DNA of 63,963 bases, filler included, from Reclinomonas americana ATCC 50394 (Eukaryota): NCBI GenBank assembly GCA_048213135.1. It is 5 parts of 4 records of this genome, joined end to end, with 100 filler letters (N's around TTAATTAATTAA, not from the genome) between each part and the next. Parts side by side here need not be neighbours in the genome. Positions count along the whole stretch, not along the records: positions 14,125 to 32,843 come from PS015142.1; positions 32,944 to 56,598 come from PS015142.1; positions 56,699 to 61,831 come from PS015143.1; positions 61,932 to 63,963 come from PS015144.1; 1 more part is not named here. One strand, 5' to 3'. Below the pieces are notes generated by a model. The model was not told the DNA's origin. It was given only the letters and a program-made list of their open reading frames with translations, and did no database searches. Position numbers and translations under genes: made by a program. Positions 1-63,963 of this stretch are shown here, piece after piece (positions within the stretch are counted from its first letter, which is position 1; each line of letters begins with the position of its first letter).

Positions 1-9
1 TCTCTCTCT

Positions 10-70
<61 letters not shown>
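1..70. repeat. (CT)n microsatellite
   Basis: Near-perfect TC dinucleotide run; degenerate CT tract continues at 270-380. Confidence 0.95.
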
Positions 71-74
<4 letters not shown>

Positions 75-76
75 TG

Positions 77-263
77 TATAACATTCGCCACGCTCCCCCT
101 TTTGGTCATATCCGAAAACACACATATGGTCCCCTGGTGACCGGGTGACGGGTTGAGCGACGGAGCAAGGGTCAGGGGTCAAGGGTAAAGGGCTAGAGAA
201 CAACTGTATAGTCACACTACAAGGGTATCAAAAGAAAAGGTGGTGGGGGCGTGGGGTTCGTAA
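77..263. mobile_element. Possible MITE-like insertion
   Basis: ~190 bp non-repetitive block interrupting a CT tract, flanked by direct repeat CACCTG (71-76, 264-269); imperfect subterminal inverted repeats (CCACGCTCCCCCTTTTGG vs TCAAAAGAAAAGG..GGGGGCGTGG). Confidence 0.3.
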
Positions 264-417
264 CACCTGCTCTCTCTCTCACCTGATCTCACTCTCTCTC
301 ACTCGCTCGCTCTCTCTCCTGCTCTCTCACCCGCTCTCTCTCTCTCTCTCTCTTGCTCTCTCTCTCCTGCTCTCTCTCTCGTCCGCTCACTGCGACCCCT
401 TTTTTGCCTCCCGCAGC

Positions 418-962
418 GACCACAACCACCGCCACTCCTGCGACGCTCCAGCGCAGCGACCTCTCACATTGGCTCCCTCGTCTCCGCCATCTCGCTGTGC
501 TCCATCGAGTCGGCGTGTCGGCTGGCCTCTGTTGCCTCCTCCTCGGTGGACAACACGCCGCGTGCACCCACTGCGCCCTTTACGCCACCTCCACTGCAGC
601 CAGCCAAGGAAGAAGTGCGGCCATTCGTCCCACCGCTGCAACTGCCGCGACAGCAGCCATCTCCTCCTCGCGCTGCTGGCGACGAGCTGGCGTTTCTGCG
701 TCACATTCATCGCGAGAACCGACCAGCAGCTGGGGCCCAGCAGCCGCGTGTGCCCCTGCTGCGGCAGCAGTCGTCGACGCAGCAGTTGTTGGTGCCGTTG
801 ACGAGGAATGCGCCGACGGTGCGGACGGCGGCGGCGAGGGGGGTGGTGCCGGCGGAGGCGACGGCGTATCAGCGGGAGGAGATGAGGCATGAGCAGAATA
901 TGGTGCGGGTGTTGGCGGCGCAGGAGGGGGGAGGGAGGGGGAGGGAAAGGGGAAGGGGGTGA
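418..962 (+). CDS. Probable terminal exon of an upstream, low-complexity protein gene
   Basis: Pyrimidine tract + CTCAC + CAG acceptor at ~417, then an open frame matching ORF 546..962; no recognisable domain. Confidence 0.35.
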
Positions 963-1051
963 AATGAAAAAAAGCACGGAATTGGATGAGAAGGAAAGGA
1001 AGCACTACAATGTGTTATGCAGTATTCAACGCTGTCGTATGGCACACGGAA

Positions 1052-4000
1052 TCAAACAGCTCCTGTGACCATGCCGCGATGTTCGGTTCTGTTGTCATCC
1101 TCGTCGGCAGCTTCTAGGAGCGGCGCATGGAGCGTGGAATCGCTGGTGACTTGCACGTGACGGCTCGCACCCACTTGCATCTCGATTTCTGTTGTATGAG
1201 CGAGAGAGAAGAATACAGAGATAAAAAGAATGAGTGAGAGAGAGAGAGAGAGGCAAAGGGAGTGCTCTGCATCGAGAATCCCCGCATCTCAGACGACGCG
1301 CACCATCGGACACTGCCGATCCCCGCCTCTGCCGACGACGGCAAAACGCCACCATAGCCTTGATGCCAGACAGCACCACTGGGCCGACCAACACCGCGCC
1401 AGCAAGCGAGAGCACTACGATGCACGTGACGACTTTGAAACGCGTGGACGCCTGCGATGCAAACACGGTGGAGATGACAACTAGCGAGCCGAGACCGATG
1501 GCCTGCCAAGCGCACAATGAGAATGCATGTGTGTCCAAATCTAACAGATGCACAACTCACCTCCAGCACGTTGTACAACATGTGTTCATAGGCGCGAACA
1601 ACAAGGTGCACCGCGAGGAAGGCGACACACACCACCCACAGCGCCAGCGGAAGGATGTCGATTGATCCCGTGGCGGCGAGAGGGAAGAGCACGGCGAGGA
1701 CGATCAGACGTCGACATAGTTGATAGCCTGGCGTACCGAAAAGGAATTTTGAGAAGTAATGCTCGGTGCGGTGGCGACCTTTATCTGCAATAATGCTGGT
1801 GGGGCAGTTGCTGTTTTCAACTGGCTTCACTGTGTGCATGTTTGCCTCTCAGTCTTGTGGTGCGCGTACGAGATTTCTTCGGCCATAAACTGATTGTTGT
1901 GCGTACTCAGGAAGCGCATGCGCATAAGTGAAAGATTGACACAGATAGTGCAGCGGAGAAGCAAACAATCAAACATCAGTGCGCCCGAGTGCACTCTGAC
2001 CTCATTGCTCTCAGCAACCTTTGGGCATGATTTGCTGTGCGAACCCAGCAAATGCAATGCCTTATCATGCATACGAAAGAGTGACGCAGATAATATATCG
2101 GAGAAAAACAGCATCAGTGCGCCCGTGTGCACTCTGATCTCTATCTCTCTCTCCCGTCCTCCCCTTCGCGCCACTCACCTTGATACCACACAACCGGAGG
2201 CCGGAAATGATCGTATAACACGCCGAATCGACGCCGAGTCTGTGAAATAGACGTGAGACAATGGCATCTCACGCTGCTTACTCTTGCAACCACCGACCTT
2301 CTCGTCATGCAGTCTCTTTTGCCGACGCAAGCGCACGGTCCACCACACTACCAATACTGGCACACTGAGAGTGGCTGCCAGCAGCACGGCGAAGAGTGGA
2401 ATCAGTCGCTGCCACCTGCGCACACACATATTTGCCGATCAGTACGGAATGAGACAGCCGCACTGCTGCACATCAAACGCAACACTCCCTCGTAGCACAC
2501 AATGCTGGGTGAAAAGAGCACAACATGACTGTTGCCGACCTCCGTGCATGTGAAAAACGTGATGGCCGTCTCTGCCAGGCCCTCGTACGCTCCCAGCAGC
2601 AGCACAACTGTTGTCAGGATGTAAAGGTGCGGTGATGCAACGAGCCTGAACCATGTGACGAATCGCGGCCATCGTCCGTTCGTCGAGCCATGGTGGATGC
2701 AGCGCACCAACGCTCTTGCAAGCAGCCAATGCAGAACAAAGCAGGCCCACAAGATTGCCAGCGACACAAATGGCGATACGACACGGGCCAGCATGTCGCC
2801 CACAGCGTCCGTGTTGAACGGGCAGCCGGCATCCAGAATGCGCGGCACGACAAAGGTGAGCAGTCGGTTGAGAGAGATGAGCTCGACATTTGGGTAGAAG
2901 AGCAGTGTGGTGGTCTGGAGCGTGAAGATGATGATTTCGGCAGATGCTGCAAGCGAACACACAAGTGGGTCAGTCTTGGGGGACACAATCCACTAAACGC
3001 GGGGGGAGTTTGCTTTCCTCTCTAATTGCCTCGATTCTACTCTCGCAACTTGCTTCAAGTCTTCTCTCCTCTCGTGCTGTTTCTCCTTCGACTCATGCGT
3101 TTCCACTTTCACCATCTCTCTCCCACTCGCTGTGTCTTCCACTACTAGCGGCTTCCTTCATCGCTCCTCTACTTGTCGCGTTTCCTGTCTCCTCTCCTCT
3201 GGCACTCGCTCCTCTCTCCATTGCTCTTCTCGCGCACGCATTTCCTATCACTTCTATTCTCAATTTTGCGATTCCCGTCTCTTCTCCCGGATTACACACC
3301 TCCGCCAACATCAATCTGGAAGAAGACGTGGATGAATAGCACAAAGGCAAGCATCTTTGCAAACGTCCACAAGCGCGCCCATCCAGATGTTGATTCGCAA
3401 GGAATGCACACTCCTTGCCACTGAGAGTAGCCCTCCTGCACATTCCAGTGAGTTCATCATCTTCCACTCGCTACTATGCCATGTGACCCACCTTGCATGC
3501 TCCACACAGTGGCGAGTTTGACGCGCGATTCGTCTCCTCACTGCAGTATTCGGCGTCGACTGCAACCAAAGTTTGGTCGGTGCCGTCACCGCGTTCGCAG
3601 TAATCATAGGGACAGAGGTATGCCACCACAGCAGACGGTGGCGACACCAGCGTGCCTGTCCACCCTTTGGACAAGACACCCTCAATCTGCCAGTCAGCAT
3701 CAACTGGGAAGGTCCAGAACTGCGACTGCACTGCCATCTGCAGTCCGCCGAGGCAGTCGGCATTGACTGGACACGGTACACATGTCTGGTTGAATGCGCT
3801 CGTCGGCAGCGCATACTCGCCAGGGGGGCATTGCTGGCAGCCAATGTCCGTGTAACTGTAACCCGCAGGGCAGGCTGCCAGTGGCAATGAGAGCTCCGGC
3901 TGCGGGCCGACAAAGCCACCGCCAGAGCCAGTGGTGATGCTGATGCTTACAGAGTCGCTGCTGTCGCGCAGATGTGCGCGAATGTCTTGAGTCGGATTCG

Positions 4001-5815
4001 CCCCACGCTCGACAATCGTCAACTGGAATATCGCAGTTCCAGCCACGGTCGACTCGGACAGAGAGCTTGTCTGCATACGTGGGCGGCGGTCGTCAGCGAG
4101 GAACAATCTTGAAAGAAGAGACGAGTGAGCACGACAGACCGCCGGACTGCAACCAGAAGAACAAGAGACGTGGAACTGGGTGTTGTCCAGCGTGGACATG
4201 AATTGACCAAAGACATCTGTAGCGTTCACCTGTATCACTCGTGGCTGCTGTGGTGATGGATACGCAACACCACCGGTCAAGCCCATCATCACAGAGTACA
4301 GCGCTACAGAGAAGCATGAGCCTCCAAAATACAAGTTAACACATTTGCTCATCACATGCAACGCAACTGCTGCCGACATCATTTGCCAGCGTGTTGCTGG
4401 CCAGGTTACCGGTGACGCTTAATTGCCGCTGCTGCATCCACGACGACCATCCGCCAGCCGCTGTGAAGGACTGCGACACTGCAGCCAGCGTAGAAGGATT
4501 GCCACCACCGTTCCAAAACAAGCCGCCACCGGCACCCTCGCCAACCAATCGCGGTTGGCCCAGAGGCGCCACCGCTTGATTGCCAAACACTGACACACTA
4601 TACAGGAGCACACCGACGGAACCCGCTGTCGATTGAGTGATGTTAACGGCCAGACCGCCACCTCGCGCTCCACTCCAGTTGTCGGCAAACGTCGTTGAGA
4701 CAAAGGAAGTCACCGTCGTGTCAACCACCGATGCTCCACCACCATCACCATGCTCGGCCGCGTTGCTGACGAAACGAGTGTTTGAGCAGTCGAGTATGGA
4801 AGAGCCACCGGCAAAGAGGCCACCACCAACTGTTGTCGCCGTGTTGTTCTTCAGCAGCGAGCCCGTGATGCTCACCTGTGGATTGTTGTCCGTGTATACA
4901 CCACCACCGTTCTGCGCCTGATTTCCCTCCACTGTCACCGCACTCATAGCCACTCGTGCAGTCTCCGCTGCCGACACTCCACCACCGCCACCACCAGCGA
5001 CACGATTGGCAAGCAGTCGGGATCCGCGCAGCGTGGTGCTTGAGCTGCCAGCAGCATACAATGCACCGCCCCACAATTGTGCCAGGCCGGCACTCAGTGT
5101 GCTGCCCGTATCCATCCACATTCCCAGTCCTTGCGCAGTAACATGACCGCCGGAGGTGGCAGCTGTGTTGCCCTGGAACTGGGTGGTAGACGATGTGACA
5201 TTGGCTGTTTGGGACACGTACATGCCACCTCCGGCCAGGGTGGCGTTGTTGGCCGCCACATAACAGTTGGCGAGACTGACCTGCGACACCCCATCGACGT
5301 ACACGCCACCACCATCTGCAGTCGCCTGATTGCCGCTAATTGTAGTGCCAGTCAACGTGTGCTTGCTGTTCTGGTCAGTAAACATGCCACTACCAAAGGG
5401 TGCAGAATTGCCCACAATAAAACCGTCGGACCAAGAAGACGAGGACTGCAGGTCGGCAAACATTCCACCACCGAAATGCAGCGCCTTGTTGTTAAGCACA
5501 CTGGAACCGCTCGATACGGCAAGCGTGGCGGTGGCGGTGAGAAACAAACCACCACCGCTCTGCGTTGCTTGATTGCTGTCCACAACAGATTGCGATTGAA
5601 TCTGCACTTGAACCTGCTCGGCACGCACAGCAAGACCACCACCATACAGTGCCGAGTTGCTCGAGATACTGGTGTTGCTGATTGTGGCTGTGGTGGCCAC
5701 CTCGCTGAGCACCACTCCACCACCGTACCCGTCAGGCGCTGAGTTGGACTTGACGAAAGAGTCCGCAATCTTGCAGCCCTGACCACTCATGGCCACGCCG
5801 CCACCACCCGTTCCC
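1052..5815 (-). CDS. Pmp-like parallel beta-helix repeat / Cys-rich / multi-pass membrane protein (5' end lost in gap; multi-exon)
   Basis: Many GG(A/G)(L/V/M)(Y/F) and xxN repeats in ORF 4336..5796; Cys-rich CPAG..CQQCPPGEY..CVPCP module (3474..4382); several hydrophobic helices (2402..2986, 1095..1839); last intron 1189-1303 gives ...DEIEMQV...GAV*. Confidence 0.75.
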
Positions 5816-5914
5816 NNNNNNNNNNNNNNNNNNNNNNNNNNNNNNNNNNNNNNNNNNNNNNNNNNNNNNNNNNNNNNNNNNNNNNNNNNNNNNNNNNNNN
5901 NNNNNNNNNNNNNN

Positions 5915-6436
5915 ACCCACCGATGCCAACATTGTACGTGTACGACTCACCAGTGGCCGTCTCTGTGTTGCATGTGAATTCCAAAACACACACAAGCACA
6001 CACGAAGGGAGGGGGACGGGACGCACTGGCGATGCCCGCGTCGGGGCCACTGAGCGCCTTGTACTGCACCACCGACTGCGCCGTATCCTCCATGGTGACC
6101 CACATGACCACCGCCTGCATGTCGTTTCGTGATCAACATGCGCGACACCAAGAGCTCACTGCCTCCGCAGAACACGCACCGAATCCGTGCCAGCGAGACC
6201 AGCAGAGCCTGTGCCCGACAGCATGACATGGATCTGATCGGGGTGCTTGCCAATGGCGAGCGACAGCCGCGGGAACGCCCTGCGGGTGCACAGCCATGAG
6301 GAACACTCGCCTGTCGTGTCCAGCACAAGCACCAGTCCACAGTACACCTCGCAAACTCGTCGAAACTCAGATACCCTGCGATCGAACAAACCAGCGACAA
6401 CATGGAGGGGGTCAATGAATGACACCGAAGCGGGGC

Positions 6437-6478
<42 letters not shown>

Positions 6479-6888
6479 ATCAGTGTCATGGTCGTATCTC
6501 TCCAGTGCCACACGCACTGCATGACGAGACGGCATGCCGTCGTCCTCATCCATCAGTGAGAACGCGTATGCCCACAAATCACTGCGCTTTGCGTGAACAC
6601 ACGCACTTCCACACACTTTTTTCCCACACGCGCACTCTCACCCTTCGCCCACATGGCCGTCCATGTCCGCATCCAAGCGATCAAACAGCATGCGGAGTGC
6701 CCAGGTGTCTCGCTGCTGTGAGGAACATCCATCAGCGAGTCAGTGATCGCTGCGAGTCGAGTCCCTCTGTCACCACAAAGCACCTCCTGTTGCTCGGCCC
6801 ACGCAGAGAATGTCACACTGCTCAGTGCCACCACGCAGGCGACAGTGACCACAATGGTCAGCAAGACTCGCTCGTCTCGTCTCGTCAT
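5915..6888 (-). CDS. Signal-anchored EF-hand + purple acid phosphatase N-terminal (FN3-like) domain protein, 3' part in gap
   Basis: Hydrophobic N-terminus; spliced EF loop DHDTDGYLSFDE; then HPDQIHVML..AVVMWVT..SVVQY..ATGESYTY, typical of the PAP N-terminal domain. Confidence 0.6.
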
Positions 6889-6943
6889 TGAAGGAAGAGT
6901 GTGGGACTTCATGAAAAGGACATCTTCGAAGTACACTGCACGC

Positions 6944-8310
6944 TCAGCGACGCTCTTCGCGCTCACGACGCCGCGAACCTCCGCGACCAGAGGCGCGAGG
7001 CATGAGTTCCACGTCAATGGACTGCAACGGGCTGTTTCGGATGGCGCGCACAGACGTCACGCGTCCGCGCACAAAGGGAGGTCGCTTGACGCACATGTTG
7101 ACGGCTTCGTCTGCGCGCTCCGCACGCAGCACATACTCGGACTTGCACGGCTTGTCGCTGGCGGCGTCGCGCTTCGCGTACAACGCGTATGTTGGCGGCT
7201 CGAAGCAGCGGAACCACACTTCCTGACCTTTCAAACTGCGTTCACGCGATGAGTTTTCATGGACCGACTGCACAGTGGCCAGTGCTAGCAAAGCACGCAA
7301 CTCTTCCGCTCGTCGCAAAGAGGACAGATCTGTTACAGCACACTTGTGAGCCACCGCTGCGGCACGGGAAACGACACATATCCAACCAAAAACTCTCTCA
7401 CCAAACAAGACGGCTTCGGCATCGGAAAATGGCTCCTTCTCGTCGTCGTGTGCGGCCGCGCTTCCCGCGCGGGAAGGCGAAAAGGTACCCGACGCAGCGG
7501 CAGTGGTGGCAGTGGCACCTCCCAAGCCGGCCAACTCTCGCAGCTTGTCCGCTCCACGTCGCACATCGGCCTGCAGCCGCAACCACGGACTGGCGCGGTA
7601 CAGCTCCTCCAGCTGCATCTCGAACTGCTCACGCGTAAACTGCACGTTCATCACAATGGTGGCCACCGCCCACATGTCGTCGACCGCCACACCCGCCTCC
7701 AGCATGACCTGAATGAGCAGGCTCATCTTTGGCGTGCCGTCGATCTTTGCCTGATTCGCCGCCAACACTCGCTGATACTCCTCAGGCGACACGCGTCGAT
7801 CAAACTCCAACTCGCGCTGCGTCTTCAGCATGCTCTGCTTCTGGTCGCCGCTCTCTGCAAAGTGCCGCGCAAAGGCCGCCACAAAGAGACGATCAACCGA
7901 CATGAGACCCGTCACCGCTTGCTCCGCCGATGGACCCGCCTGATAGCTTGGTCCCGCCGCCGCAGCAGCAGCAGCAGCAGCATTGTAGTGTCCGCCATGC
8001 GGAGGCGGCGACAGAGAATGCTGCGCGTGCGAGTCAGCAGACGCGACATTTCCACCAACGCTCACACACTCACTCACTCACTCACACTCACCGCTGCTGG
8101 TGGCGCCACTCCGCCTCCACCGACTCCTCCTCCCGCGCCTCCGTGTGCATAACCCCGCGCCGCCTCAAAGCCCGGCCCTGGCGGTCCATCGTTCACTCGC
8201 ATGTGATGCATCCCGTGTTGTGCCTGCTGATAGTGCTGGCCGTAGTCGCCGTGCCCACCACCACCGCCACCACCGCCAACACCACCGCCACCACCGCCAG
8301 CGTAGCTCAT
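6944..8310 (-). CDS. Gly-rich N-terminus protein with possible Atg11/FIP200 Claw-like C-terminus
   Basis: ATG 8310 (MSYAGGGG), spliced into ORF 6944..8077; C-terminus GQEVWF..YALY..YVL..KRPPFVRGRV. Confidence 0.5.
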
Positions 8311-8458
8311 CGTTTCTGTTGTATGTGTTGCTGACAAAATCATTGACAGGACGCGGTGGGTTCGACGAAATCCGGCATTGGTGTCCGCCACTCTCGCCTC
8401 TCTCGCTGTTGGCGTGAGCAGTGCACTATCACTGCTCTTCCCCTCGCTCTCCTTTGCC

Positions 8459-11400
8459 ATGGCATTCACGCACGTCGCGTGTGTCATTCTCGACAGCAGC
8501 GCGTTCATCACACTCGGCTTCTTCTCGCCCGATGTCGCCCGCGCACAAGCCCCGCTGTCGGTCGCCACAGTGGACGAGCGCGGTGCGGTGTGGCGAGAGC
8601 GCGCCTCGCTGTTGTTTGAGCGGCGGCGCACGGAGGCGGCAGTGGAAGCCGCGCGCAATGGCCGTCCACCCGACGACCCTGAGATTGAGCCGTCGGAGCT
8701 GAGTGTCATGGCGGCGGGAGACGTGGCGCGCGCGAGCTTTGCCCACTTTGAGTCGAGTGGTATGTGTGTGTGTGAGAGAGAGAGAGGAGCGTGTGTGATA
8801 AAAAGTGCAAAATGTGTCTCAACTCTTTGTGTGCGCAGATCCGCTCGTCGACGTGTGTCTGTATGAGGACTTTGTCAGTCAGCTGTGGATAGCGCAGGAT
8901 GAGGGTCATGCGATCGTGTCGACTGCGGGTGAAGAGGTGCACTCATTTTTCCGTTCTCAAACGTTGCTGTTGCGCACCCTCACTCTCTCTCTCACACACA
9001 CACACACTCCATGATTGCAGGCCATGCCTGTGGCGACGTTGGTCGGCCTCACGGTGTATCAGCTGCTTCCGAGTGTGATTCAACGCATGTGTGACACGTT
9101 TGGAGAGATTAGACCCACTGACATTCGGTATGTGCATGTTTGGAACACTGCTACGTGTATGTGAATGCGTGTGTGCACCGCCTGACAATTTGTGCGCGCG
9201 CTGCAGTTGGGTGATTGGCGTGCCTCGTGAGCGGTCGCCGGTGGCTGTGCGATTGTTGGATGAGGTCATTAGCTCGGCCGACTTCATTCCGGGTACGGTG
9301 GTGGTGGCCGATGCGATCCATTGTGCGGCCGTTGCGTGCGCTTCGGGGGATCCAGAGCCACAGCAGGACATGTATCGCGTCATGTATACCGCGGGCGCGC
9401 TGCTCGGTTGGTCAAAAGAGACGTATGCCGCCTGCATGTGTCTCTGTCGCTCTGACTCTTTTTTTGTGCGATCGGTGCACAGAGAGTGCAGTGTTCAGCG
9501 TGCAACTCGGTCAGCCACTGACGTGCGCCATCAGTGAATGGCCGAGCCCGCTGTCGACGCGACACGACACTGACGCTTTCCATGCGTTGCTGTCGCTGCT
9601 GCTGGAGAGCTTTGAGCAGTCGCCGGCTGCGTTCTGGAAGCATGCCGACTGCCTGACGACTCTGGACGCGCTGGAGACCGCGTTCCACCACGGTGTCTCC
9701 AGTCGGCCAGTGAGCATCACGCAAGCCAGCATTCGTGCCATCAGCTGCACCGGTCGCAACAAGTCCGTGCCTGGCGTTCGTCATCAGCAGGGGCGCGTTC
9801 TCATCTCGGTCCGCGACTTTGAGACGTACATTTTGATGCCGGTTGCCAACGCTCTGCTGGAGCCGGCGCACCAACAGGAGGTGGCACACGGTGAAGAGCT
9901 GTATGCCTATTTGACGGGTCCAGAGACGGGTACGCTGACCAGCACTGCCGGCCGCATGTTCGGCTCGCTGCAGCCGATCGACCGACCGGACACCATGGCT
10001 GCCACTGGTGCTCTCCTCTTTGGCGCCAACCAACTGCAGCACGCAGATGCGGGCATGGCGCCGGCACCTGCCGGGCCGCCGGGTGCTGGTTTCGAGCGTC
10101 TGCCCGTTGCCGTGGATCCCGCACCACCAGCACGAGCACCGGCACCAGCACCAGCACCAGCACCAGCGCCAGCGTCAGCACCCGCACCCGCACCCGCACC
10201 GGTGGCAGTATCTTCGCCGCCGCCGCGGCAGCCAAGTCTCGTTGCCAACGATGATCCGTTTGGTGGGAACCTCGCCTCCCCGTCCATGGTTGTGGGTCGT
10301 GCTGCTGGTGGCGCACCTCAGCAACAACCGCAGCAACAGCACCGCCAACAGCAAGAGCAAGAGCAAGAGCAACAGCGGCAGAGGCAGCAGCAGCAGCAGC
10401 GTCCAGTCTCTGCTCTCATTGACCCCCGAGCCGCAGCTGCTTCGTCGCCTCCCAAGTCAGTATCGTTTGCGGTCGACGATGGCTCCGGACAAGCGTCTGT
10501 GCCTGCGCAGCCCAGTATGGATTCGCTGATTCAGAGCGCCATTGCGGTACGCTCAGAGTGCTTGGCACGTGCACATTGCCTGTCCTCCTCTTGACTGTGT
10601 ATTTGCATCGGTGCGCGCAGTACGTGACTGAACGTCTGTCCGAGCTCGGCTTCTCCCCTCCCAACCGCAACGTGATGATGAATTACATCAACAAGTACAG
10701 GGCCGACCTCGACAAACCAGAGAGAGTCGACACCTGCTTCCGGGAGATATTGCACAAGGAGATGTTGGGCGCCGATTTTCCTGATCCTGCCCCCGCCGCT
10801 CCCGCACCAGCCGCCGCACCCGCCCGCGCCCCCGCTCCTGCTCCTGCTCCCGCACCAGCACCTGCTCCCGCTCCGGCTCCTGCTGCCGCCGATGGTGACA
10901 GTCTTCGTCGCTTGCTGATGGACCTCCCACCGGCCAGTCGCCGTGTGGCCGATGTGCGTCGTTGTGTTGCATTAGATGAGAGGAGGATGCGACAATTGAC
11001 TGATAGGGCGGTGTTATGGCACCGTATCTTGCGCAGAAATTCATGAGCAACTGTTACGGGGGCATTCTGTTCCGGTTGCCCCCCTCGGGCGAGGAACAGG
11101 TGATTGAGCGGACGCTCCGGAAACACCAGAACAACTTTGTCGCTTTGCAGGCTGGTCGCATGACGGAGCGCGAGCTGCTGTATGCCATGGCCGAGGACGC
11201 CATGCAGTTGTCACAGGAGTGGGAGGAGCCTCCGGCACCTGCACCGGCACCTGTGCTTCCGCCTGTACGCCATGAACAACCTGCACGACCTATTCCCAGC
11301 GAAGTTTCCGCCGAATATCAGCCGCGAGCACGTCCACCGTCTCTGCCAGCTGGAGGCTCATCGTCTTCTTCTTCATCGTCGTCGTCGTCTTCCTCCTCTT

Positions 11401-14017
11401 CCTCCTCGTCCGCCGCGGGTCCATCGGGTTCATCATCACACCCGCCGGCAATAAGGCAGTCCTCGGCTGCCTCACTTGCGCCTCCCGGCGACGGACGAAA
11501 TCGCCGCAACTCGGTGGATGAAGGCAGTGGTGCACCGCGTGTGCGCGCCCCTGCGTCGTCGGCCACCGCACCAATTGATGTGAGTATGTGGAGACCTGTG
11601 AATTCCACTTTCTGTCCATCTTGTCACTGAACGTGTGGCACATGTGGCAGCCAAAAATCGGGTTCTCCGAAGCGCTGCAGTTGCGCCGACCAGACGCGCA
11701 GTTCCAGGCAGAAATGTTACTGTTCGACGACGCCCGGCAACCGGCTCCTGCGGTGCAGCCGGCCGTGCATCAAGTGGACCGAGCGAGTATCGAATCTGTT
11801 GTTGGCGACGACGACTACATTGCGCGACTCGAGCAGGAAGTGCAAGGCCAAGCGCAAGAGGACTACGCACCAGAGGAATGGGAGCTCCATCCGTCGGCTG
11901 CCACTCCCACTGGAGGATGCACACCCGGTGGGCCCGACGCTGGTGTGTTTCCTTTCTCGACAATGCCACGTTTCAATTGCTATGCTAGGTTGGCTGACTC
12001 GCGCTCTCAAATGTGCAGACTTCGAGGTCATTGGTCGCTACGTCGAGCAAGCCGAAAAGCTGTTCCGTGTGTTCCGCGACCTGCAAAGTGACGCACAGGC
12101 ACGCAGAACAACAATCGACAATTTGGGTTCCAGCCTCGTGGCGAACAGGGTCTGTCGCTGCGCGCCGATTTTTTCCGTATTCATGTTGTAGCTGACGGCA
12201 CGCCTTTATATTTCCTTGCAATCCAGGATTGGCTCGAGTGCCTGAGGATCTTTTGTGACGGCCTCTCCGACTCGAACCGGTCGGAGAGTGCAGCCAAGGC
12301 GGAAATGATGGAATATTTGCAGCTCGCTGAGGACTGTGCGCGAGAAATCGAGGACAGTTTGGAACTGTGGCGACGCAGCAATCAGAGTGCCATGATGACT
12401 CACTCGGCCAGTGAGCTGGAGGAGTCTGTGATGCTGGACGTACGAAGTGGTCCGGCAGATCATCAAGTGCAGCTGTTCCGCGTGGACGGTGAAAGTGGCG
12501 TGTACGGCAGGAACGCTCCGTCTGTGGCGGCAGCAGCAGCAGAAGCAGCAGTGCAGCCGGTGCCAGCAGTCGACCCGCTGCAGCTGCCATTCGACAGCAG
12601 CCTCGGGCCCCCGTTCACCGCCGACACGCGCCTGCGAGTCTACGAAACGCGCTACCAACAGGACCTCTTTGCTTCCATGTCGCTGTGGCTCAGCCGGCGC
12701 GCAGATCCCGAGTGGGCACGGTAGAGTCCTCTGTGTCTTCGTCTTGGCGATGGCAAAGCCAACTTACTCGCGTTTTTTTGTTTGCACCACAGATTGTGTG
12801 TGCCTCCTTCACAGTCACCCGACGTCGACTTGTCGTTTGCCAGATACCTGCGGCGAATGATGAATGGTGGCAGACCTGCAATTGTGTACCCCGTTGTCGA
12901 CCCGCTTCCCCCTGTTCTGTTGCGTATAACTCGCTTTGTTCTCCGACCCTATTCGGTTCTCATGTTTCGACCACGTAGCCCTATTCCGCCGCTGCCAGTT
13001 GTTCAAGAAGGTATGTCAGCAGAATTTGCGTACTGTTCCAACCAGTTCCTCACTCTGCACAACTTGCGTGCGCAGTTCGTCAGCTGCGACTGGGCCAGGT
13101 CGGTGCCGCGCCTCGTGGCGTTTGTGGACACTGCATTATTGTGTTTCTGAGTGTGTCTATTTTTCCACCTTGCAGATCCGACCGTTCACGCACATTAGCA
13201 TCGACATTCCCGTCCCCGTTGCCGGCCGGGACGACGACCGTGCCAGCATCAAAATTCACATTGTCGTCGGCGATCCGCGCTGCGTGCAGTGCAACATTTT
13301 GTGCCTGCCCACGAATTCGGTGCGTCTCCCCGGCGCGCCACGTTCGCAGCACGGCGGCTGACGGACTTGTTTCGCTTTTTCTCTCCCCCTCCCCCTCCCC
13401 CCCTCTTCAGCCGTACTTGCTCGATCTGCAAAACAATGGACCGGAGAGCCTCGGCAATGTGATTGAGGTCGAGGTGCAAGCAGCCAACCAAATGGCGGTA
13501 GATCAAACTGGTAAGCATCTTTTTCTATTTTTTCTGCCCGTGTGCGTTGAAGCTCACCACGCGCGGCAATGCACAGCCGATGCGCCCATCAAGGCCGCTG
13601 TGAAATTGATTCCGCTCAACGGTGGCGTGTCGGCCATGACCCACGTGGAGATGTTGGCGTTGATGGGTCGTCGTCGGTTGCAGCCGGAGACCATGTCGGT
13701 GGATGTGATGCAAGTCCGCGAGTGCGTTCGGCGTTGTGTGCTGAAGCAATTTGATGCCAATTGTGCCGCACCGACATCACCAGTCGGCGTGGTGGCTTTT
13801 GGCGATTTTGCAAGCCGGTTTGTGTGTGTGGAGGCGTTGAAAGAAAGGGTGGTGGGGAGGAACAGCGCGGCATGTACCTGTTGTTTACATTCCCACTGAC
13901 ACAGGCACAAAGCGCCATCCCGCGTTCTCGCTGCCGGTGTGTTTTATGGCATCAAGCATGCGCTGCTGCGGTTGCGCGACGATGCCGCCGTGGGGTTCCG
14001 TAATCGTATGCCGTCGG
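8459..14017 (+). CDS. Large multi-exon protein: degenerate Hsp70/actin-fold-like N-terminus, Pro-Ala linkers, helical domains, macrodomain-like C-terminus (3' end in gap)
   Basis: Frame continuous across the GT-AG introns checked (10547-12790); VILDSSAFITLGF and DIRWVIGVP motifs; IKIHIVVGDPRCVQCNILCLPTNS motif. Confidence 0.55.
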
Positions 14018-14024
14018 TGAGTGT

Positions 14025-14123
14025 NNNNNNNNNNNNNNNNNNNNNNNNNNNNNNNNNNNNNNNNNNNNTTAATTAATTAANNNNNNNNNNNNNNNNNNNN
14101 NNNNNNNNNNNNNNNNNNNNNNN
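14025..14123. other. Scaffolding linker (N-TTAATTAATTAA-N); same at 32844-32943, 56599-56698 and 61832-61931
   Basis: Identical six-frame-stop 12-mer inside ~100-nt N runs. Confidence 0.95.
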
Positions 14124-14464
14124 NTGCTTTGCGCACTCTGTCTCTGCTTGCTGTGCTGCCACACTCCTGTGTGTGTGCATGTGCGTGCACGTCTCTATGT
14201 GAGGTGCACGTCTTGTGTAATTGTGTCGAGTGCAACGGCCTGCGTGCTTCCGATGGGCGCGTGCATGCACAGTTCAAACACATCATTCCTCTCTCCTGTC
14301 CCCCTGTTCCTGCTTCGCCACTCTATCCACTGCTTCTCCGCCCCCCGTCTCTCCACTGTGCAACGGCGTTGGGCAGTGTCGTCGCGCAATGTGCAGACGG
14401 AAGGGGCGCACGTGTTCGCTTTGGGCAAATTCATCCGAGGCTAATTTCTCTCTCTGTGCTGCAG

Positions 14465-15773
14465 GCGACGTTTTCGAGCAAGACGACCATCGCTTTCAAG
14501 GATTCCACCGCCGTCAACGAGAGCGAGCGCCACGTGACTGTGGACAGCATGGCCAGCGAGAAGGCCAGGTGAGAGAGAGAGAGAACAACAACGCCGGATC
14601 CTTTTCATCGCCTTCGCAGTTGTCTGACCACCCCATGCTGCAGGTTCACCAAGACCACGACCACCACCACCACCGTGGTTGGTGCCTCGTCATCGTCCGC
14701 ACCAGTGTCTGCAGCCGCTGGCTCGTCGTCGTCCTCCTCCTCCTCGACTGCCGCCGCCCCGGCGACGCAGACGTGGAAGCTGACCGATTTCGACATTGGC
14801 AAGCCGCTGGGTCGTGGCAAGTTCGGCAACGTGTACCTGGCGCGCGAGAAGCGCACCAAGTACATTGTCGCGCTGAAGGTGCTGTTCAAGAACCAGCTGA
14901 AGAAGGCCAATGTGGAGCACCAGCTGCGCCGCGAAATCGAGATCCAGGCCCATCTCCGCCACAAGAACATCCTGCGTCTGTACGGCTACTTCCACGACCA
15001 GAACCGCGTGTATCTAATTCTGGAGTACGCCGCCAAGGGCGAGTTGTACAAGGAGCTCCAGAAGCAAGGCCGCTTTGATGAGCAGCGTGCTGCCACGGTT
15101 TGTCACTATCTTACGCTTGTGTGCATTCAACGAGGAAGCTCACATGATGTGCGTGCGCAACAATCAACAGTACATTGCGCAACTGGCCGACGCCCTCATC
15201 TACTTGCACCAGAAGCACGTCATTCATCGCGACATCAAGCCCGAGAATCTGCTGCTCGACCACCGAGGCAACCTGAAGATTGCCGACTTTGGCTGGAGTG
15301 TGCACGCTCCCAACTCGCGACGCACCACCCTCTGCGGCACTCTCGATTACCTGCCGCCTGAGATGGTGGAGGGTGAGCCGCACGACGAGAATGTGGACAA
15401 CTGGAGTCTCGGCGTTCTCTGCTACGAGTTCCTTGTCGGCCAGCCACCATTCGAGGCTCAGGGCCACCAAGAGACATATCGCCGCATCGCCAAGGTCGAC
15501 TTGAGGTTCCCCGACTATGTGTCGGAGAGTGCACGCGACTTGATCACCAGGGTACGCCCGTGTTTTCGCCAATGTCGCGACTCTTCTTTTATCCCATTCG
15601 CTCACCCCTTGTGCACACACACACAGTTGCTGGTCAAGAACCCGAAGAAGCGCATGAACTTTGAGGACGTGCTGAAGCACCCGTGGATTGTCGAGAACTG
15701 CCCGAACGTGGCGAGCACCACTTCGTCGGTGACACTTGGCGGCTCCTCATCAGGCGCCTCGTCATCCACATAA
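14465..15773 (+). CDS. AURK: Aurora family Ser/Thr kinase (5' end incomplete)
   Basis: [58 protein letters not shown]; introns with donors at 15098 and 15552; TAA stop. Confidence 0.97.
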
Positions 15774-16079
15774 TCGTTTTTTCTGTTTCGCAGCGCATTT
15801 CTTCTTTCTCTCTCTTTTCTCGCACTCTATCTATCTTTCCGTTTTGTCATCCTCTGTGATCCGTGCCGCCACGTGCAAACGTGTGCATCTCGTGAGCGTG
15901 TGTGCCTCTGCGCACACTCACCACCATCTTCTCCTCCTTCCCCGTCATCACTACACACACTCTTTGCTGCTGCTGCTGCTGCTGCTGCTGTCCCACATAC
16001 GGTGCGCATCAGCCACCACCACCACCACGGATCGCGAATTCTACTGATTGTACCGGCTGTATAACTTGTATCTCTCTCT

Positions 16080-17152
16080 CTATTCGTCGTATTCATCATC
16101 GTCGCCACTGTGATAGTCCATGGTGTGCCAGTGTGGCACAAACTCCATGCGCGGTGCGGCTGGTTCGGGGAGCACGGCAGATGCTGCGTGGCGAACGTGA
16201 GCAGAACGTGAGCACCATTCGATCGGAGGAGAAACTCTCTGCTCAAGCAAGCGCACTCACCGCGCTTCCTTTCTTCGTCGTCATCATCATCATCAATGAC
16301 GGTATGCTGTCGACTCTTGAGAAAGTCCGCCAGCGGCGGTACACGTCTGTGGCGTCGCTGATGGGGACTGGATGAGTCATCAGAAAAAATGATGCTGCTT
16401 CTCCCATCGCTCACCAAGTACGTGGTAACGCTGCGAACCAGTTCCGCGCCCCACTTGCTCTCCCACACACGAGTGTCGGCATCACACAAGCGATCCAGTG
16501 TGCCGGGTCTGCACGTAAGTCCTCGATGCATTCCTGCTCAAGTACATGAACAAGCGCTGACTTGAACTGCTTGCAGCAATCTGCGCTACACACCTCGTGC
16601 TGTCAGCGATATCGCATGGTCAGGAAGCACGGTCCACAGGCCGAGTTTCTCGTACAGATACATCACAGCCTCCATGCCGCTGTAGGAGCCTAGCAGATGC
16701 TGAGCGTGTTGATCCGCCAGCTGCACACCAAGTCAGCGGGCGGAACAGGCACAGTCCCTTCCTTCCCTCCACGTAACTGCAAAGGCGATTACCGTGGACA
16801 TTGGGAGACGTGGATCAAAGCGCTTTGCAACTCTGTGCAAGCGATCAGCGCAAGCCATTGTTGACTGACACCAATGCATCATCATCATCATCATCATCAT
16901 CTCTCTCTCTCTCTCTCTCTCTCACCGACCGTGTGTGGCCTTGACGGCAGCAATCAGCAGTTCGTCCACCGTACCACTCATAAGCAGCGAATCCACGCTG
17001 GACCGGGAATGCACGATGTGAGACGACAACACACAAACACACACGACGATCCGTACAGACCTGCCCACTGGCTCTATCCTCGTCCGCTCGGCAGTGAGCA
17101 GCACCACCACGTCATCGTCATCCTCCTCATCTTCTTCGTCCACCGATGTCAT
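16080..17152 (-). CDS. Uncharacterised multi-exon protein
   Basis: ATG 17152 (MTSVDEEDEED); exons joinable by GT-AG introns to ...HSGDDDEYDE* at 16080. Confidence 0.45.
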
Positions 17153-17250
17153 CGAAGCTCTCACTCACGCATGACAGGCCGCTGCGGGTGCTGTTCCGTC
17201 AGCGGGACGCTCGGAGGACCAAGCGATTGACTGTGCATAGCAGCGAGCGC

Positions 17251-17854
17251 ATGTCCACACCACCCGCTGCTGCTGCTGCTCCCCCATCGGTATCACCACC
17301 TCCACCATTGGTGACCTCCACAGAAGCGCCACCACCCGACGAAGACAGGTGAGGATGCACTTGTCGAGCCACATGCATACCCACGCTCATCTCTCTCGTG
17401 ATATCCCCTCGTCAGTGCGCCGGCATCAGCACCTCCATTACGCAGGTGCAGTGTGAACAGAAGAAGGGGAGGGGGCGCAAGGAGGCCAACCATGCATTGA
17501 TTCGTGTCGCGCAGACCTGTCGGCGATGCTGCGGAGGGCGATACTCGCGAGCCGTACTACATCTTCCTGCAGAACACAACGCTGACACGAGCAGTGCAGC
17601 GGTACATTGCGGCGTTTGTGCAGCACGTGGCTGGTGTGTTGGAGCCGGAGCCGCCGGGAACGCCGTCGGAACGTCGCATTGTCAGCTTCCTGCCCGAGCG
17701 CAACGGTGTCTTGTTTCTGGGGTTTCGTCGCTCCACGGTGCGTGTCATTTACAAGTTCCTGACGCGCATGGACACGGAGAAGCGCAACTTGCACTTTGAG
17801 GTGAATCTGGTGCTGGTCGAGTCGCACCGGATGACAAGTCAGTTCTCCTTTTGA
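17251..17854 (+). CDS. Uncharacterised two-exon protein
   Basis: MSTPPAAA.. exon, GT..CAG intron, globular-looking exon PYYIFLQN...SQFSF*. Confidence 0.55.
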
Positions 17855-17881
17855 AGAAATAGTGAATGTTTGTTGCTCTGT

Positions 17882-19145
17882 TTATTGTGGTGAGTGGGGA
17901 TGCTGGTGATGGTGCGCTGCTGCTGCGTGCGACGGTCCCGGCATCGCCTGCGACGGCGCCTGGGCGAGATGCTGCTGCTGCTGCTGTTGCTGTTGTAGTT
18001 GCTGCACCTTGACGAGTGGGTTGGCGAACTTGATGGTGATCTTGTTGGGTCGCACGAGGCGATGGATCGACTCGAGCACCTGATCTTTGACCATTTGCTC
18101 CACGGCTTCGTTGTTGCGCATGCGTGCCGGATGCCCGACGATACTCTCAAACTTGTAGTCCAACTCGGGCTCTCGCAGCATCGACACATCGATGACCATG
18201 TGATGGCTGTGCGGTTCTCGCCGCACGTCGATGCACAACTGCGGAGGGATTGATTGAGAACAAGCCTGTACGCCTCGCGCACACACACACAGAATACCGC
18301 ACCCGTGCGCGCAGGATCACAGCCGACACAGTAATGTCGACGGGCAGACTCATCGAAAACCACGACAGCTCCGTGGCAAAGTTCATGGTGGCGTCGCCCT
18401 TGTACTCCACATCCACTTGAATCGACTGCCCCGGTAGCACACACCGTGTTAGCACCATGTACTCGACAATACACGACTGCAAAACGCACCAAGCGACTAT
18501 CGTCAGCCGCATTCGACACCTCCAAGTTGGAGAACACCGGCAACGCATGGCCGAGTGAGAAGTGTCGCAGCTCCAGTGGCGCCTGTCGACCCGCCAGACG
18601 AGTGAGAGCAGACACACACACATACAGCGGGCGGTACATGCACGCAACAATCGCATCCTGCAACTGGAGTCCATCGAGACGATCGCGCACATGCGACTCA
18701 ATCTGCGGTCGCACCTCATGCAGCACCTCATTGTAGATCTTGAAGAGCATCACATTCAACCAGTCACAGTCCTCCGGCTGCTTCTGCACCGGAACCTGTG
18801 CACGCACGCGCAAGTCAGAAAACGAAGAGAAGAACGCGTGGCATTCATTCCACTCCAGCGCGCAACAGCATGTCGAGTCGGATGATGCACGTGTCGTCCA
18901 GCCACAGCCGAAGCCGCCGCACCACTGCCACCACCAGCAATGTGCGACACTGATGATCCACTACTAGAGTCCTCAGCTGCTGCTGCTGCAGCAGCAGCGG
19001 CCTCTTGTAACTGTTGTCGGCGACGCATCATGCGTTCGGCCGTGCGCCGCGCCGGTGGCCCAAAGCGACAGAAGAGCGCCATTAACGCGCCCAACATGGT
19101 CAGCACGCCGCACAGAAAGCCCGTGACAAACCACAGCATCGACAT
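17882..19145 (-). CDS. N-anchored SMP (TULIP) lipid-transfer protein, Mmm1/PDZD8/TEX2-like
   Basis: TM segment WFVTGFLCGV; EDCDWLN motif; LRHFSLGHALPVF; VDVEYKG; EPELDYKFESIVG..RLVRPNKI. Confidence 0.8.
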
Positions 19146-19225
19146 GGTGTGTGTGCGCGCGCGTGAAGAAGGGAACAAGTCAATCAAGAGCGGGACCGTC
19201 GTCCTTTACGTTTGTTCCTCCTCGC

Positions 19226-21119
19226 ATGTCTCTCGCGCAGGCCGCCCGCTCTGGGCTCTGTGTGAGCACTGCAGGTGCGGCGCTGTGGCTCTTCTTGTCG
19301 CAGCGGCGAGCGCACAGTCGATACACGCTCTTTGCGGAGACGACGCCGAGTGCGTCGGTGGCCGAGCAGCACGTTCCGCGTCGCTTGCCACTGCCGCCCA
19401 ACGTGCACCTCCGTCGTGTGATTGTCATTATGCGGTCTGTGTGCTGTGCTTTGTCGCGAGAAAGCTGTGTTGTTTACAGATGGATGCATCTGCGGTGCAG
19501 GCATGGTGATCGTGCGCCTGTCAGTGAGTCGCTGGGTCGCGCGTATCGCGTGACAGAGGAGGAGCGAGCGTACTGGCTGCGGTCGCTGCCGTCGGCCGAT
19601 GACCGGCTGGCCTGGGACGACAACTGCCCGCCGGTGCAGCTGCGTGGTTTTCCCACCATGATGAGTGCCTCACATGTCTTCCCCGCTCACGTCGATCCAC
19701 GTGCGCGCGCGCAGAGACGAGAACCCGAACGAGAGCTACGCGGTGAACTTTAGCCGACGGCACCCGCTGGGAGAGCTGACCACACGCGGAGCGGCGCAGG
19801 CGCGTGGTGTGGGTCACGCACTGCGGGAGCTGTACGTCGAGTACTACGGACTGCTGCCGGCGAGTCTCACTGGCGAGTGTTGCTTGCGGCGTCGTCGTTT
19901 CCTGCGCTGTGCGTGTGCTGACGTGCGGTGGGGTGTCGTTGCAGACGAGAATCGGTCGGCGCTGTTTGTGAGGAGCACTGGCTTCTCGCGCACGGTGCAG
20001 ACGGCGCAGAATGTGGTGCTCGGGCTGTATCCGCCTCCCGCCACCAACTGGATCGATCGGGAGACGGCGGAGCCGGCGCAGCTGCACACCACGGTGCCGA
20101 TCAATGTGCGCTTGTGGGATCGCGAGACGCTCCTGTCCAACTCAGATCGCAAGTGTGCTCGTTTCGCCAGTCTGTTGCGCGCGCACACTCGTCGTGATCG
20201 CGTGCGTGAGGTCGGCGAGGCCGAGCGTGAATTGTCGCAACGTGTGCGGCAGGTGCGTGTACCTGCATGCCCTCCCTTTGCATCGCCGCTGTCTCACTTG
20301 CTGTTTAAATCGCCAAGGCCTACGACATTCCCGAGGGAGAGCACGTGTCGTGGACCGGCGTGCATGAGCTGTTGCGGTGTCGCTATGAGCACGGAATGCC
20401 GTTCCCGGCGCCACTGACTGCCGCCGACTTGGAGTTGGCGGCCGAGATCAACCGTGCGCGCTGGTGGACGTGGTACGCCGATCCGGAGCTCAGCCGTCTG
20501 GCCATGGGACGGTTGCGTGTGGTCAAACAAACGCGCAGAGGTGGTGAGTTGAGTTGTCGCTGACGTCCTTCTCTCTTCGGCAGCCTGGTGGACGACATTA
20601 TCCACATTGCCCGGGACCACGCGCGATCGGGGTAAGAGTCACTCGCGGCCACTTGTGTGTGCACATCAATTTTTCCTCACGTCTCCGTGTGACAGACCAC
20701 GATTGCTGCTCTTCACCGCGCACGACAGCACGATTTTGCCCCTCCTCGCTGCGCTGCAGCTGCACGTTCCGGCCAACGCGGCCGAGAAGAACAATCATGC
20801 CAATAACAACAACAACAACAATCTCGTTGACGGCGTGGAGACGGGTCCTGGACCGGAGGATGTGATGCACGTGTACACTGCCTCGCCGTGGCCGCCGTAC
20901 TGCTCGGCTTTGGTGTTCGAGGTGTACGAGGACACCTCCAATCCGGCTGCGCCAAGCACGCTGCTCCGCGTGGCACACGACGGGCGCGACCTGTGGGTTC
21001 CCGGCTCGTCGTCGCTGTTGTGCCCGCTGGAGGCTTTTGATCGCCGGATGCGACCACACATTCCGGTCGACTACCGCGCAGAATGCGCGAGCACTCATGC
21101 GCCCGCGTCGCGCACATGA
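19226..21119 (+). CDS. Histidine acid phosphatase (clade 2, ACP6-like)
   Basis: Spliced VIMRHGDR, GELT..G, RST..RT..TA, AHDSTI, WPPYCSAL.FE motifs. Confidence 0.9.
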
Positions 21120-21254
21120 GCCAACAATGGCCGGTGGAGCTGCAGTGACACGAAAACAATGGATGCTGAGGCTTCACACATCATCCTTCTATCGTCTCTT
21201 TACTGTCCAATCCCCCCCTGCCATGGTCATCGCCACCAACGCTGCGATGGGAGA

Positions 21255-22735
21255 TCACGACCTGGCAAGCGGATCTTCTCCGAGTTCCCACACGCACACC
21301 TTTTCGTCCCAGCCACACGTGGCCACCTGCAGATGCATTGAGCAACGACACAGATACCGATAGAAGAAAATAAGCACGCCCGCACCTGACCCTCCACGTA
21401 GAGGTTCCAGTCCAGGCCAACCACGAACTCGGTGTGATGCTCATGCTTGTGCAAGATGGGGTCACGCGCCTCCGTGTCCCACACAATCATCGTCATGTCG
21501 CTGTGACAACAGCGCGTGAGTACACACAGGCATGCATGCTTGTGAGAGCGAGCTGCATCCGCGGCGCAACTAGGAGCACGAAGCGAGAATGTTCTCCTCG
21601 TGTGGTGAGCACTTGATGCGACGCACCGCATACGTGTGGCCACGCAGCGTCGACAATTCTTGCTCGGGTGCGCGGAGGTCCTGCGAGGCATGTAGTGAGG
21701 TGACGCAGCAACACCACAGAAAACGAGCACCACGCACCCATATCCTAATCGTCTTGTCGACGGAGCCGGTCACGAGAATGTTGTCATTGTACTTGTTCCA
21801 GTCGCACGTGAGAATCTCGTAGTCGTGCGCCTTCAGGGTCTGCACCGAGTGCAACTCTGCGTACCCATGCGCAACAAACGTCAGGTGCTCGTGTGTGCGT
21901 CGCCACCTGCGCATCGCCGCACAACAACCAAACCATTCACGTCCCAGATCTTGACCGAGCAATCGCCCGAGGCCGACGCAAACACGTTGGCGTCGCTTGG
22001 CGACCAAATCGTCGAGTACACGCAGTACGTGTGCTCCTCGTACGCTCGCAAGCTCTTATCCTGCTCCAGCGACCACACTCGCACAGTCTCATCCCACGAA
22101 CCCGTCACAAACGTGTCCTTGCCTGCAAAACGGTGAGACGTGTGGCAAGGAACGCTCAAGCATACCCAAGCACGCAACCGACGAGGTTCCAGTCCACTGA
22201 ATACGCCTCGTTCTGGTGCTCTGCGTAGCTCTTGAGTGGGTTCTCCAGAGCCTCCAAGTCCCAGATCTGTGCACAACAAGCAGTCAATGCGCCTCCTCCG
22301 ATGTGTCGGAGGGAGTGAAAGCAGCGGTCTCACCTTGACACTTCCGTCGCCACTGACACTGACCAGGTGGTTCTCGTTCTCCTCGCTCCACGCACAGTCG
22401 TACAGGCCATCGTCTGACAGAGAGAAAGAGAGAGAGAGAGGGTCACACTCACTTGCTCATCCTCAACAGCATGCATCTTTCGCAACTCGAATCAAACGTG
22501 TGCACTGTCTCAATCACTCCCTCGTCGGTGTTCACGTCGAGCACATACTGCCGTCCGTTGCCCACAATGCCAAAGTGCTGCGCGGTCGACACGGCCAGAC
22601 GCGTCTCCTCAAAGGGCGAGAACTCGACCTGGTGATGAGCGTGTGTATGAGAGAGTGTTTGTGTGTTGTGTGAGCAGACGGTGCAACGGAGGCACACACC
22701 GAGTAGCCAGAGAACTCGGTGGTGAACACTGGCAT
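21255..22735 (-). CDS. PEX7: Peroxisomal PTS2 receptor (WD40)
   Basis: FSGYSVEFSPF..RLAV..AQHFGIVGNGR, DGLYDCAWSE, AHDYEILTCDWNKY, GHTYAVRRIKCSPH, HHTEFVVGLDW. Confidence 0.96.
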
Positions 22736-22865
22736 CTCTGCAGTGAGATCCGGATTGATGGTGGCGGACGCAGGACTTCGTTCTTCGTGCCGTCTTCATT
22801 CATATCAACAACATTCGTACAGGCATTCTTCTGGAGCGTATAGTACACACTTGCATCCACTCGGG

Positions 22866-25800
22866 CTATGGGGGCTTGGCGGCGCCCGGTGGTCTGAACG
22901 ATGGCGGTGGTGGCTTGATGCCGGCCACCGACACTCGTGGTCTGTCGAGTGGAGCCGGTGCTGCATGCGAGGAAGCCAGAGGTAAACAAGAAGGGGCATG
23001 AGAAGAGAGCAGAGGGGTGGTGAGATATGCGTACTCACCACCTGGCGGCTGTGGCGAGCGTGCGCCGACGCTAGACGTTCCCCCGATGCTGGGAGGTGGA
23101 GACACACTCAGCGTCACACCGGAGGCGGCGGCTCCAGCATTCGGACCCGGTGGATACGTGAGCATGGCCGAGGCACCAGCACCGCCTGCACCGTTGGGCG
23201 CACCCTTTTGCTGCGATGCCATCTTGATGCGCAGTGCCGACATTTCTTTCGAAAACTTGCGGGCGTTCTCCATCATCTGCACAGGAGGCGCATCAGGGAC
23301 AGGTGCATGCAGGACGCAGCCAGCACGCGGACGCACCTGTTCCTCCATGGCACGCACTTTGGACTCGGCCTTTTCGGCTCGCATCGCCATGGCGAACTTT
23401 TCTGCGGTCAGCGTCTGCTTCTCCTCGCGCAACTTGGTCAGCTCTTGCATCGCATCCGCCGACGGCGGTTCTCCGCTGCTCCGCGGCAATCGTGAGATAT
23501 CACGTCACGCAATCACAGAGTGCGGGGAGGGGGGTGTACGCACTTGGCTCCCTCGGCTCCAGGTCCTTGCTTCGACATTCGCTGCAGACGAGCATTCTCC
23601 ATGGTGAGCTGCGACTTCTCGCTTCCCCACTTGGCCTGCTCGGCCAGCAGCGCCGCCTTCTCCTTCATCAACTGCGCTTTCTCCCGGCGCAGCTCGGCCA
23701 CGTCGCCCGGCTCGTCGGCTGCGCTCCCGCCCTTGGACGGACTGGAGGTGGGAGTGGTGGAGCCGCCTTGATCTGTCGAACACCCCCCACCCATCACGAG
23801 TGAGTGACACGACGCAGTCGACGCGCACGCCCCTCCTTGCACCAAACGCAACATCGCCTCACAGTGACCTCCAACACCTTCTCCAGTCGCTCAATCACCT
23901 CCTCCTGCTTCTGCGCCGTCTGACGGTACTTTTCGAGACGAGCATTCTTGCTCTGCAGTTTCTGCAGAATCGTGCTCTGGATCATGTGCGCCTGCTCCAA
24001 CTCGATGAGGCGTTTTGAGGCCTCGTTGCCGCGAATGATCTCGTTCTGCAGGCCTTGGATCTTGAGTTCGTACCGGTCCGCCAGTGACTGCAGTCGCCGA
24101 ATCTCCGACAGCGCAGTCCGATGCTCCTCCATCAGCTGCTCTCGCGACAAGTGCTCCAGCGGGCGTGCCGTGTCGAGATGCGACGTGTCGAACTGGTCCA
24201 CCTGAGCCTCCAACCGCTGCACTTCTGCACGCAGTGCGGCGTTCTCGGCCGTCACCTGACGAATGCAAGACCCGTGAGTGGACACGCATGGCGACATGTA
24301 GAGTGGCATCACCACATACCTGTGCAACATGCTCCGACTGATCGTCCAGCTGGTGCAACAACGAGCTAATCACCGCGTCCTTGCCAGTGATGATGCTCTC
24401 GTAGGGCGACGGTTCCGTGCCCCCACTGCTGCTTCTCGCCGAGCTGTTGGTCCCCGAGGATCGCTGCGACGATGCTAGCGCCTCTCCAGGAGTGCCGCTG
24501 TGACAAGTGTGAGGTGATGACAGTGACGAAACGGACAGTCGCGTGGAGTACACACCGATCAGTCGCCGGCGGTGGCCGCCCACCACCACTCGAGTGCTGT
24601 GATCGAGCACTGCCGGGAGATAGCGCGCCAGTGGGTGGTTTGCCCATGCCCGGTGGTGCAAGTCCTCCCGTGCCACCCTGTGGCAGCGGCAGAGCCGGCA
24701 TGTCCGGTCGACCCCGGCTACTCGGCAACAATGCAGTCAGTGATTGTCGGAAAGCTCCTTGGGTGCATCAGTTCAAATGTACCTCGGGGGCTTCTGGTAT
24801 GCCGGCGAATCGGAAGACGAGCGACTGCGCACGTTGGGTCGCTCCGCAGGCGGCGACGACGACAACGAACGATTCGTGTTGGCTCCGCTGCCGTGCGGCA
24901 CTAATCTGTCGTGCTCAGCAGGCGATCGCATAATGGGAACTGGATTGTCTCCGTCTGGTGGCACGACAAGAGCAATCTCAGGGGTGTGAGTACCCAGGAG
25001 AAAACAACTGCGGCTGCTCATCCTCTCTACCACACATGCCTGCACGCGGCCGGCCGGAGCGTGGTGGCAAGTCGGAGGTGGTCGGGCGTTTTCCCGGTGA
25101 TGCTAATGGACACGCACGCAATATAAGAGTTGAACCACGCATGCAAAGTGANNNNNNNNNNNNNNNNNNNNNNNNNNNNNNNNNNNNNNNNNNNNNNNNN
25201 NNNNNNNNNNNNNNNNNNNNNNNNNNNNNNNNNNNNNNNNNNNNNNNNNNNNNNNNNNNNNNNNNNNNNNNNNNNNNNNNNNNNNNNNNNNNNNNNNNNN
25301 NNNNNNNNNNNNNNNNNNNNNNNNNNNNNNNNNNNNNNNNNNNNNNNNNNNNNNNNNNNNNNNNNNNNNNNNNNNNNNNNNNNNNNNNNNNNNNNNNNNN
25401 NNNNNNNNNNNNNNNNNNNNNNNNNNNNNNNNNNNNNNNNNNNNNNNNNNNNNNNNNNNNNNNNNNNNNNNNNNNNNNNNNNNNNNNNNNNNNNNNNNNN
25501 NNNNNCTGCTGCATCGCCATCGTACGCACCACCCATATTGCCGTCGGCCGCGACACGCGGTGATTGCTCACTGGGAGGTCGTCCACCGGCCATTCGTGAG
25601 CTTCGTGGATTCAGAAAGCTGCGAGTGCGTGGGAGAGTCAGCCTCATTCCCGGCCGTCACCCATCTCCACCAGGCAAACCTATTGCGCCCGAGGCTACTT
25701 TGCCGCGAGAGCCGGCCGTCGTCGACGTTGGGAGACGAGGGTGATTTGACAGGATCGGAGAACACGGAGGAGACGGGGCGGACGAGGCCAGCGGACTCAC

Positions 25801-28487
25801 GCCGCAGTTTGACCAGGTACTTTTCCCCAACCCACAGCGCCGTTTTCACATGGAGCTGCATCGCATCCATTCCACGTCACGCCACGACGACAGTGTGGAG
25901 TGGACGGCATGAACAACACAACACGTACCCCACACTTTTCCTCCATGTGGTAATCCGAAGCACCGACGACTCGCAACTTGCAACGCGCACTGCACTCGAG
26001 GCATCCCTGCACCACACCACACCAGCTGTCAAAAAATGCACAAGGCGCATGCAGAAGTGCGCGAGCGCTGACCTCGGGTGTCATGTTCTCCGGCGCCGCA
26101 ATCTCTGATATCGGTATGGACACGAAAGCGCGCAGCTTGGCGCCCAACGAGTGCTCGCCTTCCTCGTCCGGCTGCGCGGTGGCATGCGATGAGCGACAAA
26201 CACACGAGCAGAGAGAGAAGCACAGACAGTGTCAAACCGGTTGCGGAAAGGTGCGCTCGAATAATTGCACCACCACGTGCGTGTTGGGACCGAGTGTTGC
26301 CTGTGCAGAACGTGAGCGTGTGTCGCGAAACAAGGACGCCTGCATGCTACACACACCTGATCTTGCACGAATACGCAGCGCTCGTTGAACTCCACCATCG
26401 ACGAGCGAACACTTCCCGGGAAGAGCACTTGTGGTTTGGAGAGGAAAGGACTCGCGACAAACCCCTGCATCACGCCCGCGTTGTGAGCAGCAGCAGCAGC
26501 AGCGACACCGAGAAATACAGCTCACGCAACAAGACTCTCAAACGGATTCGCCTCCGACAAGTGCACCGTCGACACTGGCAAGTTGATCGAGTAGGAACCC
26601 TGCGCACATGCAAGCGCAGAGTGTGTCAGGCCAGCGCAGACCCACCACCAAGAAGACGGCATCGTGAAACTCTTCTGATGCTAGACTTGAAGATGGTCAT
26701 GTCAGGCATCACCGATACCACCGGCACAAAGTCGCTCACGACACCGGCGGCCGCCAGTTCACCGTCGAGCATCATGATGGACACCTGCACAAGTATAGTG
26801 TTACCCACACACGGACGAGGAAGAGAGGCACAATGACATGCCGCGCACACGTACCCCTAGTCGGCGAAGTGACGGTCGCTCCTCAAACAAAACAATGTCC
26901 TCCTCACGGAAGCGCTCCACCTGCAGCGTCAGATACAGTCGCACACCGTCGCGACTGACGACCTCCAGATTGTGCCTGTGCGCGGGCAGTGGTTGAATAC
27001 AAAGGTAATACAACAGCTGCCCTCCAACAAGCTGGACGCAACGTGTGCGACGATGTCAAGCAGTGGAACGGAATCACAAAACGCAGACCATCGCTCACAC
27101 GACCGTCGGCGCCGTGCAAGCGCACCTGCACTCGCAGACCCACGCTGGCTCCACTGGCCAGATCCTGCACACACAAGGAATTCCCCACGTAGCGTTACAC
27201 AGACTGTGGTTTCAGCGCGGGCAGTCACAGCCTCGCACCTCTTCAGGCAGACTCAATTCAATCGTTCTCCGCCACCGCGCACACTGGCCTTCCACTGCCA
27301 CCGCTTCCACCTCGGCATCGGCACGAACACGAACCACGCCGTCGCCGTCACGTGACTCTGCCACTTCGACGACGTGCTCCACCACCTGGAACGCCACCGA
27401 GGCCATGGCCGCGCCGATCGGTAGCGGCGACGCGCAGTGGGCGTGAATCTTGATGATGCGACAGGCCGGATGCTGGCCCTGAGGGGAGGAAGAAACAAGG
27501 CATGAGAAGGTGGATGAGTTGAACGCTGGTCCACACACACACCTGTAATGGCGTGTTCAACATCGATCGCTGGCCCGGCGGTGGACGATTGCCCGTGGTG
27601 GGCGGTCGACCACGCTTGACCGGCGACATGCCAAAGGCGACAGGCGACACCACACCGTCAATGCTGACACGGAAGCGTGAGGACGGTCCCACTGGCTGCA
27701 GCGTGATACCGGTCAGATTTTGATGTGCCGGCGCTCCCGAACCGATCGGCGGCAACAGCATTCCGCTGTCAGTGGAGGCCAACAGCGGCGTGGCTGAACT
27801 CTGCGCCATCACGGCATCGGTGTCCTCGTCGATCAGCTGCAGCACCAGCCGTGGTCGCCGCGACGGTCGCACGACGAATGCCGCCTCCTCGCCCTGGCAA
27901 ACACACCACGTGTGACTGCGTGTCACACAGAGAGACAAGTGGTCACTGGTCACACAACACACCTCATCGCCCTGCCCGCCCAGCGAAGCACCGTGCATCT
28001 GTCGCAGCAGTCGCGTGCGGTGCACCTCCTCTGCCTTGCCAGCCGCACTCGCTCCACGTGCCGCCGGTTGTCCCACCCGAACCGCCGTTGTCACTGTCGA
28101 ATCCCCTCGATCCTCCTGCACCAACGCCCGCACAAAACACCGCTTCTCGCCCGCCTCCGGCAGCTGCTGCCGATCAACCGCCTCCAGCGAAATGCGCGCC
28201 AAACGCAGCAGAACATTGGCTTCACCATCCAAATCACTCACATCCTCATCCTCATCATCGTCATCATCATCATCGCAGTCTGAGTCAGACTCTGCGCCAC
28301 CATGGCTGCCACGCACACGAGCAGCACCTCCATGTGTCGCACTACTACCACTTGCCGCGGCAGTGGCGACAGGTGGCACCACGGCAGGTGGCTCATCGAT
28401 ACCAGCCGCCCACGTCGGCATGCGCGCCACTTGGTGCGTGCGACGGTCATCGTCGCCGCCACCGCCACCGCTCTCACGTCCACTCAT
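22866..28487 (-). CDS. CCDC33-like protein (C2-like domains + C-terminal coiled coil), spanning gap 25152-25505
   Basis: Beta-rich C2-like exons at 26000-28250; LEQAHMIQ..LQKLQ..KYRQTAQKQEEVIERLE and MMENARKFSKE resemble the CCDC33 C-terminus; one-gene model across the gap is inferred. Confidence 0.55.
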
Positions 28488-28586
28488 GCGGGCGACGCGG
28501 GCGCAGCGTAAAGCGAGAGTAGAGAGAGAGTGCGTGCGTGTGGACAGAGAGGGCAGTTCATGCTCGCTCTGTCCAATCATATCACA

Positions 28587-29342
28587 ATGTCATCGGGGAA
28601 GAAGGCGCCGGCTGCCTCCAGTGGCAGTGGCAGTGGCAGTGCGTCTACCACGCGTCCTGTGCGGACGTCGTCCATGGGCAGCGACCGCGGGGCACCAGTG
28701 CGCACGGATTACAAGACGAGCTGCTGGGGATGTCTGAGTGACAGTGGTGTGCTCGGTGAGAAGCGAGTCGCACGGTGCATGTGTGGGGTCAGTGCTGCTG
28801 CTCATTGTGTCTGCATCAGCACGGAGCTGTTGCTGGAATCAATGGGCTGTGAACTACAATCAGTTGCGCGGACTTGCATGCTGTGTTATGTGCACATTTT
28901 GTGTGTTGACTTTTGTCTCTCAGATCCACCGGAGTGCACACGTCGAGTCGCCAGTCCATCTGCACCAAGCCGTGTCTGGTGCCTCTGGCGTTTTGCTTGA
29001 TTGGTGTGTGTGTGTGTGCATTTTTTTGGTGTGCTCATCAGTGTCATGCTGACTTCAATCGCGTGCAAGGCATGGGTCCGTGCAGCTGCATGTACTACGA
29101 GTATCAGGCGCGCAAGCGAGTACGAGACACGTGGAAGTACAAGGTGCGACATACGAGCAGTCGAGAAAGAGACAGAGAACTCACTCTGTCGCGTGCAGGA
29201 GGATCCGGTCGGCGATGGGTGCAAGACGATAGTGTGCTTTCCGTGTGCGGTGTCACAAACGGCGCGCGAGATCAAGGTTCTGCTGCAGCCCAAGTACGAG
29301 GCGCAACTCGACGAGTTGCTGACGGCGTACAAGAAGACGTAG
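28587..29342 (+). CDS. PLAC8/cornifelin-family Cys-rich protein
   Basis: YKTSCWGCLSD..SCCW..; RKRVRDTWKY..DGCKTIVCFPCAVSQTARE. Confidence 0.85.
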
Positions 29343-29451
29343 AGGAGACGGAGGAGGAATTATTTTTTGTGTGTGCATAATAAGTGCATGTAGGCGGAGT
29401 GTTGCAACCACAGCTGAGCGCAGTTCATGTCATCCACTCTCAAGTTAGCGC

Positions 29452-30851
29452 TTACTCGGCGGCGGCGGCAGAAGACTCGCCCGGTGTGTACGTGGGGTAG
29501 TCGATGTAGCCCTTGTCGCCTCCAACGTACCATGTCTGCAAGTGCACGAACAGGTGAGCATTCCAGCGTCATCATGACACTTCGCACACGCACAAAGGCA
29601 CGTACCGGGTAGTCGTGCTTCGCGAGCGGCGCACCGATGCGAAGGCGCTCGACGAGGTCCGGGTTGGCGATAAACAGGCGCCCGAACGACGCAAAGTGCG
29701 CCTTGCCCGACGCAACGAGGCTCTCGGCCTGCTCGGGCGGCACGCCGCCGTTGATCATCAGCGGCCCCTTGAACTCGCTGAACAGCGCGAGGTTCGACTC
29801 GGCCACCGCCGGGTTGAAGTCGCACAGGTGGATGTAGGCCAACTTGCCGTTCAGGGCCTTGGCGACCGCGTGGTATGTGGCTTCGACGTCGGTGTGCATC
29901 ACGTCGTTGTCTGCGAGAGACAGTGAGTACGCAGACTTCTTCATCGTCTTTGCAGCAGCAGCAGCAAAGGATGACGCAACACTGCGTGACAGGCGACTGG
30001 CGGATGCCGATGCGGTTGGCGGGGAAGTGCTTGCTGACCTCCTCGAGCACCTCGAGCAAGAAGCGCATGCGGTTCTCAATCGAGCCACCGTACGCATCGG
30101 TGCGCTTGTTGGTGCCGTCGCTGAGGAACTGCTGAATGAGGTAGCCATTGGCGCCGTGGATCTCCACGCCATCAAAGCCCGCATGCGCCGCGCGCGCCGC
30201 CCCCTGTCCAAACTCCGCAATGGTGGTGGCGATATCCTCCGCCGTCATCTCCTGCGGCACCGACGCCTTCTTGTTCGTCAGCACGTGGCCGTCGGTGGAG
30301 TCGTACACCTGCACCGAGTCCGCCGGCTCAATGACCGACGGAGCAAACGGAGGGCGGTGGTCGGGCGTGTAGTCCGAGTGACCAACACGGCCGGCGTGCC
30401 ACAGCTGCAGGAAAATGTAGCCGCCCTTGGCGTGCACGGCCTCGGTCACCGCGCGCCAGCTTTCCGCTTGCTCGTCGCTCCAGATGCACACGGCGTTGTT
30501 GAAGGGAGTGCTCATGCGCGAGACGTTGGTGGCGTCAGTGATCTGCCATTGCATGTTTGAGAGAGAGAGACAGACAATAAGAGTGAGTGGGGCAACACGC
30601 TTACCAGCAGGCCACCGGGAGTGGCGCGCTGTGCAAAGTGCACCGCCACATTGTCTTGCAGCAGCTGTTCAGAGGGAGTCAGTTGCAGCAGTCGTCGCGG
30701 CGAGTGACGCAAAAAAGAAAGAGCGCGCAACGAAATCCGGGGCTCCGCGAGTGCGGCTGCGAGTCATCGGTGCGAGGACCACGCGGTGCGACAGCTGCAG
30801 GTCGCCGACTTGGAAGGGGGAGAGGAGAGTGGGGTACTGGTTAGCGCTCAT
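29452..30851 (-). CDS. Old yellow enzyme (NAD(P)H:flavin ene-reductase, classical subclass)
   Basis: HRVVLAPMTR, QLWHAGR, GFDGVEIHGANGYL, NKRTDAYGGS, FGRLFIANPDL, GYIDYP. Confidence 0.96.
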
Positions 30852-31861
30852 GGTAGTGACTGGAAGAAAAGAAGTAGGTGTGGTTTGCAGACAAGTGCGC
30901 AATTGTTTGTTTTGTGTGGGTCATTTGCGTCGGGTCACCCTTGTGGCATATTCCGCATTCGGCGAAAACTCCGATTCGAAATGTTGCGCAATGGGGGCGT
31001 AAGAGTGGGTGTGTGTGGCGCTTTTTCTGTGCGCGCTGTTGAATTTGGGGTTCCGGGCACTGCAATGAACAGTGATATCGCGTGATCGATTGCATGAAAT
31101 CTAAAGTTCGACATCGTATAATCGATATGTGACGTCGACCTGCAGGCGCAGGCGCAGTGGCGAGCGAAATCGACTGAGTGCGCAGGCACCAGTGTGCATG
31201 TAGTTGCACTCAGCCGTCACGGAGCAGCAGTGCGCACACTTGTGAATTCGAACTATGAATTCGGACAAGCGATCTGTCCCGGCCACTGGCCGCGGGTTGT
31301 CGGCGACAAGGTACTCCGACTCCCCGCAAAAAAAAAAAGTGTAACTCGCAGCAATTAGAACAAAATCCTCAACAACGTGAAATGCAACCGGAGCTGGAGC
31401 GATCCAGACGAGGTAAGCGACTTCGAAGGCCTAGGAATTCCGAGCACGCTGAGACCATAGTTTGCTGTTCAATGAAGCGTATGCAGGTCATGTCAGACTC
31501 GGGGTGACTGAGCCTGGCCTTCAGCAAGCGCTGGCTGCAGCGCTGCTTGCCCATGGCCAGGAATTCGAATTCGAATTCGAATTTGAACCCAACTATCGCT
31601 GAAGATGGAACTTGCATCCGCATCCGCAACCACGCCCTGCGTGACACCGACCTATCACACACAGACAAACAAGCACATCCGAATGCGAGCTACTCGCGGA
31701 GCCTCTCGCCTTTCCCGACAACATAATATTGCGCGATTTCGGAGTGCATGGATCGGAGTCGGCGCCCGCGGGTTACAAAACCCACCAATTCTCTCCTCTT
31801 CCTGCACGCCAACACCACCGCCACCACCACCACCTCCTCCTCTCCCTTCCACACTACCACC

Positions 31862-33056
31862 ATGTCTGCCTCCCCTCAACGCATCTTTGTCACCGGAGCC
31901 TCTCGTGGCATCGGTGAGTGAGTCTCACTCACCCACACACATGAACTTGCAGACACTCACCGCGCGCCTCTCACTTCCTCTCCAGGTCTCGCCCTGGTCA
32001 CGGAGCTCGCCGAGGCCGGCCACACTGTGTTTGCGGGCGCTCGCGACCCCGACGCCGCCACGGCGCTGCAAGAGCTCGTCGCCCGTTTCCCCCACACGGT
32101 GACTGCGGTGCAGTGTGACGTGGTCGATGACGCCTCTGTGGAGCGTGCGGCGGCGGAGATTGCCGCGCGCACCGACGGCGAGATCGACTGGGTCATCAAC
32201 AATGCCGGCATCACGGGCGAGAAGACCAGTTGCGCTGCTGCATGACACACCTACCTACCTCTTCGTTTGCATTGTCGCTCACCTCCTTCCCTCGCCATCG
32301 TAGCGTACCACCTGGACACGATTGACCGCGCCGGAGTGCTGGAGGTTCTCAACGTGAACGCAGTGAGCCCGCTGATCGTCAGCAAGGTGTTCAAGCCGCT
32401 GCTTGCCAAGTCCAAATCCGCCAACAAGGTACTTGCTTGGCCTCCTCGTCCCCCGTGTTCCTTCTCCCTCTCACGTGTGGTGTGCCGCGACGCAGCAACT
32501 GGTGTTCATCTCCTCCATTCTCGGATCGACGCAGCTGGCCGCCGGCGGCACATGGAGTGCGCTGGCCTACCGCCAAAGCAAGGCTGCTGTCAACATTAGT
32601 GCGTTACACTGTCTCTCTTTCTCTCTCTCTCTCTGTCGTGCATCGCTCACTGGCGCCCCACCGTGCACAGCCGCCAAGGTGCTCAAGACCGAGTTCGACG
32701 AGCTCAACGTCGTCGTCACAAGCATCCACCCGGGTTGGGTCGATGTTGCGCATCGCTCTCATTCTCTCCTCCCTCCCCCCTTCCCTCGACGCTCACCATT
32801 CTCTCCACTCACCAGACCGACATGGGACGCGCAAACGGCGAGCNNNNNNNNNNNNNNNNNNNNNNNNNNNNNNNNNNNNNNNNNNNNTTAATTAATTAAN
32901 NNNNNNNNNNNNNNNNNNNNNNNNNNNNNNNNNNNNNNNNNNNCACCGCTGAAGGTGGGCACGGTGGCGCCGGCCATCATCAAGGTGGTGGAGTCGTCGA
33001 CGCTGGCCGACTCCGGATCATTCCGGTCATGGGAGGGTCAAACGATCCCCTTCTAG
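31862..33056 (+). CDS. C-factor/CsgA-like short-chain dehydrogenase/reductase (spans linker gap)
   Basis: TGASRGIG, INNAG, YRQSK, HPGWVDTDMG, SGSFRSWEG..IPF*. Confidence 0.95.
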
Positions 33057-33190
33057 AATGAGCAACACCAATGAATAGCAACGTGTAGATCCTGTTGTAC
33101 TCTCTTATCTCTCTCTCCTCTGCTGCCGGTCATCGCTTCGTTGTCCCGGGTGTTGGCAAAAAAAGCGCGCGAAACGATTTTCAAGCTTCG

Positions 33191-36100
33191 ATGGAGAACT
33201 TTGTGGTCCTCAGCCCCGCTGAGGAGGAGGCGTATCGGCGAGAGATCGAGCTGACACGACGCAAGAGGAGGCTACAGGAGGTAGGCGCATGCGTGTGTGA
33301 GTGTGTGAGCTGTCGATCATCTTCATCATCGTCATCGCCGATCAACAGGTGCGCCAACAAGAACGCGATCGTGCCCGCGAACGGCTCAACAAGACTCGCA
33401 ACGAGAAGCAACAACTCAAGCATGCGCAGCGTGAGCGTGTGGCGGTGCGTGTGCCACCTCTCTGTCACTCCTTCCCTTCCTTTCTCCACTCATCGCGAGA
33501 CAGTTGGCCATGATCGACGAGCGCACGGCGCAAGTCGCCGCCGACGGCGCCGCAGTGTCGGCAGCCGAGAGGCGGCGAGCCAATGGCGCCTTTGCGGCGG
33601 CCGTTCACGTGCAGCAGTCCATGGTTCGCTCCTCCCTGCTGTGTGATGAGCGATCGCACTCACTATGTCATGTGCACTCCACGCAGGCCCGAAGCGCTGA
33701 GGCGGAGAACGAGCAGTGGCAGCAGTGGTACGAGCGTGCCGATTCACGAGGGTCGTCGGCAGCCGCAGTGGTGCGTGATCATTCATCTTTCTGTCGAGTA
33801 GATCTCTTCCGCTGAGTTCGCGACACAGTTCGAGGAAGAGTACAGCGAGGCACATCGGCAGGAGCGGGAGCTGGCGCAGGCGCGTGCTCGCTCTCGTTTC
33901 GAGGAGGATGTGCGCGCCAAGCTCATTGTTGCGTCGTCGGTGCTGGCGTCTTGCCTGCTGGCCGCTGACCCCTGTCGACAAATCGCAGGCCGAGGCGCAG
34001 CGCGAAAAGGAGGCCGTGTTGGCCGCGTTCGTTGTGCCTCCGGAGGTGCCGAGCTCCGTGTCGTACGTCTCGTCGGGCACGCGAGTGACCGTGTCGCGCC
34101 ACACGGTGCCGGCACAACGCGATTTTGCGCACACACACTTGCACGCGTTGCATGGACTGGTCGATGGAAATGTGGTGCCGGCAGACGAAGCCGCCGAGCG
34201 CCAGCGGAAGGCAGACGCCGCTCGGTTGAAGAAGCAGGCTCAGATGCAACTCGAGCAGGCCATGGTGGCCAAGGATCGCGAACGCGTGGCAGTGCGCCGC
34301 GAACAGGCCGCCAAGGTGATCGATCGTGTGGTGTTCTTCCGATTTTTTATTCCGTTTCATCCTCTCTCTCACATGACGACCCAGAGTGCCGAAGAGACCA
34401 AGGAGACACTGGAACAAATGACACAGCAGTCGAGACGACGAGTGATGAAGGACGGCGTGGCTGTGTCGTCCGTCACGGCCTCGTCGACCACACAAGTGAT
34501 CGACCGTGCTCGCCAGCGCGCTCTCTTGCGCGATGCCTTCGAACGCGTGTTTGTGGATAAGAGTCGCGTGGCAGTGAGATATTGCTTGTCGTCGCCAGCA
34601 GTGGAGACCGACGCTGTGTGCTCTCCTTTCCTCGGTGCAGGCGATCGCCATGTGGTGGCCCGACAGAGCGTGGACGATGCAGAAGTCGTGCAGGTTGTGG
34701 ACAAGACACCACCAGGTGCGATCTGCGTCGTAAGTGTCGCCACAAATAGTGATGCAGTGTTTTCACACTCTTTTGCGCAGCACTCGTGTCGACCAGAATA
34801 CGCGAGCAGCAGCTACATCAACAACGACTGCGCAGCATTCGGTTCGACCTGTCCGCGACCGACGACGTTGCTGTTGTCGAGAGGGAGACGGTGGAGACCG
34901 AGGAGCATGGCCGAGCGGAAGTAGGAGAGGCTGGCGACGGCGCACTGCAGACGACAACACCCGGTGACAATAAGGATGCAGTGCCACCGTCACCACCCAC
35001 TCGTGACGTCGCCGTGTCGCCACCGCAGACGACGACACCAGCGGCAGTGGATGTCGCCACATCGCCAGTACTTCTCTCAACGCTCCCACCAAAGACTCCA
35101 TCGCCGCGAGTTGCAGGAGGTGAGAGATGATGTGAAGGTTTGGTGGTTGCTGTTGGACCGACGCAGCTTGATGCAGGAGGCGTTGCTTCGCCGGCCGCAC
35201 CGACACCTGATCGCACCCCGGCTCGAGCAGATGGTGAGTACTGCGTGCATGATGTTCGTTCGTGGACACGCACAGATTTGCTGACGCCCTCGCAGTGCCT
35301 CCAACGCCCCAAACGACCACAACTGGCGGTGCGGCTATTCGTGAAGGTCTGTTTTCAGTTGCATACAGATTGTTGTCGCTGATGTATCACCATGTGCTGG
35401 TGACTGCAGAAGCCGCACCACCGCCTCTCGTGTCACCGCCGCCACAGACGCAGTCGACAGAGGTTGATGAGAGCGATTCGCTGTCGTTGCAATCGTTGGG
35501 TGCCGACAGCATGGTTACGTGCACAGTCACCCAGTCGATGCAAAGTGGATAGCTAGTTGCTCACATTGCAGCAGGAGTCACTCCTATCACAAGTGGATCG
35601 CCAACGCCCCGTGTACAGCAATGCATCGAAAGCGTTGCAACAACTGGAGGCCCGAACAACTCGCCTCCTGCAACGTGTGGAGGCCGACAGTCGGCGGGTG
35701 GCTTCACTTGTCGACGACGCTCCATCGTTGCCTGGTTCCAGTTCGTCGTCCTCGATGGCTGCCTCTCTCAACCTCTGTGCGTTACTCAACTGTTCTTCCG
35801 ACGAAACATGCACGTTTCCACTCACGCAAACGTGTCACAGATCCACAATCGCTCTCTGAGAGTGACTCCGACCCGATGCAAATCTCTGACGAGCTCGACT
35901 CCCTCGTGCGCGACATTCGTGCCTCGCGCTATCGCATGTCGGCGGCGCCGACCTCCCACGTGCTGGTACGTACACGCATAATGGGGAGTTCTTTCTGCCC
36001 GTTCGAATGTGTCTCACTGGGCGATGCAACTGCGTGCAGCGCTCGTCGAGTGCGAGCAATCGCTACAGCGCGGCGGCACCAGCTGACGATGCCGCCTCCA

Positions 36101-37379
36101 TGGACGACCACCTCTCGATGCATGTACGTACTCATGTACACTTCGTGCGTGCAGCGCGTCTTCTCTCTACCCCTCCTCACCATCTTGAATAACAGAGCGA
36201 GGCACTTAGCGATGTGGTCGACGACCTCATGCAACAGTTCCCACTGGGCTCCACCACCGCATCGCCAGGCATGGCTCATCTCGGCAGCACCGACATTGAC
36301 TTGGCGCGCCAGTCGCTGTCGTCCGTGTCGTCATCGGCAGCACGGGGGTGGCCGCTGGAGCACTCATTCTCGTCCGCAGCGGAGGGGACTTTCGGAGCAG
36401 CTGGCGCGCGTCACGGCAGAGACGATGACGATGACGACGAGCATGTGCTTGACAAGATCATTGAGAGCACGCAGCGATTCCGTCGTGAAACTGCAGCCAT
36501 TCGACAGCGATGGACTGGAGATGCAGCGACGACAACCACGACGACAACTACAACCACAACGACGACGATGGCCGCTGCACTGCGTGACGACAGAATCGAC
36601 ACATTCTCGGATCTCGAACAGCAGTCGCTGCTGAGCGCTGGCGGTGGCGGTGGTGGAGCAAGTGGAGTGCCGCTCATGTCGGTGACTGGTGCCACGTCTA
36701 GCAGTGGGTCGTCCCTCTCGTCGTCATCGTCGGGATCGCTGGCCAACGATCGGCTGGACGCGATCCTCGACGATTTGCGAAGGACACGACGCACACTGGT
36801 GTCTTCCTCTGGTGGCAGATCTGCGGATGTTTCCACGCACAGTGTGGCCAGTGTGTTGACGTCGCACCCACTGCCGGACGACGGTGATGGTGATACCATT
36901 GACGACCCGAAGGACGATGAGCTGGATGAGAATGTGTCGGCCATCCTGCAGCAGTTGGCTGACGAGCTCGACGAGGATGCTGCACGAGCAGAGGCACGAC
37001 GACGTGCTCTGCCGTCAACCTATCTGCATGCATCGGGCAGTCGGGTCAGTGGAGTCCGTGCGGGCGCCGTATCGCGTTGTACATATTGAATTAACTCGTG
37101 TGTCCGCAGCAACGACTCGACACGGACTCGGTATCCGACATTGACACCGACTCAACCTTCGCGCTGTCTCCTGTGACACCGGCCGCAGCGTCCACACTGG
37201 ATGCACAACTGAATGCGCTGGTGACGTCGCCCGAGTTGCGCCTCTCGGGTGACGATGACTCATTGGAGGATATGGAGGGTGGCGATTTGTTGTCGACGAC
37301 GGACGACGAAGACGACGCCGGGGCGCCACGGCGGCAGAGCCCAACACTATCAGCGGCCCTCTCATCACGTTGGACATGA
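33191..37379 (+). CDS. CEP295-like centriolar protein (conserved N-terminus, long disordered Ser/Thr/acidic C-terminus)
   Basis: LSPAEEEAYRREIELTRRKRRLQEVRQQERDRA and SEAHRQ resemble the CEP295 N-terminal motifs as recalled. Confidence 0.65.
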
Positions 37380-37445
37380 TGATGGCACAGTGTACAGAAA
37401 GAGAATCAACAACTTTGTATTTGTACACACGTGCACGCACGTCGC

Positions 37446-40400
37446 TCAGCAAGCACAGCGACGGTCCTGCTCCTCCTTGACGTCGTCTTCGGCGTCCAAG
37501 TGCACCCGACCATCCTCATCGGCCGCGCAAAGCGGATTTGTGCCCATTTCCCTGCGGAGTGTACGTGAGCAGTCGATTGATTGCCAGCGCAGTGCGGAAT
37601 CAGTCAGTCACACATGCGACAGACCTTGTCGACACCCCAAACGACCCAGTGGTGGAGGTGGCCATGGAAGTCGTCCGGGCGTGGGCCGCCATAGAAGTTG
37701 ACCGGGCGTGGGCAGCTGCTCCTCCCACCGGGACCATGCTCAAGTCCATCCGCATGAGCACCTGCAGCACGGCGTCGCAGACAATGCGACGCACTTCACG
37801 AGCATCGTAACTCGCCGCTGAGCACTCGACGCTGTTTGCGCGCGTGCATGTGTGCGTGTGATTAGTGCGGAGGGGCATGATAGGCACAAAGTTGCAAGCT
37901 CACCATCGTAGCGAGTGCTTTTGTTCAAAGAGTTGCACTTCATCGGCAGCCACACGACAGGTCTTGCTGCCCGAGCTCACCGTGTCACTCTGCATGCACC
38001 CGGTGCGTGAGCAACGGAGCGGGTCTCCGCTGAAAGAGAACGAACAAACCTTGTTGGCGACAGCATAGGAGACGATAAAATTGCCGGCGTTGCGGCGCTG
38101 GCCCTCGCGCAACGAGTTGACCAGCCAGCCCTCGAGAGAGAGCCACGATCGGCGATCAGTCACGTCGAACATCAGAAGTGCACTCTGTGTGTGGTTAAAG
38201 TAGCTGCCGACCAGCGACAGGTTGGAATCGGAGCCTGCGCGTGATCAGCCACTGTGAGAACGGGAGCGAGCAGAATTGGGAGAGGATTTTGACGGATGCT
38301 CCACCGCACCCATAGTATCGACGAGCTGTGGAAGAAGAGGTGAAGAGTGAGTCAAATGCCCCGGAAAAGTGCACGCATGTAAAGAGAGTGACGGTGCGCA
38401 ACTCGCACTCGAATGGTTCGATTGTCGGGCTCCGGCAACGTCATGTACAATCTGCGCCACCACCCAATCAGTATTGGCAACAACAACAGAGAGAGAAGGA
38501 AGGAACCGAGACGACTTACGTGTACATCTCCACTGTGCGTCATGAAGATGCGCGCGCGTGTGTGTGAGACAATGATGCAGAGCAACAGCACAGAGCACAA
38601 GAGTTGCGTACCGCCGAGGGTGGCCTTCGGTGTGTCGATAGCAGCGTTCCCGAATGCAAACTTGCGAGCAAACTGACTCTTGCCGACTGTTCGCGCTTCA
38701 GCATGCCACGCACACAGGTGCAAAACACACACATGCGACACTCACCACCAGAGTTGCCGATCAGCAGGATCGCCACGTCGACAATGTTTTCGGTGCCAGG
38801 AGCCGGATGCTCCTACGCGACAGCCGAAAAATGAGGCACGGAGAATGAGCAACACGCATCGATCATCGGCCAGACGCAACATGGAACGTGACGGTTTCCG
38901 ACAAAATGGACGACGCCGACAGGTAGGGCAGGAAGGAGCATGTGCGCGCATGCATGGGCGCAATGGAGCGGTCGTGCACTGGTCGATCCGACAAGTGAGA
39001 ACACTGCAAAAAAGACACACAGCGGAGTAACGATCGCACACGAACCCGCTGGCGAGGAGCCCACACCCTGCACACAATGCACGCCGATTAGAAACGATGC
39101 AAGCAATCATGACGCTTCTGGTAAGGAACAGACGACGCACCGCATCGGTTTGCTGTGGCACGCGACGGCGCTCGCGCGGTACCGCTGGCGAGTCGGCTGC
39201 CGGTGCAGCCGCGGCAGCTGCCAGCTGAGTGCGAAGCTCCGTCAGCTCGGCGTCTCTGGCCTGCAACTCTCCGTTCATGCGTGCCTGTTCGGCAGTAAAC
39301 GCCTGTACATCCTGCTCGTACACTGTGCCACACACAATGTTGGCAAGGACGACGACGGAAAACAAGAGATTTTACAATGCGAGCAGGCGCAACTCGTGAT
39401 GCGGTGCTCCCGTGCCGCCAGCATGGCTTTCAGTTCCTGTACACAACCGGCAGGTGTGAGGACGCTCGCTGCATGCACGCGCGACTGCAAGCACGTGCAC
39501 CACCGACACATACCGAACAGGATGCCTCCAGTTTCTCCACCTGATGCACCTCGGTGCGCTCTGTACAGGAACCCGGCCAATGTCAGAGAGCGACCATGGC
39601 TCGTACCCACAGAGTTCAACACGCAACTGGTCTCCTCCAGCGAGTCCACACGCCAGGTGAGACGCTGCATGTTTTCGTCGCGCTCACGGACCGCGGCCCG
39701 AGCAGCCTCCAGCTGCCTCACACAAGTCAGACACTTGCGCTCGAGAAGAGAAAGTTGTGCGTGTCACACACCTCGGTCTCCAGCTGCGCGATACGCAAGC
39801 GAGCCTTCTCCGCCTGCGCATGCCGGCGCGCCTCAATGTCCAACTCCTCCTTCATCTCCTGCTTGGCCTCCTCGCTGGCCTCCAGCGTCATTTCCGCCCG
39901 ATTCAGCTGAATACGCGTCTGGTTCAACGCCTGTGCGTGCACACAGTGTCAGCGAGAGGACCACACCAGCAGGGGGGCAAGCAAGAACGGAACCTCCTTC
40001 AGCGACTCGACATCCTCCCGAGCCGACACCAGATCGAGGTCCTGCGTTCGTACCCGGTTCTCCAGCTCCCGGCGCTGTGCCGTGTTGCTGAGCCAAAAAC
40101 CACAGCCACACACCAACACCACCGCGGTAGTGACAGACCTTGACAGTCTCCGCCGCCAGCGCCTCACTCTCCGCACGCAATCGCTCTCGCACCTCCTCCA
40201 GCGACCGCGTCAGCTGCACTCCAAACTCTATCACCAAGATGAGAGTGTGATGCACTGCGTGAGAGACAATGACACACAGTCACACCTCCTGCCTCGACCA
40301 ACTGCGCCTCCATCTCCTGGTTTTCGGCCAGCAACACGTTGATGAACTCCTTGAGCTGCTTGGCATCCGTCATGGGGTTCCCATTGAGACTGCTGGCCGA

Positions 40401-40665
40401 GAAGCGATTGCCACCGCGACGAGGCGGTCTCTTCTCACTCGCCGACGACGACGATGCAGCTTGAGGCGGAGGAGGAGGCGCCGCTGCACTGGCCGGAGCA
40501 GGCAGACGACCTGTGTGTCGCAAAGTGTCAGAGACAGAGAGTGCGTAAGAGAGTGTGTGTGTGTGTGAGACAGAGACCATGCTCCTGCAGCGCACGAGCG
40601 CGTGCGGCCTCCTTGTGCGCCTCAGACGGGTCGTCGCCGACCGACAGTGTGCGCTGCGATGCCAT
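37446..40665 (-). CDS. Coiled-coil + divergent Rab GTPase with C-terminal CxC ('large Rab')
   Basis: Spliced GNSGVGKS, ATLGVE, LVDTMGS, FDVTD, NKSD, ECSA; ends RRCAC*; heptad-rich exons 39150-40660. Confidence 0.75.
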
Positions 40666-40731
40666 GAAACACAGAGACTGAATGGAAGATCAACGGAGGA
40701 ATACCTCGTGTGTGTGTGTGTGAGGACGCAA

Positions 40732-40935
40732 ATGGAGAGTGCACTGTTGGCGCTGCTGTCGGCACCGAGCAAGTCGTTTGTGGACCGGCTCTTTCTCAAG
40801 GCCTTCTCGTGTCGACATGATCGCGCACCTCCGGCCGAGTTTGTCTCCGCAGTCGCCGAGCAACTGGGCGCCGATGAGCCCAGCACTCTGCAAGTTGCAC
40901 ACACACACGATGCTCATGAGAGACACGCCGCACAC

Positions 40936-40975
<40 letters not shown>

Positions 40976-41534
40976 GTTGATTCACGCGATTCAAGAGTGC
41001 ATTGGCAAGTCGCAGTATGCGGCCGAGTCAGAGGTCGGCTCTGGTGCCGAGTGTGCGAATGCGGCGCTGTCGGCTGAGTTTGAGCCGCGGTTGCGTGCGC
41101 TCATTGGTGACATTCTGTGGGCGCATCGGCAAGAGTGGCGAGAGGAGTCCATTCAGGTCCTCCTTGCCTTGTGAGATGAAGTTCCGACGAGCGCTGCGCG
41201 CGCGCTGATCCTCCGTGTGCTGCGCAGACGCAAGTGTCGTTCCCGCGACTGGTGGACTTTGACTGGCGAGTGGACGTGCGAGCGGCGTCGCAGTTGGTTG
41301 GACGCATGGCGGCACCGGCTGTGTTGCTGTCGCTCAAGGTACATTCTTCCCCCCTTTGCTTTGTGAGTCGTTTGTTGTGGTGCTCATGTGGCCGTGTAGA
41401 CGCTGGCCAACCCGACCAAGAGTGGAGTGGTGCCACCGGTGCAGAATGTGACGTTTGAGATGACGCGTGAGACGTTGCAGGCGCTGTTGAATGGGCTCGG
41501 CGACATTCGCACGCAGCTCAATGCACTCAAATGA
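40732..41534 (+). CDS. COMMD9: COMM domain-containing protein 9
   Basis: LLALLSAPSK; PRLVDFDWRVDV..RMAAP..L.L; NVTFEMTRETLQALLNGLGDIRTQL. Confidence 0.85.
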
Positions 41535-41606
41535 GCAAACGACGCTGGCGGGCGGTGCATGCGCTGCTGTGTGGTCAACAGTGAATGATGTGGTTTGGCA
41601 TTACTT

Positions 41607-43567
41607 TTACTGTGCTACTGCTGCTGCTGCTGCCACTGGTGGTGGTGGTGGTTGCTGGTGCTGTGCCCGCAGTGCACTCGACGACAGGTCAACGCGGAAC
41701 TCTTCCTCGCTCAACCCCACAAACATATCTTCAAAGCCGATCGGCGGTCGCAAAATGGAGGCGTCGAGGAACGTGGGCGCTGTGTCCACAGTCAGCATTT
41801 GGCAGTCGATGCAGAGGTGGGGGGGATACCTCACGCACCATCGGTCAGTGTGGCCGTGTTTCGTGCGCTGGCGCTGTATCGACCGCCGACCACGAATCGA
41901 ATGCCGAGAGCGCGTGCATCGGCCAGGGCGTGCACGAGTGCCGCCTCACTGTTGCCGTAGTATCTGTGTATGGAGTGAGGATGAGCAGCCATCTCACACG
42001 GCGGCAAACCTCCGAGAGCGACGACGCAACTTGACGTCGAGCAGCCGCAGAGCCGTGTCGATTCCGACCACAAACCAAGCGCCGGGAAAGAGCGCAGCCT
42101 TGCGAGTGAACAGTGGTTCACTGGTGAGCGCCACCACGGCGCCAGCAGCTTTGTAGTAGAAGTGAGGACACCCACAGCGCCGATGGTGGACAAGGAACAC
42201 ACGCCCACTGACCCTCGGTCGACTCGTACAGCTGCTCGTTTGCAAAATTGGCCAGACGACTCGCAATGTCGGCAGACTCCAGCGGCGGCTTGTCAGCATT
42301 GACAATGCTGAGCTCGTACACAATATCCATGCGCTTTCCTGTTGCACTGGCGGAGTCAGTGGCGGGCGTTGTGAACACACGACGCAGGCACACGAAACCT
42401 GGCTGCTGCACTTTTCGACGTGCGGCCTCTGCCAACAACTGTGCGCAGCAATAAGACGCGAGAAGGTGGGGGGAATAGAAGACAGTGGACACGCCCAAAC
42501 GCAACAATGTGACCGCGGTGCACGGGGTTGCTGCGAAGGAGATGAGTTTGTGTGGTGCAAGCAGAAGAGAAAGCATCGGCAGGTCGACGCAACAACGATC
42601 CGGCAAACACCAACAGGTCGCAGTCGCGAGTTGCACCCAACGGGTAGCGAGCCACCGGCATTGCCGGCACGCCACCGCGCGGAACGACGACCACAGAAGT
42701 GTGGCTGCCGAGATCATCGTCGGGGGCATTCCTCCTCGTCGTCACATCCTGCACACCGTCCAAGCTCTCCGTGTGCTCCTCCGACACGTCGTCGGGCAGG
42801 GCCAGGCTCGCCGCATACGCCTCAAACTCCAACAGTTCCGGCGTGTCTGGCGGCAGTGCGCGTCGCCCAATGTCACGCAGCAGCAGCATACTCACCACGT
42901 GATCCTCGTCCACGCGACTCCGCTGATCCTTCGCCAACGTCACCGTGTGGTGGTACACTGCATGCGCCGCACGGATCGCCATGTGCGCGCTGTGCGTCGT
43001 CATGAGAAGACAACTCGTTTTCCCCCCAATCCCCGCACTCTCTCGCACACACTGACCGGTGCTCGCCACGCTTCGGCCGACTCGACACCAACGCACACGT
43101 TGCTCCCACTCCCAGCAGTCGATCCGCCTGCTGCACCACATCCACCACATCCACAGTCTGCTCATCGCCAGCTCGTGTCAATCGCACTGCACTCTCGTAC
43201 GCTCGCTGTGCCATTAGTGCCGCCACTTCGCTGGAGGAGTACTGTCGCGATGGGTGGTGAGACGCAGGCAGAGAGAAGGAGAGAGAGAGCACAGAGTCAC
43301 ACCGATACTGGCACACATCCCAGCACTTCTGTGGTCGCCGCTGCAGCGTATGACACTCGTGCGTCGAGCAGGAACGCGGAGCAACCGGGTGTGGAGACGA
43401 GTGATGACACTGTGCGACTGCCACCACCTGCTCACTGTGGCGTGAGAGAGAGACAACTGGGATGCATTGCACATACACACAAACACACCAGTAATGTTGA
43501 GCACTGCGCGCACTCCGCTCTCGTACAGTCGCGTGAGGAAGCGGTGCACGATGCTCGGCTGCTCCAT
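41607..43567 (-). CDS. CinA-like + nucleotidyltransferase (NMNAT-like) fusion protein
   Basis: ITGGG..PGCS..LLDARVSY, GVGATCAL..RPKRG.H, spliced GSFNPVHRGH, YELSIVNADKPPL, PLF..KA.LFPG..FVVGIDTA.RL. Confidence 0.85.
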
Positions 43568-43671
43568 GAGTGCGAAAGTGAGAGGATTCACTCCGACCAA
43601 TCAAAACACTCACAGGCGTGTGTGCGCATACACGCACCGACGCACTGACGCTGTGTCTGTGTGTGTATGCA

Positions 43672-46600
43672 ATGGAGGGCCACTTGTGGTGTCCAACCGG
43701 CCAGGAGAGCGTCTCGTTTGCACAGTTCTGGGTCCGAGCACAACAATACACATTGTCGGTGTTCCGATCACATGAGGTCTCTCTCGCCTGTCGCCACCTT
43801 GACTCGCACACACGCTCTCTCTCATGCCGCTCGCTCACACACACAGGATACCATCCCGTGCAACGAAATCAGTCTGCTGACCATAGCGGAGATTGAGCGG
43901 GCCACTGACACGTCGCAGTTCTTTGCACTCGTTGAGCGCACTCCGCCGCATGTGCAGCACCTGTTTGAGGCCAGCTCGCACGAGGAGAAGATGCGATGGG
44001 TGCAGACGCTGCGCGAGTTGATGGAGGTCAGGCCTGTGGCGGTGCGTACATCTGTCTCACACGAGGTGCAATTGGCTGGCGTGCCACTCACTTGTGCTGC
44101 ATTCCGCAGACGAATGTGCGTGGAGAGGTAGAGAGTGACGAGAGCAGCAGTGGGAGCAGCAGCAGACTGACATGCATGCCTCCTCCCCTCACACAGTCGA
44201 TGGCCACACTGGCGTTCTCGCGAGTGGCCGAGCGCATGCGACAGGACTCGTCGAGTCGGGAAGATGGGGTCACGCGGCACGCGCACAGTGATATCGAGGT
44301 GGAGAGAGCTCGCACGTTGCATAAGCAGACGCAGGAGCATGCTCAGGCCGCTGTGGAGAAGCTGCTGCGACCGATGCTGTTGAATAAGTTTGTGTTTCAC
44401 GGTCATCGGCCAGGCAGCCATCACAAGCGATGGTTTGCCATCTCCGAGGATCGCAAGTCGCTTCTGGTGCGCTGATGCGGGGGTGCAACAGCACTCGTCT
44501 GCTCGTGTGCGTGTGCGATACTGATATGGGTGTATGTACGTACCGCAGTGGGGAAGCAAGGCGCGTGGCTTGGGACGCTCAGTGCCATTGTCGTCGGTAC
44601 TCGACATTTGGAGCGGCGTGAAGACGCCGGTGCTCAAGGCGGCACTGGATGCCGGTTGGAGCGAGTTGCTTGGTGCGTCGCGTTGGCACGCCTTGTAATC
44701 TCGCTGCAGAATCGCTAATGGGTTGATCCGCATCGCAGCCACCGGCTTCAGTGTGATGCTGCAGGATCGCACCATCGACATTATGTGCACCAGTGCAACG
44801 GTGCGCGACCAGTGGGTCACGGCGCTGACGTATCTGCGTTTCGGCATCGAGCAGTTGCTGGAGCGTGAGGTGCGGGGGAGGCAAAGACTCTCTTTAGCCG
44901 CGACACTCGCGTTCCTCACCATATTCTTCGCAGATGGTGATTGGCAGCTCCGAGCAGGCCGTTGGTGGCGTTCTCGTACCACCAAGCAGCACACTCTCCA
45001 GTAACGGATCCACATCCAACAATCCAGTCAGTACCGCTGCTGCAGGTCCTGCCGTCGCCGTTTCACCCGCCTTGGCTTCTCCAGTGGTACCTATAGTCGC
45101 CCCGGTAACTACGACAACAACAACGACCACCACCACCACTACCGCCACTACTGCCAGCGCCACTCCCGCTAATGCCACTGCTGCTGCTGGTTTGCCATCA
45201 GCGCCTTTGGTGGTGGAGACGGCAGTGGTCGATCCAGCTCAGCTCACGGTGCATCGGCCATCACTCGATCTGCCGCCGTCGGAGCGTGATGACCTGCGAC
45301 GATCGCCCTCCGCTGATGCTGTCGTATCTTTTGCTCCCCTCCGTCTATCGCCGACGCGACCTCTGTTGTTGCCGACACACAATGGCCGCTCGTCGCCAAG
45401 CTCGCCCATCACGCCGTCATCTCTGCGTCAGGCCGATGAGCCGACGCGGAAGTCGCGAATGGCTCGCCACTTTCCTCGCGTGCAGTCGATGGGCCCCATG
45501 CTGGCCAACGTTGCGTGACCGCGTCTATGTTTCCATCGCCCTTTGGCTGCAGCCATTCACCGCATGTTCATGGCACAGGAGGTTCTGTCGAGACGTGCGG
45601 CGCTGAAGGAGTCGACGGTGTGGGAGTGTTCCACGCTGCTGGAGGCGATGTTGGCGGTCGATGCAGATGTGTGGGAAGAACGTCTGCTGGTACTGCGGAA
45701 TACCGATCTGTGCTTCTTCACCAAGGTTTGATGTCGTCGTGGCCGTCGCGTGTTGTGCATCGCTCACTCGGCCTCCGTATATGCAGCGCTCGTGGTCACA
45801 CGTACGTTCCGTGTTTCTGGGCGACATTGTCTCGGTGGAGGACGTGAGCAGCGAGGAGCGTGCGGCACGGCCATTTGCGTTTCGCATCGAGACGTCGACT
45901 ACCAGGTGACTCGGGACGCACAGATATGAGTCGCTTTATGTCGTGCTCATCGAGATTGTCGGTCTCGTGCAGCAATACGATCCTCGTTGCGGTGCAGAGT
46001 CAGGAGGAAGTCACTTTGTGGATCCAAGCCATTGCGACGCAAAGGGTTAGTGTTCCCTCTCTTGCTGATGGATGGGATGTCGAGTCTCTCTAACGCGATC
46101 GGTGACGCTGCGCAGCACGAGTGGGCCAAGTCGGCACGCGACGGTGCCGTGCAACACTGGTTCAACTCGTGCAACGGCAACGTGGAGCAGTTCATGAAGG
46201 GCATGATTGAGGCCATGGAGCGGGTGGTTCCCTCGTTCACTGGCGACCTGAGGAAGATGAAGCAAGTGTTTAACGATCGCATGAACTCACTCATTCGACA
46301 AGTTGCGTGCACGCATGTATTGCGCGCCTCTGCGACATCCAGTCACTCACTTGCGCGTGCGTATAGTCGGCTCGGTTGGCGGTGCTACCCGACGCCCCAC
46401 AAGGACCCGATGTGTCGTGGCAGATTTCGTCGGATGCAATCGAGTTTGTGGAGAAGGTGGCAGAGGGCATGTATGGCGAGGTTTACAAGTTGCGTGGTGA
46501 TTCTGCGCTCACTCACGGCATGGTCGTCGGATCTGACACGCTACTATTAGAGCAAGGCTGTGGGGTGCCGATGTCGCGGTGAAACGACTCAAGAACAGAG

Positions 46601-49600
46601 CTGTGACGCCGAAGCTGCTGGCCGACATTCGCACCGAAGTCGGAATGATGGTGTACGTATTCATATCTCCCATGTCGACTTGCCGCTGCAAGTGCTAATC
46701 CCGCCCCGTGTTTGCGGTAGTGCGCTTCGGCATCCCAACATTGTTCTGTTCATTGGTGTCGGCTCGACCAATGTCGGCAGCAAGGACGGTGGAACGTCGC
46801 CTGTCATTGCCATGGAGTACATGGAACGAGGTTTGCTCACGCGCGTGTGTGCTGCGGTTGTGTGTGTGTGTGCTAAGCTGCTGCTGCAGGCAACTTGTAC
46901 AACATCATCAAACCGATGCGGGAGCGTGTAGTGGTCACAGACGCGCGACTGTGGCGCATGCTGGTCGGCGTCGCCGCTGGCATGAACTATCTGCACATGC
47001 GAGACATTATTCACTTGGACCTGAAGCCGCTCAATCTGCTGGTGCGGATCGCGAGGAGCTCTTCATGTTGCACTATGTACTCAAGCTGCACTCGCAGGTT
47101 GATCAAAACTACACCGTCAAGATCTCAGACTTTGGCCTGTCGCGAGTCCTGGAGACGGGACAGGCGTCGGGTGCGGTAGGAACCATCATTTACATGGTAC
47201 GTGCTGCGGCGCTGCTGTTGTTGTTGCATGTGTTGCGCGGCGACTCATGCATGTGATTCGATGCAGGCACCTGAGGTGATATGCCGACCATGGACTTGCC
47301 TTCCGTGTACTCTGTTGCTCATGTTCTCTTCTCCAGGTGGCACTATCGCCGAGTTATGGAAAGCCAGGTGAGGTCGCCCTTGTTGTGATCTAAACAGAAT
47401 GTGACGAGTTGCGCTCACTATCTGTTTTGCTGCGCAGCCGACGTGTTCAGTTGCATCCACATGCGCCGCCGGTTCTTGTGTGAGTCCATGTCGTCTGACA
47501 GCCATCGGTGTACACAGGCTTCGGCATCACGCTGTTCGAGATCATGTTTATCCGTGATCACCCCGATTTTGATATCTTCCAGAAAGGTGGGACCCCAGCT
47601 ACTTCTGTTTGTGTGTGTGTGTGTGTTGGTTCTCACGGCGGTCGTGCAGAGGATTGGGTGTTTGCACACATTCGTGAGCCCCTCATGCACAATCAGGAAC
47701 CTGCGCTGCCGCCGTGGTGGCCACCGGCTCTGAACGTTGCGATCGCGCTAGCGAGTGCATTGGTGCAGAATGCAATCGCTGATTTCTTGTTTCCGATTTT
47801 TGCAGGACTTGATCAAGCGATGTCTGCTGGCGGATGTGACCGCACGGCCAACGTTTGAGAGCATCAGCGCGTTTCTCGACACCATTGGACGTTCGTGTGA
47901 CTGTCGTTGTGGTCGGTTTTCCGTCGCTCCAGTCTGACTCTCTTGCTGTGCAGCTGGCGACTCGACAGCGGCCACACCACGCGACGAGTGGTTCCTCGAG
48001 CGCTACGAGGCCAGGTGGTTCTTCGAGAACGTTCAGCGGGGTGAGCTGTCATGTCACTAGCCCTTCCCTCCTCTTGGTCGCTCTCTCTCACACTTATGTT
48101 GCAGACCCGCTGTGCCTTGAGCAACTGGATCAGAACCAGGTGCTGGCTCCGCGCGAGGTCTTGCGAGTACTCATGTCGTGCTTCGATTACGAGGTCTGTG
48201 TGTGCTCTCTCGTGTACATGGTGTATCTGGGTTGCTCACCTGCGCACACGTTGATAGGTCGCATGGTTGGCGGCGAGTGCCGTAGCCTTCCTGCGCGATC
48301 GCGACGATCACCTGCTGGCGGTGCAGGTGTTGAGCAAGCTGGCATTCAATCGTTGCGTTTGAAAGTCACGCCTCGCCGATGCATGGCTTCTGTGCACTCA
48401 CTCCGTGCTGCAGCGCAAGCAAGTTCGTATGTTGCCGGTGCGCCGGTGAACGGGTGGTTCACCTTTCTCCGTTCGACCAATCCGCGAGTTGTTCGTGGCG
48501 CGCTGCTGGCCGTGCAGCATCTCTTGTCGCATCTGAACATTGAAGGTGAGTTGTGTTGCGCACGCAGTCTGTCTCTCCCGTGATGCCAACTCGGGCTGGT
48601 CACAGAACGGATAGTGTCGCACCTCGTTGAGGAACGCCTGGGCGAGGCATTAGCCGTCGCCATGCAACTGCGAGACGCGGATGTGGATTCGGCGCTGGTG
48701 GCCGTCTTGCATCGACTCGCCGATTTTGGTGCGTCTCTTGTGTTTGCGGAGCCATTTGGCGCGGGCAGATGCTTGACAGGCCTTCTCCTTTCAGAATCCG
48801 GTGCTCTGCTGGTCTCCGACCTGCGCATGCTTCGCTTCCTGCTGCCGCACAGTGTGAACAGTCGACCAACATCCAACATGCTGCAGCGATTACCGCTGCT
48901 CGGTTCGTGTCTTTATCGATGCACACGATGATTCTCTCTCTCTCTCACCAGCGATTGCTGCAGAGTCGGTGCTGCAAGAGGAAGCCGAAAAGCTCGGCGT
49001 GGAGTTGATGGCTGGTGCTGACGGTGCAGGCTTCATCAGGCAGTCGCCATACATTGGTGCGGCCTCGGGACCGCTCATGTCGCCGACTCGCATTGTTGTC
49101 GGCAGCCCCACGGCCACTGTGCCAGGTGCGGACCACCACCTTTTCTTCTTTTGTGATGTCACTTCACAGCAACTTATTGTGTTCTCCAGCAGTGCTGAGC
49201 CCGGAGAGATCGCTGATGCCAGAGGCGTTGAATGAGCGTGTCGAAGCGCTAATGTCGCAGTTGGCGACCACGGAACTGACGGATCCAGATGCACTTCGTG
49301 CGCGACTACGCGACGTCTTGTCTTCTGAGTTTGAGCGACAACATCTGGAAGCTGAGAGGTCAGTAGCGGTGCTCTCTTGTGCACTGACTTTTGGCCCCCT
49401 CTCACCAAATGCACACAGTCACGTGGACAAGTGGCTGCGCCAGGCAGCGGCTGTCACACAGCTTGCTCCGTACTTGTACATTGGCAGTTGCGGAATCGTG
49501 GCACGTCTGAAGAATGCGTTCTACACTCTCTCACCATGGTGGAGTGCAGGTCACGTGTATGCTCGTCACGCGGAGACACTGGAGACGCTGATGATTACGG

Positions 49601-50327
49601 ATGTCGTGTCGGTGGCAGCCGAGGTGCACGTCGAGCCGGCCATTGCGGGTGTGCAGTACCACATGGTCAGTGTGTGTGTGTGCTGTTGGGAGTCCATGTT
49701 GCGACTCGACTCATCAGATGACACCTTGATCTTGCTGGTTAGTTTCCGGTGGCAAACGATTCGCGAGCGGAACTGCTGCCGCATCTGGAGGCCGTATTAG
49801 CCGTCATTGGTGAGTATACACACAACCTTGCTGCTTTTGCCTCGACTCACTGATGTTGGCTTGCGCAGAGCAAGTTCGTGATCGGTCAGCGCAGGGTCGG
49901 GTGCTGCTCTACTGTGACACTGGCGACACGTGCGTCGTTCGCTGTGCCCGCGCTCTTTGTGGCACACGCTCTCTGTGATTTCTGACTGTCTCTCTGCAGT
50001 CGAGCGGCTGCGTTTGCCATTGCGTACTGGATGCGACGGCAGGCGTGCGATGTGACAGTAGCCATTCAGCAAGTGACACAAAAGAGACCGCAAGTGGTGC
50101 TGCCGCCGGTATGTGCGATGATTTAGCAAGAAATCCTCCGTGGTCGTTGCTGAGGAGTCATGGTGCACACGCAGGCATTTGTGGAGCAGCTGCACGAGTA
50201 CGAATCAGTGCTCAGACCAGCCGCCAACTCGGCAGCCAGCAGTCATGTGGCCGACAGTGACGGAGGAGTCACTGGCAGCCGAAGCGGTAGCGACGACAGC
50301 GGTGCAGGAGGGGAGGTGCTTAGGTAA
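43672..50327 (+). CDS. 3xPH + TKL protein kinase + helical region + dual-specificity phosphatase fusion
   Basis: PH C-terminal helices (EEKMRWVQTL, VRDQWVTAL, EEVTLWIQAI); kinase VAVK, LRHPNIV, HLDLKPLNLL, DFG, APE, DVFSFG; DSP YLYIGS..VLLYCDTGDTRAAAFAIAY..KRP. Confidence 0.8.
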
Positions 50328-50517
50328 ATTATTTGTCAAAATGAACATCACTCACGATTTCACACTCTCGTGCAGCAAAACTTTCTTTTTGTGTACAACA
50401 ACCACATCATCATCATCATCATCATCATCTCTGTCTCCTCTCCTCGCCCCATCAAGCGAGTGAAAAAATAGTAGCAACAGCTTCCACAGGCAACCGTAAA
50501 ATGCGACAGGCGGCAGC

Positions 50518-52961
<2,444 letters not shown>

Positions 52962-53201
52962 GGAGATGAGTGTGGAGTGCGTGTGGTGTCGATGGTCTGT
53001 GTACGTGCGTGTCTGTGTGTGTGAGAAAGAGAGAGTGGATCAGACGCAATGTCCGACTCTCGCGAGAAACCAACGCACACGCATGCACACACGCGCGCGC
53101 ACACAGCGAGATACACGAGGCCACGACACACACGCTCGTTACCTTGTCACTTGCGCCGCTCTCGCACACACTCTGCGTTGGAAGTTAAAATTCCGACGGT
53201 C

Positions 53202-55433
53202 ATGAAATTACACTCACCATCGCCATGGAAGGTTTTGCGCGCGCGCGTTCCTTCTCTCTCTCTGTCTCCCTCTGCTCACTCACTGCTTCCCTCCCTGCCA
53301 GGCAGCAGCAGCAGCAGCAACACGCAGCGACACACTGTATCACTCGCCGATCGCCCACTTCCGCCTCCTCCACCACCACTGCAACGACGCCCTCTTCCTC
53401 CTCTCCCACCCGGCGCAGGTGCACACAGCACAAATATAGCACACACAGAGACAGAAAAGAGAGGTACTCAATCGTCATTCATCATTCATCACAGGATCGA
53501 GGCACACGATTGCATTCTCGTCGCCTGCTGTGCATGATGAGGATGCAACACCATCATCCGAGGCACCTGCCTCCTCGCCTCCTCCGCCAGCAGCAGCAGT
53601 GGCGCCCACTTTCCGCATCTCATCCTTCTCCTCCTCTCGGCGATCGCTGACTCTGACTGGCGGTCAGTCGCTCGGCTCTGTTGGCAGTCGGCGCAGCAGT
53701 TGTGTTTGTTGTTGTCTTCATTGTGTGTGTGTGTTGACTCTGTGTGCTCATTTGTGTGTGTATGCGGCAGTGGCGGATGACTTGTCGGGCTTTCTGCTGC
53801 GTCTGGGCTTGCCGCAGGAGCTGGCTGCAGGCGGGGAAGACGATGAGGATGAGGATGAAGGCGACGGGCAGACGAGAGAGACTGGTTAGCTGTGGCTGCT
53901 CGTTGTTGTCTCCATCCTCTGTGCTTTGCTGATTGCTCGACTGGATAGACCCAGTGCCGCGTACAGCTGCTGCTGCTTTGGCGGCCGCTGCGTCGTCGCC
54001 GTCTGGTTCGGCTGCGTCTCTCTCGCTGGCTTCTTCTCTCTCTCTCTCCATCTGCCTCACTTGCTGTTGTTTGGCAGAGCTGTCAGCCTCGACACGCGAG
54101 TCGACGGTGATGTTTGCGGGCTCGTCGGTGTGGCCCCCACTCACCACCCTCGCCAGTTGTGTCCTTTGCTTCCTTGCGCGTATTCCTCAGTGTCACACGC
54201 ACTCATTCATGTCGATAGGTGCTGCATCGTCGCACCGCCTTCTCACTCAGCCATCGGTGTGTGTGTGTACCGCTTGTTGAACTTCCTCCTTTCCACACCG
54301 TCATTCTCACTGCGCTTGCAGGAAACACGCTTCGTGGAAAAGGAGGGCGCCGCCATGCGAGTTCTGTTTGTTGCTCGCAAAGGCAAGGCGCGCTTGCAGC
54401 GCTGTCATGTGTCGCTCGTGGGCCAGTCGCTGTACATTCACAAGAGTGCCAAGGTCTTTTTCGGTATTGTCGCTCTTCCCTTGACCTGCGCGCCAGCACT
54501 GACACTGTGATACCCGCAGGACAAGTATCCACTTGATTCGCTGCTGCTCAAGGACTTTTCTGTGGAGCAGCTGCCGCTGGAGTCGATCCACCCGTCGCTG
54601 GCAAGCTACATTAGCGGCGAGGCCGATGACGAGTCGTCTACATCCTCACTCTCTTCGACCATCCTGTCGTCGCTTACATCGCCCGCCAAGCGTGTCATTG
54701 GAACGTGCTTGAGGGTGTGTGCGCCCACTCATTACAGCGAGAGAGAGAAGGGAGGAGATCGTCGCTCACTCCTGCCTTGACTGCCTCAGATATCGGCCGA
54801 TTCGCGTGACACAGACATTGTGTTGGCGTTTGAGCGGGCCGACGAACTCGACGACTGGATGGACGTGCTGGAGGTGGTCGATCTGGACGGTGTGTTCCGC
54901 TACACGCACACGCGCCACGAGGCGGACATGACGCGACGAGAAGCCATGGCCTTGGCGCTGGCTCGCGAGCAGCAGGCACTGGTGGCCGAGGTGCGTTGCT
55001 CATCGATGTAGAAGCTCCCCTCCGTCTTCTCCTCAACAACGTGCGTGTGTGTGTTGCCGCAGCGCGCGTTCCTCATCGAAAAGTATGGCGAAGAGAGGTT
55101 CAGTGACATGCTGGACGCGCTCGGCACTCGAATGGCGATGATGTGACGGTGCACCCGCAACAACAAACAACAACAACAATACTACTGCTTCCCGTTTACC
55201 GGCTATACCTTCTTCTGGAGACACCAGAAGCAGATGACCATGCCGGCGGATATGGGTACACCGACAGCGTACGATGTGACAATGACGTCGCCGGCCCACC
55301 CAATGTGATCCGACAGGAGCGTCCAGGTGATCCACAGCAGAATCGACGCCACAATCTGCTCGTGCGGCGTTCCAAGTTGTCACAATCACGAATGAACATG
55401 CGATGGAAGACACAGAGAGCAGACGTGCCTTGA
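53202..55433 (+). CDS. Pro-rich, PH-like domain protein
   Basis: VEKEG..RVL..LQRCHVSLVGQSLYIHK and LAFERADELDDWMDVL; start codon uncertain. Confidence 0.5.
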
Positions 55434-55439
55434 ACACAA

Positions 55440-56598
55440 ACGACACGCCAAAGCAGCCGGCAGCCACGATCTTTGGCCACGTTCTCTCCTCGTCGATCCA
55501 TCTCCGTTTTCTCCACTCATCGTCATTCGAGCTCGCACCATTCACCTCGCGTCTTGTAGGCCGACCACCATACACAGCCGTGGCTGCACACGCACACAAA
55601 ACATACCGTTCAACACCAAAGAACACACACACACACACACAAAAGCGAATCGTGGGAGCACCATCCGTGCCCGCAATGCTCGAGTCCTCACGCTGCGCCT
55701 CCTCGTCATCGACCAACGACGCAGAGTCGATCACACTATCGACACACTGTGTTCAACACGTGCGCGACACACAGACACGCGCAAGCAAAGAGCAACGATC
55801 GAAACTCGCGCTCTCTCTCTGGCCGACACCGCGGATCTTGAAACGCCTCAATCACACACAAGTTGCCTGTGTCACAGATGTCACCAACACACACTCAAGA
55901 CGCACACGTGTGTGTGTGTGCGTGCGCTCACCAGAGACCAACTCAAAGAACAGCGACGCCATGACAAAGATCATGCCCGCAGTCGCCACTTTGCTCTACA
56001 CAAACGAGTCAGTGAGCAGAGTTGAGCAACACACACTCTCTCACACACACTGACACACCAGAGACACCACTGTGCTCAGTGAGAAGAGCGCCGGCAGCGA
56101 CACCGACAGGAAGAACACAAAGTGCAGCAACACTGAGGGAGAGAGTGTGTCAGTGTCAGTGTCGATGAGATACATAAGCAAGTGTGCTCACCGTAGACGC
56201 CATACCAGGCGACTCTGAGCATGCGCATCTCTCGCGGCTGCCTCGATGATCTAGATCTCTATGAGTGTGACTCACCAGATTGTCTCTTGTTGTTGCACGC
56301 GCATGAGTGGTCTGTGTGTCTCTCCACTCTTCTCCACTCTCTTCCTCTCCTCTCTCACACACAGTGCTCACACAGACACGGGCTCACTGGATGGCCTCGG
56401 CAGTGCGTCAATGGCCAGTCCCATTCCCGCGCCCACTGCTGGCAAGCATCCTCATCGCAGCTGTTACGCGCGCTCTCTCACACACACTGTGACAGAGACA
56501 CTCACACACGCACATAACACAGCATCAAGATCACACCCGCGACCACCGACCAACGGGACGCACGACAGCACACACGATCTCGACAGTGTGGTCAGTCC
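55440..56598 (-). CDS. Uncharacterised membrane protein, small exons (5' end in gap)
   Basis: Hydrophobic exons VLLHFVFFLSVSLPALFSL and ATAGMIFVMASLFF bounded by GT-AG; ends approximate. Confidence 0.4.
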
Positions 56599-57410
56599 NN
56601 NNNNNNNNNNNNNNNNNNNNNNNNNNNNNNNNNNNNNNNNNNTTAATTAATTAANNNNNNNNNNNNNNNNNNNNNNNNNNNNNNNNNNNNNNNNNNNNTG
56701 AACGCCGGAAACACGTGAGTGAGTGTGCATGCAGGAAAACCAAACACGACACAGCGGGTGAAAACGAAACGCGAAGAAGGCGATTGGTCGCTCGCGAGAA
56801 GCACAGGAGCACACCCGCGGCCAGGCAGATCGCGCTGCATAATGGTCAGAGCGATGCAAGGAGACAAAACAAGCAAGAGAAGGAGATGCGCGCACCCTGC
56901 CACGCGAAGAATGAAGCCGCCAATGCGAGTCTCCTGTGTGCATCAACGACGAGTGTGTGTGTGTTTGAGCAGGAAGACTCTCAGTGGTCAGTACGTGCAT
57001 GCACACAGACCTCGACGGAGAGCTGTTCCCCCAGCACCTGCACATCAGCATTCAGCCAGCCAATTGCTGCACATGCACAGTTGAGACAAGAGAAGATGAA
57101 GAGGAAGAAGAGGAGGGGCTCACCGCCAAGAAGGAAGAAGACGCCACTGAGCCGCACGACCTGCGCGATGTAATTCATGTTAAAATGTCAATGAAAGCAA
57201 GTCGATGTCGATGTCGATGTCGATGTCGACCGTCGACTCGACAGATCGACGCACGCACACACACACACACACACACACCGATTGATCGCTCACAGGCAGA
57301 GAGAGGTGAGACAACGCACCGTGCACACACACACGCGCACGTCTGCACGACATGTCGACTCACACACACCCGCACTTTCTCTTTCTCTCGCTTTTCACAC
57401 ACACAGACGG

Positions 57411-60057
57411 ATGAGCGACGAGCACCAGCAAGTGTTGCACATTCTGCGGCACCCGCTGCAAGTGATTGATGCGGCCTTTGAGGAGCTGGTGAGCAGTGGG
57501 GAGGAGCAGGACGCTGCTGCGTGTGAGCAGGTGTGTGCGCAGGCGCGAGAGAGTGTCGATGCGTCGGGCACGTTTCGACCAGCCGCTGTGGGCGAAGACG
57601 CCGTGCTGCAAGTGATTCACGATGAGTCGGTCTATGCCAGAGTTGCGATCAACAACATGCATGGGAGATCAATCACACATTCTTTCTCACTCTCCCCGCA
57701 CAGATTCCGCTGTTGAATGCGTGCCGACAGCGTGATCTGGTCGATGGGTGCATTGTGCGGTACCGGTGCATGGTGCAAGACATGTGGGATCCGGAGCTGT
57801 ACGTTGGCACGTTTGTGTTGCATCACGCGGCAAGTGGAGCTGTGCGTGTTGTCCATCACAAGTACCGCGATGCGCTCGATGTGCCAGTGCGTGACAGTCC
57901 CACCTTCCCTTGTGTGTGTATGTACCATCTCATCGCGTTGTGCGCCAGCCTGGGTGTGACATTGACACTGATTTCACCAATCCGCTGGTGGTGACGGCAC
58001 CGCGACGATCATAGTTGCGACGCAGCAGTGTTCTTTCCCTCCCATCTGCCGTCCTTCTCATGTTTGTTTTTGTTGGCAGTTATGCGGTGCCGGTGCCGGG
58101 TCTCACCGAGTGGGCGCTGGCCTCGCAGCAGGAGGAGAATCGCGCGAATTGCTACGGGTGGGGCGAGGATGTGTTTGTGGTGATGGACGACGAGAGGCAG
58201 AGGCGGAAGCGACGGGCGGTGGCCGACGAATCCGATCCGCTTGATGTGCGACTGGCCTCGGGTGCCGCGGCTGCGCAGGCGGAGAGCGACATGGCACGTG
58301 AGGGTGGTGCGCCGTCGAAGCGCAAGCGTCGACGGGGTGGTGACGACGAGGTAGATGACGACGACGACGACGATGGTGAGGAAGGAGGCGCGAGAGGGCG
58401 CATGGTGGACGACGGTGACGGTGGCGAGGGAGAGGAAGATGAGCATGGCGACGACGGGGAACGTCGCAGTCGCGCAGGCCCATCGCGCTCGCCGGTGTCG
58501 TCCGGCACCGCTGCTGCGGCTGCGGCTCCCGGTGCACGAGTTCCGGTGGCGCAGATTGGCAATCGCAATCTGCCGCTGGCCTCTGCCGATCGAGCGCCCC
58601 CGTGTGTGCTGCATGTTGCGCGTGGGCGTGTTGTCGCGTTTTGCTCCGGAGCGTTGACTGAGAGAAAGAGGGTGTGCGACAGATTTACGACGAGGAGACC
58701 TCGGTGGAGAGCATGTTCAAGATCTGCGACGTGATTGAGGTGGTCGGCATTCTCGCCGTGGACGGCATCAGCGATGACCTGGTGTACACAGACGAGTTGC
58801 GTGCAGTCGATCTCCTTGTGGCGTTGGCTTCCTTGTTGTTGATGAGTGTGTGGTTCTCGTGCGCAGAGGTGCACTGATGAGCGAGTTCCCCGAAGATGTG
58901 GCCGCACACCACCCGCCGCACGCCTTTGTTCCGCGCATTCACGTGCTCGCACACCGCCCGTTGCCGACGCTGATCTCGCCGATGGCACTCTCGGCGCCAT
59001 CCATTCCCACGGCGCTCGTCGAAGTGCGTGAACACCTGATTGACTTTCTCGCGTTCCACTTGGGCGGCGATCGGCTGGCCGCCACGTACTTGCTGCTCAA
59101 CTTGATCTCCAGAGTGTTGCGTACGTGCACATGCACAGAAGCGTATTGCTTTGTCTCACCGTCCGTCGTGTTGCCGGTGCAGAGAAGATCGTCGGTACGA
59201 TCAGCCGCTCGGCACATTTGCCTTGTCACTGGGCATGCTGTCGAGCGCCGACGTGGAGCGCCTGGTGCAGTGCGTGATTGCACCGCTGTTGCCGGCGTTG
59301 CATGTGGTTCGCTGCTCGCCCGAGGCTCTCGGTGCCGCGTCGATGGTGCCGTGGAAGGACCTCACCGAAAACCGACTGAAGGCCGGCGCACTGCAGCTGT
59401 GTGCTGGCACGCATCTGTGTGTGGACGAGACGGTGTTGCGCGAGGGCGCCGTGGGGGAGGTGGCGGCGCGCAACATGCAGGCGCTCCGCTCCGTCGCCGA
59501 TCAGCAGACCCTCGAATACGATCTGGGCTTCTCACCGAAGACATTCTACACCGACATGCCAGTGCTGGCGTTCACCACACACCGCAAGTCGATTCTCGAG
59601 GTCTGTTCTCTTTGATTCCCTCCATCGTTGTGCGGTCCCTCATTGGCGTTTTTATGGTAGATTCGCTGCTGCGTGCCTCTCGCCGGTCGCGTCGCGCACG
59701 GCGGTGACATGACTCCATTCGACGTCAACATTCCCGATTTCCGCGCCTACATTGCTCACGTGCGCACGCTGCGTGCACGACTCGACGAGGCCACGTCGGA
59801 ACTCGTGCAGACGGACTATGCGCGGTTGCGCAGTGATGGGTCGCATGGCAACGTCGATCAGGTATGTGTCTCTCGCTCTGTGTGCGTGTGAGGGGTATGC
59901 TGCTCACTTGCATTTTTACGTCGTGCAGTTCAAACTGAGCATGTGGCTGGACGCGGCCAAACTGCTGGCGGCGAGCTACGGCGAAGAGGTGGTAACGGCG
60001 GAGCGATGGAGTGCAGTGCTGGGCGCTGAGCGCGATCGCTTGGATCGACTGCGATAG
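57411..60057 (+). CDS. MCMBP: Mini-chromosome maintenance complex-binding protein
   Basis: IVRYRCMVQDMWDPELY, YAVPVPG..W, EVVGIL, VPRIH, GGDRLAATYLLLNLISRV, PWKD..NRLKAGALQL..GTHL.VDET. Confidence 0.93.
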
Positions 60058-60144
60058 ACCAATAATCCTTCAACAATCAACAACAACAAACCAATGCAAC
60101 ACCATTTTTAATTCCACTCTGCATCTAGCCTCCATTGCAGCGCG

Positions 60145-61670
60145 TCACCTGCGAATGTGGTACTTTTTGTACAGACTCATGAAGCGCGCGACAAATGCCT
60201 CGATGTGGAACACGGGCTTCGAACCGAGCTTCATGCGATGCTCCTGCGACTTAAAATGTCAGGGAGTCAAGGAAAGAAGACGGTGTGGAGTGAAGCAACG
60301 CAACATAGTGGGCGGCCCACTTGAGCACCTCGTAGGCGAGGTACACGTCGATCTTGGTGAGCAGCGCCAACACGAGGGTCTTGATGATGGCCTCCGGCGG
60401 AATGCAGTTGACAATCAGCTCGTAGATCTTGCCGCGCACGTCCACGATGCTGTTTATGCACGTTCAGTCAGTCAGAGCGATATGAAGGGGGAGAGAGAGA
60501 GATGCAGGTAGCAAGTGCACACCGTTTGGGACTCTGCTCCTGAATCATGCGGGCAGAGATAAAGTTGACAAACACCTCCCAGTGCGGTCTCTCCACCAGC
60601 TGCGCGTCGGAGAATGGATATCTGTGGCATTGGAGTGAGTCAGGGACGTCAACTTTGCTTGACCACAGATCCCGAATGCAACTGTTGCACGCGGCACACT
60701 TCCAATTGCAGCAGCGCGCGTCGCAAGTTGCCATCGGCCGACTCCGCAATGCGTTCCGCCAGTGCGGGTGGCAGCTGCAGCTTCTCCGCTCGCGCCACCT
60801 CGTGCAGCACTTGGGTGATCTGCGCAGAATAGTGAGTGTGCACACGCTGGGACGGCGATGGAGTTGCCAAGCATCACCTCGGCAGCTCCGGGAGCGGGCA
60901 CTCGAATCGGCACACATCGACTGCGCAGTGGCTCCAACAACTTGGAGGTGGTCTGCGAGGTTGTTGCTCGGCTATGAGTGCCTGACAACAATTGATACAA
61001 TTGGATCGGGTGACACACACCGTCGCCACCAAGATCAAGCGGCACGTGCCCATGTACTTTTCCATGGTGCGACGCAACGCCTGCTGCGCTTCGCGACTGA
61101 GGAGGTCCACATCACGCAGAACGACGACTGCGATCCAACGAGTCAGCACGAATTCGTTGCCAAAAAACACATGCTGTGCACTCACCCTTGAAGACGTGCG
61201 TCGAAGCAGTCGTCACAATCGGAGCACTGCTGGCAATCTCCTTGATCATCTCGCGCACTACCAGGCGGTCGTAGATGCCCACATCGCTGCGTGCGTGACA
61301 AAAAATGAGCTCCACACACGCCAGCGGAACTCTCTTGCGTGCACAGTTAGCAAACCTCGGTTTGACCTCGATGTGGTGCGCACTCGAGAGCACCACCAGC
61401 TCCACATCAGCGCCGCTCGGTTTCTGCAGCACGGCGCGTGATCAGCACACACTCAAAGTGGAGACACACAGCACATGAAGGCACCGACCTTGAACGTCTT
61501 GGTCTCGGCACGCAACTGCGCACCACACACCAACAATCAGTCTCTCGCATGCAAGCCACGAATCAAGCAACACAAGCTCGCCACACCTTGCGTGCACCCG
61601 GTCCAAACAACTCCACCAGCAGTGCACTCACACGCGTCTGTTTGCCGGCGCCCGAGGGACCAAAGAACAG
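60145..61670 (-). CDS. RFC3: Replication factor C subunit 3 (yeast Rfc5 type), 5' end in gap
   Basis: [67 protein letters not shown]. Confidence 0.95.
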
Positions 61671-61760
61671 CTGCAAAATACACACAAAGCGTGAGACAAC
61701 TCAGTTGCTCAACTGGATCCCTCGTTCCCGCACTCCCCACTCGCTCTTCGTTCCTTCCCT

Positions 61761-61761
<1 letters not shown>

Positions 61762-61823
<62 letters not shown>

Positions 61824-61830
61824 CTCGCTC
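61762..61830. repeat. (CT)n microsatellite
   Basis: CT run next to the gap. Confidence 0.9.
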
Positions 61831-61986
61831 TNNNNNNNNNNNNNNNNNNNNNNNNNNNNNNNNNNNNNNNNNNNNTTAATTAATTAANNNNNNNNNNNNN
61901 NNNNNNNNNNNNNNNNNNNNNNNNNNNNNNNTGGGTTAGGTCGATATCGACTGTCAAACATGGGGAGATGTGAATGATGATTAACC

Positions 61987-62490
61987 TTGGCGAGGTTGGG
62001 CAGGTTGACGCCCAGCGACATTGAGCGATCGCATCGGAACTTCTTGAAGCCCTGCACACCAACAATTGTGAGTGTGAGAGAGAGAGGCAAGGTGGCCATG
62101 GACAACCCCCCTCTCGACAGACATCGCCACTCTTTCTTTCTCCCCCCCCTCCTCTCTCTCACTCTCGCTCCCGCCTCTCACGTGTGACGCAACATCAGCG
62201 CGCAGCATCATGTGGACGAGAGAGACGTGTGAGGGATCCATGGCCTGCAGCGACAATCCCGATGATGATGCCTGCTCATTGACTCACATGAGCACACATA
62301 CAGAGCAGAGAGCAGAGAGAGTCGCGGGGTTGCGCAACATCAAAGTTTGCCTCAATCACCAACTCCTTCACTGTGAGTGAGCGTGTGAGCGTGTGAGTGC
62401 GTGATGAGGTACTTTGATCATCACTGCGCGCTCACCAGCCTCAAGCACTCGCTTGAGCACGTGTCCTTGTTGCATCCGAGCCTCGAACAT
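61987..62490 (-). CDS. PCNA: Proliferating cell nuclear antigen, 5' part (rest in gap)
   Basis: MFEARM.QG..LKRVLEAVKELV.EANFD..GLSLQAMDPSHVSLV..FRCDR..SLGVNL. Confidence 0.96.
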
Positions 62491-62772
62491 GGTAATTAGA
62501 GTGGTGGTGGTGGTTGCGCGCACGCTGTGTTGACACGATTGAAGCAAATAGGCAAACCCTGGACAGATTCGTGTCGCGCGGGAGGTACTCGCGACGTCGC
62601 TCGACCGGCAACCACAAGAAGCACGAGTGGAAGGCAGCGCACGGTGCTGTTGCGCGCTGCATTAAACATAGCCACACGTGGACGCGAAGAAGAAGGAAAG
62701 AGAAATGACATCAAGTGTCCTGCGATTGACGCCGACGTTGCTTTTCTACTTGCACATAACACGCGCGCGCGA

Positions 62773-63963
62773 ATGAGTGAAGCTGCAATGGCCGGTGAGG
62801 CCACTGGCACCGCCGGAGTGGCACCCATCAAACCCGAGTTGCGTCTCACGCACACGCTCACACACACGCCATGTCACACTCACTCACACTGATACACGCA
62901 GGTTCATTCTTGCGCGTCCTCCTCCGCCGCCGCCGCCAGTAGCAGCAGCAGCAGCAGCAGCACCAGTTGAAGCAACTGATGCAGCCAGTGGCAGTGGTGT
63001 ATCAGTGCCAGTGGATCTCGGCGATCAAGTGACGCTGGAGGGCACTGGCAAACGTGAACGAGCAGAGGTAAGTCTCTCTCTTTCTCTCTACTCTCTCACT
63101 GTGCATTGCATCCTGCTGAACGAACGACTCGCCGCAGCAAGTGGAAGCAGAGCCGCGACGGAAGCGACAACGCGGCATGAATCGTGGAGCCGAGCGCCCG
63201 CGCAATCCAGTGCCGAAAGAGGTGCATTGCTTTGCTTGCCTTCCCTGTCCACACACGTGCCTGAGTGAGTAATGTGCAGCGTACACAAGGGCTGCCATCG
63301 GGTCGCTTGACCGAGTTCAACTGCTTCTCCAGCACGCTGCTGCGCGACTTGCGCAAGCGGCGCAATTTTCCGCGCACCAAGGCCGCCGAGAGACACGCTG
63401 CGGCTGCTATCAAGGTCCTGCTGCCGGCGTCTACAGTGGCCGCAGCGGCGGCGGCTGCTGCAGAGGCGGAGAATGCGGCAGAGGCGGCGGCGGCAGTGGT
63501 GGTGGCGACTGCGGGTGAGCCATCATCGTCTTCGGCACCAGTTGTCGACGATCGCGAGGAAAAGGTGACTGTCGATGGTGATGGCGATGCCACCATGACG
63601 ACGCCGACACCACCGACTGCGGCTGCCCCGCTGCACGCCGGCGGAAGCGAGTACGTGGAGACGCGGCAGCTGGCGCGAGAGAAGAAGAAGGTGTCGTGAG
63701 CGCGCATGCATACAGAGGAGACGAGTGGAGGGAAGTGTGAGCTGATGATGTCTGTCGTGTGTACAGCTGGACTTCAAGGACAAGCTGTATCTCGCCCCGC
63801 TGACCACCGTCGGTAATCTGCCATTCCGCTGCGTGTGCAAGCGACTCGGTGCCGATGTCACCATTGGTGAGATGGCCATGACGCCCGAGTGCATGAAGGT
63901 GTGTGATTTTTTCTTTCTCTCTTCTGCGTGCCGTGAGGCGAACGGTGAGGAGTGGTACTCACA
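62773..63963 (+). CDS. DUS3: tRNA-dihydrouridine(47) synthase, 5' part
   Basis: [55 protein letters not shown]. Confidence 0.93.

What the first reader, a model, noticed from the sequence alone, without database searches (positions are those of the whole stretch)
18643..62843. A second major 5' splice-site class, GT-TGCG, lacking the +5 G
Seen: at least 33 introns, placed by restoring reading frame and often conserved motifs, start GTTGCG (30) or GTTGCA (3, marked *). First intron base on +: 20512, 28863, 32229, 32745, 40894*, 45510, 46302, 46489, 47450*, 47736, 48352, 49487, 57642, 58014, 58615, 59116, 62838. On -: 18648, 18866, 22178, 22486, 23852, 27042, 29980, 30731, 38402, 38880, 42030, 42593, 60304, 60682*, 62193, 62338. 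Motifs restored include GSF|NP (42593), HPGWVD|TDMG (32745), AHY|EHRM in RFC3 (60304), NFD|ASSSG in PCNA (62338) and DVF|SFG (47450). Most other donors are GTGCGT/GTGTGT/GTCTGT/GTTTGT/GTACGC/GTGAGT with G at +5. Known: +5 G is among the most conserved donor positions because it pairs with U1 and the U6 ACAGA box. Inference: GTTGCG equals the local GTGCG consensus with one extra U. It could be read in a bulged or shifted register, or by a variant U1/U6 snRNA or dedicated factor. I do not recall such a class being described at this frequency.
Basis: partly seen in the sequence, partly recalled or inferred. Interest (0 to 1): 0.92.

Follow-up and report, generated by a model that had tools for sequence, protein, structure and literature searches.

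The report
Abundant GTTGCG intron-start class
In this piece of an unidentified, intron-rich eukaryote about one intron in five starts with GTTGCG instead of the usual pattern, a sharply defined splice signal that the ordinary rules of splice-site recognition do not explain.

Summary
Observation confirmed. All 33 listed sites read GTTGCG (30) or GTTGCA (3). A gene finder that I wrote, which sees only GT...AG, intron length, a CTNAY branch motif and YAG, and nothing of donor positions +3 to +6, called 213 introns. GTTGCG was the commonest donor hexamer: 34 introns, from 92 occurrences, against 1.7 expected from independent positions. It recovered 26 of the 33 sites and added 12. A test that ignores coding agreed. 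Pfam or homologue coordinates run on across seven junctions. The class is sharp: one-letter neighbours are almost never used, and the exon base before it is G in 3 of 45 sites against 82 of 106 for ordinary donors. Length, branch motif and acceptor match other introns, and the introns are not repeats. However, a standard U1 arm is predicted to bind these sites hardly at all, so a simple bulge or shift is insufficient. I favour dedicated complementarity (an altered or variant U1 arm, or a factor), which is untested: no genome, RNA reads or relatives were available. No description was found in print. New variant of a known kind; interest 0.8.

The parts
4304..4367 (-). GTTGCG intron, 64 nt (not listed by reader)
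   Evidence: donor-blind gene finder
18583..18648 (-).
   Evidence: missed by blind finder; CTCAC branch and CAG present; unverified
18796..18866 (-).
   Evidence: finder chose GTGGAA at 18853 in another upstream frame; undecided
19879..19944 (+). GTTGCT intron, 66 nt (variant, not listed)
   Evidence: blind finder
20512..20583 (+). GTTGCG intron, 72 nt, histidine phosphatase gene
   Evidence: blind finder
21501..21570 (-). GTTGCG intron, 70 nt, WD40 gene (not listed)
   Evidence: blind finder
22123..22178 (-). GTTGCG intron, 56 nt, WD40 gene
   Evidence: blind finder
22414..22486 (-). GTTGCG intron, 73 nt
   Evidence: blind finder
23773..23852 (-). GTTGCG intron, 80 nt
   Evidence: blind finder
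24256..24328 (-). GTTGCA intron, 73 nt (not listed)
   Evidence: blind finder
26465..26530 (-). GTTGCG intron, 66 nt (not listed)
   Evidence: blind finder
26976..27042 (-). GTTGCG intron, 67 nt
   Evidence: blind finder
28863..28923 (+).
   Evidence: not called by finder; acceptor CAG at 28923; unverified
29911..29980 (-). GTTGCG intron, 70 nt, old-yellow-enzyme-like gene
   Evidence: blind finder; Oxidored_FMN profile 229 before, about 238 after
30665..30731 (-). GTTGCG intron, 67 nt, same gene
   Evidence: blind finder; Oxidored_FMN profile runs 33|34 (20-aa exon) 53|54
32229..32303 (+). GTTGCG intron, 75 nt, short-chain dehydrogenase gene
   Evidence: blind finder; both flanking exons match chain 3wxb_A (52-121, 132-161), junction within 3 residues
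32745..32815 (+). GTTGCG intron, 71 nt, same gene
   Evidence: blind finder; downstream exon partly masked by N
33928..33988 (+). GTTGCG intron, 61 nt (not listed)
   Evidence: blind finder
38326..38402 (-). GTTGCG intron, 77 nt
   Evidence: blind finder
38813..38880 (-). GTTGCG intron, 68 nt
   Evidence: blind finder
39323..39393 (-). GTTGCG intron, 71 nt (not listed)
   Evidence: blind finder
39561..39627 (-). GTTGCG intron, 67 nt (not listed)
   Evidence: blind finder
40894..40976 (+). GTTGCA intron, 83 nt, COMM-domain gene
   Evidence: blind finder
41964..42030 (-). GTTGCG intron, 67 nt
   Evidence: blind finder
42439..42505 (-). GTTGCG intron, 67 nt (not listed)
   Evidence: blind finder
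42531..42593 (-).
   Evidence: finder chose the GT 3 nt upstream (42596), same frame; undecided
45510..45578 (+). GTTGCG intron, 69 nt, PH-kinase gene
   Evidence: blind finder
46302..46366 (+). GTTGCG intron, 65 nt, same gene
   Evidence: blind finder
46489..46556 (+). GTTGCG intron, 62 or 68 nt (two AG acceptors 6 nt apart), kinase domain
   Evidence: blind finder; exon before ends in the glycine loop (Lyn, E 0.25), exon after starts at the VAVK motif (B-Raf, E 0.04)
47450..47517 (+). GTTGCA intron, 68 nt, kinase domain
   Evidence: blind finder
47736..47805 (+). GTTGCG intron, 70 nt
   Evidence: blind finder
48352..48413 (+). GTTGCG intron, 62 nt
   Evidence: blind finder
48555..48614 (+). 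GTTGCG intron, 60 nt (not listed)
   Evidence: blind finder
49487..49549 (+). GTTGCG intron, 63 nt
   Evidence: blind finder
50677..50745 (-). GTTGCG intron, 69 nt (not listed)
   Evidence: blind finder
51111..51180 (-). GTTGCG intron, 70 nt (not listed)
   Evidence: blind finder
57642..57703 (+).
   Evidence: finder chose GTCTAT 12 nt upstream, same frame and acceptor; undecided
58014..58079 (+). GTTGCG intron, 66 nt, same gene
   Evidence: blind finder; MCM_bind profile 73 then 95 across a 21-aa exon; 35 homologue HSPs start at 58081
58615..58682 (+). GTTGCG intron, 68 nt, same gene
   Evidence: blind finder; 13 homologue HSPs start at 58680
59116..59182 (+). GTTGCG intron, 67 nt, same gene
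   Evidence: blind finder; MCM_bind profile 321 | split codon | 323; 53 HSPs end at 59116, 38 of 55 homologues with zero net gap
60244..60304 (-). GTTGCG intron, 61 nt, RFC3-like gene
   Evidence: blind finder; RFC_C profile 70|71
60622..60682 (-).
   Evidence: exon extended to this donor scores 51.9 against 49.7 bits and covers lid profile 1-42 instead of 1-39; finder had chosen GTGCCG 15 nt upstream
62052..62193 (-).
   Evidence: PCNA_N profile 55|56 across it; finder missed it because of its length
62272..62338 (-). GTTGCG intron, 67 nt, PCNA gene
   Evidence: blind finder; next exon starts at PCNA_N position 30-31
62838..62901 (+). GTTGCG intron, 64 nt
   Evidence: blind finder

Best explanation
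W|GTTGCG(Y) marks a genuine, discrete class of major-type (GT-AG) spliceosomal introns in this organism. It makes up roughly a fifth of all introns here and is the most efficiently used donor word in the window. These introns share everything downstream with ordinary introns: about 68 nt long, a CTCAC/CTGAC/CTCAT branch motif, and a YAG acceptor. So the same branch-site and 3' machinery removes them.

What differs is early 5' recognition. The motif is read as a whole word of about 7 letters by something directly complementary to it. The most likely reader is a U1 snRNA, either the only one or a variant copy, whose 5' arm matches GUUGCG. A dedicated protein or RNA factor is less likely. Because that match is sufficient, the exon's last base need not be G, and G there is even avoided. 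The GCGY part lies one base deeper in the intron than in ordinary G|GTGCGT donors, so the later hand-over to U6 must tolerate a one-base offset, for example an unpaired U at +3.

Shown here: the introns exist, the class is frequent and sharp, the exon -1 contrast holds, the 3' signals are the same, they are not a repeat family, and pairing to a standard U1 arm is predicted to be very weak.

For: Existence and frequency: and the homology checks.

Sharpness:
- GTTGCG is used at 34 of 92 occurrences.
- Every one-letter neighbour is used 0 to 3 times: GTTGCA 3/67, GTTGCT 1/65, GTTGCC 0/40, GTTGTG 0/45, GTTGAG 1/29, GTTGGG 0/23, GTCGCG 0/85, GTGGCG 2/118, GTAGCG 0/17.
- One hexamer supplies more donors (34) than all four GTGCGN together (26 of 372).

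A standard U1 arm, as printed in Tan et al. 2016, is predicted to bind the class consensus at -1.4 or +0.5 kcal/mol. Ordinary donors give -8.0 to -13.3.

Exon -1 is G in 3 of 45 class sites and in 82 of 106 donors with +5 G (Fisher 1e-16). That is below the 32% exonic G background (binomial 4e-5). This fits a recognition helix that does not use the exon, or that would become too stable with it.

Same 3' half: median length 67.5 nt in both classes, the same ranking of branch motifs, and acceptor -3 is C or T in 37 of 38.
Against: No snRNA of this organism could be seen, so the proposed reader is wholly inferred.
- My recollection, not a call: the U1 5' arm is among the most conserved RNA sequences in eukaryotes, which lowers the prior for an altered arm.
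- GTAAGN, the best partner of a standard arm, is also used at a high rate (5 of 18). That suggests a standard U1 is present.
- The +4 to +7 letters mirror the commonest ordinary donor, as the bulge or shift idea predicts.
- 19 GTTGCG words lie inside predicted sense exons, so the word alone is not sufficient.
- All counts come from one 64-kb window and from my own gene models, with no RNA evidence.
- One 8-kb stretch (8001-16000) has 23 predicted introns and no GTTGCG donor.
- The energy calculation ignores pseudouridines and proteins.
Confidence: 0.45

Rival explanations
1. Ordinary snRNAs read the site in a non-canonical register, as at rare human sites. Either U at +2/+3 is bulged, or the whole U1 helix is shifted by one base so that +1 G takes the place of exon -1 G. 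GCGY then sits in the slots of +3 to +6. The class is common only because short, intron-defined introns depend little on U1 pairing strength.
For: +4 to +7 read G, C, G(89%), T60/C29%, against +3 to +6 of ordinary donors G55%, C36/T36%, G, T58/C17%. In the shifted reading the exon -1 G is not needed, which fits 3 of 45. Both registers are proven for human sites (Tan et al. 2016, PMC4856993, passages read, citing Roca and Krainer 2009 and Roca et al. 2012). Length, branch motif and acceptor are the same as in other introns.
Against: The predicted duplex with the standard arm is -1.4 or +0.5 kcal/mol in the best register found, far below ordinary donors. The +U images of other common donors are not used: GTTGTG 0/45, GTTGAG 1/29, GTTCTG 2/26, GTTTTG 0/24. 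Their parents are used: GTGTG* 23, GTGAG* 12, GTCTG* 6, GTTTG* 8. The supposed bulged form is used five times more readily than its parent (37% against 7% of occurrences), the reverse of a penalty. Exon -1 shows T 42%, and G is depleted below background, which neither register predicts. In human the bulge +2/+3 register covers 68 (54 after curation) of 201,541 sites.
Confidence: 0.3
2. The word is a historical signature. A past burst of intron gain by one mechanism or mobile element supplied introns with this start, and purifying selection has kept a donor that happens to work.
For: Class length is slightly narrower (10th-90th percentile 62-74 nt against 58-77). The distribution along the window is uneven: 0 of 23 introns in 8001-16000. 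The exon -1 preference for A or T could be a target-site preference.
Against: Only 2 of 703 class intron pairs share any similarity, both through CT or GCT simple repeats. No inverted or complementary end motif is enriched. The class occurs in old housekeeping genes (PCNA, RFC3-like, MCM-binding protein). History alone does not explain why one-letter variants are absent, since drift among working donors would blur the word.
Confidence: 0.1
3. Artefact: the boundaries are misplaced by the reader and by my gene finder, and the real donors are nearby ordinary GT sites.
For: No RNA evidence exists. Three listed sites have an alternative GT 3-13 nt away that also keeps a frame open (57642, 42593, 18866). 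My coding model was self-trained.
Against: The finder never saw +3 to +6, yet picked GTTGCG 34 times (p 1e-31), and already did so when seeded only from Pfam-matched ORFs. The coding-independent test agrees. Profile coordinates abut exactly at 59116, 60304, 30731 and 62193. 53 homologue alignments end at 59116.
Confidence: 0.03

Closest known systems
Human 5' splice sites read with a bulged nucleotide at +2/+3 (Roca et al. 2012, cited in and tabulated by Tan et al. 2016, PMC4856993; passages read)
   Same: GT followed by an extra U, then the letters of the local consensus displaced by one base. Cleavage is still before the GT.
   Different: In human it covers 68 (54 curated) of 201,541 sites and rests on good pairing after the bulge. 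Here it is 38 of 213 predicted introns and the top donor word. Pairing to a standard arm after the bulge would be poor. Only one word is used, and exon -1 G is avoided.
Shifted-register 5' splice sites (Roca and Krainer 2009; known to me only through Tan et al. 2016)
   Same: The +1 G can stand in for exon -1 G and all later pairs move by one. No exon -1 G is needed.
   Different: Rare and weak in human. Here it is frequent, sharply defined, and predicted at only -1.4 kcal/mol or worse with a standard arm.
[quoted passage not shown] 2022 and Kenny et al. 2025, listing and abstracts only; review PMC11732430, passages read)
   Same: Two classes in one genome with opposite use of exon -1 G: 77% against 7% here.
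   Different: The exon-independent class there is GURAG, with +5 G pairing to the U6 ACAGA box. Here it is GUUGCG, without +5 G or +4 A.
Constrained GTGCGTG donors of Ostreococcus lucimarinus outside chromosome 2 (Irimia and Roy 2008, PMC2483917; passages read)
   Same: A GC-rich, unusually rigid donor built on GCG, and two intron populations in one genome. The authors raised, and thought less likely, altered snRNAs or two spliceosomes.
   Different: There the rigid donor has +5 G, comes with a rigid ACTGAC branch site, and belongs to the intron-poor part of the genome. Here the rigid donor lacks +5 G, shares a loose branch motif with other introns, and is interspersed with them in the same genes.
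U12-type (minor spliceosome) introns (features recalled, not from a call)
   Same: A minority class with a long, nearly invariant donor word, no exon consensus, and its own complementary snRNA.
   Different: The donor word and branch site are not those of U12-type introns. The class shares the ordinary branch motif and spacing.

Membership tests
Major (U2-type) GT-AG spliceosomal introns | GT at the 5' end and AG at the 3' end, removal restores the reading frame | tested here: met
   All 45 class introns run GT...AG. 36 of the 38 blind ones break the frame if retained. Profile continuity across seven junctions.
Major (U2-type) GT-AG spliceosomal introns | Branch motif of the CTNAY kind a short way upstream of a YAG acceptor | tested here: met
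   31 of 38 have CTNAY in the last 40 nt, with the same ranking of motifs as other introns. Acceptor -3 is C or T in 37 of 38. The finder favoured such introns, so this is partly by construction; one search is the independent check.
Major (U2-type) GT-AG spliceosomal introns | Donor consensus with G at +5 (pairs with U1 and the U6 ACAGA box) and usually G at exon -1 | tested here: not met
   +5 is C in all class members, and exon -1 is G in 3 of 45.
Minor (U12-type) introns | Donor /RTATCCTT and branch TCCTTRAY close to the 3' end (recalled) | tested here: not met
   The donor is GTTGCG and the branch motifs are CTCAC, CTGAC and CTCAT, as in other introns.
Bulge +2/+3 or shifted-register 5' splice sites on a standard U1 | Local consensus displaced by exactly one base after GT | tested here: met
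   +4 to +7 = G, C, G 89%, Y 89%, against +3 to +6 of ordinary donors.
Bulge +2/+3 or shifted-register 5' splice sites on a standard U1 | The alternative register gives a usefully stable helix with the standard U1 5' arm | tested here: not met
   Best duplex is -1.4 or +0.5 kcal/mol, against -8 to -13.3 for ordinary donors (unmodified RNA parameters, no proteins).
Bulge +2/+3 or shifted-register 5' splice sites on a standard U1 | Rescue by compensatory U1 mutations in the proposed register | not testable with these tools
   Needs an experiment.
Introner or transposon-derived intron family | Members share sequence beyond the splice signals | tested here: not met
   2 of 703 pairs hit, both through simple repeats. 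The listing of all 38 shows no shared interior.
[quoted passage not shown] | Exon -1/-2 strength and intron +3 to +5 strength are anti-correlated | tested here: met
   Exon -1 G is 82 of 106 against 3 of 45.
[quoted passage not shown] | The exon-independent class reads GURAG | tested here: not met
   It reads GUUGCG.

The most novel reading that the evidence does not exclude
This lineage runs a third flavour of splicing. A second U1-like snRNA, or a remodelled U1 arm, is complementary to GUUGCG and commits about a fifth of all introns. These introns are then finished by the ordinary U2/U5/U6 machinery with a one-base offset at the 5' splice site. It would be a hybrid class: as rigid at the donor as U12-type introns, but ordinary at the branch site.
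Probability: 0.3. Interest if true: 0.93.

Novelty: new variant of a known kind. Interest (0 to 1): 0.8.

Why it matters
G at +5 and pairing to the U1 5' arm are textbook pillars of 5' splice-site recognition. In human, non-canonical registers account for about 1.5% of sites, and the +2/+3 bulge for about 0.03% (Tan et al. 2016).

Here the most used donor word in the window lacks +5 G and exon -1 G, and is predicted to pair hardly at all with a standard U1 arm. An organism like this would be a natural experiment on three questions:
- What really selects a 5' splice site.
- How the U1 to U6 hand-over keeps register.
- Whether snRNA arms co-evolve with splice sites.

It also matters in practice. 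Gene finders trained on +5 G donors will mis-annotate a large share of this genome's genes. My own finder, blind to the donor, still misplaced 7 of the 33 listed sites.

Tried and rejected
- Whole genome: none is held. So snRNA genes, splicing-factor genes and genome-wide donor counts could not be examined.
- RNA evidence: no RNA holder was listed for window 42000-51500, so read laying was never used.
- Rfam on the window found no match at gathering scores or at E up to 0.5. A pattern scan for a small RNA starting with the complement of the motif and ending in an Sm-like site found nothing.
- Relatives:
  - The search for homologous proteins with two exons, searching longer proteins, found none.
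  - A metagenome scan with the MCM-binding-protein exon found none.
  - The earlier-findings index holds nothing for this genome or its look-alikes.
  - The representative search gave at best 38% identity. The named best hits are scattered over eukaryotes, with Hondaea first.
  - An Aurora-kinase exon is about 80% identical to many eukaryotes and places nothing. The organism stays unidentified.
I used ORF and exon references instead.
- Exon-wise Pfam at E up to 3 gave nothing for the short kinase, dehydrogenase, WD40 and other exons, so most junctions have no profile check.
- Literature: GTTGCG with intron (84 papers, top 20 seen), GUUGCG (279, top 20 seen), GTTGCG with splice site and snRNA (21, 15 seen), and CTCAC with branch point. 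None describes such a class. Papers that show only logos, and supplements (closed), could still hold it.
- Rejected ideas:
  - A repeat or introner family.
  - A stem between the donor and a complementary word inside the intron: GCAAC in 2 of 38 against 13 of 162.
  - U12-type introns.
  - Avoidance of the word in sense exons: 19 sense against 12 antisense.
- Roca et al. 2012 is not held by DOI, so I rely on Tan et al. 2016 for it.

Full report
**What is in the window**

The window is GC-rich (about 58%) and densely packed with genes that are split by many short introns on both strands. The hexamer GTTGCG occurs 92 times on the two strands, 43 on + and 49 on -, against a mean of 30.6 per hexamer.

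**A donor-blind test**

No genome, no RNA run and no annotation were available, so I wrote a small dynamic-programming gene finder.
- It scores coding potential with a three-periodic Markov model.
- It allows an intron wherever GT and AG lie 35-400 nt apart.
- The intron score uses only length (peak 68 nt), a CTNAY motif 9-40 nt before the 3' end, and the base at acceptor -3.
- It knows nothing of donor positions +3 to +6.

The coding model was seeded from ORF pieces with Pfam matches and then retrained on the finder's own output.

Results:
- The early run, with a flat intron penalty, already ranked GTTGCG first (15 of 205 introns).
- The final run called 213 introns. GTTGCG had 34, GTGCGT 15, GTGTGT 15, and GTCTGT and GTGCGG 6 each.
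- So 34 of 92 GTTGCG words are used as donors, against 213 of 8550 GT sites overall (Fisher 1e-31).
- The product of the observed base frequencies at +3 to +6 predicts 1.7 (binomial 4e-33).
- The finder recovered 26 of the 33 listed sites exactly.
- 36 of its 38 GTTGC introns would break the reading frame if retained.

**A test that ignores coding**

For every GT in the window I asked whether a CTNAY motif followed by CAG or TAG lies 55-85 nt downstream.
- This holds for 1089 of 8412 GT sites (12.9%) and for 35 of 91 GTTGCG sites (38%; p 8.5e-10).
- GTTGCG is the best of all GTNNNN words with at least 20 occurrences.
- Words with the same tail but another start (NNTGCG) gave 6-20%.

**Homology across junctions**

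Spliced proteins may not be typed into tools, so I sent single exons as references and compared the profile coordinates on either side of each junction.
- 59116 (MCM-binding protein): the MCM_bind profile ends at 321 before the intron and resumes so that the split codon is 322 and the next residue 323.
- 58014 (same gene): the profile runs 73, then a 21-residue exon, then 95.
- 60304 (RFC3-like): RFC_C runs 70|71.
- 30731 (old-yellow-enzyme-like): Oxidored_FMN runs to about 33, then a 20-residue exon, then 54.
- 29980 (same gene): 229, then about 238.
- 62193 (PCNA): PCNA_N runs 55|56. The finder had missed this intron because it is 142 nt long.
- 85 full-length MCM-binding-protein homologues, laid on the gene by tblastn, gave 53 alignments ending at 59116 and 35 starting at 58081. 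38 of 55 showed no net gap across the 59116 junction.
- 32229: the two exons beside it match one solved dehydrogenase chain at 52-121 and 132-161, which places the junction within three residues.
- 46489: the exon before ends in a kinase glycine loop and the exon after begins at the VAVK motif, with weak E-values of 0.25 and 0.04.

Five listed sites remain unverified:
- 57642, 42593 and 18866 each have a rival GT 12, 3 or 13 nt away that also keeps a frame open.
- 18648 is a stop-free intron whose length is a multiple of 3.
- 28863 lies in a gene without homologues.

**Anatomy of the class**

| Position | Ordinary donors (+5 G) | GTTGC class |
|---|---|---|
| -3 | C 33% | C 36% |
| -2 | A 41% | A 36% |
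| -1 | G 77% | A 40%, T 42%, G 7% |
| Intron | GT, G 55%, C/T 36% each, G, T 58% | GTTGC, +6 G 89% (A 9%), +7 T 60% / C 29% |

- The exon -1 contrast, 3 of 45 against 82 of 106, has Fisher p 1e-16. It also lies below the 32% G of predicted coding sequence (binomial 4e-5).
- Both classes have a median length of 67.5 nt.
- Both have the same order of branch motifs (CTCAC, then CTGAC, then CTCAT), the same base composition, and C or T at acceptor -3.
- The class introns share no sequence with one another beyond the donor. Only 2 of 703 pairs hit, both through simple repeats.
- They occur in at least a dozen genes on both strands, side by side with ordinary introns. One 8-kb stretch (8001-16000) has 23 predicted introns and none of the class.

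**Why a simple bulge or shift is not enough**

Such readings are proven for rare human sites, both a register shifted by one base and a bulge at +3 (or +2) (Tan et al. 2016, passages read). They cover 68 (54 after curation) of 201,541 human sites for the +2/+3 bulge, and 1.5% for all validated non-canonical registers.

Three results argue that this is not the whole story here.

First, the class is one word, not the +T image of the degenerate ordinary family.

| Ordinary donors, times used | +T image, used / occurrences |
|---|---|
| GTGCG* 26 | GTTGCG 34/92 |
| GTGTG* 23 | GTTGTG 0/45 |
| GTGAG* 12 | GTTGAG 1/29 |
| GTACG* 8 | GTTACG 1/6 |
| GTTTG* 8 | GTTTTG 0/24 |
| GTCTG* 6 | GTTCTG 2/26 |

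Every one-letter neighbour of GTTGCG is used 0-3 times.

Second, the supposed bulged form is used more readily than its parent: 37% of occurrences against 7% for GTGCG*. It also supplies more introns. That is the reverse of a penalty.

Third, I took the standard U1 5' arm as printed in Tan et al. 2016. The best predicted duplex in any register is -1.4 kcal/mol with A at -1, or +0.5 with U at -1, for the class consensus. Ordinary donors give -8.0 to -13.3. That calculation uses unmodified RNA parameters and no proteins.

**Most likely mechanism**

I therefore favour, at about 0.45, that the word W|GUUGCGY is read directly by something complementary to it. The most likely reader is a U1 snRNA, sole or variant, with a matching 5' arm. 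A dedicated factor is less likely. The rest of the reaction would be ordinary and would tolerate a one-base offset when U6 takes over.

- A self-sufficient, GC-rich helix would explain why exon -1 G is dispensable.
- If over-stable U1 binding hinders release, it would also explain why exon -1 G is avoided. That effect is my recollection of yeast work, not a call.
- Against it: nothing of this organism's snRNAs could be seen.
- Against it: the U1 arm is very conserved (recalled).
- Against it: GTAAG*, the best partner of a standard arm, is also used readily (5 of 18). If there is a special reader, it probably coexists with a standard U1.

The rivals are:
- The non-canonical register on ordinary snRNAs, at about 0.3.
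- A historical signature of a burst of intron gain, at about 0.1.
- Artefact, at about 0.03.

**Comparison with what is known**

- Closest in form are the human bulge +2/+3 and shifted-register sites. The difference is frequency (hundreds of times higher here), sharpness, and predicted lack of pairing.
[quoted passage not shown] Their exon-independent class keeps +5 G.
- Ostreococcus lucimarinus has a rigid GTGCGTG donor outside chromosome 2 and a looser GTRNGT on it. That donor keeps +5 G and comes with a rigid branch site.
- U12-type introns resemble the class in having a long, fixed donor and no exon consensus. Neither their donor nor their branch word is present (U12 features recalled).

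**Who is it, and is it in print?**

The organism could not be placed.
- The best relative of its MCM-binding protein, among 1.84 billion representatives, is 38% identical. The named best hits are scattered: a thraustochytrid, a heterolobosean, arthropods, streptophyte algae and a picozoan.
- An Aurora-kinase exon is about 80% identical to many eukaryotes.
- Full-text searches found no description of such a class. I searched GTTGCG with intron, GUUGCG, GTTGCG with splice site and snRNA, and CTCAC with branch point. Only the top 12-20 of each list were seen.

**Verdict**

The formal relation to GTGCG+U holds. The bulged or shifted reading on standard snRNAs is insufficient. The variant-snRNA or dedicated-factor option is favoured but untested.
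- I rate it a new variant of a known kind, with interest 0.8.
- The main caveats are one 64-kb window, gene models of my own making, and no RNA data.

Noticed in passing
window 14025-14124, 32844-32943, 56599-56698, 61832-61931: Four masked stretches of the same form (44 N, 12 bases, 44 N), besides longer N runs at 5816-5914, 25152-25505, 51512-51531 and 52107-52577. One hides most of the exon after the 32745 intron, and one lies inside the PCNA gene.
   Followed up: no
window 8001-16000: 23 predicted introns, 15 of them with +5 G, and no GTTGCG donor although the word occurs 10 times there. The stretch includes an Aurora-kinase gene (14645-15770+). Use of the class may differ between genes.
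   Followed up: partly
window 18583-18648 (-): A 66-nt GTTGCG intron candidate that is stop-free and has a length that is a multiple of 3, so retention would add 22 residues in frame. It is a possible retained-intron isoform and a blind spot of frame-based gene finders.
   Followed up: partly
window 42593-42596 (-) and 46551-46556 (+): A tandem donor GTTGTTGCG (two GT 3 nt apart, same frame) and a tandem acceptor TTAGAGCAAG (two AG 6 nt apart, same frame) at class introns. Either could give one- or two-residue isoforms.
   Followed up: no
whole window: CA/GT and CT/GA dinucleotide repeats are the commonest hexamers (CACACA 357, TCTCTC 277). GTAAGT is very rare, at 5 occurrences on both strands. 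Several introns consist largely of such repeats, for example 40894-40976.
   Followed up: no
window 57411-60057 (+): The MCM-binding-protein gene has no relative closer than 38% identity among 1.84 billion representative proteins. Two other exons found nothing at all. The organism appears to have no sequenced close relative in these collections.
   Followed up: partly
whole window, branch sites: The commonest branch-like motif is CTCAC (67 of 200 short introns), ahead of CTGAC (35) and CTCAT (26). CTAAC is nearly absent, at 2. From recollection, this is an unusual preference.
   Followed up: no
window 4369-5703 (-): A 445-residue exon without any convincing Pfam match (a weak repeat hit only). 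It is followed by an unlisted GTTGCG intron at 4304-4367.
   Followed up: no

What the first reader, a model, noticed from the sequence alone, without database searches (positions are those of the whole stretch)
18643..62843. Donor class covaries with the last exon base (-1)
Seen: 31 of the 33 GTTGCR donors follow A, C or T; the exceptions are 20512 and 22178. Donors after an exonic G are mostly the +5 G type (G|GTTTGT 15098, G|GTACGC 15552, G|GTGAGT 31914). G|GTGCG and |GTTGCG are the same hexamer apart from one base but offset by one nucleotide relative to the cut. A possible GTTACG donor at 35514 shows the same extra-U relation to GTACG. Inference: when exon-side pairing (U1, U5 loop 1) is weak, a compensating shifted recognition mode is selected. 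This is analogous to, but distinct from, the described -1 versus +4/+5 trade-offs. The association is not absolute, since some non-G exons use ordinary donors (e.g. A|GTGCGT in the SDR).
Basis: partly seen in the sequence, partly recalled or inferred. Interest (0 to 1): 0.75.

Follow-up and report, generated by a model that had tools for sequence, protein, structure and literature searches.

The report
Two intron-start classes, one shifted
In this unidentified gene-dense eukaryote about a quarter of the short introns appear to begin with GTTGCG and ignore the last exon base, while the rest begin G|GTNNGT and almost always need an exon-final G, as if one recognition motif were cut in two registers one base apart.

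Summary
A self-trained gene finder whose donor score ignores all exon bases gives 190 introns. Of these, 47 start GTTGCR (-1 base: A21, T18, C4, G4) and 143 start otherwise (-1 G in 102). In the confident subset the counts are 4/46 G against 92/115 G, Fisher p=1.6e-17. Fourteen junctions checked by protein homology agree: 5 GTTGCR donors with no G at -1, and 9 canonical donors all with G.

One correction. Non-G before GTTGCR is simply the local background, since non-donor GTTGCR is preceded by G in 13/112 cases. The real signal is that canonical donors enrich -1 G (80% against 17% background) and GTTGCG donors do not.

The one-base offset is supported. +7 T mimics canonical +6 T, and -1 A mimics canonical -2 A. 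In ordinary numbering -1 G and +5 G go together, the opposite of the classical trade-off.

Two things are unexplained. +5 is C in 41/43 GTTGNG donors. A standard U1 5' end pairs with GTTGCG no better than with random GT sites.

No RNA data, genome or snRNA sequence could be obtained. I call this a new variant of a known kind.

The parts
2240..2290 (-). predicted intron, G|GTTGCA donor (weak)
   Evidence: margin 2.9
2416..2483 (-). predicted intron, T|GTTGCG donor
   Evidence: margin 10.1
4304..4367 (-). predicted intron, A|GTTGCG donor
   Evidence: margin 14.7
7236..7301 (-). predicted intron, A|GTTGCG donor
   Evidence: margin 5.2
10966..11036 (+). predicted intron, T|GTTGCA donor (weak)
   Evidence: margin 2.0
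11680..11758 (+). predicted intron, A|GTTGCG donor
   Evidence: margin 7.0
12919..12978 (+). predicted intron, T|GTTGCG donor
   Evidence: margin 3.5
18583..18648 (-). predicted intron, T|GTTGCG donor
   Evidence: margin 6.0
18796..18866 (-). predicted intron, T|GTTGCG donor
   Evidence: margin 3.6
   Evidence: margin 12.0
21501..21570 (-). predicted intron, A|GTTGCG donor
   Evidence: margin 2.5
   Evidence: margin 18.8
22414..22486 (-). predicted intron, A|GTTGCG donor
   Evidence: margin 21.4
23773..23852 (-). predicted intron, T|GTTGCG donor
   Evidence: margin 7.4
26465..26530 (-). predicted intron, T|GTTGCG donor
   Evidence: margin 12.3
28863..28923 (+). predicted intron, A|GTTGCG donor
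   Evidence: margin 8.8
29911..29980 (-). intron, T|GTTGCG donor, old-yellow-enzyme gene; homology-checked
   Evidence: ungapped alignment across junction at residue 247; Pfam coordinates; margin 35.7
30665..30731 (-). intron, C|GTTGCG donor, old-yellow-enzyme gene; homology-checked
   Evidence: alignment continues across residue 40, a 2-residue gap lies 5-6 residues upstream; margin 14.0
32229..32303 (+). predicted intron, A|GTTGCG donor, short-chain dehydrogenase gene
   Evidence: margin 36.5
32745..32815 (+). predicted intron, T|GTTGCG donor
   Evidence: margin 10.7
33928..33988 (+). predicted intron, T|GTTGCG donor
   Evidence: margin 2.2
38326..38402 (-). predicted intron, A|GTTGCG donor
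   Evidence: margin 4.6
38813..38880 (-). predicted intron, T|GTTGCG donor
   Evidence: margin 5.2
39323..39393 (-). predicted intron, A|GTTGCG donor
   Evidence: margin 21.2
39561..39627 (-). predicted intron, A|GTTGCG donor
   Evidence: margin 13.2
40894..40976 (+). predicted intron, A|GTTGCA donor
   Evidence: margin 15.1
41964..42030 (-). predicted intron, A|GTTGCG donor
   Evidence: margin 7.6
42439..42505 (-). predicted intron, T|GTTGCG donor
   Evidence: margin 4.8
42531..42593 (-). predicted intron, T|GTTGCG donor
   Evidence: margin 7.9
45510..45578 (+). predicted intron, C|GTTGCG donor
   Evidence: margin 9.5
46302..46366 (+). predicted intron, A|GTTGCG donor
   Evidence: margin 32.7
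46489..46552 (+). predicted intron, A|GTTGCG donor (weak)
   Evidence: margin 2.3
47450..47517 (+). predicted intron, A|GTTGCA donor
   Evidence: margin 10.7
47736..47805 (+). predicted intron, C|GTTGCG donor
   Evidence: margin 11.2
48352..48413 (+). predicted intron, C|GTTGCG donor
   Evidence: margin 8.5
49487..49549 (+). predicted intron, A|GTTGCG donor
   Evidence: margin 4.7
   Evidence: margin 9.9
57642..57703 (+). predicted intron, A|GTTGCG donor, MCM-binding-protein gene
   Evidence: margin 5.1
58014..58079 (+). predicted intron, A|GTTGCG donor, MCM-binding-protein gene
   Evidence: margin 12.3
58615..58682 (+). predicted intron, T|GTTGCG donor, MCM-binding-protein gene
   Evidence: margin 40.5
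58796..58866 (+). predicted intron, A|GTTGCG donor, MCM-binding-protein gene
   Evidence: margin 4.5
59116..59182 (+). intron, T|GTTGCG donor, MCM-binding-protein gene; profile-checked
   Evidence: flanking exons match MCM_bind profile positions 243-321 and 325-462
60244..60304 (-). intron, T|GTTGCG donor, replication factor C small subunit gene; homology-checked
   Evidence: RFC_C profile 21-70 then 71-92; ungapped alignment at residue 313
60622..60682 (-). intron, A|GTTGCA donor, replication factor C gene; homology-checked
   Evidence: ungapped alignment at residue 231.7
62052..62193 (-). predicted intron, T|GTTGCG donor, PCNA gene fragment (142 nt, atypical length)
   Evidence: margin 3.8
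62272..62338 (-). predicted intron, T|GTTGCG donor, PCNA gene fragment
   Evidence: margin 5.6
62838..62901 (+). predicted intron, A|GTTGCG donor
   Evidence: margin 10.8
15098..15170 (+). canonical intron, G|GTTTGT, Aurora kinase gene; homology-checked
   Evidence: ungapped alignment at residue 158; Pkinase profile 3-100 then 103-242
15552..15626 (+). canonical intron, G|GTACGC, Aurora kinase gene; homology-checked
   Evidence: best of all GT/GC-AG alternatives against 5 Aurora kinases
30543..30604 (-). canonical intron, G|GTAAGC, old-yellow-enzyme gene; homology-checked
60450..60522 (-). canonical intron, G|GTGTGC, RFC gene; homology-checked
60820..60877 (-). canonical intron, G|GTGATG, RFC gene; homology-checked
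60953..61020 (-). canonical intron, G|GTGTGT, RFC gene; homology-checked
61128..61185 (-). canonical intron, G|GTGAGT, RFC gene; homology-checked
61287..61355 (-). canonical intron, G|GTTTGC, RFC gene; homology-checked
61516..61586 (-). canonical intron, G|GTGTGG, RFC gene; homology-checked
   Evidence: margin 4.1

Best explanation
The window's genes are split by short (about 67 nt) U2-type GT-AG introns that share one branch site (CTSAY) and one 3' end (YAG). Their starts come in two forms. About three quarters read G|GTNNGT, with an exon-final G in 72-85% of cases. About one quarter read H|GTTGCG(T).

Both forms fit one seven-base recognition word, G-(G/U)-U-G-N-G-U, with a preferred A just upstream. 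The cut falls before the first GU inside that word. In GGUGNGU the first G is therefore left in the exon. In GUUGCGU the first G is itself the first base of the intron.

In the second form the slot normally filled by the exon's last G is filled by intron base +1. The true last exon base is then unconstrained and sits at background composition, with a mild A preference. The lost pair at the second slot is paid for by requiring every other slot to be optimal (G, C, G, T).

Shown: the two classes, their shared 3' signals, the covariation, and the one-base offset of flanking preferences.
Inferred: that one RNA partner (U1, then U6/U5) reads both in registers one base apart.
For: Covariation:
- 4/46 against 92/115 with -1 G, p=1.6e-17.
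- The contrast gets stronger with prediction confidence and holds in all three phases.
- Mutual information of -1 with +3..+6 has z = 11-19. It disappears when the GTTGCR class is removed.

The donor score never saw exon bases. A test that uses no gene model agrees. Canonical hexamers with intron-like 3' context have more -1 G (for example GTGAGT 10/17 against 13/57). GTTGCG does not (4/32 against 7/60).

Homology-checked junctions: 5 GTTGCR donors with no G at -1, and 9 canonical donors all with G.

Same machinery:
- Median length is 67 nt in both classes.
- The CTVAY branch motif is present in 33/36 and 111/127.
- -3 is C in 31/36 and 112/127.
- 22 gene models hold both classes and none holds GTTGCR only.

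Offset:
- +7 T is 59-69%, against canonical +6 T at 61-67%.
- The shifted profile fits +7..+10 better by 17.7 log-likelihood units.
- -1 A is 45% (background 25%), against canonical -2 A at 43% (background 16%).
- In ordinary numbering -1 G and +5 G are positively linked: 79/96 against 16/65.

41/46 GTTGCR introns must be removed to keep the reading frame.
Against: No RNA evidence exists for any intron (one search listed no run).

Gene models are self-trained and contain errors. Model 1 mis-placed one Aurora donor, and model 2 fuses neighbouring genes.

The motif is C-specific at +5: 41/43, against 24/58 C at the equivalent canonical position. A plain shift does not predict this.

With the standard U1 5' end the predicted duplexes of GTTGCR donors are as weak as random GT sites (-1.4 against -2.4 kcal/mol). 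Only 6/46 pair +1 G with C9. Changing U1 positions 5-6 in silico gave at best -6.7 against a background of -5.5, which is poor discrimination.

Exon base -1 in GTTGCR is T in 38% against 18% at canonical -2, so only the A enrichment is shared.

H|GTGCGT would pair at least as well as H|GTTGCGT, yet it is about six times rarer (6 against 38 non-G cases).

Only 64 kb of one genome was examined.
Confidence: 0.5

Rival explanations
1. GTTGCG(T) is read by a dedicated partner rather than by the ordinary U1 in a shifted register. The partner could be a variant U1 snRNA, or an unusual U1 5' end complementary to GUUGCGU, or a sequence-specific protein of the U1 snRNP. The exon base is irrelevant because this partner contacts only intron bases.
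For: The motif is sharply defined, about 11.5 bits over +1..+7 and nothing beyond +7. +5 is strictly C (41/43). A standard U1 end gives no useful pairing. GTTGAG (2/29) and GTTGTG (8/45) show little or no excess of intron-like context, against 32/92 for GTTGCG.
Against: No snRNA gene lies in the window and no genome is held, so this is untested. The shared A preference upstream and the T at +7 fit a single partner just as well. From my own knowledge, not a call, U1 5' ends are nearly invariant across eukaryotes.
Confidence: 0.22
2. This is ordinary exon/intron compensation (left-handed against right-handed 5' splice sites) with no register shift. GTTGCG is simply the strongest intron-side signal of this species, for U6 or for a LUC7-type factor. 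Such donors can therefore do without the exon G.
For: [quoted passage not shown] Canonical donors without -1 G lean towards GTGCG (7/23 against 17/92), though not significantly (p=0.25).
Against: GTTGCG has C, not G, at +5. In ordinary numbering it is therefore weak on both sides, and -1 G and +5 G are positively linked. Within the canonical class no significant -1/+3..+6 dependency remains. GTGCGT, the best canonical intron side, still has -1 G in 12/18 against 3/41 for GTTGCG (p=5e-6).
Confidence: 0.15
3. The pattern is an artefact of composition, by-eye or algorithmic ascertainment, or wrong intron boundaries.
For: Non-G before GTTGCR is the background state (13/112 G in non-donors). All introns are predictions and at least one was wrong in model 1. 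A cut three bases downstream (GTT|GC) would keep the frame and cannot be excluded without RNA.
Against: Exon bases were never used to call donors. False canonical calls would dilute the contrast, not create it, and the contrast rises with confidence. Homology-checked junctions show the same split with ungapped alignments at 29980, 60304 and 60682. GTTGCG is the hexamer most enriched for intron-like 3' context.
Confidence: 0.06
4. GTTGCG introns are a young family spread by a mobile 'introner' that inserts at sites not ending in G.
For: A uniform 5' end shared by many introns is what a mobile family could leave behind.
Against: No information content lies beyond +7. Interior 8-mers are shared by 3.1% of GTTGCR pairs against 4.0% of canonical pairs. 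Length and 3' signals are the same as in other introns.
Confidence: 0.03

Closest known systems
Shifted-register 5' splice sites of human genes (Roca & Krainer 2009, as summarised in Tan et al. 2016, PMC4856993; passages read; the 2009 paper itself is not held)
   Same: The intron's +1 G takes the U1 C9 slot. All downstream contacts move by one base. The last exon base takes the -2 slot, as in the model oligo ACA/GUCAAGUAUA with -1 A.
   Different: In humans all validated noncanonical registers together make up about 1.5% of 5' splice sites. Here the class is about 25% of introns in the window. The motif is GUUGCG(U), not GUNAAGU. With a standard U1 end the shifted duplex is not predicted to be stable.
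Bulge +2/+3 register (a bulged U after GU; Roca et al. 2012, listed in Table 3 of PMC4856993, 68 human sites)
   Different: A bulge leaves -1 opposite C9, so -1 G should still help. Here -1 G is at background (4/47). The 2012 paper is not held.
Two major 5' splice-site classes, AG//GUNNN (U5 loop 1, 'left-handed') and NN//GURAG (U6 ACAGA box, 'right-handed') (PMC11732430; PMC11842720)
   Same: There are two classes, one depending on the exon end and one on intron bases. They are mixed within genes and handled by one spliceosome.
   Different: The intron-side class here lacks +5 G in ordinary numbering. -1 G and +5 G are positively associated. The split is nearly two-state rather than graded.
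U12-type (minor spliceosome) introns
   Same: The donor motif is long and rigid with no exon-side conservation (recalled).
   Different: The donor is not RTATCCTT. The branch site and its distance are the same as in the other introns. The share is far too high.

Membership tests
U2-type GT-AG spliceosomal introns | GT...AG termini with a branch-site motif 10-30 nt before the 3' end | tested here: met
   The CTVAY motif is present in 33/36 GTTGCR and 111/127 other introns. Median distance is 19 and 17 nt. -3 is C or T in nearly all.
U2-type GT-AG spliceosomal introns | Removal restores a continuous protein that aligns with homologues | tested here: met
   14 junctions in the Aurora kinase, old yellow enzyme, RFC and MCM-binding protein genes were checked. 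41/46 GTTGCR introns break the frame if retained.
U2-type GT-AG spliceosomal introns | Spliced junctions seen in RNA | not testable with these tools
   No RNA run was listed and no genome is held.
Shifted-register 5' splice sites | Consensus preferences on both sides displaced by one base relative to canonical donors | tested here: met
   +7 T resembles canonical +6 T, with a log-likelihood gain of 17.7. -1 A enrichment resembles canonical -2 A.
Shifted-register 5' splice sites | The shifted duplex with U1 is predicted more stable than the canonical one, with +1 G on C9 | tested here: not met
   With the standard U1 end, median energy is -1.4 kcal/mol and +1 G pairs with C9 in 6/46. The organism's own U1 is unknown.
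Shifted-register 5' splice sites | Rescue by compensatory U1 mutations only in the shifted register | not testable with these tools
   This is an experiment.
Bulge +2/+3 register | Canonical contacts at -1, +1 and +2 retained, with the extra U looped out | tested here: inconclusive
   The sequence fits GU-U-GCGU. But -1 G shows no enrichment (4/47 against 13/112 in non-donors), and +1 G pairs with C8 in only 3/46 minimum-energy duplexes.
Left-/right-handed 5' splice-site classes | Negative association between -1 G and +5 G | tested here: not met
   -1 G donors have +5 G in 79/96 and -1 H donors in 16/65, a positive association. The negative association appears only after renumbering GTTGCG by one base.
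U12-type introns | RTATCCTT donor and TCCTTAAC branch site | tested here: not met
   Donor and branch motifs differ. The consensus strings are recalled, not taken from a call.
Introner-like mobile introns | Alignable interiors or terminal repeats shared among copies | tested here: not met
   There is no information beyond +7 and no excess of shared interior 8-mers.

The most novel reading that the evidence does not exclude
This organism runs two cleavage registers on one 5' splice-site recognition word as a routine, genome-wide mode, covering about a quarter of all introns. Alternatively it carries a U1 snRNA, or a U1 variant, whose 5' end is tuned to GUUGCGU. Either way it would be a natural system in which a noncanonical U1/5' splice-site register is a major class rather than a rare exception, with the exon's last base freed from splicing constraint in that class.
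Probability: 0.35. Interest if true: 0.8.

Novelty: new variant of a known kind. Interest (0 to 1): 0.6.

Why it matters
Splice-site models and gene finders assume one donor profile with independent positions. Here a single profile would mis-score a quarter of donors. My first single-matrix model called 36 GTTGCR donors, against 47 with a two-class model.

If the pattern holds genome-wide, the organism offers a clean natural test of how U1 binding register and the later choice of cut site are uncoupled. In animals that question rests on a few dozen atypical sites.

It also shows a case where the classical -1/+5 seesaw is inverted, so cross-species surveys of 'handedness' would misclassify it. 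For coding sequence, the GTTGCG class removes the constraint that exons end in G.

Tried and rejected
- RNA support: no RNA holder was listed for window 38000-47999, so read laying was never used.
- Whole genome: none is held, so the genome-wide contingency test and a search for U1/U6 genes were impossible. Rfam found nothing in the window.
- Earlier scan notes: none for this genome or for similar sequence.
- Organism: not identified.
  - The old-yellow-enzyme exon hits bacteria at about 52% and an oomycete at 44%.
  - The MCM-binding-protein exon found nothing.
  - The Aurora exon is 75-82% identical to animals, red algae, choanoflagellates and fungi alike.
  - The Atlas gave only 'Eukaryota'.
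- Relatives' DNA: a metagenome scan with the 297-aa exon 36196-37086 found none. I did not use the second scan because no protein above 82% identity had turned up.
- Exon-by-exon Pfam scans gave usable coordinates for only a few genes because the exons are short.
- Model 1 used a single donor matrix. It mis-placed the third Aurora intron and was replaced by a two-component donor model.
- In-silico change of U1 positions 5-6 (16 variants): the best (G, C) gave GTTGCR -6.7, canonical -8.5 and background -5.5 kcal/mol, too little discrimination to support a changed U1.
- Introner origin: rejected. U12-type: rejected.
- Literature:
  - 'GTTGCG' + 'splice site' + 'intron': 8 papers, none relevant by title and abstract.
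  - 'GUUGCG' anywhere: 279 papers, 20 listed, none relevant.
  - 'GTTGCG' + 'donor' + 'introns': 104 papers, 12 listed, none relevant.
  These searches cannot find a motif shown only as a logo. Supplementary files were not open.
- The two primary papers on shifted and bulged registers are not held.

Full report
WHAT THE WINDOW IS. The window is 58% G+C and densely packed with eukaryotic genes on both strands. Recognisable genes include:
- an Aurora kinase;
- an old-yellow-enzyme reductase, a short-chain dehydrogenase and a WD40 protein;
- an MCM-binding protein, a replication factor C small subunit and PCNA.
Introns are short, mostly 56-80 nt. They have a CTSAY branch motif 12-26 nt before a YAG 3' end.

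No whole genome is held, no RNA run was listed and Rfam finds no RNA gene. The organism could not be named.

HOW INTRONS WERE CALLED. With no RNA available, I wrote a self-training gene finder. It combines codon and 3-periodic Markov coding scores with intron 'jumps'. Each jump is scored from the acceptor, the branch site, the length and donor positions +3..+8 only.

Exon positions -3..-1 were deliberately kept out of the score, so selection cannot create a -1 effect.
- Model 1 (one donor matrix): 38 gene models, 171 introns.
- Model 2 (two-component donor mixture): 34 gene models, 190 introns.
For each intron I computed a margin, the drop in path score when that intron is forbidden.

The models are imperfect. 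Model 1 placed the third Aurora intron at 15562 instead of 15552, as alignment to five Aurora kinases showed. Model 2 fuses some neighbouring genes, for example 44534-50471 with 30 introns.

THE OBSERVATION. GTTGCR occurs 159 times in the window, against 130 +/- 8.6 in shuffles. GTTGCG is the hexamer most enriched for an intron-like continuation: 49/92 against 28.6% of all GT hexamers, and 32/92 against a 10% baseline by 3'-end score. GTTGCA is not enriched (9/67).

Counts of the -1 base:

| Set | GTTGCR donors | Other donors | Test |
|---|---|---|---|
| Model 1, all | 36: A13, T16, C4, G3 | 135: G90 | |
| Model 1, 45-110 nt | 3/36 G | 88/127 G | Fisher p=4.0e-11 |
| Model 2, all | 47: A21, T18, C4, G4 | 143: G102, T19, A13, C9 | |
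| Model 2, margin >=2, <=120 nt | 4/46 G | 92/115 G | p=1.6e-17 |
| Model 2, margin >=4 | 3/39 G | 76/91 G | |
| Model 2, margin >=10 | 2/19 G | 36/44 G | |

The split is present in each codon phase.

INDEPENDENT CHECKS. Alignment of spliced models to fetched homologues, and Pfam profile coordinates of flanking exons, support these junctions.

GTTGCR donors:
- 29980 (T) and 30731 (C) in the reductase gene;
- 60304 (T) and 60682 (A, a GTTGCA donor) in the RFC gene, with ungapped alignments and RFC_C profile positions 70 then 71;
- 59116 (T) in the MCM-binding-protein gene.

Canonical donors, all following G:
- 15098, 15552 and 30604;
- 61586, 61355, 61185, 61020, 60877 and 60522.

Not confirmed:
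- 61488, where a 2-residue gap sits at the junction;
- 61733, at the edge of the alignment;
- 29593, which has margin 0.2.

The ungapped alignments at 29980, 60304 and 60682 argue for the cut before GTT rather than three bases later. 41/46 GTTGCR introns would shift the frame or introduce a stop if retained.

WHAT IS AND IS NOT UNUSUAL. Non-donor GTTGCR in the window is preceded by G in only 13/112 cases (A28, C31, T40). More generally G precedes GTTG in 13.7% of cases. So '31 of 33 follow A, C or T' is what composition gives, and there is no active avoidance of G (p=0.78).

The real signal lies elsewhere. Canonical donors raise -1 G to 80% against a hexamer-matched background of 17%. They raise -2 A to 43% against 16%. 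GTTGCG donors show no G enrichment at all.

Even the best canonical intron side, GTGCGT, keeps -1 G in 12/18 cases, against 3/41 for GTTGCG (p=5e-6). Of 65 confident donors after a non-G base, 42 are GTTGCR. Of 96 after G, 4 are.

SAME MACHINERY. The two classes do not differ in the following:
- length (median 67 nt in both);
- branch motif spectrum and distance;
- -3 base;
- first exon base after the intron.
The acceptor and branch model was shared during prediction, so this is partly by construction. 22 gene models contain both classes and none contains GTTGCR only. There is no conserved sequence beyond +7 and no excess of shared interior 8-mers, so this is not a mobile intron family.

THE ONE-BASE OFFSET. 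The canonical profile is (A)G|GT G N G T. The frequencies are:
- -1 G 69%;
- +3 G 61%;
- +5 G 78%;
- +6 T 61%.
In GTTGCR donors +7 is T in 59-69%. Positions +7..+10 fit the canonical profile moved by one base better than unmoved (log-likelihood -241.9 against -259.6).

Upstream, -1 A is 21/47 against 28/112 in non-donors, echoing canonical -2 A. A/T together are enriched (odds ratio 3.2, p=0.009). T at -1 (38%) is just background and is not seen at canonical -2 (18%).

In ordinary numbering the classical seesaw is inverted. -1 G donors carry +5 G in 79/96 cases, and -1 H donors in 16/65.

Written as a seven-base word, G-G-U-G-N-G-U and G-U-U-G-C-G-U differ only at the second letter. The cut precedes the first GU in each. 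This is the geometry of the shifted register described for rare human sites, where all base pairs move by one position (PMC4856993, passages read).

WHAT THE SHIFT DOES NOT EXPLAIN.
(1) The fifth letter is C in 41/43 GTTGNG donors, against 24/58 at the equivalent canonical position (p=4e-9). Without any donor model, GTTGAG (2/29) and GTTGTG (8/45) show little intron-like excess.
(2) I computed duplex energies with the standard U1 5' end, the 11-mer printed in PMC4856993. GTTGCR donors have median -1.4 kcal/mol, random GT sites -2.4 and canonical G-ending donors -6.8. +1 G pairs with C9 in 6/46 and with C8 in 3/46.
(3) Varying U1 positions 5-6 in silico does not give good discrimination.
(4) H|GTGCGT should pair at least as well as H|GTTGCGT but is much rarer.
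The recognition partner of GTTGCG therefore remains open. It could be a shifted register on a U1 stabilised by proteins, a U1 with an unusual end, a variant U1, or a later check by U6.

COMPARISON WITH WHAT IS KNOWN. [quoted passage not shown] Noncanonical U1 registers are proven in human cells, but all validated ones together cover about 1.5% of sites, with 68 predicted for the +2/+3 bulge.

The present case works like these but differs in four ways:
- share, about a quarter of introns in the window;
- motif, GUUGCG(U) with an obligatory C;
- near two-state behaviour;
- the inverted -1/+5 relation.
I found no description of GTTGCG donors in three full-text searches. Those searches would miss a sequence logo or a supplementary table.

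VERDICT. The class is a new variant of a known kind. Everything rests on 64 kb and on predicted introns. RNA junctions and the organism's snRNA genes would settle it.

Noticed in passing
window 14025-14124, 32844-32943, 56599-56698, 61832-61931: Four identical spacers: 44 N, then TTAATTAATTAA (stops in all six frames), then 44 N. These look like artificial linkers between contigs, so neighbouring pieces of the window may not be adjacent or in the right order in the real genome. Plain N runs of 20-471 bases occur at 5816, 25152, 51512 and 52107.
   Followed up: partly
window 57411-60057 (+): A single MCM-binding-protein gene of about 708 residues with 8 predicted introns, 5 of them GTTGCG. The single-matrix gene model split it in two, because two GTTGCG introns (58615, 58796) were missed.
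   Followed up: partly
window 29452-30851 (-): The old-yellow-enzyme (NADH:flavin oxidoreductase) gene has bacterial alkene reductases as its closest full-length relatives in the protein collection, at about 44-54% identity. It nevertheless carries four spliceosomal introns. It may be an old bacterial acquisition, or simply a poorly sampled eukaryotic clade.
   Followed up: no
whole window: Many introns and intergenic stretches carry CT/GA and CA/GT dinucleotide microsatellites. GTGTGT runs produce low-margin, probably false, donor calls with T at -1, for example 6453, 8766, 29008, 46862 and 52101.
   Followed up: partly
window 13115, 53599, 62130: Three predicted GTGGCG donors in model 1 all follow a non-G base (C, A, A). 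That hints that G as well as T may be tolerated as the 'extra' base. However, GTGGCG shows no excess of intron-like context (10/117), so they may be false calls.
   Followed up: no
window 35514 (+) and 16777 (-): Two predicted GTTACG donors (G|GTTACG with margin 0.8, A|GTTACG with margin 2.4). Both are too weak to say whether GTTACG relates to GTACG the way GTTGCG relates to GTGCG.
   Followed up: partly
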